Origin: Leucoraja erinacea
Lineage: Eukaryota
Reading direction: 5' to 3'
NCBI RefSeq assembly: GCF_028641065.1
Contig: NC_073384.1
Coordinates: 16,430,001 to 16,494,000 of the forward strand
Length of the DNA stretch: 64,000 bases
In this document: positions 1 through 64,000 of the stretch, piece by piece
Numbering within the stretch: the first letter of the stretch is position 1
Layout of the letters: each line of letters starts with the position of its first letter
Translations under genes and position numbers: made by a program
The notes under the pieces: model-generated
Seen by the model: only the letters and a program-made list of their open reading frames with translations
What the model was told of the DNA's origin: nothing
Database searches by the model: none

Positions 1-189
1 GTCATTGAACCTGGAACATTTGCAGAAACACTTTTAAGTTCTGCAATATGATTTTACCCCATAAATAGGGGCTATGATTGGTGTTAAGAAAACTTTCGTT
101 GTTTCAATATCGTATTGATATCTAATGATGTTAACACTATTCTCCCCATAATCAAGGCAGATGTGATGCATGGACTAGTTTCCACGGCA

Positions 190-538
190 TGAAATCACAG
201 AGCTTTAAAATCTTCACGTAGTCACTCACGTGACTCCGAAGTAAAATAGTAAGATTAAACGAGAACTTACCAGTTTGAAGTTTGATCTTTATTTTGTGAG
301 GAGTAACGTTGAGGGAATACGTGCCCTCCGCTCCCACCCTTGATCATATACTCAACTGGTATCTCTTCTCTAATCTTACTATGTTTAGTCATTACAGTTA
401 TCTGTGATTTCACACCGCTGCTTTGAAAAATGGCACGCATGCGTCCTAGCGGGGTTCTTCACGTATTCCCTCAACATTACTCCTCATAAAATAAAGATCA
501 AACTTCAAACTGGTAAGTTCTCGTTTAATCTTACTATT
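190..538. mobile_element. DIRS-type (tyrosine-recombinase retrotransposon) terminal fragment with a 79-bp inverted repeat
   Basis: 245-323 (aatagtaagattaaacgagaacttaccagtttg...gaatacgtg) is the near-perfect reverse complement of 460-538. The ACTTACC/GGTAAGT core and a repeated tcttcacgta motif resemble vertebrate DIRS ITR/ICR ends (family call from recollection). Confidence 0.5.
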
Positions 539-599
539 AACTTCCACAAGGTGACCACACTGTCAGTAAATTGTGGACCCTACGCAATCTGTGCTGATT

Positions 600-975
600 C
601 AGACAGCTCTCCTATACTAGTTCCCCCTGCCAATGTTTGGCCCATTATCCTTCAAATCTTCCCTATCCATGAATCTGTACAAATATCTTTTAGATGTTGT
701 TATTGTACCTGCCTTTACCACCTCCTCTGGCAGCTCGTTCCATACCCACCACTCTCTGTGCAGTAAAGGTACTCCTCAGGTTACTATATATTTTTCCTCT
801 CTCACTTTAACCATGTCCTCTGGTTTTTGATTCCAATATTCTGGTAAAAGACTCTATCTATTTCCCACATGTTTCATTGCACATATGTCAAATCATCCTT
901 CAGCCTCCGGCACTCCATCCTTCCCAACTTTACCTATTTCTCTAGTCTTCAGGTCCTGGCAACATCCTTGTAAAT
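600..975 (-). mobile_element. CR1-type LINE 3' fragment
   Basis: Reverse complement of the CR1 3' region repeated throughout this window (compare 11560-11950). Confidence 0.65.
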
Positions 976-1029
976 TGTAAACCTATTTCTCATTGATGGA
1001 TACAGAGCAAATATTTGGAAATTATCTTA

Positions 1030-1400
1030 CCTACAGCTGGGAACAAATTGTAGAAGAGAAGAGTGATTGTATCAGATAGTAGTAGATGTCTGTCTGGGAA
1101 GAGCATACAACGAATCACCACACTCTGGCACCACCTTGTAGTGGTCATTTCCCTACTCCTCAACATCATCCCACTAACTGGATATTCCCTTGCCTTCTTA
1201 CAGCTCCTCATATACGTCACTTTGCATATGTCTGGACAAATTACATTTGTAGTTTTCCTCGTCATCGATTCCTTCATGTGGCCTAAACCTTTTCTCCTCG
1301 ATATCAGCCACATGAGCATTATTAAAACATTTGCACCTGAATCGCCAAAGACAGCGATGGAGTCCTGCACCCGAAGGAGCCTCACTGGTAACAGACAATC
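1030..1400 (-). mobile_element. Decayed Gypsy/Ty3 LTR-retrotransposon integrase fragment
   Basis: Across frameshifts the minus strand reads LRVQDSIAVFGD..LGH/HEGI..VICPDICKV.YMRSCKK..SREMTTTRW. This resembles the Gypsy integrase HHCC region (LSVQDG...H.GH.GI...WP.M..DV..YVRSC..C...HE.P..PW). Confidence 0.45.
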
Positions 1401-1529
1401 TACTTACCATCGTATTTCAAGTCAATCCTACCTATATCCATGTTACTTGTCATTTTATCTGAGGTGCAGTATCAAGCAGCGGAAGATCTTGTGCCACTAT
1501 TCTAAAGACATGTGCAGGAACATTGCCAA

Positions 1530-3545
1530 TGTCATGTCTAAACCATGTGAAGGGATGTTGGTTGGAGAAGGTTATTTGCTAGCAAAGGGACACCCAGCAA
1601 GTAGGAGACATTGAAAAGCAATATACAAAGAGTTCATGGCTTGCAAGTTCTTGTTAGAGTGAAAACCAAGGCTGGTGGGAGTACGGAAGACTGGATGAAA
1701 AGAAATATTGTGGCTCTAGTCATGAAAAAAAGGAGGCATGGGTTACATAGGTCAGCTGGGATCAAGGGAATCCCTGGACCACAGGGGATGCAGGAGTCTG
1801 CTAAATGACATCATGAGGACAGTAAAGTGTCATGGGATCGCTTTGGCAGAGAAGATTAAGGAGAATCCAAAGAAATATTGTAAGGACATTAAAAGTAAGT
1901 GGGCAACCAGGGAGAAAATAATGTGATTCAAAACCAAAATGGACACAAATGCATGGAGCCATAGGAAATGTGAAAGGTCCTCAATTAATGTATATTCTCT
2001 GTTTTTATTGTAGACAGACATGAAGTTATGAGAATTTAGGAACAACGCTGAAGATGCATTGTAGACAGTCTGCATTACAGTAGAGATGGTGCTGGATATC
2101 TTAAATTGTACCAAGATAGATAATTCTCCAAGGCCTGATCTCATATATCCAAGAACACTAAGCAAAGCTAGAAAAGTAAATGCAGGAGCCCTGGCTGATA
2201 GAAATGCATCATCATTTGCACCGTGAATTGTTCAAATGACTAGAGATTGACCAACATTGTGCCTTTATTTAAGAGGGTTGTAAATAAAAGCTTGCAAACT
2301 ATTGAACAATAAGCCTAACATCCGAGTTCTCTACCTCAGAGGGTGGTGGAGGCAGGTTCTCTGGATGCTTTCAAGAGAGAGCTAGATAGGGCTCTTAAAA
2401 ATAGCAGTCAGGGGATATGGGGAGAAGGCAGGAAGGGGTACTGATTGGGGATGACCAGCCATGATCACATTGAATGGTTATGCTGGCTCGAAGGGCCAAA
2501 TGGCCTACTCCTGCACCTATTGTCTATTATCTATTGAGATTAATGGTGGGGATTCTGAGAGTTGAGATATACATGAATTTGGAAAAACTGGGGAGGCTTA
2601 GACAGTATGGCTTTGTGTGTGGGAGATCTTGACCCACGAATGTTTGAATTTTTGAAAAAGTAACTAAGAAGATCAATGTGGCTGGGGTGGTAGATGTAAC
2701 CTCTCTGGATCTCAACTAGGCATTAGATAGGTTTCCATAAGGTAGGCAGCTCTGGAAGGATAGATGGCATGGTGTCCATGGTGAGCTGATTAATTGGATA
2801 TATAATTGGTTTGATGGCAGGAAGCAGAGGGTAATCATAGAAGGATATTGGACTGGAGGCCCAATGATGGTGTTGTAGACAGTAATTATGGTGTTGTAGA
2901 AAGTTATCAAGAATTACAGCAGGATCTTGATTTAGTTGATCAAGGAATGGAAAGTGAATTTTATTTCAAGTAATTTTGCAAGGTGTTGCATTTTGCGAAG
3001 TAAAACAAGGGTAGGATATTTATATAGAAAGCTAGGGGAATTGCAGAAGAGAGGGATCTTGAAGTGCAAGTACATAGATCCCTGAAAATATGCACCAGTT
3101 GACAGGTTAATGAAGAAGACATTTGGCACGCTGTCCTTCATCAGTCGACATATTGGCTGATTGGGATACCATATTGCAAATATACAAGTTGATGATGTGA
3201 CCACACTTGGAGTATTATGCATTGATCACCCTGCTGTAGGAAAGACATCATAAGCTAGGAAACCAAGAACTAGAGGCTATAAGTTTAAGGAGAGAGGGAC
3301 AAGACTTAATGGGAACCTGAGCAATTTTTTCACACAGAGTGTGATGGGTATATCGAACGAGCTGCCAGAGGAAGTTGTTGAGACTGGTATAATAACATTA
3401 GTACACATTTTGACAGGTACATTGATCAGAATGATTTTTGAGGGATCTGGTCAAACTAAGGTGAATGGATTTGTATAGATGGGCAACTTGGTCAGCATGG
3501 ATGTGATGGTAGGAAATCCCTGTTTCCATGTTGAATGAGTCCATG
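1530..3545 (+). mobile_element. Degenerate CR1 LINE ORF2 plus 3' end, with a nested younger CR1 3' fragment at about 2335-2525
   Basis: Translated pieces such as LAEKIKENPKKYCKDIKSK and RT-like stretches, then a typical CR1 3' tail; many stops and frameshifts. Confidence 0.7.
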
Positions 3546-3681
3546 AATTCCCTAGGACTCCCGGGTACTGAACAGTTACACGTTACATCTTCCAGGGATT
3601 GCACCGCACAGTTAAACCAGTACAGGAAGATAGAGAGTGAGGACAGGAATGAGATAGCAAATGTACTGATATAGTGTCATG

Positions 3682-3996
3682 CAGGGGCAGAAAACCCGGG
3701 GGGGCGGCCAGAGGGGACACGTCCCCCCTATGTTTTGAGAGGTGGGGGACATTCCCGCCAGGTTAACCTGCCTGGGCTTGCGGGAAATCTGGCCAGTGCG
3801 GAGAAGAAGCGCTGGTGTCCCGTCAGTCCAGACAGGGCTGTAGTTAACCTGGTGAGACAGGCACAGTTGAGCTGCCTTTAGCGCTGGATTGAGCCTCCGA
3901 AGCCGTGCGTGTGTGTGTGTGTGTGTGCGCACGCGCGGCCGCCAAAAAAATGTGTCCCCCGTCCCCTCCATGTTTTGATAGTGAGTTCCGCTCTTG
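3682..3996. mobile_element. hAT-family non-autonomous DNA transposon (MITE)
   Basis: Termini caggggcagaa...ttccgctcttg are imperfect TIRs. An 8-bp TSD flanks them: gtgtcatg (3674-3681) and gtgtcagg (3997-4004). It interrupts a LINE RT motif (WCQDNNL). Confidence 0.7.
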
Positions 3997-4628
3997 GTGT
4001 CAGGACAATAACCTCCCTCTCAATGTCAGCAAGATGAAAGAACTAGTTATTTACTTCAAGAAGCATGGTGGAGTACATTCTCCAATTAACATCAGAGCTT
4101 AGTTTTGAAAGAGCTTTGCTCAAGACCGCAAGAAATTACTTACAACTGCAGATGTATCTTGGTCTAATCCACAGACCAGACTTCCCACCATTGACTCCAT
4201 CTATACCTCACGCTTCCTTGGAAGGGCAGTCAACGTAATCAAAGCATTGTTCCACCCCAGTCATTCCTTATTCTTCTCCCTGATGCGGACCGGCAGAAGA
4301 TATGGAAGTTTGAAAGAGCACAGCACCAGACTCAGGAACAGCTGCTTTCCCTCTGTTATCAGGCTTCTGAACAGTCCATCCATAAGTAATGATACTGTCC
4401 AATTCACCTCTACCCCAGTGTGGACATTGAAATTTGTCTATGGGACAGATGTGCTACTGTGCGATATAATGTTGAGGACTATATGTTGCACTCTGTTCCC
4501 TTTCCGTTGATCTATCTATTGTGTTTCAGTTTGAAATGATTTTATTGATGTCTGGTTTATCCTATTTGTTTGAATAATATGAAAAACAAAGTGTTTCATT
4601 GTATCGCGGTATATGTGACGATAATAAA
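3997..4628 (+). mobile_element. Rex1/Babar-like LINE 3' fragment
   Basis: CQDNNLPLNVSKMKELVIYF and HPSHSLF..TGRRY..TRLRNSCFPSVIRLLN are typical of the C-terminus of these LINE RTs; ends in aataaa. Confidence 0.7.
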
Positions 4629-5711
4629 CCCACAGAATTAAGCCTCACAACTTCCTGGGAACCCACCACACAGTTACACCTCACACAAATCTGGGACCAC
4701 ACCACATTGCTGAACAGAACTCCCTGGAACTACACCACAGGTAAACCTTACACTTCATTGGGATTTTACCGCACAGTTACACCTTACACCTCCCTGGGAC
4801 CGCACCATACAGTTAAACTTTACAAAGGGCAGAGCAAGTGACTGAGGTGTCAGTGGGGGAGCATTGACCATAGTTGGGGGAACACATGTGACCATAGTCC
4901 TATTAGTTTTAAAATGGTTATGGAAAAGACAGAACTGATCTTGAAGTTCCAAATCAGACAAATTTTGACACAAGTAGACACGAGTTTGCAATAGTTGATT
5001 GAAGAAAGTTGTTTACAAAGGAAAGGAATTCCCAGCAAGTGGGAGGTTTTAGAAATTAAATTACAACTGTACGGTAGTCGAGATTCTTATCCAAGATGTA
5101 TCTCAGTGCTTATGTGATACGTACTGAACTGTACAAAAAAACGAATTTCACTGTACCTTTTTGCATGTAACAAATAAAGTGCCATTGAATCATTGATCTT
5201 GAGGCTCTAGTTAGAATAAAGGAAACCTGGATCAGGTAAAGCAGCTCAGAGGCCAGAAATACAGCATGTGTAGGTTTAGATTTAGGTTTAGATTTTAGAT
5301 TTATTGTTGTCACATGTACTAATGCAAAGTGAGAATCTTTTGTTTGCCTGCTTTCCAATCTTATCAGGTGATGCCATTTATGAATACTGTACAATAAAGC
5401 CAAATAAAGTACCACAGGTGGAGTCAAGAGATAACAAATGGAGACTCCTGGCAGCTAGTCCTTCTGTTCTATCCTCCCTCATACATTTATAGAATGTTCT
5501 TTAAATGTTTAAGCCATGGTAACTGTTTCTGGGGGATATCTCCAGCAAAAGGCACGATAGGAGAAACAAGGAACTGCAGATGCTGGTTTAAAAAAAATAG
5601 ACACAAGGTGCTAGAGTAACTCAGCGGGTCAGGCAGCAAGTCTGGAGAACATGGATGGGTAACTCTTCAGGTCCAGACCCTTCTTCAGAGAGCTACATTG
5701 AGATAAATTTA

Positions 5712-5935
5712 GAGGGGCCAGGAGAGGGACGAAGGTGTGAGAGCCACTGATACAAGCGCACAGCAGGTGGAATATTGTGAACAGTTTCCTTTGTGTTTCC
5801 GGTTCATTGACCTTGTGTTTCCATCCCAGTGCTTGTACACCAAGTGTATTGCGCCAGAGCCTGTTGTTCATTTGCTAATTGATGTTTCAGAGGGTGCGAA
5901 AGCTGTAATGTGTGTATTCTGAGCCTTGTAACTAA
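5712..5935 (+). promoter_or_regulatory. Diverged duplicate of the GPCR upstream region (paralog of 13243-13464)
   Basis: Colinear alignment with identical blocks such as tgtttccatcccagtgcttgta and ctgttgttcatttgctaattgatgtttcagagggtgc; truncated at about 5936 by a CR1 3' end. Confidence 0.7.
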
Positions 5936-6139
5936 GATCATAAGATCATAAGTGATAGGAGTAGAATTAGGCCATTCGACCCATCAAATCTTCTCTGCTG
6001 TTCAATCATGGCTGATCTATCTCTCCCTCTTAACCCCATTCCCCTGCCTTCTTCCCATAAACTGACACCCATACTAATCAATAATCTATCTCTGCCTTAT
6101 ATATATCCACTGAGTTTACCTCCACAGCCTTCTTTGTCA

Positions 6140-6700
6140 CAGCTGCTGGTGGCCTTCTACTGGATGGCCATTGAGAGTCTACTGACATATTACATGTCAG
6201 TGTGTTATGCAGGCTGCTCTGCTGCTCTGCTGCATATAAGAATGCGCTCCAAGGAGTGGTAAAAACAGTAGAGAGAATCACTGGCTGCCCACTGCCCTCT
6301 CTGGAGGATATTGCCACCTCACGCTACCTCAGCAGCCACTAAAATCATCAAAGACTCCACACACCCCGGTCACAACCTTTTTCAACTGTTGCCCTCTGGC
6401 AGGCGTTACAGGTCATCAAAACACGCACCTCCAGATTCAGAGACAGTTTCTTCCCCAAAGCAATCTTCACTGAGTATTATTCATGCTGGACTTTTCCGTG
6501 CTGCTACCCACCTTGAACTTTCCTATCACCATGTACAGCACTGATTACTTACTTATCTTGATACCTAGCTTTTAACATTGTTTTTAAATTGTGTCCTGTG
6601 TTTTTATGTTTGTATATTATGCACCAATGGAATGACGACAACAATTTCATTGTGTGCAGTGGTTACAACGACAGATCAAGGCATTTCATTTCATTTCATT
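6140..6700 (+). mobile_element. Rex1/Babar-like LINE 3' fragment
   Basis: LLVAFYWMAIESLLTY and KIIKDSTHPGHNLFQLLPSGRRYRS; (cattt)n tail. Confidence 0.7.
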
Positions 6701-7089
6701 CATTCCTTTGGAAAGAATTCCACAGATTCATCACCCTCTGACTTTATAAAGTCTTCTCCATCTCCTTCCGAAAAGAACGACCTTGAGTTTGAACTGATTC
6801 AATTGATGTCTGGTTTACCTGATTTGTTCGGACAACATGTAAAACAAAGAGTTTCACTATACCTCAATATATGTGACAATAATAAACCTAAACTCAAGCC
6901 AGGGACCGACCTACAGAGTTGAACCTCACAACTTCCTGGGACCCACCACACAGTTACACCTTATACCAATCTGGGACCACACTACACAGTAACACTTTAC
7001 ACCACTGTGCCCACCTCACACAAGTCTATCATACATTTTATTGGCCCCCATTGTCTCATCGTTACCATATATGTCCAGTCCCTTTACAC

Positions 7090-8830
7090 TTCTATCCCTG
7101 ACATGAAAGGTTTCAAGTTTCTCCAGTTCTTCCTTGAACAGAGTCCTAAATTATTTTCCCTCTACTAACACTCTCCTCCGCCTGGCAGAACCTGACCTCA
7201 TCCTCAACAACATCACTTTTGTCTCCACTCACTTCCTGCAAGTTACAGATGCCACCATGGGAATTCGCATGGGCCTCAGCTATGCCTGCCTTTTTGTTGG
7301 TTAAATCGAAAAGTCCTTGTTCCAAACACACACTGGCATCATCCTCAACTCTTTCTCTGTCACGTTGACTGCTGCATATTGGATGCCTCCTGCACCCTTG
7401 CAGAACTGTTGATTTAATTATCTTTACCATAAACCTCCGCCTTGTCCTCAAATTCACAAATTATCTCAGGCACCTCTCTCCCCTTTCTTGATCTCTGCCT
7501 TCATCACAGAGGAGTATCCCCACTGTCCCTTAAGGGCCTGTCCCACTGTACGAGGTAATTCAAGAGATCTCCTGAGTTTCCCCTGATTCAAACTCGGAGA
7601 AGTACGGTAATAGCCGCTTGTAGGTACTCGGGGCTCTCGTGGACATTTTTCAACATGTTGAACAAACTTCACGAGTTTACCGCATTTCCCGAGTACCTGC
7701 CGTTAGCGTTACGAGCCGCTAAGAGACGTCCCGAGCTCTGACATACCCGCAACGTACATTCTACATACTTACCACGAGTTTGATTTTTTGTTTAAACTCT
7801 GGAGAGCTCTTGGGTAAACTCGTATAGTGGGACAGGCCCTTAAGTTCTGCTCATACCCCCTCTTCCACAGACGGCACAAGGGTAAAGTCCACTAGGAGCT
7901 TAGCTTTCATCCCACCATCTTCTGCAGACAATACATCATTCTCTGTCATTACTGCCACCTTTAACGTGATCCCATCACAAATCATATCTTCCCACCTCCA
8001 CCCCATTCAGCCTTCAGAGATCACTCCATGCACAACTCATTAGTTCACTCATCCCTTCCCATCCTAACTTCCCCTTCACTAGGTGCCTTCCCCTGCAACT
8101 GCAGGAATTGTAACACCTGTTCCTATACTTCCTCCCTTACATCCGTCCAGGGAACCCAGCAATCCTTCCAGGTGAGACAAATATGTACCTCATCTAATCT
8201 CATCTCAGGTCCTGATGTGATCACCTTTACATCAATAGGACCAAGCTTAGACCTGGAGCCCTTTACGCCAAACAGGCAATGTCCACCAATGCCAACTGGA
8301 TCTCCCAGTTGCGAATCATTTTAACTCTCTTCCCATTCCGGTACTGAGCTTTCCATCCTGGAGCTTACCAGCATGAGGAACGGGAGTAACAGTATGTTAT
8401 ATTCCACCTAGGTAGCTCACAATGAACATTAAATTTTACAATTTTATGTTATTATCCTACACACAACCTCCTATTAATTTGTTTCCCCTCACTTCCCTGT
8501 GTCCCACCTGGACTTGCATTCATTTCTCCCCTTCCCCCTCCCCTTCCACAGATTATTTCCTCTGCTTTCACAATTTTCAATCATTTGTATCCTTACCTCA
8601 CTCTATTGGTATGTTCACATCTGGCCTTTGTCCATCCATCTGCCCATCAAAATCCCCCTCACCTGTACCTATCACTCACCAGGCTATGTTCTGCCCTACA
8701 TCTCTTTCAGCTTTCTTCCACCCACCACAATCAGTCTGAAGAATGGTCCACATCGGAAACATCACCTATCCGTGTTCTCAGAGATGACAGCTGACCCACT
8801 GAGTTACTCCAGCACTTTTTGACTTTTTTA
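7090..8830 (+). mobile_element. Degenerate Penelope-like (GIY-YIG) retroelement
   Basis: RT motif region (MG..MG.SYACLFVG-like), linker HNSLVHSSLP..FPCNCRNCNTC, and a 3' terminal motif ctgaagaa...gaaac. Confidence 0.65.
7534..7839. mobile_element. Non-autonomous DNA transposon (MITE) with TTAA target duplication (Kolobok/Harbinger-like)
   Basis: Perfect TIR gggcctgtcccact...agtgggacaggccc with ttaa on both sides (7530-7533, 7840-7843); nested in the Penelope element. Confidence 0.75.
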
Positions 8831-8954
8831 TGTAAATCAGCATTCATATCTCAGGGGTAAAAATAAGCTAGTACCCTGGAAAAACACAGTGTGACCTTGA
8901 CTGACGGCAAAGGTTGCACAGGAAAGCAGAGAAAATGCAGAAAGGAAACAAATT

Positions 8955-9165
8955 AATACCGCCTCTAAGTTAGCTACCGTTCAACAGCAAAATAAATAAA
9001 AGAGGAAGGAGAGGTAGGTGTTCTCAGTAACAGTGTGCATTATGTTATCAGTTGACTTGGACCCTGATCATTGGGAGGGAGATATCTGGGGCATGAGCGA
9101 CTCAGATAGAGAACGGAGAGATGGAAAGGACAATGGATCAATAGTGGAGGATATTGACTAGACAA
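8955..9165 (+). mobile_element. Endogenous-retrovirus gag relic (ERV-L/class III-like motif)
   Basis: One frame reads KLATVQQQNK*KRKER*VFSVTVCIMLSVDLDPDHWEGDIWG, resembling the ERV-L/MaLR gag motif VSxVKVRALIGKEWDPxxWxGDxW. Confidence 0.4.
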
Positions 9166-10134
9166 AGAAGAGGAGAAAACATAACAGTTTTTGCAACCTG
9201 CTTATGGTTTCATATTGAGGTGTTTTAAGGTTCAAAACCTAAAAAGACAAAAATTATCTGAGTTAAAGATATAGTGCTGGATTCATACTTCAGTCTCACA
9301 TTCAAATGAAAACTCGCAATAGGTTTATGGTAATTTTGACCCAACTGATGAGACCCACAATGAGGCGTTGATGTTGTGTAGAATGGTCTGATTCTGGGAG
9401 AAGGAAAAGCAGGAGTCAAGTTTTAAATTAGGGAGGGCTCCTGGAGCAGCTGAAAACTTTCCTCTGCAGGAAAATAGACAGGAGGAGAACTGAAGGTCAG
9501 GGTATAGAACAACAGGGAGAGCTTGGAACGGAAACATCACAGCCCAAGTGTTCACCTTAACTCTATCATGAAGACAGATGTAGTACAGTGCCCAGATCCA
9601 CTCTATTAATGTGGGCCTGATGCCCAAAGCTACACAACAAACAGATTTTATTATCTGAGTCTTTTAACAAATCAGAGTTTGGAATGCAAATAATTTTCAT
9701 TTATTAGCATTGGTACTGAAGGATGAGAAATGCTAAGACAACACAAAGCTTTCTTCCCAGAAATATCCAATGTGAGCATGAATCCTTATACAATAAATAA
9801 CCCCAGTTCCCATCATGAAGAAAGATACCTAGTTTCAATAACACAGTTGATGCTGTTTGTAGATTCTTGAAAAAGCGTGGGCTTATTAAGTCTATAGGTT
9901 CATGCTGTGAGTGAGTTCACTGGAGTTCACCTTGGACCGGGATCGGAACGTTGCTGGGACCCAAGAGTTCTCCAAACCGGCCAACACAAGCCTGTGTCCC
10001 CGATGGGAAGAGAGCCGTGAGCCTTGTTGCTACCAGCCACCGCTCGTGACTTTAATAATCTTTTACTAATCTTTTCACTGTATTTCACAATACTTCACTA
10101 AACTCCTCCAGTCCATTAAACACATACACTTCGT

Positions 10135-10400
10135 ATACAAACGACACACTTTCCCTCCATTGATGAACAGTACACTGCAAGGGCCTGGAAGCGAGCGGGC
10201 AAGATCATCTCTGACCTCTCTCACCCTGGCCACAAACTCTTTGAATCCCTTCCCTCTGGAAGGCGACTCCGGACTGTCAAAGCTGCCACAGCCAGACATA
10301 AAAACAGTTTTTATCCATGAGTAGTTGCTCTACTCAACAGCAAAAAATCTGTACCCTCCCTTTGATCTGGTATTTTGTTGGTTCACATGCTTGATCAATG
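10135..10400 (+). mobile_element. Rex1/Babar-like LINE 3' fragment
   Basis: RARKRAGKIISDLSHPGHKLFESLPSGRRLRTVK motif. Confidence 0.7.
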
Positions 10401-11139
10401 GTGTCCCCCATAGTCACTTGGCGTAAAACTGGGAGTTCCCACACCAACACTCCCAATCACTCCACTGTGCTTTCAAACTGCACTTACTCACCAATACCAT
10501 CCTCACCAATGCCCATTTGTCTTTGCCAGAACAACTCGGCTCCAGAGTTCATTGAATCCTTGGTCTCAACATGGACCAAAGAGACAAATTTCAGTGGTGG
10601 AATGAGGGTGCCTGTCATTGGTGTCAGGCCGTATTTGACCGATTGTGCCATCATGGTGTCCTGGTAAAACCAAAGTCAATGAGCACCAAAAGGAAAACAC
10701 TCCGGTGGTTGGAGTCATCATTTGCACAATGAAGAATCATTGGAGGATGAACATCCCAGATCCAGGACATCACTGCAGGAGTTCCTCAGGGTTGTGTCCT
10801 GGACCCAACCATCTCCAACAACTTAATCGATGACTTACTTCCATCATAAGGACCGGTGGGATTTCCACTGATGATTGCACAATGAACTGTTCCATTCACA
10901 AATCCTCAACAGATAAAGTAGTTCCTGTCTGCATTAAGCAAGAGCTGGTGGAATTTAATGTGTAGGAAAGAACTGCAGATGCTGGTTTAAATCAAAGGTA
11001 GACACAAAATGCCGGAGTAACTCAGCGGGACAAGCAGCATTTCTGGAGAGAAGGAATGGGTGATGTTTCGGCCCTTCTTCAGACTGATCTGACCCAAATC
11101 GTCCCCCATCCATTCTCTCCAGAGTGGCTGCTTGTCCTG

Positions 11140-11960
11140 GTGGAATTTGATGCTGAGAAATGTGAGTGTTGCATTTTGGGTAGTCTAACATGGTCAGGAC
11201 TTACACAGTGAATGGTAGGGCTCTGGGGATTGTTGGAGAGCAGAAGGATCTAGGAGTGTAGGTGCATGGCTCCTTGAAGGTGGAGACGCAGGTAGATCGG
11301 GTGGTCAAAAAGCCTTTTGGCACATTGGCTTTCATCAGTCAGAGTATTGAGAATAGTTGGGAGGCCATGTTGCAGTTGTATAAGATGTTGGTGAGGCCAC
11401 ATTTAGAATATTATGTTCAGTTCTGGGCACCATGTTAAGGGAATGATGTTGCCTGGCTGGAAAGGAAATAGAGAAGATTTATGAGGATGTGCCAGGACTA
11501 GAGGGTCTGAGCAAATAGAAGAGGTTGAGTAAGCTGTGACTCTATTCCTTGGAGCGCAGGAGGATGAGGGATGATCTTATGGAGGTGTATAAAATCATGA
11601 GAGGAATAGATCGGGTAGATGTGAGGAGGAACTTGCCCAAAGTAAGTGAATCGAGGACCAGAGGACATAGATGGTGGAAATAGGTGGTGGAAATGATTTA
11701 ACAGGAATCTGAGGGATAACTTTTTCACACAACTGGTGGTGGATGTATGGAACAAGTTGCCAGAAGAGATAGTTGAGGTAGGGAGTATCCCAATATTTAA
11801 GACACAGTTAGACAGGTACATGGATAGGACAGATTTGGAGGGATATGGACCAAACGTGGGCATGTGGGACTAGTGTAGCTGAGACATGTTTGCCGGTGTG
11901 GGCAACTTGGGCTGAAAAACCTGTTTTTCATGATGTATCACTCTATAACTTTATGATTCT
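11140..11960 (+). mobile_element. CR1 LINE 3' fragment
   Basis: RT C-terminal motifs (CE.LHFG, DLGV.VH, LYKMLVRPHLEY) followed by the CR1 3' UTR. Confidence 0.8.
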
Positions 11961-13508
11961 ATGACATACGTGGATGAATATTGTTATATTCCAGACGGCA
12001 GAATGAATAACAACTTACACGCAGATTGCCTGGATCACAATAGAGATATATATTGCCCAACATTCCCAGCTTATATAAAACACCAACTCATTAACATATA
12101 CATGAATATGTATGAAAACATTACAATTATCTTTAATGTTATTATTTCAACCTTTATTATCTAGAACTTTATCCACATTCTTCTGAGATACGTTCAGAAC
12201 CTTGTCATTATAGTCACTTAATGGCGAAGAAGCTCAATCTCAACACCCTTCCCAGAACCTGATGTTCCTCCAGTTCAGGCATCCACTCTTCTGAAGGCTG
12301 GAATTCACGGAAAGCCACGGAAAGTCAAGTCCCGTGATTCCCTCGCTATGATCATCATTCTCCCATTGTCTTAGTTGCTCCTTTGGACAACTGCTCCATC
12401 TCTTTACATAGATCAGTGTCAGGTTTTGACAGATGGAACTTCTGAAAAGCCGTGTGGGACACCTTCATGTGTGGATGATGCAAGGTTGTTGTTCAAGATT
12501 CCTTTCAATGAATATATGGAGAATCCTGCAAATCAATTAAATATTTTATTCATTTGCAAGGAAGAGGACAGACAGGAAAATAATTACATTTCTGATATGG
12601 GGATTATGTTTTACTTTCAAAGGCACCTGTTCCCAATGACCTAGCACCCCTGCTTCTCTAAACCCGTGGCAGCTCCAAGGAGATAATTTGTATTGAAAAG
12701 TAAATGTTAGCGGTGGTGATAACTGGGCAGCCTTGAGGAAATGAGAGATTGCAGATGACTAGGTGAAGCCTTTTCAAAGCCAAAACAGGGAGGGTCTACA
12801 GAGTGTGGATAGTCAAGTCGAACTTGGGTTTCTAGCATACAGATCATGAGTGCGTTAAAATAGGTGGATAGGTGACTTCACCCCCAGGAAAATTCCTCTT
12901 TATCCCAGGAAGATTTGCAGCAATCTTCTGCTGAGTGGATATGCAGAATGATCACAGAGAAGATAAATGTAATTCTTCACGAAAAGCTGGAATGCAGAGG
13001 GTGGGAGATTACCACAGGACACTTTACCTCAGGAAAATTTGCCCAACCTGCTCTTTACCACAGGAACATTTTGCAGAGATCTCATGGAAGTGCTGAGCTG
13101 ATGGTGAGAGTGATGACAGAGTAGATATATGTAATTCATCATCAAAAGCTGGAATGCAGATGCTGGGAGATTGCTCCATGTGAGAGTGTATGAGGTTAGG
13201 GAGGAGTATCCACTGAAAACTTGTCAAACGGAAAAGATAGGGAAGGACAGGAGAGGGAAAAAGGTGTGAGTAGTCATTGTTACAAGTCCACAGCTGGTAG
13301 AATATAGTGAACAATTTGTTTTGTGATTCCAGTTGTTTGACCTTCTGTTTCCATCCCAGTGCTTGTATGCCAAGTGTATCGAGCGGAGTCTGTTGTTCAT
13401 TTGCTAATTGATGTTTCAGAGGGTGCTAATGTGGTAATGTGTTTATTCTGAGCCTGGTAACTAACAATGATCATGTCCCCTACGGCCCCTGTGGATGCCG
13501 CCTGCCTG

Positions 13509-13518
13509 TATAAATAAA
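13509..13518 (+). promoter_or_regulatory. TATA box of the GPR139-like gene
   Basis: TATAAATAAA starts 89 bp upstream of the ATG at 13598. Confidence 0.6.
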
Positions 13519-13597
13519 GGTCTTCACTGAGTGAGTGAACGCAGAATGTCCGCTACAACTCTTCCCTGCTGAAGGACATCGCAATTTACTGCAAAAT

Positions 13598-13679
13598 ATG
13601 AGATTAACGGATCTATTCTATCTGCTCATAGATATTAAACCTTATTACTACCGCTTCCTTGCGGCCGTTGGAGTTCTCT
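13598..13679 (+). CDS. GPR139/GPR142-like class A GPCR, coding exon 1 (N-terminus plus start of TM1)
   Basis: MRLTDLFYLLIDIKPYYYRFLAAVGVL plus 1 nt, then a perfect GTAAGT donor at 13680. Phase 1 joins exon 2 in frame to give ...AAVGVL-S-NVVAIVTLSRG, with the TM1 Asn in register. Confidence 0.85.
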
Positions 13680-14219
13680 GTAAGTCATTACAACCACCTT
13701 GCATTTGTTCAGCTATGATTATTTCTGATTGTTATTCAGCTCTGACTGACCACTGATATTCCTCTCTCCTTCTGTGATTTACTTGCTGCCTCTCCGCCAT
13801 ATCTGCCAGGCTTCAGTCTGATTGGGTCAGCCTCCTTCATCACTCACTGTTGGGTTTGCACTGACCGGGCGTTGGAGCCAAACTAATGACGTATTTATTG
13901 ATATCCAGGTGCTGCTGGTTATTTACAATGCACCCAATTAATATAATGTTTTATATGTAAATAGATATATAATGTATATAAGGTTATGATGTATTATATG
14001 AAAATATTTCTCATCTGTTGTTATCTTGGAGAAAGACACATACCCAGAGGATATTATTTGTAAATACGTAACATACTGAATGTATTACATGTATTATATG
14101 TAAATGCACAGATTAGTCGATAAAATGCATACAGAAACAGTGAAGGTGGAATTATTGAGCACCGATATTTAGATAATGATTCCCCAAATGTTTTAATCTA
14201 GTGAAGTATTGTATCTTTG

Positions 14220-14570
14220 AAATGTGAGCATAGTTGGAACTAACACATTGATTCAATTTGTCCCTCAGATGCCCAGTGCCCAAGTCCGCATTTCTCAGAT
14301 TTCTCCTGCTTCCCTCCCTTCAGCTGGCAAGCCATCTCAGAGCCCATCTTGTCCACAAAACCATCCTCCCATTCACTGGAACCTTGTCCCGCCAAGCACC
14401 AACCTCCAATGACCTCAATCTTTTCATCCTCAAATTCCCCCACCATAACCCTATTCCTCTTACACATTACCCTCCTATATCCAACCTCCCTCTCCTCAAT
14501 GACTCTTTCCAATGTGACCACTGTCTCTGCTCACCTGACTTGCTCACATTACTCGACATCTAGTTAAACT
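14220..14570 (+). mobile_element. Degenerate Penelope-like fragment in the GPCR intron
   Basis: Pyrimidine-rich sequence translating to KSAFLRFLL...RQAPTSNDLNLFI, similar to the upstream ORF region of the Penelope family. Confidence 0.35.
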
Positions 14571-15531
14571 TGATATCTAGTTAGTCTTTTGCTCATTAAA
14601 CTTGGATTCTGTCTGTTCGGTCATTTTTTCGCCAGTCATAGGCTGAGAATTAGCTACAGTGTCTTCCCTTTCCCCTCCATAACCGATTCTCCACTCTTCC
14701 AATCCCCACCCCTACATTCCTAATCTACCTGCTGTCCGCCCGGTGCCATCTCCCCCACCGCAACCTCAGGTTCCACACGTGAGATGATGACTCCCACGCC
14801 TGGAGCTCCACAACGCCTCTCACACCCTCCATAGTCTCTGGGCCAGGGTAATCTGGGATGGGCAACTCATGCTGGCCTGGCCAGGGATGCCCAGACATTG
14901 AGGAGGAAAACACAGAAGATGTCTGTAATGAATCCCTGTCACTGTCTTGTCCCTGAAACAGACATAGAAAAGTCAAGAAGTAACGAGACGGCGACTGATC
15001 ATGTTGGTGAGGGACGTGAAATTGCAGCAAAGTTGTTGAATGTTTAAAATTCACGGCGTGAGCAGTAAATGGCTGCAATCAGTCACAGGTGCGAGACGCA
15101 GAGAGAGTAACAAGACCCAATGTTCCAGAAATTCTGCCTGGGGTGGACACAGCTGGGAGCTGTATGAGTTCACCTGACAACCTCCTTATGCAGACCAGGT
15201 GAGTGAGCAAGATATTACCTGCGAGGACGTTCAACCAGCTAGATATCGGTCCTCAACTCATCCAAGTGGTTAGCCATGCTGGCGGCTCTAGTAGGTACCT
15301 GACTCAAGCCTCAATGCATATTTAGTCTCCTCTCCAGCCCCTCTCAGTGGGAATATATGGAAATATTGCCCCACTGCTGAGGCACACTGTGGAATTTCAT
15401 TGCACAGGTTAATCCAATTCCAAACTCATTATATCTTGTCTCTCATTTACTATTTCATGTCAGCTGTTAAACCTGCAACAATGGCTCTGCCTGCTCACTG
15501 TCAAATTTGTTTCCTTTTCTCAACTTCACAG

Positions 15532-16397
15532 CTAACGTGGTCGCAATTGTAACACTATCACGAGGACGGTGTGGACTCTCCAAAGGTGTCACCTGGTATC
15601 TTGTGGCAATGGCAGTAGCAGATCTACTTGTTGTCATATTTCAAGTCATTCTCATCAACATATTTCACATACCTCGGCATCCTGAGTGCAACATCGTATA
15701 TACCGTGGGTTACATGTCAGTGGCTTGCTCCGTCTGGCTCACTGTTGCCTTCACCTTTGACCGTACGGTGGCCATTTGCTTCCAGAAGCTGAAGACAAGA
15801 TACTGCACTGAGAAAGGTGCAGCCATTGTTATTGCAGTGGTGAGTGTGCTGAGTGTGTTAACCAACATCCCCTGGTATTTCACGTACCACTCACTTTTCT
15901 GCAGGACATCATTTGATTTTGCAACATCGCCGGTGTGGGCAGCATTTGACTGGGGGCACCGCATTTTAACCCCACTCATTCCCTTCGTGCTGATCCTGGT
16001 GCTCAATGGTTTCACTGTCAGGCACATCCTGATGGCCAGTGTAGTCCGCAGAAAACTGAGGGGGCAACGGAGCGGGAAGGGGAAGGATGACCCAGAGATG
16101 AAGAATCGAAGAAAATCCATCATTTTACTCTTCACCATATCGGCCAGTTTTATCCTGTTATGGGTGACACGGGTGGTCATTCTATCAAGTATGCGAATTA
16201 CTGGTCGGTATGTGGGAAGGCTTACGTCTGATTTTGTAGCTGACTACTTGGGAACAATGCTTCAGTTATTCAGCTCCTGCACCAACACGTTTATTTATGC
16301 GGTCACTCAGAGGATGTTCCGGGAGGAGGTGACAAATGCCGTGAAATATCCCTTTAAGGCCATCCTGAAGTTCATTAAAGGTTACGGAGAGAGCTGA
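15532..16397 (+). CDS. GPR139/GPR142-like class A GPCR, coding exon 2 (TM1 to C-terminus); full protein 315 aa
   Basis: Acceptor ttccttttctcaacttcacag at 15511-15531. Open frame with YLVAMAVADLL (TM2), C-N-I-V, SVWLTVAFTFDRTVAIC (TM3), TM5 PF.LIL.LN, DPEMKNRRKSIILLFTIS (TM6) and SCTNTFIYAVTQ..FR (TM7/H8). Confidence 0.92.
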
Positions 16398-17709
16398 AAA
16401 TTTCAAGCCAGGACTGATGGTAATTTTATCTTTTCCGATCAGCAAACCCCTGATTGAATAATGTGATGAAAGTCCTTTATAAATGAGAATCACCACATCA
16501 ACATTGTAGGCAGGTGGAGAATTCACTAGGAAATATATTTTAGGAATATTTTTTTTTTAATCTGCACTTAAGATTGGAGAATTGTTTATAATTCTTGATA
16601 AATCTGCGGCCTGGGTCTGTGCCCCGTATATATAAATGGATAAAAAAATGAATAAGATTTGAAACACACACACTCTTCATCAGTTCAGAAGTTCATGCTG
16701 TAAGTGATAGGAGCAGAATTTGGTCATTCAGTTGAGCGGTTGGGTGCTGGGTTTGAATGCTGTGAGGAAACAAAAACAACGTGGTAGCGGTGCGGGCTGC
16801 CGGTGGATACTTTTCTCTTTACAATGTGTGGAGCAGCATGGCGGAGGAGAGAGCTCAGCTGACTGCAAAGCGTCTCTGTTTTAGGCCTATCCCAGTCTCC
16901 CAATCGTCCCAGAAACCCACTAAAATGGTGGTGGAGGAGTAGACCTAACGAAACAACAATTTGTGTCTGCTAATGTTCGATTTGAAATGGTTTATTAATG
17001 GAAAGGGTGTGGCTCCCAAAACAATCTTAGCCAAAATAGCATAGTTTTACCTCTCTCTCATCACAACTTTCTTGTAGCCTATGACTGTTAATACCAATCA
17101 TAAAAGTAATGCTTGCTAGGCAATCTTCTTCATAAGAAACAATTCGTAAAGTGGAACACTTTGTAGTTATAGTAGAGAATGAGACACATGAGAGCAGGCT
17201 GAAAAAAACGAATGGAACGAAAGCAATGGGAGCATGAGCGCGTGCGTTCACGCGTGCACAACTGATCCAGCCCACATAAAGTCACATTTTGCACAAAAAG
17301 TCGCATTTTTCCCAATCTTGCCCATGACCTACAATTAGTTTTACACCCCGTAACTATACCAAATGTGGACCTGTTTGGTCCCCCTCTGCTCAGAGGAATC
17401 TCAGCGCTTGAGGCTTGGAGCTTCGGGAGAAAGCATTCGAGATAAAGCGTCTTTCTACACCAGACCTTCTCTTATCTTATTGCCCCTGCAATCTTCAGGA
17501 TTTACAGACAGCAATAGGTGTTCGCAGTGCCGCAGCAGATGTAGCTGCTCCCACTTCGCTCTTGTGACCCGGCTCGACTCTAATCTCGGGTGCAGTCTAT
17601 CTGGAGATTGCACATCCTTTATTTGACCCCATGGACTATCTATGGCTACTCCCATTCCCTCCTATGTCCAAAAGGTGTGCAGGTTGGTGGCTTAATTTGT
17701 CGCCACATA

Positions 17710-17875
17710 TGAATTGAATTGAATTTCCTTTATTGTCATTCAGACCTTACGGTCTGAACGAAATTTCGTGCCTGCAGTCATACATACAATGATACAATAA
17801 TAAACAACAATAAACACAAATTAACATCCACCACAGTGAGTCCTCCAAACACCTCCTCACTGTGGTGGAGGCAAA
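17710..17875 (-). mobile_element. Rex1/Babar-like LINE or LINE-derived 3' end
   Basis: (gaatt)n tail followed by tttattgtcatt (AATAAA on the minus strand). Confidence 0.5.
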
Positions 17876-18149
17876 AATCTTAGGGCTGCAGTCTCTTCCC
17901 TCTTCTCCCTCTGCGCTGGGGCGATACCCCACCGGGCGATGGTACAAACAGTCCCGCAGCTCACCGAACCCCGCGAACGGGCCGGTTCAAACACTGCGGC
18001 CCGGGGTGGTCGAAGCCGCCCCACCTCCAGTCCAACACACGCAGCCGCCGGCCCGCGGCTGAACCCAGGACTCTGGACACCGCCGCCAGAACGTCGTCCC
18101 AGCCACCGGAGCACCGTCCTCCAGCCCCCGGACCAGATCGCCCTCACGT

Positions 18150-18288
18150 GAGTGCCGTTCCTCCCTCGGGCTGGGCCACTCCAGCGGGAGTGCCGTTCCT
18201 CCCTCGGGCTGGGCCACTCCAGCGGGAGTGCCGTTCCTCCCGGGCTGGGCCACTCCAGCGGGAGTGCCGTTGGGCTGGGCCACTCCAG
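18150..18288. repeat. GC-rich minisatellite, 38-bp unit, about 3.7 copies
   Basis: gagtgccgttcctccctcgggctgggccactccagcgg at 18150 and 18188, a 36-bp variant at 18226 and a partial copy at 18262; no spacers. Confidence 0.9.
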
Positions 18289-19032
18289 CCCCTCACCAGG
18301 CCGCTCTCACGGGAGCACCGTTCCATCCCGGGCTGGGCCGGGAGCGAGCCCAGGACGAGTCCTGTCAGCTGCCTCCAGAGTCCCGAGGTCGCCGGATCCG
18401 CTAGACCTCAGCGTAGACGGAGGCAAAGAAGGGGGATACGACAAAAAGGTCATATGCCCTTAGTGTGGAGTTGAGTGGTAGAATCAGGCAGGGCAGTATA
18501 TGGGAATTTGCCATTCCATCTCCCTTGGACTGTTTGACACACTCTCAACATTGCACCCCCCCCCCCCCCCCCCCTCCCCCACCACACACACACATACTCC
18601 CTTTTTGCTCTATTTCAACCAGCATTTGTATCAACATGAGCTTCATCAGCTGTCACCCTGGGTGATGCTTCCAGAGTATTGTACTCTGTCCTCCCACCAT
18701 CTCTACCAAAGCAGGCTTCATTTGCACTACCATTCTCAAAGGCTGCGCGATCTCCCAGTCACACTCCCTTCAAAGATAACCCTATTAATGGAGAAGACGC
18801 AAAGTCAAAGTCAAGTCCCTCAACATCCACGATAGCCGCACACTCTGAGCACTTTCAGGACCATGGCCAGCACAGGCCATGGTAGGAATCAATGAACAGT
18901 GAACCCTTCAAATATACAGATATCATTATTAAATAATGTTGGGGATGGGGTCTGTCCTGTTGCTGAATATTGTGAGAAAGCATTAATTGGGCCATTAAAG
19001 CTGTATTTAGCGGACCTCTCGTTTGAACGAGA

Positions 19033-19107
19033 TCCAAGGATTCATAACTCAGAGAGAAGCAATTCCACCTCATCTCCAAGGATTCATAACTCAGAGAGAA
19101 GCAATTC
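19033..19107. repeat. 33-bp direct repeat, 2 copies, 42-bp period
   Basis: tccaaggattcataactcagagagaagcaattc at 19033 and 19075. Confidence 0.85.
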
Positions 19108-19437
19108 AGTCTAAAATGGGAGCCACTAATTCTGACACGATCATCTTTGCTTTTAACTTCCCCATCTGAGAAAACATCCCCGCAACATTTATACTATGTG
19201 GCTCCTTAAGAAAGTTATCCAGTTGTCAGTGGAAGTCAGTGGAAGGGAATTTGGTTTGTCTGATGGTCTGGGCTGCGTCCACAATTCTCTGCAATCAAGT
19301 CCATACCAGCAGATCTATCCGCGCTACTGATTTTCAATGTAACCTGCTCTCCACACATTTTCCTACAATATTTTATTTCTCCGTGAGAGCCGGTTTCCCG
19401 GGTTAATGGTTAAACTCAGGGAAACCGCGAGTAATTG

Positions 19438-19469
<32 letters not shown>

Positions 19470-22400
19470 TAGGAAGGGCGTGAACTAGCCGCCCACGCTG
19501 GCAAACCATGCTTAAAGAGGGTCTGAAGAAGCGTCTCGACCCGAAATCTTGAACAAAAAACAAATTGTTTCATCCATGTTCTCCGGAGATATTTGCCAGA
19601 CCTGCTGATGTTACTCCAGCACTATGAGTCCGTTTTGTGTATGAACCAGCATCTGCAGTTCTTTGCCTCTGGAACGCAGAACCAGGCTGGATTTTGTTTT
19701 TTCTGCAGCGGGAGTTTCGGATGGTAAAAAGCATAACGTGCTGGAGGAACTCGGCGGGTCAGGCAGCATTTGCGGAGGGAAATGGACGGACGACGTTTCG
19801 GGTGGGGACCCGAAAGGGCGCCGCAGCGGTAAACGTTTTTCATGTTGTGAAGTGTTGGCATATTTTCGGGACAAAAATAGATGAATTGCTCGTGGAAGGA
19901 AAAAAAGAGGCACAAAGTGCTGGAGCAATTCAGCGGGTCATGCAGCATTATTGACCTCGTGCTTACCATAATCAGAAAAAATCCTGAAAAATGCTCTTGC
20001 ATCTCCCTTGGACTGTTTGACACACTCTCAACATTACAACCTACATTTGCATCAACAGATGGCCTTCATCAGCTGTCACCCTGGAATATGCTTGCACTGT
20101 CCAAAGCAGGCTTCTTCTTTTTCACTACCTTACACACAATGGCTCCTCGATCTCCCAGCCATGCTCCCTTCAAAGATACCCCTACTAATGCTACATGACA
20201 GGGGAGCAATTGATGAAGACTCCAGCATCTGCAGTCTCTTGCGTCACTAACATAGCTCAGTACCTCGGGACACCAATTTCCAGTGTCTTAATGCCCAAAT
20301 GTCCTTGGTTCCTCAGAGCTAGAGGACTCCTGGTCTCCTACTTGGTTCAGCAGTGACAAGTTGAGAATTAATCAATTATGACTCGTGTTAATACACTTGA
20401 TAAAGTCGATGTAAGGATGTTTAAAAAAAAACTGTATCCAAGTGATAATAGACAATAGGTGCAGGAGTAGGCCATTCGGCCCTTCGAGCCAGCACCGCCA
20501 TTCAATGTGATCATGGCTGATCATCCCCAATCAGTACCCCGTTCCTGCCTTACTCCTTATTCTTAAACTGTGGCTCCTGGTTCTAGAGTTCGGCTCTAGC
20601 GTTGACCAATTAGTCAACGTGGAAATCGGAGTGGATCAAAAGTAAGGGGCCAATATTGGAGCAATGTGCGCGATTAAAATAATGATATCTGGATTATGCA
20701 CCAAATTTCTTTGTGGACAGAGGAATGTAAACAAGTAGGAAAGAACTCAGCAATTGGGCAGAGGTAAAGAGCTACACAAAAGCAATGAATTGTAATAATG
20801 CTTGGTGAAAGCAATCAGCTCACAAAGTAACGGAAAAAAATTATCCACAGCATTTCCTTCTGAAGTGTTGAACTCTGATTTTTAACAGTTCGGAATCTAC
20901 AAAGTAATGGCAAGTGCAAAAGCCCGTGATCATTTTCTACAGATTGGTGGAGTGAAACAAAGTGTGTGAAAAAGTGTTATTTAATCTGTGGCTCACACCA
21001 TTATGTTCAACTCAATCCTAATTATTACTGAAATTCAAAAAATAAGTCAACAACCTTAAAAGATTAATCACAATATGCCAAAGGTTTGCCAAGATCAACA
21101 ATGAGGAAGTTATGATCCACTATTTCCACAGAACCTGATTATATACATATTCATTATCACAATGAAGAATGCACAGCAAGTTCCCAATGACAAAAATTGG
21201 AAGAAATGTCCGAAAAAGAAACTGGACCCAAAAGGTCACTAGTCCATGGTCTCCAGAGGTGCTGCCTGGCCTGCTGGGGTACTCCAGCACGTTGTGTCAT
21301 TTCCTAGAAACGAGTACAGATATGTTCAATGCCTTGCTTTGGGGATAGATATTGGCTGGAAGGAGATTCGCTGACCTCTACCAGAGTTTGAAGCCACCCC
21401 AGAGAGTAACCAATAGCTCGGTTTAAGCCTGCAAATACAGTAAATCTGAAATTAAAAGAGAGAATGCCAGAAACACTCAGAGAGTCAGACAACATCTGTA
21501 GAGAAAGTGAAACATGGTAAATGCTTCGTGTTGTTTCCCTTCTGTCAGACCTGACATTGCTAGTGATGGCACCAATGGACCTGGTCTAGAGTAGGTTCTG
21601 TTACAGAGTTATTGCCCTGACATATTAACTCTGATTCTCTCTCCATAGATGTGTAGGAAGAAACTGCAGACGCTGCATATACCGAATATGGACACACAGC
21701 GCTGGAGTAACTCACAGGGTCAGGCAGCATCTCTGGAGAAAAGGAACAGGGGACATTCCGGGTTGGGACCTTTCTTCACTCCCGACCCGGAATGTCGTCC
21801 ATCCTTTTTATCCAGAGAAGCTGCAACAATTTAGTTTTAAATCAGTGTGATGTCTCAACTTTGAGACTGCATCTTTGTAGGTGCAGCATTCCCTCGGATC
21901 TCCACTGGAATGCCACCTTCACCTTCTCACTCAAATTTTAATCACCAACTTCCAGCAAGATGGCGATGAAAGTAAATCGGGAGCCGTTTTTCCCCAGTTA
22001 GACTGGTGGAGCTGGAATCTCAGAGGTCTGCGGATCAACTCAGCTGGAATTTTTGCAGATTTCTGCAAGACAAGGTCACCAATGGACACGAGCAATGGTC
22101 ATCTTTCCTGTTAAGCAGTCGCTCTGGATCGAGGATGAATAGATCCACGTAAGATATGTGTACTCTGAGATAATGGACCAGGCCATTGCGGCAACTACAG
22201 GCTCTGACAAAGATGGAGCAGGGGGGGTGATGCAGAATGGATCAGGCCCTTCAGTCCACCAATTCAATGCTGACCATCAAGCACCCATTTGTACTACTCC
22301 GATACAAATCCCAATTTTATTCTCCCTCGCATTTCCATAAATATTCTGGATCTCACCTACGCATTTGGAAACAAATTATAGCGGTCAATTAGCCGACTCT

Positions 22401-22974
22401 GGATAGACACAAAAGTGCTGCAGTCACGAGGGATGAGCTGCCTACACTGGGCTTCCTTGTGCTCCAGGGGTATCACTGATGGCCACGGACGCAGTGGGCT
22501 GAAGGGACTGTACCGATGCTTTGTGATCCGATGGCCATTGGACTCAATGTGAGACAAGTCTGGTGAGGTGGCTGATGAGCATCATCTTGATGTCACCCAA
22601 ATCCCAACAGTGTCTCCCGAGAGAGACACTGATGTGTATAGCCCTCAGACTGATTCTTCCCGCTCGACCAGACGAGGGGTTGCAATGGTCATTTATCTTT
22701 TCGGTTTGATTGTGTCCATTTTCATTTTGTATTGTGGCATGGTGTAGTTCTATGTTCTGTTCGGCCCATTCAGTTTGAAGTTTAGTTTAGTGTGTGTATC
22801 ATGGTACCGTGAAAAGCTTTTGTTGCCTACTAACCAGTCAGCGGAATGGCAATACATGATTTCAATTGAGCCATTCACAAATACATGATAAAGGGAATAT
22901 TATGAATAACGTTTAGTATAAGATAAGATCTAGTAAAGTCCGATTAAAGATAGTCCGAGGGTCTACAATGATGT

Positions 22975-23335
22975 CAGATTCAGATTCAGATTCAAACTTT
23001 ATTGTCATTGCGCAGTGTACAGTACAGAGACAACAAAATGCAGTTAGCATCTCCCAAGAAGAGCGAACATAGAATATGAGCAATAAATATATATACGAAA
23101 ATACAGCCGTCGTAGTGCAATTTTTGGGGGATTGGCGGGGGACTGGCAATCACCGACGTACAGAGTTAAGAACAGCCGCAGGGAAGAAGCTGTTCCTGGA
23201 CCTGCAACGGAGAGACATGTAACGCCTCCCGGATGGTAGGAGGGTAAACAGACTGTGGTTGGGGTGAGAGCAGTCCTTAACGATGCTGCGCGCCCTTCGC
23301 AGGCATCGCTTGCTTTGGATAGACTCAATGGAGGG
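22975..23335 (-). mobile_element. Rex1/Babar-like LINE 3' end
   Basis: RCLRRARSIVKDCSHPNHSLFTLLPSGRRY..RNSFFPAAV on the minus strand; (cagatt)n tail. Confidence 0.8.
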
Positions 23336-24464
23336 GTGTAGATTGTATCTCAGGAGGGACAGTTCCCCAGTTGTTGACAGAGTTGTTCCGTTGTCTCTTA
23401 ACGGCTGGGCCGAAACTGTCACTGAATCTGGAAGTATGTGTTTCCACACATCTACACCTCTTGCCCGATGGGTGAGGGGAGAAGAGGGTGTGAGACTGGT
23501 CCTTGCATATGATTGTGGCCTTGCCTATGAAGCGTGAAGTTGAAATGAAGTCAATGGAAGGGAGTTTGGTTTATATGATGGTCTGGGCTATGTCTATGCA
23601 GTATTTCTATGCCAGCAGTTCCATTCGCGCTACTGATTGTTCAATACAGCCAATCTCCACACATTTTCCGTCAATATTTAATTTCTCCATTACAGTCGGT
23701 TTAATGGGCACTCTCTTGGAAACTGCGAGTGATTGAACCCCCCTTCCCCCACCCCTCCCCCCCCCCCCCTTCCCCACCCCCCACCACCCCCCCCTCCCCC
23801 CCCCCCCCCCCACACACACACACACACATATATACACACAGACACAGACATACCACTGAACAGGGAAAGGTGGTCGGCGGGAGGGAATGAAGTAGCCGTC
23901 CACGCACGCAAACCACAGGGGCTGAAAAAGGGTATCGACCCGAAACGTCACCTACACATATTCTCCGGAGATGTTGCCCGACCTGCTAAGTTACTCCAGC
24001 ACTTTGAGTCGTTTTGCGTATAATCAAGCATCTGCAGTTCTTTGCTTCTGCAACGCAGAACCAGTTCGGATTTTTGGACGAACCCGTTTTTTTCTGCAGC
24101 GGCTGCTTCAGCAGGTAAAAGGAATAAAGTGCTGGAGGATCTCGGCGGGTCAAGCAGCATCTGTGGAGGGAAATGGGCAGACGATGTTTCGGGTCGGTAC
24201 CCGTCTTCAGCTGGCAAAGGGCGCTGCAGCAGTAAACGTCTTTCATGTTCAGCCACGATGCCGGAGCGGTCTACAGGGACCAAATGGCCCATGCCCACCG
24301 CTAAGTCATACATCAGTATCTTCCGATTCTTCCACGTGTCCTGCATCCAAGAGGCGTCGCTTGCCCGCACTGTGTCTCTTCTAGCATCGATCCCTGATTT
24401 GTCTGGTCGGACCCTCTGGTATTTTGAGCGACAGGCTATTAGTGGTTGGATCGTAAGTGGCTGG

Positions 24465-24775
24465 ACAGGCTAGATGCAGGAAAATTGTTCCCGATGTTGG
24501 AGAAGTCCAGAACAAGGGATCACAGTTTAAGGATAAGGGGGAAGTCTTTGAGATTTTTTTTCACACAGAGAGTGGTGAATCTGTGGAATTCTCTGCCACA
24601 GAAAGTAGTTGAGGCCAGTTCATTGGCTATATTTAAGAGGGAGTTAGATGTGGCCCTAAAGGGATCAGGGGGTATGGAGAGAAGGCAGGTACAGGATACT
24701 GAGTTGGATGATCAGCCATGATCATATTGAATGGCGGTGCAGGCTCGAAGGGCTGAATAGTCTACCTGCACCTAT
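24465..24775 (+). mobile_element. Young CR1 LINE 3' end
   Basis: Closely similar to 40980-41366 (DRLDAG.LFPML.KSRTR.HSLRIRG..FFTQRVVNLWNSL). Confidence 0.85.
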
Positions 24776-25009
24776 TTTAAGATTAAGATGTTATTAAGTG
24801 TTGGCATATTTGCTCGAAAAAATAGCTGAATTGTTGGCGGAAGAAAAAAAAAGACAAAAAGTGCTGGAGTAACTCGGCAGGTCAGACTATGGAGAACATG
24901 GATGGGTGACGTTTTGGGACGGGACCCTTCTTCAAAGGAGGAGAACGTCTTCAAAGTAAGCATAACTTGAGGAGATTTCACATGGAAATCAGTCGTCGTA
25001 GAAACAAGG

Positions 25010-25308
25010 AACGGCGGTGCAGCGGTATAGCTACTGCCTTCCAGCGCCGGAGACCCGGGTGTGATCCTGACTTCTGGCTCTACGGAGTTTGTACGTTTTC
25101 CCCGTGACTTGCGTGGGTTTACTCCGAGATCTTCGGTTTCCTCCCACATTCCAAAGAAAAGGTTTGTAGGTTAATTGGCTTGCTGTATGTGTTAAAAAAA
25201 AATGTCCCTAGTGTGTGTCGGGCAGTGTTAATGTGCAGGGATTCCTGGTCGGTGCAGACTCGGTGGTCCGAAGGGCACGTTTCCGCGCTGTTTCTCCAAA
25301 CTAAACTG
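25010..25308 (+). mobile_element. tRNA-derived V-SINE (HE1-like SINE of sharks and rays)
   Basis: A-box ggcggtgcagcggtatagc, B-box region gacccgggtgtgatcctg, central ggagtttgtacgttttccccgtgac and a (ctaaa)n tail. Confidence 0.75.
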
Positions 25309-26484
25309 CGGATACTGGTTTACAAAAGTAGAGACGTCTCGGCTGAGGAATCCGGAGGAAAATCAGTAGACAACGCGAGCACCCTGGTCAGAAAGACCCC
25401 CTCGCTCCACGTCCCTGGGAGAGGGGCTGTTCAACAGGCATGTGTTGTGTGCGGGTGGGTATAAAAAGCTGGGGTAATTTAGCGGGTCAGACAGCATCTC
25501 TGGAGAAAAGGAACAGGAAGTGTTTCGGGTCCAGACCCTGCTTCAGACTGGGAGTCAGGGGAAAGGGAAACGAGAGATTATAGACGGTGATGTGGAGAGA
25601 TATAGAACAAATGAATGAAATATATGGGGGAAAAAAGTAACGATAATGAAGGAAACAGGCCATTGTTAGCTGTTTGTTGAGTGAGAGCGAGAATCAGGTG
25701 CGATTTATGTGGGGGATGGATGGAGAGAGAGGGAATGCAGGGGTTAGAGAAATCAATATTCATATATGTGTAACCACACACCTGCAGGTACACACGTCCA
25801 GGCCCGATTGTTCATGTACAATTGTACAGACAGTCGTCTATCAATTCTCATCGCTGGACTGGGCAGAGAGGCGGGGGTGCCTACGCAGGTTTGGCCGTGA
25901 TGTGGCGGCGGGGCCCTTCTTGCGGGTGTTGGGGCAGATAAACCGTGCCGGGCTCTCGGGTGGTTCAGACTGCAGCTTGTCCCGCGGCTGCTCGGTGTTA
26001 GAAGACCTGACCTCCCGCCCCGCGGACTGCGGGATCGCTCGGCAGCGGCTGCGAACGGGTCAGGCAGGGGTATCGAGCATGGACAATGAGGCGGGCAGAC
26101 AGGAGTGAGAGGAATGTAACGGCCCGTGTCTACACAGAGCCCGAATACAGACAGGTACACTCAACACACTAACTCATGGCCGCACACCACACATGCACAT
26201 TCCACGGGCGGAAATCGCATTTAAAACATGGGGGGACATAATGAGGCCTAACATCTAGATGTTGCACATTACACAGCATACGGGTGTGTGTGTGTATATA
26301 TGTATGTATTTGTGTCTGTGTTTATGTGTAGATGACTGTGCGTGCGACTGTGTGTGTGGCTGCGTGTGTGTATACGTGCTCATGCATGTCTTTATATTGG
26401 TCAGTCATTTAGCACAGAAACGGGCCTTTCTGCTCACCACGTCCATGCCGACTTTCTGTCTCTCTACACTTTACTTCGCTCATA

Positions 26485-27100
26485 ACCATATAACCATATA
26501 TAACAATTACAGCACGGAAACAGGCCATCTCGACCCTTCTAGTCCGTGCCGAACACATAATCTCCCCTAGTCCCATATACCTGCGCTCAGACCATAACCC
26601 TCCATTCCCTTCCCATCCATATAACTATCCAATTTATTTTTAAATGATAAAAACGAACCTGCCTCCACCACCTTCACTGGAAGCTCATTCCACACAGCTA
26701 CCACTCTCTGAGTAAAGAAGTTCCCCCTCATGTTACCCCCTAAACTTCAGTCCCTTAATTCTCATGTCATGTCCCCTTGTTTGAATCTTCCCTACTCTCA
26801 GTGGGAAAAGCTTTTCCACGTCAACTCTGTCTATCCCTCTCATCATTTAAAAAAAACCTCTATCAAGTCCCCCCTTAACCTTCTGCGCTCCAAAGAATAA
26901 AGCCCTAACTTGTTCAACCTTTCTCTGTAACTTAGTTGCTGAAACCCAGGCAACACATTCTAGTAAATCTCCTCTGTACTCTCTCTATTTTGTTGACATC
27001 CTTCCTATAATTAGGCGACCAAAATTGTACACCATACTCCAGAATTGGCCTCACCAATGCCTTGTACAATTTTAACATTACATCCCAACTTCTATACTCA
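26485..27100 (-). mobile_element. CR1 LINE 3' fragment (young subfamily)
   Basis: Minus strand encodes LYKALVRPILEYGVQFWSP...WNELPVKVVEA; (accata)n tail. Confidence 0.8.
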
Positions 27101-28019
27101 GTAAATGCTCATCTAAATACCTCTTATACTGATTGTAATTCATTCCACCACGTGTAAATTGTCCCTATGGTGTGTAGGATAGTGTTAATGTGCGGGGATC
27201 GCTGGTCGGTGCGGCCAATGCATTTGTATATTGGTATGAGAGTGTGTGTGTTTCTACTGCGCGCATATGCGCGTGTGCACATGTGTGTGCATGAGGAAGA
27301 AAACTGCACTTGTGCCTGGAATACCGGTGTGTGTGTGTTTGTGAAAGCAAGGAACTGCATATGCTGGTTTACCAAGGAAAAATACAAGGTGCTGGTGTAA
27401 CCCTGGAGAATGTGAATAGGTGAAGTTTCGGTTCCGAACTCTTCTTCGGCCTCGATGTTTGTCCCCGTCTATATACCTCTGCAGCCGTCTGTTCAGAATT
27501 CATAAAATATTATAAAATCATAATAGATCCATAAAAGATCAAAGTTCCTTTACCGGGCGTTCTTCAGTAAGCCAAATTGTTAAGGAGAGGGAAGATGTAG
27601 ATTGCAAGTAGATTATCGCCACAGTTCTTGTTAACTTGAGTAACTGCAGGTAAAGAGTTGACTCATGTCCGCATGTGTATGTGGTACCTGGGGTTGTCTT
27701 CATGTTCTTTCTTCAGATATTTACAAAAAACTGGTCATCTATAAACTCCCATTTTATAACCCTGCCATACATTGATCTTGGCATCTGCCAAATTTTGAGA
27801 TAGTTCTATTTTTTTAATCCAATCATAAAGCTTTTTATGAATTATAGAGAGAGCAGGTAACAAACTGCAAATAAACTACACTGGGAATTTGACCTGTTTA
27901 ATACCTGAATGTTCTGCTCTGGTGAGACATTATACCCATTAATGCCAGTGAAATTATTCATTGCATCACCTCCGATGTCAGACTGCAGAAGTGATGGTGA
28001 AGGTAGCAGGAGTCCATTT

Positions 28020-28166
28020 TTACCGTAGCAACCCCCAGAGAGAGGGGTCTCCCGGTACAGAATAATCTAGACACACGATGGGACATGGTGAGGGCCGAGC
28101 ATCGCCTGGAATCAACGTGCCTTGTCGAACATCTATCGTGGATCCTGTTGCATGAGATCTGCTGCA
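28020..28166 (-). CDS. Candidate cytoplasmic-tail exon of the Ig-V receptor (uncertain)
   Basis: Strong pyrimidine tract ctttgatttcctctttcactacag with three clustered AGs. Phase-2 joining to the TM exon gives either SAADLMQQDPR* or (S)RSHATGSTIDV...LDYSVPGDPSLWGLLR*. No independent support. Confidence 0.3.
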   Translation of the reverse strand, partial: CSRSHATGSTIDVRQGTLIPGDARPSPCPIVCLDYSVPGDPSLWGLLR

Positions 28167-28439
28167 CTGTAGTGAAAGAGGAAATCAAAGTTAAAGGTCT
28201 GGGCCCATTCAAAGACAGTAGGACATAGGTTTAAGGTGAACAGGAAGGGCAACATTTAAAGGAGATGTGCAGGCGCCTTTACTCAGAGAGTGATGGGTGC
28301 CTGGAAAACGCTGCCAAAATTAAAGGAAAGGACGGACTTCATAGTGGACTCAATGGCTTCACATTCTGGGGAAAGGGAGAATGATAGATGGACAAGGGGT
28401 TGAGTGAAAGGGGAACCAGTAGACATGGCCCTCTCCAAA

Positions 28440-28950
28440 TGCCCCACTTCACCTTTTCAATCTTCCTTCCCCATTCCCATTTCTCTCCCCTTCAACTCTT
28501 TTGCTCTCTTTTTCCCATTTCTCACCTTTCCCCTTTCTCTCTCCATATCACCTCTCCATTCCTCTTTCTCTCTTGACCACTTTTTTCTCCACCCTTTTGC
28601 TCTCTCCATTCCCATTTTCTCTCTCCTTTTCCATCTTTATCTCTCCTAGTCCTTTCTCTCTACATCACTTTCTCTCTCTCTCCATCGCTTTGGCCTCTCC
28701 ACCTTTTCTCTCTCTCCACCCTTTCCCTCTTTCTTCAACCCTTTATTTCCACCACATTTTATCTCTCTCCACCATTTTTATCTGTCTCCATCCCCCTTTT
28801 CTCTCTCCATCCTCCTTTCTCACTCTCCATTCCATATCTCTCTTCTTCCCCTTTCTCCCCCCACCCCTTTATCTTCCTCTATCCCGTTCTCTCTTTCAAT
28901 CCCCTTTCCTCACTCCACTTGCCCCGCCCTTCCCCTGGCACCTCCCCCAC
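28440..28950. repeat. About 500-bp CT-rich low-complexity polypyrimidine tract
   Basis: Almost only C and T on the plus strand. Confidence 0.85.
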
Positions 28951-30524
28951 ACTCAGCTCCTAAACCAAAGTGCAGCTCTGACTGTTCCTCATTGGCCATG
29001 TTGAGGATACAGCCAATCCTCCTAATGCAACATTGCATCTTACAATAAATCCACGCCTTAATTTTGCTGCCATTTAGCTGAATGGAGATTATTCAGTGAT
29101 GAAATTATTCCAGAATCACAAAATGGTAGCAGCGCAGTGGAAGACAGTTCAGTCCATCGATCTAGTGTCTCCCTTTTGTAGAACAAATGAGTGCTGTTGT
29201 AATTCAGTCAGCATGGGGTGCAAATCACTGGTCAGCTGTGACTTCAAGTAACCCACATAAAACAGACCTACCAACTGGTCTTGACTCCTGCATGGGTATT
29301 AATAACCTCTACCGATCAATTATAATGGTGATGTATGTTGCCTATCACATTAGACTGGGTTAGTGCTCAAGTTGAACTCAGAAAAACAACATGGGATCCA
29401 CTTCCCATGCAGAGAATCCTTGGTCTCCACCCATCGATGTTTGCAATGCTGAGAGATTAACCTATCCCACATGTGACATCATATCATGATGGGAAGGGAA
29501 GCAAACTCTGGCTAGGAAGAGAGGAGGAGACCAACTACACGGGCATCTTTCTCTGGAAAAAAATATTTCTAGAATGGTCTTGTCATATGCAGCATCTCGT
29601 ATTGTCACAAGCTGTTACAGCAAATGCCCACCACCCTCGCTCCCCTACCCAACTGGACCTAGTGCCATTAACTCTAAGATTATAATCATCACCTAAGCAA
29701 CAATGTACATGCAACTGGTGAAGCGGATTAGCTTAATGTAACCTGTTTGTTATAAAATAAATAAGGATTACTGAAGTGTTTAACAATGGAAAAAGACTAT
29801 AGTTTAATCTGGTCACATCATTAATTTTTTTTAATCACTTCTATGTCTCTGAAATTAACCATTAAACCTTCTGAATCTTCTGAATTTTGTGGTCGGCAGG
29901 ACAGTACTCTGCATATCGCCAACTTGGACAATTTTACTTTTTTTTAATCAAGCCAATTAATCAACCAATTAACCTACAAACCTGTACGTCTTTGGAGTGT
30001 GGGAGGAAACCGAAGTTCTCGGTGAAAACCCACGCAGATCACGGGGAGAACGTACATTAAATTACATTATTTACATGTTGTGTTAATAAAATGGAGATGT
30101 CAATTCTGTTTCTCAATGCATTCCGATGATAAATGAAATTTCGGAGTGGATGTCCCACCTTCTATGCTTTAGTGAAATTTAAATATAAATTACTGAAAGC
30201 AAACCCATACAATATGGCAAGAACAGAATGCAGGTTGGAAGATTGCCCTCACCACCCCTGGCAAAGACAGGAGACAGGATAGAAGATTATTCTTATTTAC
30301 TTTCTCCACAAAGAATGATTAAAAAAGATTAATTAGGGAAATGTGAATAAAGGAAAAGTTAGAGTATAAGAGAAAGATAGTCAGGAATGTTAAATGTTGG
30401 TTTTTCCAGAAAGGTAAAAAAGAAAAATGATATAGAAAGTAACTCTGGGATACTATTCATGGAATGCAAGGTGATGGCAGATGAAGTCAACAGGTATTTT
30501 TTGTTGGTCTTGCTTACAGAGAAA

Positions 30525-31790
30525 CATGGAACTTAGAACATACACCACAGAATAGGTCTATTGGCCCCACAGTATCTGTACCAATCATGATGCCAATTAA
30601 TCTCTTCTGCTTACATCTGATCCATGTCTCTCCATTCCCTGTTTATCTAAAAACATTTTAAAATCTGTCTCCACCTCCAGCCATGGCAATGCGTTCCAGG
30701 CATCCATTATTCTCTGAGTAAAAGACTCCTCTTTACTTTAAATGTTGCCATTCTCACCTTAAAGCAAAGTTATCTAGTATTTAACATCTTTAACTAGAGG
30801 GCATAGTCCCGAATTATGTCCTCTAATCCAGAACAAAAATGTTTCTGATGTTCTACACTATATATGTGTCTCATCATTTTATATACTTCTACCAGGTCTT
30901 CGTTGATTGGAGTACCAGAAAATACAAACCAGGTTTGTCCATCCTTTCCTTGTAGTTAATAGCCCCATGTCCAGGCAAACCACTGGTAAACCACTTTTGC
31001 ATCCTCTCTCCAAAGCCTCCTCATCCTTCCTGTAATAGGCTCATCATAACTGCATGCAATTCTCCAAATGCGTTTTGATCAAAATTCCATAACGCTGCAT
31101 TACGACTTCCTGACTCTTCTACTCAGTGCTCCAACTAATGAAGGCAAGCATACAATTTGTCTTCACCACTCTGTCTGCATGTTGACACTTTCAGGGTGTT
31201 ATGGACTTGGACCTCAAGATCCTTCTGTATATCAATGTTATTAAGGGTCTTCCTATTACCTATACTTTCTCCTTACAATCAACCTCCTAAAGTGCAATAC
31301 CTCTCAATTACTTCAACTCAAGTTAATCTGCCATTTCTCCGCTCATTTTTGCAGCTGATCTATAACTCGCTGTATATTTTGACAGCCTTCCTCACTGTCC
31401 GTGACCCTAGTAACCATCAGTGTCGTATGCAAACTTATTAACCAACCTGACTAAAGGTTTGTTCACATATCTGACAAACAATTGTCTCAGCACAGATCAT
31501 TGTGGAACTCCACTGGTCACAGATCTCCAGCCAGAGTAACACCTTTCCACCACAAAGCTCCATGAGCTTTCCATGAGTAATCTAGTTCTGAATCTAAATT
31601 ACCAAATCATCGTGACCCCGTACATCTTTGTCTTCTGGATCATGAGGAACTTGAAAATCCATGTCGACAACATGCCCTACACTCATTGATCACCTTTATC
31701 GCATTCTCAAAGTTCAATGAAGTTTGTAAGACATGACCTGCCGCAGACAAAGCCATGCTGATTGTCCCTAATTAGCGCATACACTTAGTC
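30525..31790 (-). mobile_element. Degenerate CR1 LINE
   Basis: Reverse-complement CR1 RT and 3' UTR motifs (QHGFV.GRSCLTN, LENCMQ). Confidence 0.65.
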
Positions 31791-31861
31791 ATAGAATCAT
31801 AGAGCACGGAAACAAGTCCTTTGGCCCAACTCGATCAGGATCCCCATCTAAGCTCAGTCTC

Positions 31862-31895
31862 AGTCTGAAGAAGGGTTTCGGCCTGAAACGTCGCC
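31862..31895 (+). ncRNA. Minimal hammerhead-ribozyme motif in a Penelope-derived terminal repeat
   Basis: agt-CTGAAGA-A-GGG-tttcgg-CCT-GAAA-CG-TC-gcc. Confidence 0.45.
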
Positions 31896-32704
31896 TATTT
31901 CCTTCTCTCCATAGATGCTGCTGCACCCGCTGAGTTCCTCCAGCATTTTTGTGTACCTCCCCATCTAAGTTAATCCCATTTGCCTGCATTTGGCACATAT
32001 GTTTCGAAACACTTCCTATCTAAGTATTTGTTGAAATGTCTTTTAAATGTTGTTATAGTACCTGCCACAAATACATCCTCTGGCAGGTCGTTCTATATTG
32101 ATGTTTAAATGGTTTATAAATGCATGAAAATCCTATCCTGAAAAATCCTCTCGAATACAGTCCCTTCCACCAGTGGGAGGCCCAAGAATCTATAATTAAC
32201 TGGAAAAAAAACACTGAGACTGGATGTTTAGCTGTGAGGGGAAATATCAGTGAAGGATCCCATGTGGTTATGTGCCAGGAGAATGATCCCGTGGTTACCT
32301 GAGTGTGAGGGGAGTGATCTCATGGGCTCGAAAGTTCCAGGAACAGAATAAGGCCACTCGGCCCATCAAGTCTATTCCGCCATTCAATCATGGCTAACCT
32401 TTCTTTCCCTCTCAACCCCATTTTCCTACCTTCGCACCATAACCTCTGACACCACTATTGATCAAGAATCTATCAAGCTGCATTAAGCATATCCATTGAC
32501 TTAGCCTCCACAGCTGTCTGTAGCAACGAATTCCATGGATTTGCCACCCTCTGACTAAAGAAATTCCTCATCTGCTTTCTACAGGTAAGTCCTTTAATCC
32601 TGAGGCGATGTTTACCTGACAGGTGAGTGATCCCCATATGGTTACCTATGAGGAGAGAGAGATCCTGCGTGGTTATGGGTGAGGGGATAATCCCATGTGT
32701 TTAC

Positions 32705-32843
32705 CTGTGATGTGTTGCCTCTCTGCTGAAGCACGCCAACCCTTTGACATAGAGCAGAACGACAAGGAGAATAGCCAGGAGGAAGAAGAGCGTTCCCAGG
32801 AAAGAGACCAGGAGAATTGGGACCAGATGTGAATTCCAGGCAC
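32705..32843 (-). CDS. Ig-V receptor exon 4: transmembrane helix plus juxtamembrane
   Basis: Acceptor tctacttgtgttacag is phase 1, matching the giant exon. It encodes (S)AWNSHLVPILLVSFLGTLFFLLAILLVVLLYVKGLACFSREATHH. Donor CAG/GTAAAC is phase 2. Linkage to the upstream exons is inferred from strand, phase and domain logic. Confidence 0.75.
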
Positions 32844-33477
32844 CTGTAACACAAGTAGATAGAGACAACTCAGCAATGGGCACTAGGAGAAAACACATCC
32901 CCACTCTAGGACTGTCAACCCATCTGGAGTTTGTAGAGACTGTGGAAATCCAGAGCAAGAAATTAATGTCAAAGTTAAGGATGATCGTCCTGAATGTTGG
33001 AGCAAGTATGCGGGCTGAATTGCCAACTCCTGCTTCTATTCATGTTCTGGTGTTACAGAATCATAGAGAGATACAGGACTGAAATGGGCCCCTCGGCCCA
33101 TTGAGTCTGTGCTGACCATCGATCCCCCACAAACTGATCCTACATTAACCCCATTTTATTCTCCCCACATTCTCATCAACTCCCTCTAGATTTCACCACT
33201 AACCCACCAATGGGGGATAATTTACAGTAACTAATTAACCCATCAACCCTGTGTCTCCTGGTTGTGAGAGGAAACTGGATTGCCCGAGGGAAACCCAATG
33301 TAGTCACAGGGTGAGCGTGCAAACGCCGCACAACACCATCCGAAGTCGAATGTAGGGATTAATAGAGGATTGATCCTGGGCCTCTCTACCAGATGCATTA
33401 CTGTGTGGTCCAACACACCCTTATACACAAGATAAGTAGAGTGATTGTGTGCAGTTACTGTGGCAGATAGACTTTGG

Positions 33478-33770
33478 CCTTTAAACTTTAGAGATACAGC
33501 ATGTAAACAGGCCCTTCGGCTCACAGACTCCACGCCAACCGGCGATCACCCCACACACCAGAACTATCCTTCACACCAGGGACAATTTACAGAAGCCAAT
33601 TAACCTACAAACCTGAAAGTCTTTGGAGTGTGGGAGGAAAACAAAGCACCCAGAGGAAACCTACGCGGTCACAGGAGAACGTACAAACTTTGTACAGACC
33701 CATAGTCAGTGTCAAAACCATTTGGCACTGTGAGGTATCAGTGCTACCGCTATGCCACTGTGTTGCCCAG
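33478..33770 (-). mobile_element. V-SINE (HE1-like)
   Basis: Reverse complement of the SINE at 25010. Further copies lie at about 17510(+), 29960(-), 40500-40820(-), 50590-50850(+), 62520-62790(-), 63240-63545(+) and 63815-64000(-). Confidence 0.7.
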
Positions 33771-35329
33771 GTTCAAGATAACTTGCCCACTAAATACTAT
33801 CCCATGATATGTGTTTGGCCTTGCATGCAGGGGATAAACATAGGCCATCATGGGGGAGAACTCCTTCTCTATCCTCATCGTGCCAAAGGACAGTTTGTAA
33901 CTGTCTGACACAACTGCTGGGCATCATTGCAACACCAGCTCAGGTTTAGTTCTAGGTCTCTGTCGTGTAACACTGTGTAAACCCCTCGGCTACCGAGCGG
34001 TCACCAAGACATTATTACCACTCCTGGTTGCTTGGGAGAAGTGAGTGGTGCTGGATCGATTAACATTTAGTGCTCATTCTTAATTGCCCTTAAATTGGTA
34101 GGCCTTTCCGGTTAGGGGCCATCCAGAGTCTGATTGCAGTGGAAAGTACAAAGCGGATTCACCAGAATGATCCCTATGATGGAACGATTCAGTTAGAGGG
34201 AGACTGGATAGATTAGGTTTGTTTGTGCTAGAGTGGTGGAGAATGAGCGGGGTAGCTGAACAAGGTAGAGAACATTTTGTGGCAAAGATAGGGTAGATAA
34301 TAGGAAACTTTTCCCCATGGCGGAAGTGTTTAAGTCTCAGGGACATAGGTTTAGGTTGAGCAGGTAAGAGATTTTAAGGTATTGTCATTGAATTCTCCCA
34401 TTTTAGATGACTACTTCATCTGCACCTCACTATTCTCCATCCTCTCTTCCCTGTGCTCCCCACTTTGGTCTCACGATTTCACCTCCTTTTCCCCTCCCCC
34501 TTCCACCTCTATCCTTTCCTCTTGCTTCACAATTCACTCGTCTTCACTCCTCATCTTACAACCTTTTGGCTTCCTTTCATCTCTGGACTTTGTCCACTTC
34601 TTTCCATCTCTGACTTTTGTCCACCCATCTATCAATCAACCCCCTCACCTGTATCCACCCATCATTCGCCTGTCTTTGTCCTGCCCTCACCTCTTTTCCA
34701 GCTTTCTCTCACCTAGCAGAATCAGGGTCCCGACCCGAAACGTCACCTATCCATGTCTTCCAGAGATGCTGCCTGACCAGCTGAGTTACACCAGCAATTT
34801 GTGTCTTTTTAAAGAGGATTAGAGTTGGTCTGAGGAAGAATTTTGTTCCCTCAAGAAGGTGGTTAGAATCTGAAATGCACTGTCTGATGGTTTGTTGAAG
34901 GGCAAGACACAGAGTATTTACAAAGTATTCGAATGAGCATTTGAATCACCAAGGCAGTGAAGGCTATGGACCAGGTGCTGGTAAATGCCAGTAGTACAGA
35001 TAGGTACTTCATCAGAAGGGTCTAGGGTCTACTCTTTGCTGTATGACTCTATAAATCTGTGACTAATTGATATTTCTGGAGTCACATACCAGTTGGACCA
35101 GGTAAGGACAGTGGCTATCACCCTGAAGGACATGAGGGAACCAGTTGCCTTCTTGGAACAATTGTGGTTTTGTGGTTACAGTTACTGAGACCATCCTTTT
35201 TTTTTTAATTACATGTTTATTTATAAATCAACTCATATTCCAGGTTTATTTATCAATTGAATTCCGTTTTATGCACCGGTCTTCACCATAAAGGGCACTG
35301 CAATATCCATATGGTAACAGAGGGGCTAA

Positions 35330-37920
35330 TTTCAAATAACAGGGAAGAACTTGAACAAATCTCAATCACAAGGGATAAAATATTAAAGGCTAAAAGTGTA
35401 CAAATCGCCAGGGCCCAATGGCATGAACCCAAGAGGTTTAAAGCAAATGGTTGGAGACATGGTGGACTCATTTGCAGAGATTTTACAAAAATAATTAAAT
35501 TCTGGAAATTTGGAAATTTGGAAATTTGGAAAACAATGTGACTCCCTTATTTGAAAAGGGACAAAGGCAGAAGGCAGGGAACTATCATTTCTTGTTGGCA
35601 AGCTGCCAGAGTCAATAATCAAAGGAAACAACAAATTGTTTGGGAAAGCTGAATATTATAAGAACCTAGTCAACATGGTTTGATGAGCAGTGAATGAAAT
35701 TGAGGAGAGGGAGATTTGCTGCACGGAACCGGTTGAAGTCATAGTCATAGAGTCATACAGCATGGAAACAAGCTTTTCGACCCACCACGTCCATGCCAAC
35801 CAGTGGGCACCCATCCGTTTATTCCCCTCTTCCAGCGTTTGATCTGTTGCCTTGTATGCCTGGATGATTCAAGCACGCATCCAGTCAGTTCTTGAATGCT
35901 GTAGTGTATTCAACTTTCCAAAGGGCATTTGACCAGCTACCATGTAAGAGGCAGGTGCATGAATTAAGAACCAAGGGTCCTGGAGGAAGTATGTTTGCAT
36001 GTATGAAAACTTGTAGACATGGAGGGATCAGAGACTAGAAATAAATGGGTCTTCTACAGGCTGAATGGATGTTGCTGGCGGAGTACCCCAGGGATCGGTT
36101 CTTGAATCTCAATTGCTTACTATTTCCATAAAAAAATCTGGAGGAGGGACAGAATGTTTCCATATCGACTGATGAATCAAAAATAGATGTGTAGGGAGGA
36201 ACTACAGATGCTGGTTTAAATCGAAGACAGACACAAAAGGCTGGAGTACCTCAGCAGGTCGAGACCCTTCTTCAGACTGAGAGTCAGGGAAAAGGAGAAC
36301 AAGAGATATAGACGGTCCTGAGGTGAAATGAATGGAAGATAAAAATAGATGGTATGTGGTGATGAGGCCATTGTGATTTTGCAACGGGATCTAGACAGAA
36401 TGAGTAACGATGAAAATGGCAAGTGGAGTTGAATGGAGCATCAGAGGCTGAGGGGAGATCTGATCGAAGCAGTGAATATGTATGAAATATACATAACATT
36501 ATTTATGATTTAGAATTATGAGACATCGTTAGGGTAGACAGTCAGAACCTATTCCCAGGGTGGAAATGTCAAAGACTAAAGGCCATAACGTTAAGATGAG
36601 AGTGGCGAAAATTTAAAGATGAGCGGGGAAGGAAGGGGTGGTTGTGGGGGTAGATACTATAATGACATTTAGGAGGCTTTTAGATAGGGACATGGATATG
36701 CAGGGAATGGAGCCATATGCAGGCAGAGATTAGCTCAATTTAGCATTCGGCACAGTCATTGTGACTGAAGGGCCTGTTCCTGTGCTGCACTGTTGCATGT
36801 TTTATGTTCAAATGTGGGGAAGTGTAAGGTCAAGCTCATCAGGTAGAGGAATCAAAAGGTGAATATTGTCAAAATGAAGAGAGACTGCAAATGGGTGAAG
36901 TTCAGACGGATCATGGTGTTCTAGTGCATGAATTACAGCAAATTAATACTGTAGCCAAGTCCAACTGGTAGCTACAAGGGAAAATGGCACATTTGCCTTT
37001 ATTGCAAAGGGGTCGGAGTTTAAGAATAGGGAGGTTGTGTTCCAGAGGTCCCAGGTGTTGGTGATACCTCACCAGTGCACAGTTTTGCTCCCCTTACATA
37101 ATAATGAATAAAGTAGCATTGAATTCTGCATACAGGAGATTCACACGCCAATTCAAAGGATGAGAAGGTTGGCTTATTAAGGAAGGCTGATCAGTTTACA
37201 TCTGTATACTCTGGAGTTTAGAAGAACAAGGGTAACCATATTCAAACATATAAGGTCTTGAAAGGTTATGATTGGGTGCTGGGTTGTTTCCATTTGTTGG
37301 ACCGTCTTGAACAAAGGGACATAACTGCAAGATATCGGGTTAAATCGAGAAAGCTGGAAGATCTCAGCAGGTCAGGTGACAAGAGGTGTAGATTGATGCT
37401 TTGAATCGAGACCTTACAACAGGACTGTGGGAACAGGATAAACCGTCAGTGCATAACAGTCCATGAAGGCTGTGGAAAGTGGGGAGGGGTGAGTCAGAGG
37501 CTGGTAGATGATGTGGAACAAAATGATGGGCAGAGGGAACCAAATGGGGGAGTGGTAGAAATGGGAAAGGGAAAGAAAGAGAGAAAACTGGGTGGATTGA
37601 GTGTGTGTGGAAGGAAAACACCAGGGAACGGGTCATCTGAATCAATTCTGGTTTTTGCTCCATATTCCAGCATCTGTAATCTCTTTTCTCTTCTCTGCAG
37701 AATAAGGTGCTGATCATCTAAAACTGAGATGTGCAGACATTTCCTCTGAGAAATCAGTTAACTTCTGGAATTCACTGCCCCCAAAGGTGGTGGATACCAG
37801 ATTAGTAGATTTAAGGTGGAGATAGATAAATATTTGAATGATCAAGGAGTTGAGGGTTATGGGGGATGGGTAGAGTTGAGAATTGAGGCTAGCATTGATC
37901 AGCCATGATCACAATGAATG
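35330..37920 (+). mobile_element. Old CR1 LINE with nested CR1, SINE and Penelope-terminal insertions
   Basis: RT motifs (SQHGL, FPKGI.., GVPQGSVL) interrupted by younger repeat fragments. Confidence 0.6.
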
Positions 37921-40099
37921 CAAAGAAACTGTAGAGAGTTGTGGACGTAGCCCAGTCCATCATGCAAACCAACCACCTCCATCCCTGCCGTTGACTCCAT
38001 ATATACTTAATGCTTCACATTATCAAGGACCACTTACACTGGTCATTCTCTCTTCTCCCCTCTCTATCCGGAAAAAAAAAATCTATAAAAACTTGAAAGC
38101 TTGAAGAAACCACATTCAAAAGCAACTTCTCGGCTGTTAGCAGACTCTTGAACCGATGTCTTGTTTGAAAAGGATATAACACTGATCTTCCAATCTACCT
38201 CATTGTGGCACTGGCATTTTGTTTTTATTATCTGCACTTCCTATGTGGCTCTACAGCTGTAGGCTGCACTCATTATTTACTCTTTTGCAACACCTGATGT
38301 ACTCATGTAGAGTGCAATTGGACTGAAGTGCACACAAAACCAGGTTTTTTTACTCTATCTCTCTGTATGTGACAATAATAAAGCAATTCTCCAGCATATT
38401 TTCTTGTGTTCATGTGATGCATTAAATTCCTCCAATTTGATTTCTCCATCTGCCTTGGTAAGAGTTGAACGCACACCTCTGAGCAATATTCTAGACTCTT
38501 AGATAAGAGTTAAGATGGAAATTCTACTGGGGAAAGTATCTCAAGTGTCCATATCTGGGACCAGAGGAGAAGCCAGATCATTTAAGTTGAAGGCCAGCTT
38601 ATTTTGGCCAGTATCAAAGATCAGTAGTTGGTTCATTCAGCAACAGTGACATCAATGTCCATTAATGTGCTGACTGAGGCACTTGGGGATGGTTCAGAGT
38701 CGAGGCGTTGGAGCGGTTTAGGTGCCAGGTATTGGCCAGACTGATTTCATGCCCTGGAGACACAAGGAACCGCAGGTGCTGGAATCTTGAACAAAAAAAA
38801 ACTGCTGGAGGAACTCGGTACATCAGGCAGTATCTGCGGAGGGAAATGAACAGTCGATGTTTTGAGTCAATACCCTTCTTCAGATGAACGCACTAGAGGG
38901 GAGAAAGCTGGATGAGAGACATAGGGGTGGGGCAAAGGCTGAAAGTGAGCGATGGATATAGTGAAGAAGGGTGGATTGGCAGTTGGGTGGAAGAATACAC
39001 AGGAAGGATAAAAGAGAAATAAGGGACTTGGAGATGGGAGATGAACACAAGGAGGAGTTGAAAGAAACATGGTAACGGGGTGGTGGGGAAAATGTGTATG
39101 CAATGGGGGGAGAAAGAGATGTGGGGATAGAGATGCATTACTTGAATTTGGATAATTCAATGTTTATAATGTTGGGTTGTAAGCGGAGCTGTTCACCCAG
39201 TTTGCATGCGACCTCACTCTGGCAGTGGAGGAGGCTGAAGACAGAAAGGTTAATATATGGGGAATGGAAGGGGAGTTGAAATAGTTAGCAACCAAGAGCT
39301 CCAGCACGCCTTGGCACACAGCAAGTAAGTGTTCGACAAAACCTGCTACTAGTCTACGCTTGGTCTCGGCAATTCAGAAGAAACTGATTTTCCAGGTAAA
39401 ATATGAATAATGCCAGATTCCGCCTGTCCAAGCATGGAGCAAAGAGCTGAATTCCAGAGGTGAGGTGAGAGGGACACCTTCCAGCATCAAGGCAGCATTT
39501 CGCCAAGTGCGGCATCGAGGAGCCCTGGTAAAACCGGTCAATGGGATTCAAAGGGATAATGCTCCAGTGGTTGGAGTCATTCCTCACACAATGGCAGGAT
39601 GTTGTGGGAGGTACAGGTCAATCATCACTGCAGGAGTTCATTGGGGCAGTGTCCTGGGTCCCCAACCATCTTCAGTTGCTCCATCAATGACCCAAACAGC
39701 ATTTAGGCATGCACTGATAGGTAGTAAGTAGGACTTTGGCAGCAAAGTTCTAGGTCATGACCATCTCCAAAAAGAGGGAGTGTTTAACCATCTCACCTTG
39801 ACTTCAGTGCATTACCATTGCTGAGCCTCCCACCATCAACATCCTGGGGTTACCGACCACATAAACACTGTGACTCCAGGAGCAGGTCAGAAGTTGGGCA
39901 TATGATTCTCTCCTGACCTGACAAATGTTTTCCAGCATGTACAAGGGGCAAGTTAGGAAAGTGATGGAACACCCTCCACCTGCTTGCACAAGTACAGCTC
40001 CCACAACACTCAATACCGTTGAACATTAGGACACCCTCCATTTTTATCTCACCACGACTATGGTGTGTGCCAACCACAAAATGCACTGCAGTTACAAAG

Positions 40100-42380
40100 C
40101 AAGCGGTTCTGCAGATGTTTGCGAAAGGAATGATTTAACACGTTGACATTTGGTCCTGTGGAAAATCGGATCGGGGAATTGAGAATGGACAATAAATAAA
40201 TAACAAGGAATTAAACAGGTAATTTGCATCAGGCCTCTCAACATTGATCCCAGAAATAGTTCTATGTCAGGAATTGGAAGGGAGGGAAGAACTCAGGAGA
40301 ATCGTATTAACCAGGGAAGTGATGCTTAGCAAATAGTTGGTGCTGCAGGATAACTGTCCCCAGATTAAAACAGATTGACAAGAGGCTGCTGAGATATTTC
40401 AAAATCTGCCCAGATTCAGGAGAGTTTCCATTAGTTTGGACAGAAAGCAGGAAACCTACAGGCCGGTTAAAGAACATCTGCCAAAGGGAAAATGTTAGAT
40501 GTTAGTTTACTTTTGTTTAGTTTAGAGATACAGTGCAAAAACAGGCCCTTCCACCCCGCAGATCAGCACCGACCAGTGATCCCCCATGCACTATCACTAT
40601 CCTACACGCTAGGGACAATTTACAATTTTACCGAAGCCAATTAACCTACAAAATTCCACATCTTTGCAGTGTGGGAGGAAACTAGAGCTCCCGGAAAAAT
40701 CCCATGCAGGTCACAGAGAGAACATACAAACTCGGTACAGACATCACCCATAGTCAGGATCAAATCTGGGTCTCTGGCGCTATAAGGCAGCAAATATATT
40801 TCTGCGCCACTGTGCCACTGTGTTATTAACAATACTATTTCAGGGCACTTAAGAAAACTCAAGATTATCAGCCAGGCAACATGGTTCTGTGTGTAAAAAA
40901 AAATGTTTGATTAATTTCTTGGAGTTTTGTGAAGAAATAACATATGGATCAATGGGATCTGGTTAATGTATTAATCTTATAGAAACTTACAAAATTCTTA
41001 AGAGGTTGGACAGGCTAGATGCAGGAAGATTGTTCCCGATGTTGGGGAAGTCCAGAACAAGGGGTCACAGTTTAAGGATAAGGGGGAAATCTTTTAGGGC
41101 CGAGATGAGAAAAACATTTTTCACACAGAGAGTGGTGAATCTCTGGAATTCTCTGTCACAGAAGGTAGTTGAGGCCAGTTCATTGGCTATATTTAAGAGG
41201 GAGTTAGATGTGGCTCTTGTGGCTAACAGGATCAGGGAGTATGGAGAGAAGGCAGGTACAGGATACTGAGTTGGATGATCAGCCATGATCATATTGAATG
41301 GCGGTGCAGGCTCGAAGGGCAGAATGGCCTACTCCTGCACCTATTTTCTATGTTTCTATGTTTCTATGAAACTAGATTTCCAGAAAGCATTTGATAAGGT
41401 TCTACTTCAAAGGTTACTGTGGAAATTAAAACTCGTGGTAATGGATTTAATATATTGGCATGGCCAGAAGGTTGGCTGGCTCACAGGAAACAGAGTGACG
41501 TAAATGATGTCATTCTTGGGTTGGCATGATGTAATGCGTGGTGTGTCACAGGGTTCGCTGCTGAATCGTCAATTTTTTAAAACTGGTTGAAGGTGCCCAA
41601 GGTGTTGCTGCCAAATTTGCTGGTGACTCAAAGATAGACAGGAAAGTAAGTTTGTGAGAGGATATAGACATGCAGTGAAGAGATATCGATGAGTTAAGTG
41701 AGCGGGCACATATCTGGCAAATGGAGGATAATATGGGAAATTGTGAAGCTCTTCATTATTGCTGAAGAAATAATAACAATGTTCATAACTGCGACAGATT
41801 GCAGAGCTCTGAGATGCAGTGGGATTGTGGTATACCGATAGTTGGTTCACACTAGGCTAATAGGAAAGTGCAACAAGTAATTAGGAAAGCTAACAGAATA
41901 TCTCAGTTTATTGTGAGGTAAATTTAACACAACAGATGGGAGGTTATGCCTTATTTATATATGGCACTGGTGAGATCATGCCTGGAGTGTTGCATACAGT
42001 ACTGGTTATGATATGAGAGGGGTGGTGGCAGGATGGACATGGAGATGATATTTCCTCATGAGGAAGAATCTAAAACTAGGGGGTCACTGTTGAAACATAT
42101 AGCATTGCGCATTTCAGGAGGAGATAGGACATAATTATTTCTCCAAGAGGGTTTAGGGTCTTTGGATCAAAGTTATTCACTGCATCTTGTTACACATGTT
42201 AATAACAAATCAATATCAATACAACTCTCTTCCTTACAGGGCTGAGGAAGTAATGCTTCAATATTTTTGAGGCAATGGTAGGATAGATTCTTGATAAGCA
42301 TGGGCATGTCAGGACAGTGGTGTTAAGGTTACAGTCAGATCAGAGGCATGTTTTTGTTGATAGGTGAGTAGACTCGGGTC
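40100..42380 (+). mobile_element. Old CR1 LINE with a nested V-SINE (40500-40820) and a young CR1 3' end (40980-41366)
   Basis: LDFQKAFDKV, GVSQGSLL and LVRSCLECCIQYW motifs; the young insert ends in (tttctatg)n. Confidence 0.7.
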
Positions 42381-43056
42381 AAGTACTTCACTGAGATATA
42401 TTTGCCCAGGCTAGTCTGATAGCACCTCCTACATCCACACAACCTCAGGACAGCAAGTGCATGCAAACGCCACCACCTGCAGCTTCTCCTCCAAATCACA
42501 CACCATGTTGGAAACATATTATTTGTCCATCATGGTTGGTGTGTCTAAATCGTTAATCATTATTGTACTGAAGAGCCTTGTGGATGTTTTAGAGCAATTT
42601 GGTCAGAGGCTGCATAATGGATATTTGCCAACTGTGATATCAAAGTGGAAGGAAATGAAATGAGCAGATGTTCCTGAGGCCACTCGGCAGCTTCACTAGC
42701 TCTTACTTGGAGCACTTGCTCTGTGTGATCGGGGATATGGACTGCGCTGGGAATACTGGGACTTATTGTCCATCCCCCATCAGAGGAGACTACTGAGAGC
42801 CACACTTGGAGTGCCGGCTACAGGTTACCTTCCCTGAAGGGGGAGAATGCAGCAATCGGCTTTTTTCAACAATCCAGGAGGTTTGCGATTGTCCCCACTG
42901 AGACTTTTTAATTTCTTGGCATTTTTATTTTTCTGAATTTATGTTAAGCAACTCCCAAGGTGGGGGTTGAACTCATGTCCCTGGCTGCTAGTCCAGTAAC
43001 CTGACCACTACACTACCGTCCCTGTATTTTAGGAAGGAAAGATGAATTGCACATAC

Positions 43057-46000
43057 TTGCGGTAGTGGGCTCAGTTCCGTTTCGGCTGATCTCTTCAGTG
43101 GTCACGGTCCATTCAGTCTCATTCCTGGATTCCTCGCCATTAATTCCAGTCTCATTCTCCCCGCTCCTAGATGACTCTTCAGGCTGAACTTTCTCACTCC
43201 GACTCCAGGAGATCCCTCCCTGTGTTCCGCTCAGCTTGGGGCCGAAGCGAGATGGCCCTTCATTGTCCCCCAGTAAATCATTCCCAATCCAGGATTTGGT
43301 TCCATCCGTCCCTTTCAGTTCCTTTTCATTCTTAGAAGCCTCTCCATAGTTCATGTATTGCACACTCTTCTTTGTGGACACATTTTCAGTGCTTGCATTT
43401 AAGTCATTCCCAATCCCGGAGATGTTTCCCCTGGTGATGTTCCGTTTGAATGCATTCCTGGCCGTCTCTTGGCCAGTTTCATTCACCTTAATCCCAGTTT
43501 TTGATACACTTCCAGCCACTTCATTCATATTCTTGGACAATAAGCCATTGGTTTCATACGACATAAATATCTTGTCATTGGTTTTACTTTCTTTCCCAGT
43601 CCTGGAGACTTCTCCAATTGCTGCCTTTTGTTTAGACGTATTTCGAGTAATTTTGTAACTGGTTATTTTCGATCGTTTCTCAGTCCTGGGCATTATATAA
43701 GCAGCTCCATTCATCTGCCTCTCTATCAAGGAGACGTCATCGCTGGTTCCAGACAGTTTACTCTCATTCCAGGATCTGATTGAAATGTCCTCATTTTTCA
43801 TGAACCTGATACTGGATGCCTCGCCTTTTCTATCCCGTTCATGCTCATTCCGTGAAGTTTCTTCCTCAGTTCCACTCGGCTCAGTCCCATTCCAGGTTAT
43901 TTGTCTAATGCTCACATGATTATTCCTGAAGCTCGATGCCTCTCTGATCACTGCCTTAACATTAGAAACGTTTCTGGAAATGTCACTGTTGGCTACAGTG
44001 GATGATTTATCTCCGCTTGTTGGAGTCAGCTCATTCCCATTCTTGGCTACCTCCCCACTGGCTCCATTCACTTTGCTCCCACCTGTGGCTGTACCTTCAG
44101 TGGTTCCATTCAACTGATTTCCATTCCAGAAAGCATCCCCATGAGTTATATTCGGTTTAGATGTGTTGATGTATATCTTGTCACCAACTCCTTTCAGCTC
44201 TCCACCCATTCTGTTCAGTTCATTCACACTCAAGGAATCATTTTGATTATTTCCATTCTTGGAAGTATTTTTATCGGTTATGTTCACCTCATTCTCAATT
44301 GAAGACGCCGTATCATTGGTAATATTTTGCTTATTCCCAATTTCTTCCATCTCTTCCTGGGTCCCATTCAATTCCATCTTGTTCCACGGTATTTCTCCTT
44401 GAGTTTCACTCTGCATTTTCCCACTATTTGGCTTCTCATCACCTTTCCCATTCATTTTCTGCTGACTCACTGACTGTGCATGTTTGGCTCCAATCGTTTT
44501 ACTCCCGGCTTTTGACACCCCTCCATTGGCTTTGCTCGGACTATTCTTGATTGCCGATGATTTTCCACTGTTTACTTTTTGTTTGGATGCTTTTCTAGAT
44601 AGTGCGTAATTAGTTGCTTTCTTCCCCATTCTTGTGTCATTGTTACCAGTACCTGATATCTCTGCGCATGTTTGATTTCGCTCAGTTCTGTTTCCCTCTT
44701 CACTGGGCACATTGAGTTCATTATCATCCCTGGATAGTTCTCCACTGACTCCAACCGACTGATTCTCAATCAATGATGAATTTCCATTCATCTCACCCAG
44801 TTCATTCTCAGTGGTGTATATCACCCAATCTGAAGCATATTGGTCTGATAAGTTCCTGGATATTTTACCATTATGTTTCTTTTCATTCCAGTTTATATCT
44901 TCATTGATTTCATTCAATGGACTCCTGACAAAAGGTCCATTAGACTCACTCCCATTCCTGGGCATCTCTTCAGAAGTCCCATTCATCTGATCCTTGTTGC
45001 AAAACATATCACCACAGGATCTATTTTGTTTCATTACATTACTGGCTGTTTCTTCACTGGTTCCATCCAACTCATTCCAAATCCAGGATGTCTCCCCAGT
45101 GGTCAGGTTTTGCACTGAGACATTGCCAGATATTTCACCACTATTGATAACTTTCCCAGTCTGGGCTATTTTATCATTGGTTCCCTCTAGTTCATTCTTG
45201 TACTGGGATAAGCTTTCATTTGATCTATTTGGATATACTTCATTCATTACTTGATTCTGTCCAGTTCCACTGGGCTTGTTCGCAACTACGGATCGATCTA
45301 TAGTCGTTACATTCCCATCACTTCCAACCAAGGTCGATTGGCTTCTGGTTCCAATCAATGCTACTGCCTCACCGGTGCCATTGAGCTCACTTCCATTCCT
45401 GGCAATCTCTTCACCATTAACAAGGCTCTCCATGTTCCCATCAGTAGCATTCAACTGATTTGTATTCCAGGAATCATCACCATCGGTTGTACTTTGTTTG
45501 GATGCATTCCCTGGTATTTCGTTGTTGGATCCTTGCGATTCATTCCCAAACCAAAGTAAAGGTTCATCAGTTCCGTTTAGCTCATTCCCATACACAGATC
45601 CATCTCGAGTAATTCCACCAGGATCAGTGTTGTTGGATACATTCAAATGGCCAGTACTTAAAATGCCTGAAACATCTCCATTCACATCATTCGCAATCGA
45701 TAACGTCTCAACTCTGGTTCCATTCACCATATTCCCAATCTGTGAACTATCATTGGATTCATGCACTACATTCCTAATATTTGATCTGTCATTTGATCCA
45801 TGCACCACACTCCCAATCTGTGAACTATCATTGCACTCATTCATTACATTCCCAATCCATGGAGTCTCTTCATGGGGTCCATTCGCCACTTTCTCAATCT
45901 GTGCACTCTCATTATTAGATCCATTCACCACATTCCCAATCGACGGTGTCTCCTCATGGGATCCATGCACCGCATTCCCAATCCATGCACTCTCATTATT

Positions 46001-49000
46001 AGATCCATTCACCACGTTCCCAAGCTGTGCACTATCATTGGATCCATTAACCATATTCCCAATCCATGTACTCTCACTATTGGATCCATTCACCACATTC
46101 CCAATCTGTGAACTATCATTGGATCCATTTATCACATTCCCAATCCATTGTGTCTCTTCATGGGATCCATTCATCACATTCCCAATCTGTGAACTATCAT
46201 TTGGTTCATGCACCACATTCCCAATCCATGGACTCTCATCATTGGATCCATTCATCACATTCCCAATCTGTGAACTATCATTTGGTTCATGCACCACATT
46301 CCCAATCTGTGCACTCTCATCATTGGATCCATGCACCACACTCCCAATCTGTGAACTGTCATTGCACTCATTCATCACATTCCCAATCGATGGTGTCTCC
46401 TCATGGGATCCATGCACCACATTCCCAATCCGTGCACTCTCATTATTAGATCCATTCACCACATTCCCAAGGTGTGCACTATCATTGGATCCATGCACCA
46501 CAGCCCCAATCCATGCGCACTCGCATTATTGGATCCTTTCACCACATTCCCAATCGACGGTGTCTCCTCATGGGATCCATTCACCACATTCCCAATCTGT
46601 GAACTATAATTGGATCCATGCACCGCATTCCCAATCTGTGAACTATCATTGCACACATTCAATACATTCCCAATCCATGGAGTCTCTGCATGGGATCCAT
46701 TCATCACATTCCCAATCCATGGACTCTCTTCGTGAGATTCATTCACCACGTCCCCAATCAATGGAGTTTCATCAATGGATCCATTAATCGCATTCCCAAT
46801 CCATGGAGTCTCATCACGGGTTCCATCCACCACATTTCCAATATGTGTGGTATTCTCACTGGACCCATTCACCGCATTCCCAATCCATGGAGTCTTATCA
46901 CTGGATCCATTCACCGCATTCCCAATCCATGGAGTCTTATCACTGGATCCATTCACCGCATTCCCAATCCATGGAGTATTATCACTGGATCCATTCACCG
47001 CATTCCCAATCCATGGAGTCTTATCACTGGATCCATTCACTGCATTCCCAATCCATGGAGTCTTATCACTGGATCCATTCACTGCATTCCCAATCCATGA
47101 AGTCTGGTCACTAGATGCACCTGAGTTCACCCCAGTATCTGATATCTCACCCCTTTTTTCACTCATATGGGCCGCAACCTGTGAAACCTTTCCAGCAGTT
47201 CCACTTTCATGAGTGTCAATCCTTGATGTTTCCTTTGATGTTGGTTTCACCTTGTTCCCAATCCTCGATTTTTCCCTTGTGTTTTCATTCAGATTATTCC
47301 CACGCTTTGCCTTTTCTTTTGAAGCATTGTTGGATATTGTGTAACTGATTATTTTCACTTTCTTCCCAACCCTGGAAATCCCATAGCTGGTTGTGTTCCA
47401 TGCATTCCCATTTTTTGGTATCTCTCCATTCTTTCTATTCAGCTCATTGGTGTTCATTATCATCTCTCGCTTGGTTTGATTATATCTTCCCCCACTTTCA
47501 TTCAAATTATTCAAACCCCAAGATCTCTCGTCAGCGACTTCACTTAGTCTATTCCCGAATATCAAACCACTTGCTTGATAATTTTTTTTGCTAATCTCAG
47601 CTGATTCTTTTTTTTTATTCCAGTGCTTTGAAGTCCATGATATTTTTCCAGTAGATGGATTCAACTCATGACCATCTCCAGACATCTCTTCATCTGTTCC
47701 ATTTATCTCATTCCCATCCATGGATATCTCTCCAGCAGTTTCATTGACCTGATTTCCATCCCCGGATATCTCTCCGCCAGTTCCCTCATTCCCATCCACA
47801 GTTCTATTGAACTCGTTCCCGTTCTTGGATATCTCTCCATCTGCTCCAATAGGCTTATTCCCATTCACGGATATCTCACTTCTAGTCCCATTAAGCCCAT
47901 TCCCATCCATGGACATCTCTCTATCCATTCCATTAAGCTTGTCCCCATCCCGGGATGTCCTGTCACCAGATCCATTAAGCCCATTCCCTTCCACGGCTGT
48001 CTCGTCAACAGTTCTATTTAGCACATTCCCATCTCCGGATATCTCTTCACTGGTCCCATCTGTCCCATTCCCCATCTGCCCAGTATCGCCAGGGCTCTCA
48101 TTTTGATTATTCTGAGAAATGGGCGACTTACCATTGCTCACATTTTGTTTGTAGAGATCCCCTGATTTGTTCCCAATGGTTAACTGAGGGTATAACGTGC
48201 CACCATTTTGATATTGCTCACTCCCGGATGAATCTTGATCAGTATTAATCATCATATTCTCACTCCTGGAAATGCCTCCATTGGTTGTATTTTTTTCTGA
48301 TTCATCGCTGGATAACTTCAGCTCAGTCCCACTTCGGGGTCTCTCTCCACCTTCTCCATTCATATCATTTCCAATCGTGGATATCTTTCCATTAGTTCCA
48401 TCCAGCTCTTTGACAATCCAAAATATTGGCCTGCTGAACTCGTCCTCGCTCGCTAAATTCTTTCCACTTGTTAGGTTTTGCTCATTCCCTGTCCAAGCTA
48501 CTTCTTCGGTGCCTGGAGTTTGTTTGGAAGCATTTCTGTTCAGTTCATCGTCAGTCACATTTGGATAATTCCAAGATGTCACCTCATTGATTTCATTCAG
48601 GTCATACTCAACCTTGGATTTCTCTCCACTGGTTGACTTCACTTGAGTCACATTCCTGTCGATGTCCCTGCTGATCACAATGACCTGGGTCCCGTTCTCG
48701 CTGATATCTCCCCACACTGTGCAGTAATAGACAGCAGAGTCATTGAGCATCACGTTTGTGACCGTCAGGATGAAGCTGCTGTTTGAGACGTCTTTGAACG
48801 GCTGGAACCGCTCAGTGAAGCCTGGTCTCCTTCGTATGCTGCCTCCTGCCTCGTGTGTTAAAACCCACTCCATGTCCTGCCCGGGTAGTTCTCGGTACCA
48901 GTGGACGTCAGTGTTTCCCACTTCAGCGTTCTCCATGGAGCACCGTAGCCGTGCTGTGTGACCCTCAGTGACACGCTCCAGCCTCGGGGATTGGATGAGG

Positions 49001-49016
49001 ATCGGAGAATTTGTAT
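43057..49016 (-). CDS. Ig-V receptor exon 3: second V-set domain fused to a ~1870-aa N-glycosylation-rich repetitive stalk; one apparent 2-nt frameshift near 46516
   Basis: Acceptor attttttcctctaag; exon starts at 49016. V domain reads PILIQSPRLERVTEGHTARLRC..VHWYR..FILTVTNVMLNDSAVYYCTVWG..GTQVIV. Donor GCA A/GTATGT at 43056. The exon is 5960 nt; removing 2 nt gives 1986 codons in phase 1-1 and joins ORFs 46456..48936 and 43013..46501. Confidence 0.85.
45700..47110 (-). repeat. Coding tandem repeat, 39/42-bp units (13/14 aa, e.g. SSDKTPWIGNAVNG and SNDSSQIGNVVHG)
   Basis: Recurrent cattcccaat...gatccat units; five near-identical 42-bp copies at about 46870-47095. Confidence 0.95.
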
Positions 49017-51319
49017 CTTAGAGGAAAAAATAGCAATGACCTTAATGATCATTCTGAAGCTTACAAAATGCATCCAACTGTTTGTCTCCCTCCCCATCAA
49101 CACCTGCAGGTCAGACTGAAACCGCACGCAAATTGGAGGAACACCACCTAATATTTTGCTTGAGCAGGGAGTTCTCTAATTTCAAGTAACCCTTGCCTTC
49201 CCTCTCTCTCTCTGTCCCTCTCCCACCCTAGAGATCCTGCTAGTTTCACTGTTTGTATCATTTCATTGTCATCTCTTTCAAGCCAACAATGGACCATTGT
49301 GGACACCATCTTTCTTGAGTCATCATTACCGGCTCTGAGTTGTTCTGTACCTCTTCATCTCTCGAGTTCCCACCTCTCCGGCTCTCTGTCTGAACAAGTG
49401 TCTCGACCAAAAGTGTCACTGATTCCTTTTCTCCAGATATGCTGCCAAATCTGCTGAGTTACTCCAGCATTTTGTGCCTATCTGCAGGTGACAGTTTGAT
49501 GCGCCCAAGATATTATAGTTGCACAGAACAGTATCAAACAAACTGCTGCTAGTTTCAGCTGAGGGACATAGAACATGGAACACAGAACAATACAGCACAA
49601 AACCCTTAAGCTCTCAGTCTGTGGTGAAAATGATACCAAGATAAACTAATCTCCTCAGCCTGCAAGGGATCCATATCCCTCCATTACATACATAACCATG
49701 TGCCTGTCTAAAATAATCTTAAACAACATTATTGAATCTACCTCCACCACCACCTCTGGCAGCCATGCCTCCACCACTCTCTATGTAAAGAAACGGAACC
49801 CGCACATCTCCTAGAAAGCACATCAATGCCTCTACTTCCTCAGAAGGCTTACAAAGTTCAGCATGTCCCCAACATCTGCAAGTTTCAGCCGAAGGGCATC
49901 AAAATCAGCTTCAGCCCTATTTAAGACTTTAATTTGAGGACCACTCCTATCTTTCTCCGTAACTACTGTGAAAGGGAATTATGGCAACTGCTCTCACAGT
50001 TCTCCCCCACGGGCACTCCCGCCACTTGCCCTACCACAGTTCCTAAGAGGAGGTCCAGTGTTGCAACCTTCAGTAGGGTCCTCTATATATTAATGAAGAA
50101 AGTTTTGATGTGCTTCTATCAGATCTCCCCTCAACTTCCGAATCTCCAGGGAAAGAAATCCACGTTAGTCCAACCTCTCCTTATAGCTAATACCTGCTAA
50201 TCTAGGTGGTAGCTGGAAAACTTTTTCTGCACCCTTCCCAAAACATACCTATCCTTCCTGTTATGGGATGACCAGACTGCAAACATTCAATTCTTAAGGT
50301 TTAGTAGTCTCTCTAGGAAGAGCACGCAAACACTCAATCCCGTGCCACCTTAAGAACATTTTAATGTTGAGCAATTGCAAATAAATGAAGTTTAAAGGGA
50401 TGGCGGTGTTATAATGCACGAATCAATACAAGTTAACTGGCAGATCACACAAGTAGTAATGAAGACAAATTGCGTGAATGCCTTCATTGCATAGAAAATT
50501 GGAGTTTAAAAGTACGGAAGTTTGTTGCAATTATACAGGGTGTTGGCGAGGCCACACCTAGAATACTGAACACAATTTTGGTCCCAGTGCATTGGGCACA
50601 GCAGTCTTACAGCGGTTGCAGTGCCAGGGACCCATATTTGATCCTGACTACGGGTGCTATCTGTGCGGAGTTTGTATGTTCTCCCCGTGTTGGTTTCCTC
50701 CCAAGACGTACAGGTTTGCAGGTTAATTGGTTTGGTGTAAATTGTCCATGGGTGTGTGTAGGGTAGTGTTAATGTGTGGGGATCGTTGGTCGGTGCGGAC
50801 TCGATGAGCCGAACGGCCTGTTTCCGCGCTGTATCTCTAAACTAAACAACCTTAAAACCTTCACTTTGGCAGATCCTAGTCATTCTAACCCCACAGATAT
50901 TCTGATGGGCAGACATCTGGCAAAGGTAAATGCAGCAAGTAGAACTTCCATTATAATGATGTTGTTTGGAGAAGTAGAATATCCTGTCCATAATGCTCAT
51001 CTCTCAATGATCCTGAGAGATGGCAGCAAAGCATCCCTGCTCCATTAGTCCAATCATCTCATTCTGAAGCCATCAGACCATTTGCCTCCCTGCCACTCGC
51101 TGCACCTGCAACAAGCTTGCACCATCAGCAACAATGCACATGGGTGCGTTGCACCAGGTCTTGTTGCACCTCCCCTTTACCAGTCTATCAACCTTCCTAT
51201 TATTATGTAGGGAGGAACTGCAGATGCTGATTTAAACAGAAGACGGGTGCAGTAAGAAGCTAGAGTAAGTCAGCAGGTCAGGCAGCATCTCTGGAGAAAA
51301 GGAATAGGTGACGTTTCAG

Positions 51320-51810
51320 GACTTAGTTCAGCCCGCCTCGGCCTACATGATCTCCCGGTTGTCAAACACTTTAACTCCCCTTCCCATTCCTACACTGACC
51401 TCTCAGTCCTGGGCCTCTTTCATTGTCAGAGTGAGACCAAACATAAATTGGAGGAACTGCAGCGCTTATTTAGCTTGGGCAGCCAATAAACCAGCGGTAT
51501 GAATATGAATTTCTCTAGCTTCAAGTAACCTTGCATTTCCTTTCTCTGCATCCCTCTCCCATCCTAGTTATCACACTAGTTTTACTGTCATCCTGTTGAG
51601 TTCCACTGCCTGTATTATCTCGTATTAACCTGTATTAACCTATCCCACAGTCAATGATTGTGGGCGCCACATTTATTTAATTATTGTTGCTTTCTGCTTA
51701 TCTTTCATTCTTTTGTGCTAAGTACTGTCTGTATCTTTCGTTCCCCTTTCCCCTAACTCTCAGTCTGTAGAAAGGTCGCAACCCGAAACATCACATAATC
51801 CTTTCCACCA
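51320..51810 (+). mobile_element. Penelope-like 3' fragment
   Basis: Degenerate H(F)NSPSH...LEE..L.F.LG motif followed by the terminal repeat. Confidence 0.55.
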
Positions 51811-52374
51811 GAGATGCTGCATTGAGTTTTCCAGTTTTCCTTGTCTGTCTTCCTATTATTGCCACTGAGTGGATTATCTCCTGCTGATCTACATCCCCCT
51901 GATCGTCCCTCTCTCTGCTCATACCCTCAACCGGTCCACATCAATCTGGAGCTTCCCTGCATTCTGGCTCAAGGCCCACCCTGACACCCAGCTTTGTGCA
52001 AACCTCTCACCTCTCAGTCTTCTGACAACATTGGAATTGATTCTCCACCCTGTGGAGGTCATTGGAAATTTCTCCTCCTGTCGGATCTGGATATGTTGGT
52101 CATAACCCAATCATCTTCAGCAATGTACCCCTATCATAGTCGTAGAGGTATACCTTATGGAAGCCTTGTCTTTATCGATCAAATTGGCATGCTGGACATC
52201 CCATTAGTCTACATTTAGCCTATATTCTTCAAAACCCTTCATGTCCATATATCTTTCCAAATGTATTTTGATAGATGTAATTGTATTCACTTCTATATCT
52301 TCCTCTGGTTAAAAAGATTGTGAGCATTCACTTTATCCATGTCCTTTATGATCTCGTAGTCCTTCATAAATTCA

Positions 52375-52692
52375 TGTTATAGGAGCAGAATTAGGTCACT
52401 CAGCCCATCAAGTCTATTCCGCCATTCAATCATGGCTGATCTGTCTCTCTCTCAACCACATTCTCCAGCCTTCTCCCTTAATCCCTGACACCCTTGCTAA
52501 TGAAGAATCTGTCAAACTCCACCTTAAAAATATCCATTGACTTGGCCTTCACAGCCTTCTGTGGAAATGAATTCCACAGATTCACCACCCTCTGGCTAAA
52601 GAAATTCCTCCTCATCTCCTTTCTAAAGGTATGTCCTTTTATTCTGAGGCTATGGTCTCTGGTCATAGACTCTCCCACTAGTGGAAACAACC
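52375..52692 (-). mobile_element. CR1 LINE 3' end
   Basis: FPLVGESMTRDHSLRIKG..EMRRNFFSQRVVNLWNS. Confidence 0.8.
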
Positions 52693-53357
52693 TGTCCTAA
52701 GGACACCCCACAGACTCCTACGCCCAAAATAACTAAGTCCCAAGCTAGACTGCCTGGCCCTTTAACACAAGCCCACAAATCCAGGCAACATCCATGTGAA
52801 TATCTTCTGCACCTTTTCCAACTTCCCACCATCCTTCCTATTCGACTTTCATCAGTTCATGGATCATTTTCCTAACAGAGACAGAATGAATGATTTAGTG
52901 CAGTGGACATATCGTGTGAATGGCTCAGTGCAGTGAGTTGCCCCCTCGCCATTCCCTTCTCCCCTCCCCCATCGGGCACAATGGCATAGAAGTGTGAAAG
53001 CAAACCTCCAGATTCAGGGACAGTTTATTCCCAGCTGTTATCAGGCAACTGAATCATTTGACCACAACTTGAGAGAAGTCCTGAACTACTCTCTACCTCA
53101 TTGTGACCCTCAGACTATTTTTGATCGGACTTTACTGGCTTTTCCTTGCACTGAACGTTATTCCCTTATTATGTATCTAGATATGCACTGTAAATGGCTC
53201 AATTGTAATCATGTATTGTCTTTCTGCTGACTAGATAGCACGCCACAAAAGATTTTCACTGTACCTCGGTACGCGTGACAATAAACTAGGACTGAACTGA
53301 GTTAACACCAGGGGCTGCCAAGTGCCAAGGTGCTCAGGTAATCAAATGCTTACTTAC

Positions 53358-53708
53358 TGCTTATGATCAGCTGGGTTCCTTCTCCGTAAACCGAGCCCCA
53401 CACACTGCATGTGTAAATGGCAGCATCACTGGGCTGGACTCCAACAATGGTCAGGACGAAGCTGTTACTGGCCAGATCCCTGGATGAGTGAATGTGATCA
53501 GAGATGACGTGCGACTTGGTGATGTAGTTGTAGACGGAGTGAGTCAGCAGCCACCGCCTCTTGTCCCCCGGCACCAGCCGGTCCCAGTAGACTGTGGTGG
53601 CCTCTACACTGTAGTTCTTCATGGTGCATTGCATCTCTGCCGTCATTCCCTTCTGGAGTCTCATCACCTCGGGGTGTTGCAGGAGGGTCGGAGTTGCCTG
53701 GAGGCCTG
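53358..53708 (-). CDS. Ig-V receptor exon 2: first V-set domain with J-like motif
   Basis: NAGNAG acceptor (ttccag/cag; exon start 53708 or 53705, both phase 1). Encodes GLQATPTLLQHPEVMRLQKGMTAEMQC..VYWDR..FVLTIVGVQPSDAAIYTCSVWGSVYGEGTQLIIS. Donor A/GTAAGT at 53357. Confidence 0.88.
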
Positions 53709-53914
53709 CTGGAACATCAGAACATTACAAGGACCTAGGAGCCAGGAATAGGATACCCGACCCATCAAGATCCTTGCCATTCAATATGATCGAGGCCCAT
53801 CTACCCCAGGCCTCAATTTCTCCTTTCTGCCAATTCCCCATTGTCCTCAATCTTCCAATCTCTCAGAAATGTGTCTGCATCCTCTTTGCAAATACTCCTC
53901 TGCAACAATTAGAC

Positions 53915-55060
53915 ACCTTCATGGATAGAATAGGTTTGGAGCGATATGGGCCATTTCCTTGTATCTTGCAAGGTGGTAGCTCTTGTCTGTATTGGTTTAG
54001 GGTGACATTTAATAAGGTCCTGCATGGCAGGCTGGTCCAGAAGGTTAAGGTTCAAAGAATCTAATGTAAATTTGATAAATGGTGATAGGAGGCAGAGGGT
54101 GGTGGTGGAAAGATGTGTTTTTATTGTAAATCTGTGCAGTATATCACAGGATCAGAGTTGTGAACCTTGTTATTTATTATATAAATTGAGAACTTTGAAG
54201 TGAATGAAAGATGAATGATTACAGGTGACAGAAAGGTTGTAGGTGTTGTGGACAATGAGGAAGGTTGACTAAGGAGACATCAGTTTACAGATCAGGTGGA
54301 AGTTTGAGCAGAGCTCTGGCATAGTCAATGTGAGTTGATGTATTTTGGGAAGTCACATTAGATGTAGGATATATACAGTAAATCTAGAGTGCGAGGGAAT
54401 GTTGATGAACAAAGGGACCTTGGTGTTCACGTCCAGAGCACCTTGAAAGTAACAGGATAGTGGACAGGGTGGTGAAAAATTCACATGGCATGCTTGCCTT
54501 TGTTGATCAGAGCATCATGTTATGCGGCAATTTTACAAAACACTGCTAGGACTGCACTGGTTGGGGTGTTGTGCGTGATTCTGGTTGCTCTAAAGGGAGT
54601 GCAGAGGAGATTCACCAAGATGTTGCCTGGATTGGAAAATTGTTATGGGGAGAGATTTGCAAGGCTGGACTTTCTTTCTGTGGAGTGATAGTAGCTGAGG
54701 GTTGACTGATGGGGTATATGAAATTATAGGAGGCATTGATAGAGTTGGTAGGTTAGGTAGAATCTGTTACCCAGAGTAGGAGAATTAAAAACAAAGGGGC
54801 TTAGCTTTAAGGCGAGGGGAAAGAGAAAAAGGGATCTGTGAAACATTTTCATAGAATGATTGATATCTGGAACTTGATGCTGGAGGAGATGGTGGAATCA
54901 GATAAGATCACTACATTTATGCAACATTTAGACACAAATAGCAAGGCATAAACATATATAGTCGTAATGCAGAAACATGGGATCTGTATGGATGAATAAA
55001 GAGATCAGCATGTTTATGGTGACCAAATTACCTGTTTTTGAGCTTTATGACTATGACATT
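53915..55060 (+). mobile_element. Degenerate CR1 LINE
   Basis: FNKVLHGRLVQKVK, DLGVHV and GVQRRFTKMLPGLE motifs. Confidence 0.7.
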
Positions 55061-55971
55061 TAAGGTTGGGATTGATTGGAAGACGAGACAAATTGGGCTT
55101 GAGCTAGATAACACATGAAAGAAAGCAGGAGAACGCCATTCAGCCCTTCAAGCCTGTCCCACCATTCACTATGACCACAGCCTGATCTACACTGGCCTCA
55201 ACACCCCTTCTGTGTTCCCTACATCCCTCAAATCCTCGATCTTTCAAATATTTAATGATCTCCACTTAATGACGCGTCTAACATCTGAGTAACTTAGCGG
55301 GGCTGTGTCATATGGACTTAAATGGCTGTAGAATCTAGAGGGTGAGGGGGTCAGTGGAGAGTGAAAGAGGTTCAGCCTTCTACGTCGGACCAGTGCCTTG
55401 ATTGGGAACACAGTGAGTGGGTGAGCAAGCTGTGAACCTGCCCTGGATCACCTAGAAGATTCCAGGAAGCTGGAGGTGAGGCCTTACCAAGGAGAAGGGT
55501 GGAAAACACACCCTTTGAACCCAGACAGTTCAGGCATTCCCCTTGAACCTGTGACCTACTCTCACAATCCCAGTCATTTTGTAACAATTGACCTGCTATT
55601 TAGGGATCAAGATGTGAAAGTTAATAATGATTTAAAAATACAAAATGGATTCCGATGAAACTAAGACAAGCCTCAACCTTCTTCTATTACATTGCAAGGC
55701 CAGGGAAATGCACTAACCTTTGCTTTCAGTACATTAACAAAGTTAGCAGACTGTTGATGTTCTCTTTCCAATAACATAAGCGAGATAACAAGCACAAGTT
55801 TCACGAATGTCTCCTCTATAACATAAACATAGGAACTAACCCTTGTTCCACAAGATTATGATGTGCATCATAAGTAGAAAAAAACAAAATGCTTGTTCTG
55901 CAGAAATATAACCGTCTCATATAACCATATATGGCTAACCCTTCCTCTATCAGAAGAACCTGTCAATCTTC

Positions 55972-56127
55972 TGTCAATCTTCGTCTTCGTTCGTGTGGCG
56001 TGCACAGCCTAAAGTTGTAGGGCTACTTGTTCTATTTGATCTTCTGTTTGTGCATGTCAAGTTGATTGCATTAGTCGAAACAGGGCGGACCACGTGAAGG
56101 TTGCGATCTTCCACCCCGTCAATCTTC
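55972..56127 (-). mobile_element. Short retroelement 3' end (RTE-like) with apparent target-site duplication
   Basis: gtcaatcttc on both flanks; (gaagac)-type tail on the minus strand. Confidence 0.4.
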
Positions 56128-56497
56128 TGACGCTGTCAATCTTAAGGATCTGTCAATCTTAAGAAGCAAGAGGCTGTACTAAACTTTATAGATAATGTAT
56201 TGCTGAATCGTCGAGTCAAGGGGCATATATACAAGTACTGAAATCATTGTCCATTTCTGTGGGACTTCTCTGCATAGTCTGTTATCAGCATACTGTTAAG
56301 AGTTTTACCACACCCGCCTGGCGAAATAAATAGATTACTGCTTATACTGATTTTATTTGCATTACTGCCTGTTTAAGCATATTTGGGCCACGACAGAGGG
56401 AGCTGATAGAGAGACAGGAGAAGAATTTGCATTCACATAGCAGTTCAGCACATTGCAAGGTCATTTTTAACCCATACAATAATAGATCTATTTGAAT

Positions 56498-56528
56498 CTG
56501 AAGAAGGGTCTTGACCCGAAACGTTGCC
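56498..56528 (+). ncRNA. Minimal hammerhead-ribozyme motif in a Penelope-derived repeat
   Basis: CTGAAGA-A-GGGTC-tt-GACCC-GAAA-CG-TT-gcc. Confidence 0.45.
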
Positions 56529-59284
56529 TATTTCCTTCGCTTCATATTTGCCTCACGCTGAGTTCATAGCATTTTTGTCTACCAATAATAGATCTGAGTT
56601 TTACACTAACACGTGGTCTCAGGAGAAAGTACAAATTGTTTACCTGAGGTGAGGACAAACCCAGGTCTGTGGGAAAACTGTAGATCTAATCTGGAACAAA
56701 AGTGGAAGAACTTTACAAAAAGGTAACATCTGTCGAGACTTTTTTGGTTGTCAGGTAACAATGGGCATTGAGGACGAAACGTTGAATCATTCTTGTGACA
56801 AACATCTTTTTTTTTGCATTATCCTTTTTTTTCTGCATTATTTATTTGTAATTTATCTGTAACATGTGTATGTTAAGTTTTAGTGTGTTGTCTATGTGCC
56901 TGTGAAGCTTACATGTAATTGTACCTGTACCTCACCATACGTGCATATGGCACAAAGGGTGGTGGGTGCATGGAACAAGCTCCCAGAGGAGGTAATTGGG
57001 GCAGGTACAATCACAATGTTTAATAGACTTTAGAGAGGTACATGGATAGGATAGGTTTAGAAGAATATGGGCCAAACACAGGCTGGTGCGACAAGTGTAG
57101 ATGGGGCATGTTGTTTGGCGTGGGCAAGTTGAATGGAAGGGCTTGGTTCCACATTGTATGACACTATGATTCTATGACTACAACTATCAACTCGACTTGA
57201 CTTACACTACACCAGAGGAAGCCCGAGTTAGCATAGGAAGGACCCTCATTAGGAACACATTGCTTAAATAACCTGTTACGCTTATCCTGGTTGAGATAAG
57301 CAGCCAGAATATCAGGAAAATGAACCAGTCCCGCCCAGTACAGCAATTAGTCGACTTTGGTGGAAGCAATAGCTACGTTTCAGTACATCTCTGAAGTCTC
57401 AGAAGCAAGACTGCAGCCTTTTAGTCTGACATTGCCTGAGGCCGAGGTGTGTGGATCTGGCATGGACTTCCTCCAGTGCACAGTCACACACGATGAGGAA
57501 GAGGGTCACACAATCCTACTCACATTAAAGGGCAAGCAAAAACTCTAGCAAACAGTCCCATGGTTGTCCCTGGGAGAAGATACAGGAAACTGCTCTCCAT
57601 GAGTGAACATTGGGTTGAGAAACCAGGGACATGGTGTCCTGTTCTAGTAACATGCTGGAGGTTGCAATCATTTCACATGAAATTATAAACATAAAAATAA
57701 CAAAATGGCAAAATATTATTTTGTAAGCAACGGCACAAATCAAGCTTGTAACCTTCATCTTGTGGAGTCATAGAGTCAAAGCATCATAGAGTTATACAAC
57801 ATGGACGCAAGCACTTCATTCCAACTTGACCATGCTGAACAAGATGTCCCAACTAAGCTAGTCCCAATTGGCTGTGTTTGACCCATATCAAGCTGATCTA
57901 TCTCTCCCTCCTAACTCCATAACTCACAGCTGATCTATCTCCCCCTCCTAACTCCATGCTTCTGCTTTCTCCCCATAAACTCTGACACCTGTGCTAATCA
58001 AGAATGTCGAGCATTGTCATCCACAAAACTTAATATTGACGCAGAGTGCTTCCTGTAGCAAATTAAAACTTAAATGCAAACCATTTATATTTTAATGGAG
58101 ACACGATTCAGAAATAAACCTGTCACTGACTACAGGCATCCTTTGTCAGCACCTCATCTATTTCATGCACCCGCCCTCTCACTCCCTCTCCTCCCGGACA
58201 AATGAAATTATAGAGACTGCTGTTTTTTACCTTCCGACCTACCAGCCTCCACATTCAACAGATGATCCTTTATGAAGTCTGCAGTGTCTGTGGGCTGCTG
58301 CTCATGAATCACCCTGTCTGTTGGTGATGATCAACCTGTCTGCTGGTATTGATTAACGTATCTGCTGGTGTTGACCCAGCCATTCTGCTGGTGCTCTGCA
58401 GGGAGGCTCAATTACCCACCTTGTGCAGAAACCCAGGTAACAGGAGCAGAACAGTTAATACTCATAAGTGATAGTAGAATTAGGTCATTCGGCCTATCAA
58501 GTCTACTCCGCCATTCAACCATGGCTGATCTATTCCTCCCTCCTAATCCCATTCTCCTGCCTTTCCCCCATAACCTCTGACTAATGAAGAATCTATTGAT
58601 CCCTGCCTTAAAAACATCCACTGACTTGGCCTCCAAAGAATTCCACAGATTCACTACCCTCTGACAATAAATTTCTCCTCATCTTCCAAAAAGAACGTCC
58701 TTTAATTCTGAGGCTATGACCTAGAATCTCCCACACCTGAGTGGAATGATACGTCACAGGACATTCTGAACAGGGATGTCGTGGGTGACAGGCCTGTCAC
58801 TTTAAAATGGGTCTCAATTTTGAGGTCACCGACGACGTCCCTGTTCAGAAAAATGCTGCACGCTTGGTGGAAGATGGGAATCCCAGGGGAGAGAAAAGGT
58901 GGGGGGGGGGGGGAAGGGGGGGGGGGGGGGGGGGGGGGTGGGTGAGGGCAGAGACACCCTCAGCCCATGGGGTCCACACGTGTCAACATGAATCAAGCAG
59001 ACTGGATGGTTGTTTGTAGAGGGCAGATCAGTGACCCAGGAATATTGTCCTGAAGGAAGGGCTATTGGTCCCACCACTGCGAGATGGCTCAAAGTTCTGG
59101 TCCCCAGATTCTGGTGGATTCAAAGTGTGGAGAGAGAGTATTGAAAGACGTAAAGGATGATCCCAGACCAGCAGAGAGAAGGCAGATTGGCAGAGCTCCC
59201 TGGACTTCTGAGTTTCTTGAAGAGATAGATGGGATCATAGAGACACATGAGACAGCAGACACTGGAATTTTCAGGAAAAATAGC

Positions 59285-59575
59285 AGAGGATATAGGTTTA
59301 AGGTGAAGGGGAAAAGATTTAATAGGAATCTGAGGGGTAACCTTTTCACACAAATTGTAGTGGGTGTATGGAACAAACTGCCAGAGGAGGTAGTTGAGGC
59401 AGGGGCTATCCCAACATTTAAGAACCAGTTAGACAGATACATGGATAACACAGGTTTGCAGGGATATGGGCCAAACGCAGGCAGGTGGAACTAGTGTAGA
59501 TGGGACATGTTGGTCGGTGTGGGTAAGATGGGCCGAAGGGCTTGTTTTCCGGCTGTATCACCCTATGACTCAATG
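59285..59575 (+). mobile_element. CR1 LINE 3' end
   Basis: RGYRFKVKGKRFNRNLRGNLFTQIVVGVWNKLPEEVVEAG. Confidence 0.8.
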
Positions 59576-59774
59576 ACCACTGGAGGAACTTAACGGCTCA
59601 GCAGCATCTATGGAGGGAAATGGCCAGTTGGTTGAGACTGTCTGGATATGGATGGTTTGCTGTACCACAGATGTGGGAAACAACCAAGCTATAGTTCACA
59701 CATTGACGGATGGACCCACATCACTTTGAATCTGTCCGATCGCAGATCCCCAACAAAAAGAGACTGGTACTTAC

Positions 59775-59826
59775 CCAGAGCAGCTGAGAGGGCCAGGAAC
59801 AGAGATGGGAGCAACCGCCTCGCCAT
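59775..59826 (-). CDS. Ig-V receptor exon 1: signal peptide
   Basis: aatATGG Kozak context; MARRLLPSLFLALSAAL plus G, then a perfect GTAAGT donor. Phase 1 matches the V1 exon, the classic Ig leader-exon layout. Confidence 0.82.
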
Positions 59827-59875
59827 ATTGGAAGCAAGATCCTCTGACACTGTCGACACTCCCCGAAAGGGTGAA

Positions 59876-59881
59876 TTTATA
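59876..59881 (-). promoter_or_regulatory. TATA box of the Ig-V receptor gene
   Basis: TATAAA on the minus strand about 50 bp upstream of the ATG. Confidence 0.6.
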
Positions 59882-60749
59882 TGGACATGCAGTGAAGTCA
59901 TTGTGCATTGCATAATACTCCTTCACCTTCGATACATCGGCTGCACAGCACAGAAAGTACTGGACCAAAATAGCCTAGGCCACACAATGAAAACCAGTTC
60001 CTGAGCTGCCCACTCACAAAAGTAGATACAAGAATGTTTGGACATTGACCAACTGCAGCACATGCTGTGACTGTTCCCACCAGCATCTACAACACATCGA
60101 GCCCACCCATGCCCACCCATGCCAGGGACAAGGGCAGCAACACTGACTGCAGAACTCCCAGCTCGATGTAGCCACAACAATGGGGAGGAGGCTGCTGACC
60201 CACTGAATTAGGGTCACATAAATACCCATTAACCTCATTGGATTGGAGTCAAAGTGTTAATCATTGACCTTAGTGGTCAAGTTCACGAAGAGTTTTATTG
60301 AATTTCATTTTTCCGTTCCTGATCCATTTGCCAATTAAACATTCTTGACTTGAAACATTTGACCTTGGTGGCCTGGGATGGTACAGTTACACAAGGATCT
60401 AATTGACCTGGGGTTAAGTGATACCCATTGGTTTCATTGGCATAGACAGAAAATGACAAATTCCACGGGTCAGGCAGCCTCTCTGGAGAAAAGAAATAGG
60501 TGATGTTTCGGCTCGAGACCCTTCAAACAGACCTGCAGCACGTGAGTCTGATGAAGGGTCTAGACCTGAATTGACCTATTCCTTTTCTCCGGTGATGCTG
60601 CCTGATCCGCTGAGTTACTCCAGCATTTTGTGTCTATCTTCAGTGTTAACCTGTATCTGCAGTTCCTTCTTTCAGATTTCATTGGCCTAGTGTCACAGTG
60701 ATATCCATTAACTTAAATGGCCAGGGTCACTGAAGTCCAATTAACAATG

Positions 60750-61745
60750 TTTAAGAGGGAACTGCAGATGCTGGAGAATCGAAGGTTACACAAAAAAGCT
60801 GGAGAAACTCAGCGGGTGCAGCAGCATCTATGGAGCGAAGGAAATAGGCAACGTTTCGGGCCGAAACCCTTCTTCAGACTGATCGGGGGCGGGGGTGAGT
60901 GGGGACATGAAAGGGAAAAGGAGGAGTAGCCAGAAGGCTGGGGAATGGGAGGAGACAGCAGGGGGGCCCAGGAAGGGGAGGAGACAGCAAGGAAGGATCT
61001 ACAATATTGGGAGAATTCGATGTTCATGCCCCCGGGATGCAGACTCCCCAAACGGAATATGAGGTGCTGTTCCTCCAATTTCCGGTGCAGCTCGCTGTGG
61101 CCATGGAGGAGACCCAGGACAGAGAGGTCGGAGACGGAGTGGGAGGGGGAGTTGAACCGAGCGGAGGTGTCCCCCTAGTCCTCACCTTTCACCCCACCAA
61201 CCGTCACATACAAAAAGTAATCCTCCGTCAGTTTCGCCACCTCCAACGTGACCCCACTACTGGCCACATCTTCCCATCTCCCCCCATATCTGCCTTCCGC
61301 AAAGACCGCTCCCTCCATAACTCCCTTGTCAATTCTTCCCTTCCCTCTCGGTCCACCCCCTCCCCGGGCACTTTCCCTTGCAACCGCAAGAGATGCAACA
61401 CTGACCCTTTACCTCCCCCCTCGACTCCGCAAGGACCCAAGCAGGAGTTGCTGGTGCGACTGAGGTTCACCTGCATCTCATTCCAACCTCATCTATTGGA
61501 GTCAAAGTGTTAGATCATTGACCTATAGTGGTCAGGTTCACGAGAGTTTTATTGTTTTTCAACACCTCCGTTCGGTGATCAATTGCCAATTAAACCTTCT
61601 TGACTTGAAGCACTTCAACTCCCCCCTCCCATCCGTACGACCTACTCAAGGATCTAATTCTCCTCCATGGCCACAGCGAGCAGCACCGGAAATTGGAGGA
61701 ACAGCACCTCATATTTCCGTTTGGGGAGTCTGGAGACCCCGGGGT
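60750..61745. mobile_element. Young Penelope-like element: inverted 3' terminal part (60750-61160, minus) joined to a GIY-YIG linker region (61160-61745, plus)
   Basis: Plus strand reads GVPLVLTFHPTNRHIQKVILRQFRHLQRDPTTGHIFPSPPISAFRKDRSL...FPCNRKRCNT; minus strand reads LEEQHLIFRLGSLHPGGMNIEF. 61040-61112 is the reverse complement of about 61660-61731. Confidence 0.8.
60847..60880 (-). ncRNA. Minimal hammerhead-ribozyme motif in the Penelope terminal repeat
   Basis: Minus strand: agt-CTGAAGA-A-GGG-tttcgg-CCC-GAAA-CG-TT-gcc. Confidence 0.5.
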
Positions 61746-64000
61746 GATGTTTCGGCTCGAACCCTCAACAGACCTGCAGCACGTGATTCTGATGAAGGGT
61801 CTAGACCTGAATTGACCTATTCCTTTTCTCCGGTGATGCTGCCTGATCCGCTGAGTTACTCCAGCATTTTGTGTCTATCTTCAGTGTTAACCAGTATCTG
61901 CAGTTCCTTCTTTCAGATTTCATTGGCCTAGTGTCACAGTGATATCCATTAACTTAAATGGCCAGGGTCACTGAAGTCCAATTAACAATGACCTGGCAGT
62001 CACAGAAGGACCTATTGAATCCATTGGTCATGGTCATGTCGATACCCATTCACCTCATTACCTGGGGTCAAAGTGAGACCCGATGACTTGCTTAGCTTGT
62101 GATCATAGTCATATCCATTGATCCTCTTAGCATTGGTCAGAGTGAAGCCCAATGATATTGGTACCCACTCATGAAGATAAAGTGGGGCCACAGAATAACT
62201 CTTTCCACTCAATATCCTGTGTACATTTGAGCATCCTTTGCGAGCAACTACAATCATTTACCTGATATCCATTGGCATCAATGTAATGCTGGATCTTGGT
62301 GCCCAGTGGCTGAAACATGCCCCCCGCTCCACCCCTCTTTGACGTTGCAGCTCTGAGCAGTGGCCTCAGTACAGCTCCATGAGTGAAGAGGTGTAAGGGC
62401 CCGTGGATCTTACATTGGCATCAGCCCAGAAACCTTCCTGCTGTTGGCCGCACTCTGAGCTGGAGAGGACCGAGAGAGTACCAGGATGGAAAAGTCATGC
62501 CAGCTTCTCAGCTTGGTGTATAGTTCAGTTTAAAGATACGAGCCATTTGTCCCACCGAGTCCGCATCAACCAGCAATCCCCACACATTAACAATACTCTA
62601 CACACAATAGGGACAATTTTGTAATCGTTTATACCAACCCAATTAACCTACAAACCTGTACGTCTTTGGAGTGTGGGTGCAAACCGAAGATCTCGGAGAA
62701 AACCGCCGCAGGTCACGGGGAGAACGTATAACTCCATACAGACAAGCGCCGTAAACCTGTAGCTCTACTGCTATGCCACCGTGTTGTAGTGTGTTCTACC
62801 AATCCTGCTTTCTAAGGCCAACACTGACCCCGCCAATGACAGAAGTTAACCAAAGGTAGCAGCAGAAGCAGGTACAATTACAATGTTTAAAAGTAATTTG
62901 GACAGGTACATGGATAGGAAAGCTATAGAGGGATATGAGCCAATTACAGGAAAATGGGACTATTTTTAGATGGGTCAGCATGGAGGGTTTCGGCTGAATG
63001 GCTTGTTTCTGTGCTCTATAACTTAACTGGAGGTGGATTGATTTCCAGAGTGTGAAAGGCCAGATGAACAGCAAAATTGCAATGATTCTCAGCTCATTTT
63101 GGTTTAGGTGAACCTCCAGTCCTGCTTTCAAAGGCCAGCTCTGACCCCAGTGAAGTTATGCGATGGCCAGGTAACATGGAGACAGGTAGCATAGGCAAAT
63201 GGGTTGAATGGCCTCATGTCATGCTACGTATTTCTGTCCATTGGCGGTACTGTGTGCAGCAGTAGAGTTGTTGCCTTGCAGCGCCGGAGACCCAGGTTCG
63301 ACCCTAACAACGGGTGCTGTCTGTGCATGGTTTGTACAGTACATTCTCCCTTTGACTGTGTGGGTTTTCTCCGGGTGCTCCAGTTTCCTCCCATATTCCA
63401 AAGATGTGCAGGTTTGTGGGTTAAGGGTTGACTTCTGTAAATTGTCCTTAGTGTGTAGGATAGAACCAGTTCACAGGGTGATCGTTGGTTAGTGTGGATT
63501 CGGTGGGCCTAAAGACCCTGTCCGCGCTGCATCTCTAAACTAAACTAGAGATTACGACTATTTATTGTCCCTGGTTTGTGGAGTTCTGCGCCTTTACCAC
63601 ATGCCTGGGGATAATATATTACTAATATATATTGCTTCACTTGTTGTTTAAACTCTGAAATGCAGTTTTGCAACACTGGAGTATTTCAATGACATGACAT
63701 GATGTAACCAGAATGGATTCTCCCCGAGGTTAAATGCAGAGGTCTCAGTGGGCAATTGTAACCACATCTTGCCACAGAGCTGTGGAGGTGAAGTCTTTAG
63801 TTTCGTTTAGTTTAGGGATGCAGCATACAGGCCCTTCGGCCCACTGAGTCCACGCCGACCAACGATCCCTGCACGCTAACGCTATCCTATACACAGCAGG
63901 GACAATTTACAATTTTACCAAGCCAATTAGCCTACAAACCTGTACATCTTTGACGTGTGGGAGGAAACTGAGGTTTCGAAGAAAACCCACGCAGGTCATG

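What the first reader, a model, noticed from the sequence alone, without database searches (positions are those of the whole stretch)
32705..59826. Giant V-V-stalk-TM immunoglobulin-superfamily receptor (about 2170 aa) that I cannot assign to a named family
Seen: four minus-strand exons with canonical splice sites and mutually compatible phases (52 + 351 + 5958 corrected + 139 nt). They give a signal peptide, two antigen-receptor-like V domains, a stalk of about 1870 aa packed with N-x-S/T sequons, and an uncharged TM. Knowledge: V-domain-plus-stalk receptors (TIM, CD300, CD8, CD96, skate MDIRs) have stalks of tens to a few hundred residues that are S/T/P-rich and O-glycosylated. This stalk is far longer, Pro-poor and Asn/Gly-rich, and shares one exon with V2. 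Inference: a chondrichthyan-specific receptor that could hold V domains far above the glycocalyx or mucus (pathogen capture, adhesion, gamete or epithelial barrier). This is the best candidate in the window for an undescribed system.
Basis: partly seen in the sequence, partly recalled or inferred. Interest (0 to 1): 0.85.

Follow-up and report, generated by a model that had tools for sequence, protein, structure and literature searches.

The report
Skate giant-stalk two-V-domain membrane glycoprotein
A little-skate gene encodes a membrane protein with two antibody-like domains on a very long repeat stalk full of sugar-attachment sites; it is conserved among skates but has never been studied, and its expression is still unshown.

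Summary
The window is Leucoraja erinacea. RefSeq XP_055495034.1 matches it exactly but starts after the frameshift, so it lacks the V domains and carries a misleading "kinase" name. Rhinoraja longicauda has an intact 1,999-aa ortholog with the same SP-V1-V2-stalk-TM-short-tail layout. Three other genomes (coded organisms) lack the 2 nt that break the frame here, and their other indels are multiples of 3. The stalk matched nothing else among 1.84 billion representative proteins.

The gene is not family-less. V2 and the TM exon derive from a conserved, unnamed elasmobranch multi-V receptor family with ITIM-like tails, but this gene has lost that tail. The stalk is Asn/Gly/Ser-rich with 14-aa periodicity and about 96 sequons, which are preferentially conserved.

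No RNA evidence was obtained, and function is inferred. I read it as a new variant of the Ig-V-plus-mucin-like-stalk kind.

The parts
59875..59881 (-). TATA-like box 49-55 nt upstream of the start codon. An in-frame ATG at 59901-59899 lies upstream of it; the Rhinoraja model uses the corresponding ATG.
   Evidence: Read by eye. P0048 N-terminus. Inference only.
59775..59826 (-). Exon 1: start codon and signal peptide, 52 nt, ends in phase 1 with a GT donor.
   Evidence: 15 of 17 residues identical to P0048.
53358..53708 (-). Exon 2: V1, a V-set domain with a J-like end, phase 1 to 1, AG/GT borders.
   Evidence: Pfam V-set E 1.2e-14. 94.8% identical to P0048 domain 1. Groups only with its ortholog in the domain tree.
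48667..49016 (-). First part of exon 3: V2, a V-set domain with a J-like end. No GT where a V exon would normally end, so it reads on into the stalk.
   Evidence: Pfam V-set E 2.2e-16. 90% identical to domain 2 of the L. erinacea 3-V receptor P0033. Lies in the skate domain-2 clade (support 95).
43057..48666 (-). Remainder of exon 3: stalk of about 1,870 aa, rich in Asn, Gly and Ser, with 14-aa periodicity and about 96 sequons. GT donor after 43057.
   Evidence: About 80-82% identical to P0048 outside the array. No Pfam family.
45677..47105 (-). Regular tandem array inside the stalk: 42-nt (14-aa) units, about 34 copies, partly alternating 14- and 13-aa units (81-nt period).
   Evidence: TRF. 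34 units found with a unit HMM. The array is shorter in Rhinoraja (about 258 aa).
46514..46516 (-). Site of the 2-nt excess that shifts the frame in this assembly. It leads to a stop at 46458-46456.
   Evidence: 'Left out 2' at 46515 in contigs of all three DNA runs X1, X4 and X6.
48126..48134 (-). Donor-like site (last exon base 48132, 8 of 9 consensus positions), in a phase that fits the TM exon. It is a candidate for a short-stalk isoform.
   Evidence: Untested.
32705..32843 (-). Exon 4: uncharged transmembrane segment plus the start of the tail, 139 nt, AG/GT borders, phase 1 to 2.
   Evidence: Present in P0045 at residues 1108-1152. 86.7% identical to P0048. 44-54% identical to family TM exons.
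28133..28166 (-). Exon 5 (coding part): the last 11 residues and a TAG stop. The tail has no ITIM- or ITSM-like motif. The extent of the 3' UTR was not determined.

Best explanation
This is a real, skate-lineage gene for a type I membrane glycoprotein. It has a signal peptide and two non-rearranging V-set domains with J-like ends. A stalk of about 1,870 residues follows, built from 14-residue Asn/Gly/Ser-rich units, most carrying an N-x-S/T sequon. Then come one uncharged TM helix and a tail of about 24 residues with no signalling motif.

It descends from a conserved elasmobranch family of multi-V receptors with ITIM/ITSM-like tails. The donor at the end of a domain-2-type V exon is gone, so the exon runs on into a 42-nt repeat that expanded and then degenerated, and the long signalling tail was lost. 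How that came about is inferred.

Shown here: the exon anatomy, the family descent of V2 and the TM exon, an intact ortholog in a second genus, frame conservation in three more genomes, preferential conservation of sequons, and the absence of the stalk elsewhere in the searched protein collections.

Inferred: the 2-nt frameshift in this assembly is an assembly error or a private allele. The stalk is a heavily N-glycosylated, mostly non-globular spacer, working like a mucin stalk but with N-glycans. It holds the V1-V2 head far from the membrane, so the protein captures or competes for ligand, or mediates or prevents adhesion, without signalling itself. V2 may share its ligand with the canonical inhibitory receptors, which would make this a long-reach decoy or tether.
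For: Exon borders and phases come, and the V-set hits. The coding frames are open for 852 and 1,148 codons, against 71-198 stops in the other frames.

RefSeq XP_055495034.1 matches the window exactly for 1,106 exon-3 residues, the TM piece and the tail piece. It joins 43057 to 32843 to 28166.

The R. longicauda protein P0048 (1,999 aa) has the same layout and is intact. Identities are V1 94.8%, V2 89.7%, stalk 80-82% and TM 86.7%.

The DNA contigs of X1, X4 and X6 all lack the 2 nt at 46515. The other four listed indels are +3, +6, +6 and -6. Array joints with known inserts net 126, 84, 492 and 96 nt.

Of the 40 substitutions shown (of 323), 16 are synonymous, where about 8.5 are expected from the synonymous-site share of 0.213, giving omega of about 0.4.

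53 of 62 non-array sequons are kept in Rhinoraja (85%), against 65-68% for a generic i,i+2 pair.

For family descent: 44 multi-V proteins from 20 elasmobranch species match V2. V2 lies in the skate domain-2 clade. The TM exon is homologous to the family's. 35 of 40 TM-bearing family members have ITIM/ITSM-like motifs, while this gene and its ortholog have none.

The C-terminal 400 aa of the stalk is modelled as coil, pLDDT 36.
Against: The one RNA run laid (X9, about 5% of it read) gave 2 reads out of 12.9 million, both under 95% alike and both on V2, so probably from paralogs. X1, X4 and X6 are genomic DNA.

The reference sequence as it stands is frameshifted, and no DNA run shown to be of the same species covers the site.

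The RefSeq models are automatic predictions, and I could not see what supports them.

A donor-like site at 48132 is closer to consensus than the annotated donor at 43057 and is in a compatible phase.

The synonymous excess is not significant if transitions raise the neutral share to 0.30 (p = 0.12). The changes private to X1 are 13 non-synonymous to 1 synonymous.

AlphaFold models the regular array as a beta-solenoid (pLDDT 66), which fits a rod rather than a flexible brush.

Glycosylation, ligand and cell type are all untested.
Confidence: 0.6

Rival explanations
1. The gene is a recent pseudogene or null allele in the little skate. The 2-nt excess is real, translation stops at 46458-46456, and what remains is a decaying relic of a gene still working in other skates.
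For: The frameshift is in the assembly. NCBI's model starts only downstream of it. No RNA reads fell on the stalk in X9. No DNA run known to be from the same species was available to check the site.
Against: There is only one disabling change in 5,960 nt. Changes shared by X1, X4 and X6 against the window, which fall on the window's branch or on their common stem, are 12 synonymous to 9 non-synonymous (omega about 0.2). That does not look like a long-dead gene. The site lies inside a tandem array. One of the two published little-skate assemblies was built from raw PacBio Sequel reads and polished with short reads, and the other combined PacBio, Illumina and Hi-C (passages read in PMC9605692). 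I do not know which assembly the window comes from.
Confidence: 0.15
2. The main product is a short-stalk receptor. Splicing from the donor-like site at 48132 to the TM exon gives SP-V1-V2, about 179 stalk residues and the TM, and most of the 'stalk' is intron in most transcripts.
For: The site matches 8 of 9 consensus positions and its phase fits exon 4. By my own count, the annotated donor at 43057 matches 7 of 9.
Against: The remaining 5 kb stays open in five genomes, with indels in multiples of 3 and conserved sequons, which makes no sense for an intron. Both RefSeq models use the 43057 donor. The two isoforms could coexist.
Confidence: 0.1
3. The stalk, or at least its regular array, is a folded beta-solenoid rod, not a flexible glycan brush. 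That would make it a rigid spacer like the stalks of bacterial fibrous adhesins.
For: A single-sequence AlphaFold model of 45677-46501 is all-beta, with one strand per unit (pLDDT 66, pTM 0.67). VIA-align matches solenoids: CsgA Z 21.5 (rmsd 8.7), SufD Z 16.4 (rmsd 3.7) and a Ca-dependent beta-helical antifreeze protein Z 14.9 (rmsd 3.1). Ile, Trp, Asn, Gly and Glu are the better conserved residues against Rhinoraja. The array has a 27-aa super-repeat.
Against: The five models range from pLDDT 30 to 66. From recall, not from a call, structure predictors are prone to build solenoids from near-perfect repeats. Foldseek gave no hit at E <= 0.001. There is no PDB sequence match at E < 0.03. The degenerate C-terminal 400 aa is modelled as coil at pLDDT 36. 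The array makes up only about a quarter of the stalk.
Confidence: 0.15
4. The long open frame is a by-product of a minisatellite with no coding role.
For: Antisense to the array there is also a 429-aa open frame at 45498-46787, which shows that repeats alone can keep frames open.
Against: That antisense frame ends with the array. The sense frame runs through about 4.2 kb of degenerate, non-array sequence with no stop, while the other sense frames have a stop every 10-16 codons. It is also kept in Rhinoraja.
Confidence: 0.01

Closest known systems
Unnamed elasmobranch multi-V receptors with ITIM/ITSM-like tails (e.g. L. erinacea LOC129699364, P0033; 44 proteins from 20 species, under inconsistent automatic names)
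   Same: V-set domains with J-like ends. V2 is 88-90% identical to domain 2 of the skate members and lies in their clade. The TM exon is homologous.
   Different: Only two V domains, and V1 is only 42-47% identical to any family domain. A stalk of about 1,870 aa sits between V2 and the TM. The tail is about 24 aa with no ITIM/ITSM-like motif, against about 80 aa with such motifs in 35 of 40 TM-bearing members.
Ig-V plus mucin-stalk membrane proteins (TIM family, CD300g, MAdCAM-1) and cell-surface mucins (MUC1, MUC16). Their features are recalled from general knowledge, not from a call.
   Same: An N-terminal binding domain on a long, glycan-bearing tandem-repeat spacer encoded in one large exon, with a single TM and repeat number varying between species.
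   Different: The stalk is not Pro/Thr/Ser-rich: Pro 2.4-3.0%, Asn 13-14%, Gly 11-13%. Its sites are N-x-S/T sequons, not O-glycan clusters. It is several times longer than TIM or CD300g stalks.
Teleost NITRs and skate MDIRs
   Same: Germline-joined V domains on type I membrane receptors of fish. NITR V domains have J-like motifs and most NITRs are inhibitory (abstract of PMC2442602).
   Different: NITRs are described from bony fish (abstract of PMC2442602). MDIRs resemble CD300, TREM and pIgR (passages in PMC3031540). V1 and V2 each have only the canonical two cysteines.
Non-rearranging VJ genes of cartilaginous fish: UrIg, UrIg2, NKp30/NCR3
   Same: A V exon with the J-like part fused in the germline (PMC12227049 abstract and passages; PMC10751288 passages).
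   Different: UrIg and UrIg2 carry C1-type constant domains after the V, which this gene lacks. No linkage to the MHC or to antigen-receptor loci was examined.
Bacterial beta-solenoid fibres and adhesins (CsgA, EtpA, HMW1, MpAFP region IV)
   Same: They share only the fold of a moderate-confidence model of the regular array.
   Different: No sequence similarity. This is a eukaryotic, sequon-rich protein, and most of the stalk is modelled as coil.

Membership tests
Elasmobranch multi-V ITIM-tail receptor family (unnamed) | V-set domains with J-like ends, one per phase-1 exon | tested here: met
   Pfam V-set for V1 and V2. Both V exons start in phase 1. V1 ends at a phase-1 donor, but V2 has lost its donor.
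Elasmobranch multi-V ITIM-tail receptor family (unnamed) | Domain falls inside the family's domain clades | tested here: met
   V2 lies in a 5-row clade with skate domain 2 (support 95). V1 groups only with its own ortholog, at path length over 1.19 to the rest (FastTree of 174 domains).
Elasmobranch multi-V ITIM-tail receptor family (unnamed) | Homologous TM exon | tested here: met
   13 BLASTP hits, best 44% identity over 45 aa at E 1.3e-7.
Elasmobranch multi-V ITIM-tail receptor family (unnamed) | Cytoplasmic tail of about 80 aa with ITIM/ITSM-like motifs | tested here: not met
   No motif in the window gene or in P0048, against 35 of 40 TM-bearing family proteins (46 examined).
Elasmobranch multi-V ITIM-tail receptor family (unnamed) | Three or more V domains directly followed by the TM | tested here: not met
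   Two V exons and no other V-like sequence in the window. Family members have 2-9 domains, mostly 3-4.
Mucin-type (PTS, O-glycan) stalk | Pro/Thr/Ser-rich composition | tested here: not met
   Pro 2.4-3.0%, Thr about 7%, Ser 11-13%, Asn 13-14%, Gly 11-13%.
Mucin-type (PTS, O-glycan) stalk | Tandem repeats of variable number in one large exon | tested here: met
   TRF finds 42-nt units, 34.8 copies. Lag-14 periodicity elsewhere in the stalk. Array length differs between genomes.
Skate MDIR / CD300-like V domains | Extra cysteine pair in the V domain (feature recalled, not from a call) | tested here: not met
   V1 and V2 each have two cysteines only.
Teleost NITR | Sequence kinship of V (and I) domains with NITRs | not tested
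   No NITR sequence was available through the tools. The top 60 PDB hits were all antibody-type V domains.
Rearranging antigen-receptor V segment | V exon ends before the J region and is followed by a recombination signal | tested here: not met
   The J-like G-T-x-[LV]-x-[IV] part is inside both V exons. V1 ends at a splice donor and V2 reads on into the stalk.
Beta-solenoid repeat proteins | Confident solenoid fold for the repeat region | tested here: inconclusive
   The array model has pLDDT 66 with solenoid matches. Foldseek found nothing at E <= 0.001. The degenerate stalk is modelled as coil at pLDDT 36.

The most novel reading that the evidence does not exclude
The 14-residue Asn/Gly unit folds into a glycosylated beta-solenoid. 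If so, skates have evolved a rigid protein rod tens of nanometres long that presents two antigen-receptor-like V domains. It would be a vertebrate counterpart of bacterial fibrous adhesins, born from a minisatellite at a lost splice donor, and would act as a long-reach, non-signalling partner or decoy of an inhibitory receptor family.
Probability: 0.12. Interest if true: 0.8.

Novelty: new variant of a known kind. Interest (0 to 1): 0.55.

Why it matters
The finding shows how a new cell-surface architecture can arise in one step-like series: a V exon of an inhibitory receptor loses its donor, runs into a 42-nt repeat, and the signalling tail is dropped. It also points to a mucin-like spacer built on N-glycan sequons and not on O-glycan PTS repeats, which would broaden the known ways that vertebrates build tall glycocalyx molecules.

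There are two practical gains:
- The little-skate RefSeq entry is truncated and misnamed (as a Dictyostelium-like kinase) because of a 2-nt problem in a repeat.
- The parent family of multi-V receptors with ITIM-like tails is spread over 20 elasmobranch species under a dozen unrelated automatic names, and I found no name for it in the literature I could search.

If the V2 domain shares its ligand with the canonical inhibitory receptors, the gene offers a natural experiment on receptor height and decoy function.

Tried and rejected
The following led nowhere or were rejected.

- RNA support was sought. No run on record as RNA held the stretch. One raw RNA run (X9) gave 2 reads that look like paralogs. 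X1, X4 and X6 turned out to be genomic DNA: their contigs run on into the intron, and each run holds 1.2-1.8 Gb of contigs. They therefore say nothing about expression.
- Stalk homologs. Searches in length windows of 470-1,490, 640-2,035 and 1,100-3,498 aa, and a search without a length limit, found only P0045 and P0048. The ESM Atlas gave no usable hit. Pfam found no family. The PDB sequence search found nothing at E < 0.03. No stalk-like DNA or protein occurs elsewhere in the window.
- An HMM of the array unit did not detect the degenerate units (0 hits at 3 bits or more). Their periodicity rests on autocorrelation alone.
- Family name. Seven literature searches and passages from five papers gave no name for the multi-V family and no mention of XP_055495034, LOC144597072 or LOC129699364.
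- ARAGORN found no tRNA in the window, so the tRNA-like look of the sequence after exon 3 is unconfirmed.
- Earlier-findings look-ups by words gave nothing relevant.
Full report
**What is in the sequence.** On the minus strand I read five exons with AG/GT borders.
- E1, 59826-59775: ATG and a hydrophobic signal sequence, 52 nt.
- E2, 53708-53358: 351 nt.
- E3, 49016-43057: 5,960 nt.
- E4, 32843-32705: 139 nt, an uncharged hydrophobic segment.
- E5, from 28166 to a TAG at 28135-28133: it adds the last 11 residues.

The phases fit: 1, 1-1, 1-1 after the 2-nt correction, 1-2, then 2. Every piece was handled on its own, and the precursor length of 2,177 aa is arithmetic only.

**V domains.** E2 and the first 350 nt of E3 are V-set domains (Pfam E 1.2e-14 and 2.2e-16). 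Their best solved relatives are antibody V domains, but the PDB is dominated by antibodies. Each has only the canonical two cysteines and a J-like end within the same exon. They are 36% identical to each other, and the window holds no other V-like sequence.

**The stalk is coding.** E3 is open for 852 codons in one frame and 1,148 in another, while the non-coding sense frames carry 71 to 198 stops. TRF finds a 42-nt array at 45677-47105 with 34.8 copies and an alternative 81-nt period. A unit HMM finds 34 units there, with a consensus of the type W-I-G-N-V-V-N-G-S-N-D-E-T-P. The remaining 1,390 or so residues are not recognised by that HMM, but they have clear lag-14 autocorrelation (z 5.0 and 4.0) with harmonics at 28, 42 and 56. 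The Rhinoraja protein shows the same. Composition is Asn 13-14%, Gly 11-13%, Ser 11-13% and Pro 2.4-3.0%, and the two pieces hold 33 + 63 sequons. Pfam, the PDB sequence search and the ESM Atlas give nothing for the stalk.

**Identity of the locus.** A search of 1.84 billion representative proteins with the C-terminal 873 stalk residues returned one protein, P0045. This is XP_055495034.1 of Leucoraja erinacea, named 'probable cyclin-dependent serine/threonine-protein kinase DDB_G0292550'. It matches the window exactly over 1,106 exon-3 residues, the TM piece and the tail piece, so the window is little skate. That model starts at an internal Met at 46375, just downstream of the frame break. It therefore lacks the signal peptide and both V domains, and it owes its name to low-complexity Asn-rich similarity.

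**An intact ortholog.** Two further searches found only one other stalk-bearing protein: P0048, 'uncharacterized protein LOC144597072' of Rhinoraja longicauda, 1,999 aa. It has a signal sequence, V1, V2, the stalk, the TM and a short tail in one open model. Identities to the window pieces are:
- signal peptide: 15 of 17
- V1: 94.8%
- V2: 89.7%
- non-array stalk: 81.9% and 79.7% by BLASTP, 82.9% and 80.4% by global alignment, with 6-9 gap columns
- TM: 86.7%
- array: alignable only at 51-63%, and about 258 aa long against about 476 aa here

No stop or frameshift occurs in about 1,740 stalk residues of a second genus.

**The frame break and three more genomes.** I laid 43040-49035 (5,996 letters) on three contig runs and one RNA run. 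X1, X4 and X6 are genomic. Their contigs run through the donor at 43057 into intron sequence, and each run holds 1.2-1.8 Gb of contigs. They belong to three coded organisms and differ from the window by about 0.75%, 2.2% and 4.3% in the 2.8-kb C-terminal piece (21, 61 and 118 other letters).

All three lack 2 nt at 46515, exactly where the window's frame breaks. The supporting contigs are 114-179 nt long, with 1, 2 and 9 other letters. The other four listed indels are +3, +6, +6 and -6. Joints in the array with known inserts net 126, 84, 492 and 96 nt, all multiples of three, though joints in repeat contigs can be assembly artefacts.

Of the 323 substitutions, 40 were shown. Of these, 16 are synonymous and 24 are not, against a synonymous-site share of 0.213, so omega is about 0.4. 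The binomial p is 0.006, or 0.12 if the neutral share is taken as 0.30. On its own this is weak.

The changes shared by all three runs are 12 synonymous to 9 non-synonymous. Those private to X1 are 1 to 13 (Fisher p 0.004), and I cannot explain that contrast.

None of these runs is shown to be little skate. Most of X1's differences are shared with X4 and X6, which suggests it is a different lineage. So the 2-nt excess may be an assembly error or a real allele. One of the two published little-skate assemblies was built from raw PacBio Sequel reads polished with short reads, and the other combined PacBio, Illumina and Hi-C (passages in PMC9605692). I do not know which assembly the window comes from.

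**Sequons.** In the non-array stalk, 53 of 62 window sequons sit at the same alignment column in Rhinoraja (85%). A generic pair of positions i and i+2 is identical in 65-68% of cases (p 0.0008 to 0.01). Ile, Trp, Asn, Gly, Glu and Ser are kept more often (0.83-0.87) than Val, Ala, Pro and Met (0.61-0.71). This points to constraint on the glycosylation sites and on the repeat motif.

**Family descent.** A search with V2 plus the first stalk piece gave 44 proteins of 469-1,037 aa from 20 elasmobranch species. Each covers only the V2 part of the query (13-17%). They consist of 2-9 V domains, mostly 3-4, followed by a TM and a tail of about 80 aa. Of the 46 proteins examined, 40 have a TM-like segment, and 35 of those 40 carry ITIM/ITSM-like motifs. 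Their automatic names are inconsistent (IgSF3-like, SIRP-like, pIgR-like, heavy-chain-like, perlecan-like). The Atlas cluster of P0033 is an unnamed 100-member chordate cluster.

V2 is 90% identical to domain 2 of the L. erinacea three-V protein P0033 and 88% to that of Rhinoraja P0031. In a FastTree of 174 domains it lies with its ortholog inside the skate domain-2 clade (support 95). V1 groups only with its ortholog and is 42-47% identical to any family domain. The TM exon matches family TM exons (best 44% over 45 aa, E 1.3e-7). The tail of this gene and of P0048 has no such motif.

V1 ends at a GT donor. At the same position V2 has GG, and the frame simply runs on. I infer that a domain-2-type exon lost its donor and acquired an expanding repeat, and that the signalling exons were lost.

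**Structure of the stalk.** A single-sequence AlphaFold model of the array (45677-46501) is all-beta, with one strand per unit. Its pLDDT is 66 and pTM 0.67, but the five models range from 30 to 66. Foldseek found nothing at E <= 0.001. VIA-align matched solenoids: CsgA Z 21.5 at rmsd 8.7, SufD Z 16.4 at rmsd 3.7, and a beta-helical antifreeze protein Z 14.9 at rmsd 3.1. The C-terminal 400 stalk residues give pLDDT 36 and are almost all coil.

The idea is possible for the array, unsupported for the bulk of the stalk, and, from recall, predictors tend to make solenoids out of regular repeats.

**What remains open.** There is no RNA evidence. No listed holder of the stretch is an RNA run. X9 (about 5% read, 12.9 million records) put two reads under 95% likeness on V2 and none on the stalk.

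Seven literature searches and passages in five papers gave no name for the parent family and no mention of the accession or gene ids. Supplements were closed and may list it.

**Verdict.** The gene is a derived, non-signalling, giant-stalk offshoot of a conserved elasmobranch multi-V receptor family with ITIM-like tails, and it has been seen only in skates so far. I read the stalk as a mainly non-globular, heavily N-glycosylated spacer that works like a mucin stalk, and the protein as a long-reach ligand-binding tether or decoy. That functional reading is inference. It counts as a new variant of a known kind, of moderate interest.

Noticed in passing
window 15507-16397 (+): An intronless open frame of 296 aa that is a rhodopsin-family 7TM receptor (Pfam 7tm_1 E 1.1e-19, profile 2-260 of 260). 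The listed ORF begins at a TTG and seems to lack an N-terminus, so it may be truncated or start upstream.
   Followed up: partly
window 48126-48134 (-): A donor-like site inside exon 3 (8 of 9 consensus positions, in phase with the TM exon) that could give a short-stalk isoform.
   Followed up: partly
window 43040-48730, run X1: Substitutions private to X1 are 13 non-synonymous to 1 synonymous, while those shared by X1, X4 and X6 are 9 to 12 (Fisher p 0.004). Only 40 of 323 differences were shown.
   Followed up: partly
It lies upstream of a TATA-like box, so it may be outside the transcript.
   Followed up: no
window 45498-46787 (+): A 429-aa open frame antisense to the tandem array. It ends with the array and is best read as a by-product of the repeat.
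   Followed up: yes
window about 42950-43015 (-), just after the exon 3 donor: The sequence looks by eye like the head of a tRNA-derived SINE. ARAGORN finds no tRNA anywhere in the window.
   Followed up: partly
window 58896-58942: A run of about 42 G in intron 1.
   Followed up: no
proteins P0001-P0044, P0046, P0047 (other genomes): The parent family of multi-V receptors with ITIM/ITSM-like tails is present in 20 elasmobranch species under many unrelated automatic names. Its domain-2 type is 66-79% identical between the skate V2 and ray or shark members. I found no published description.
   Followed up: partly
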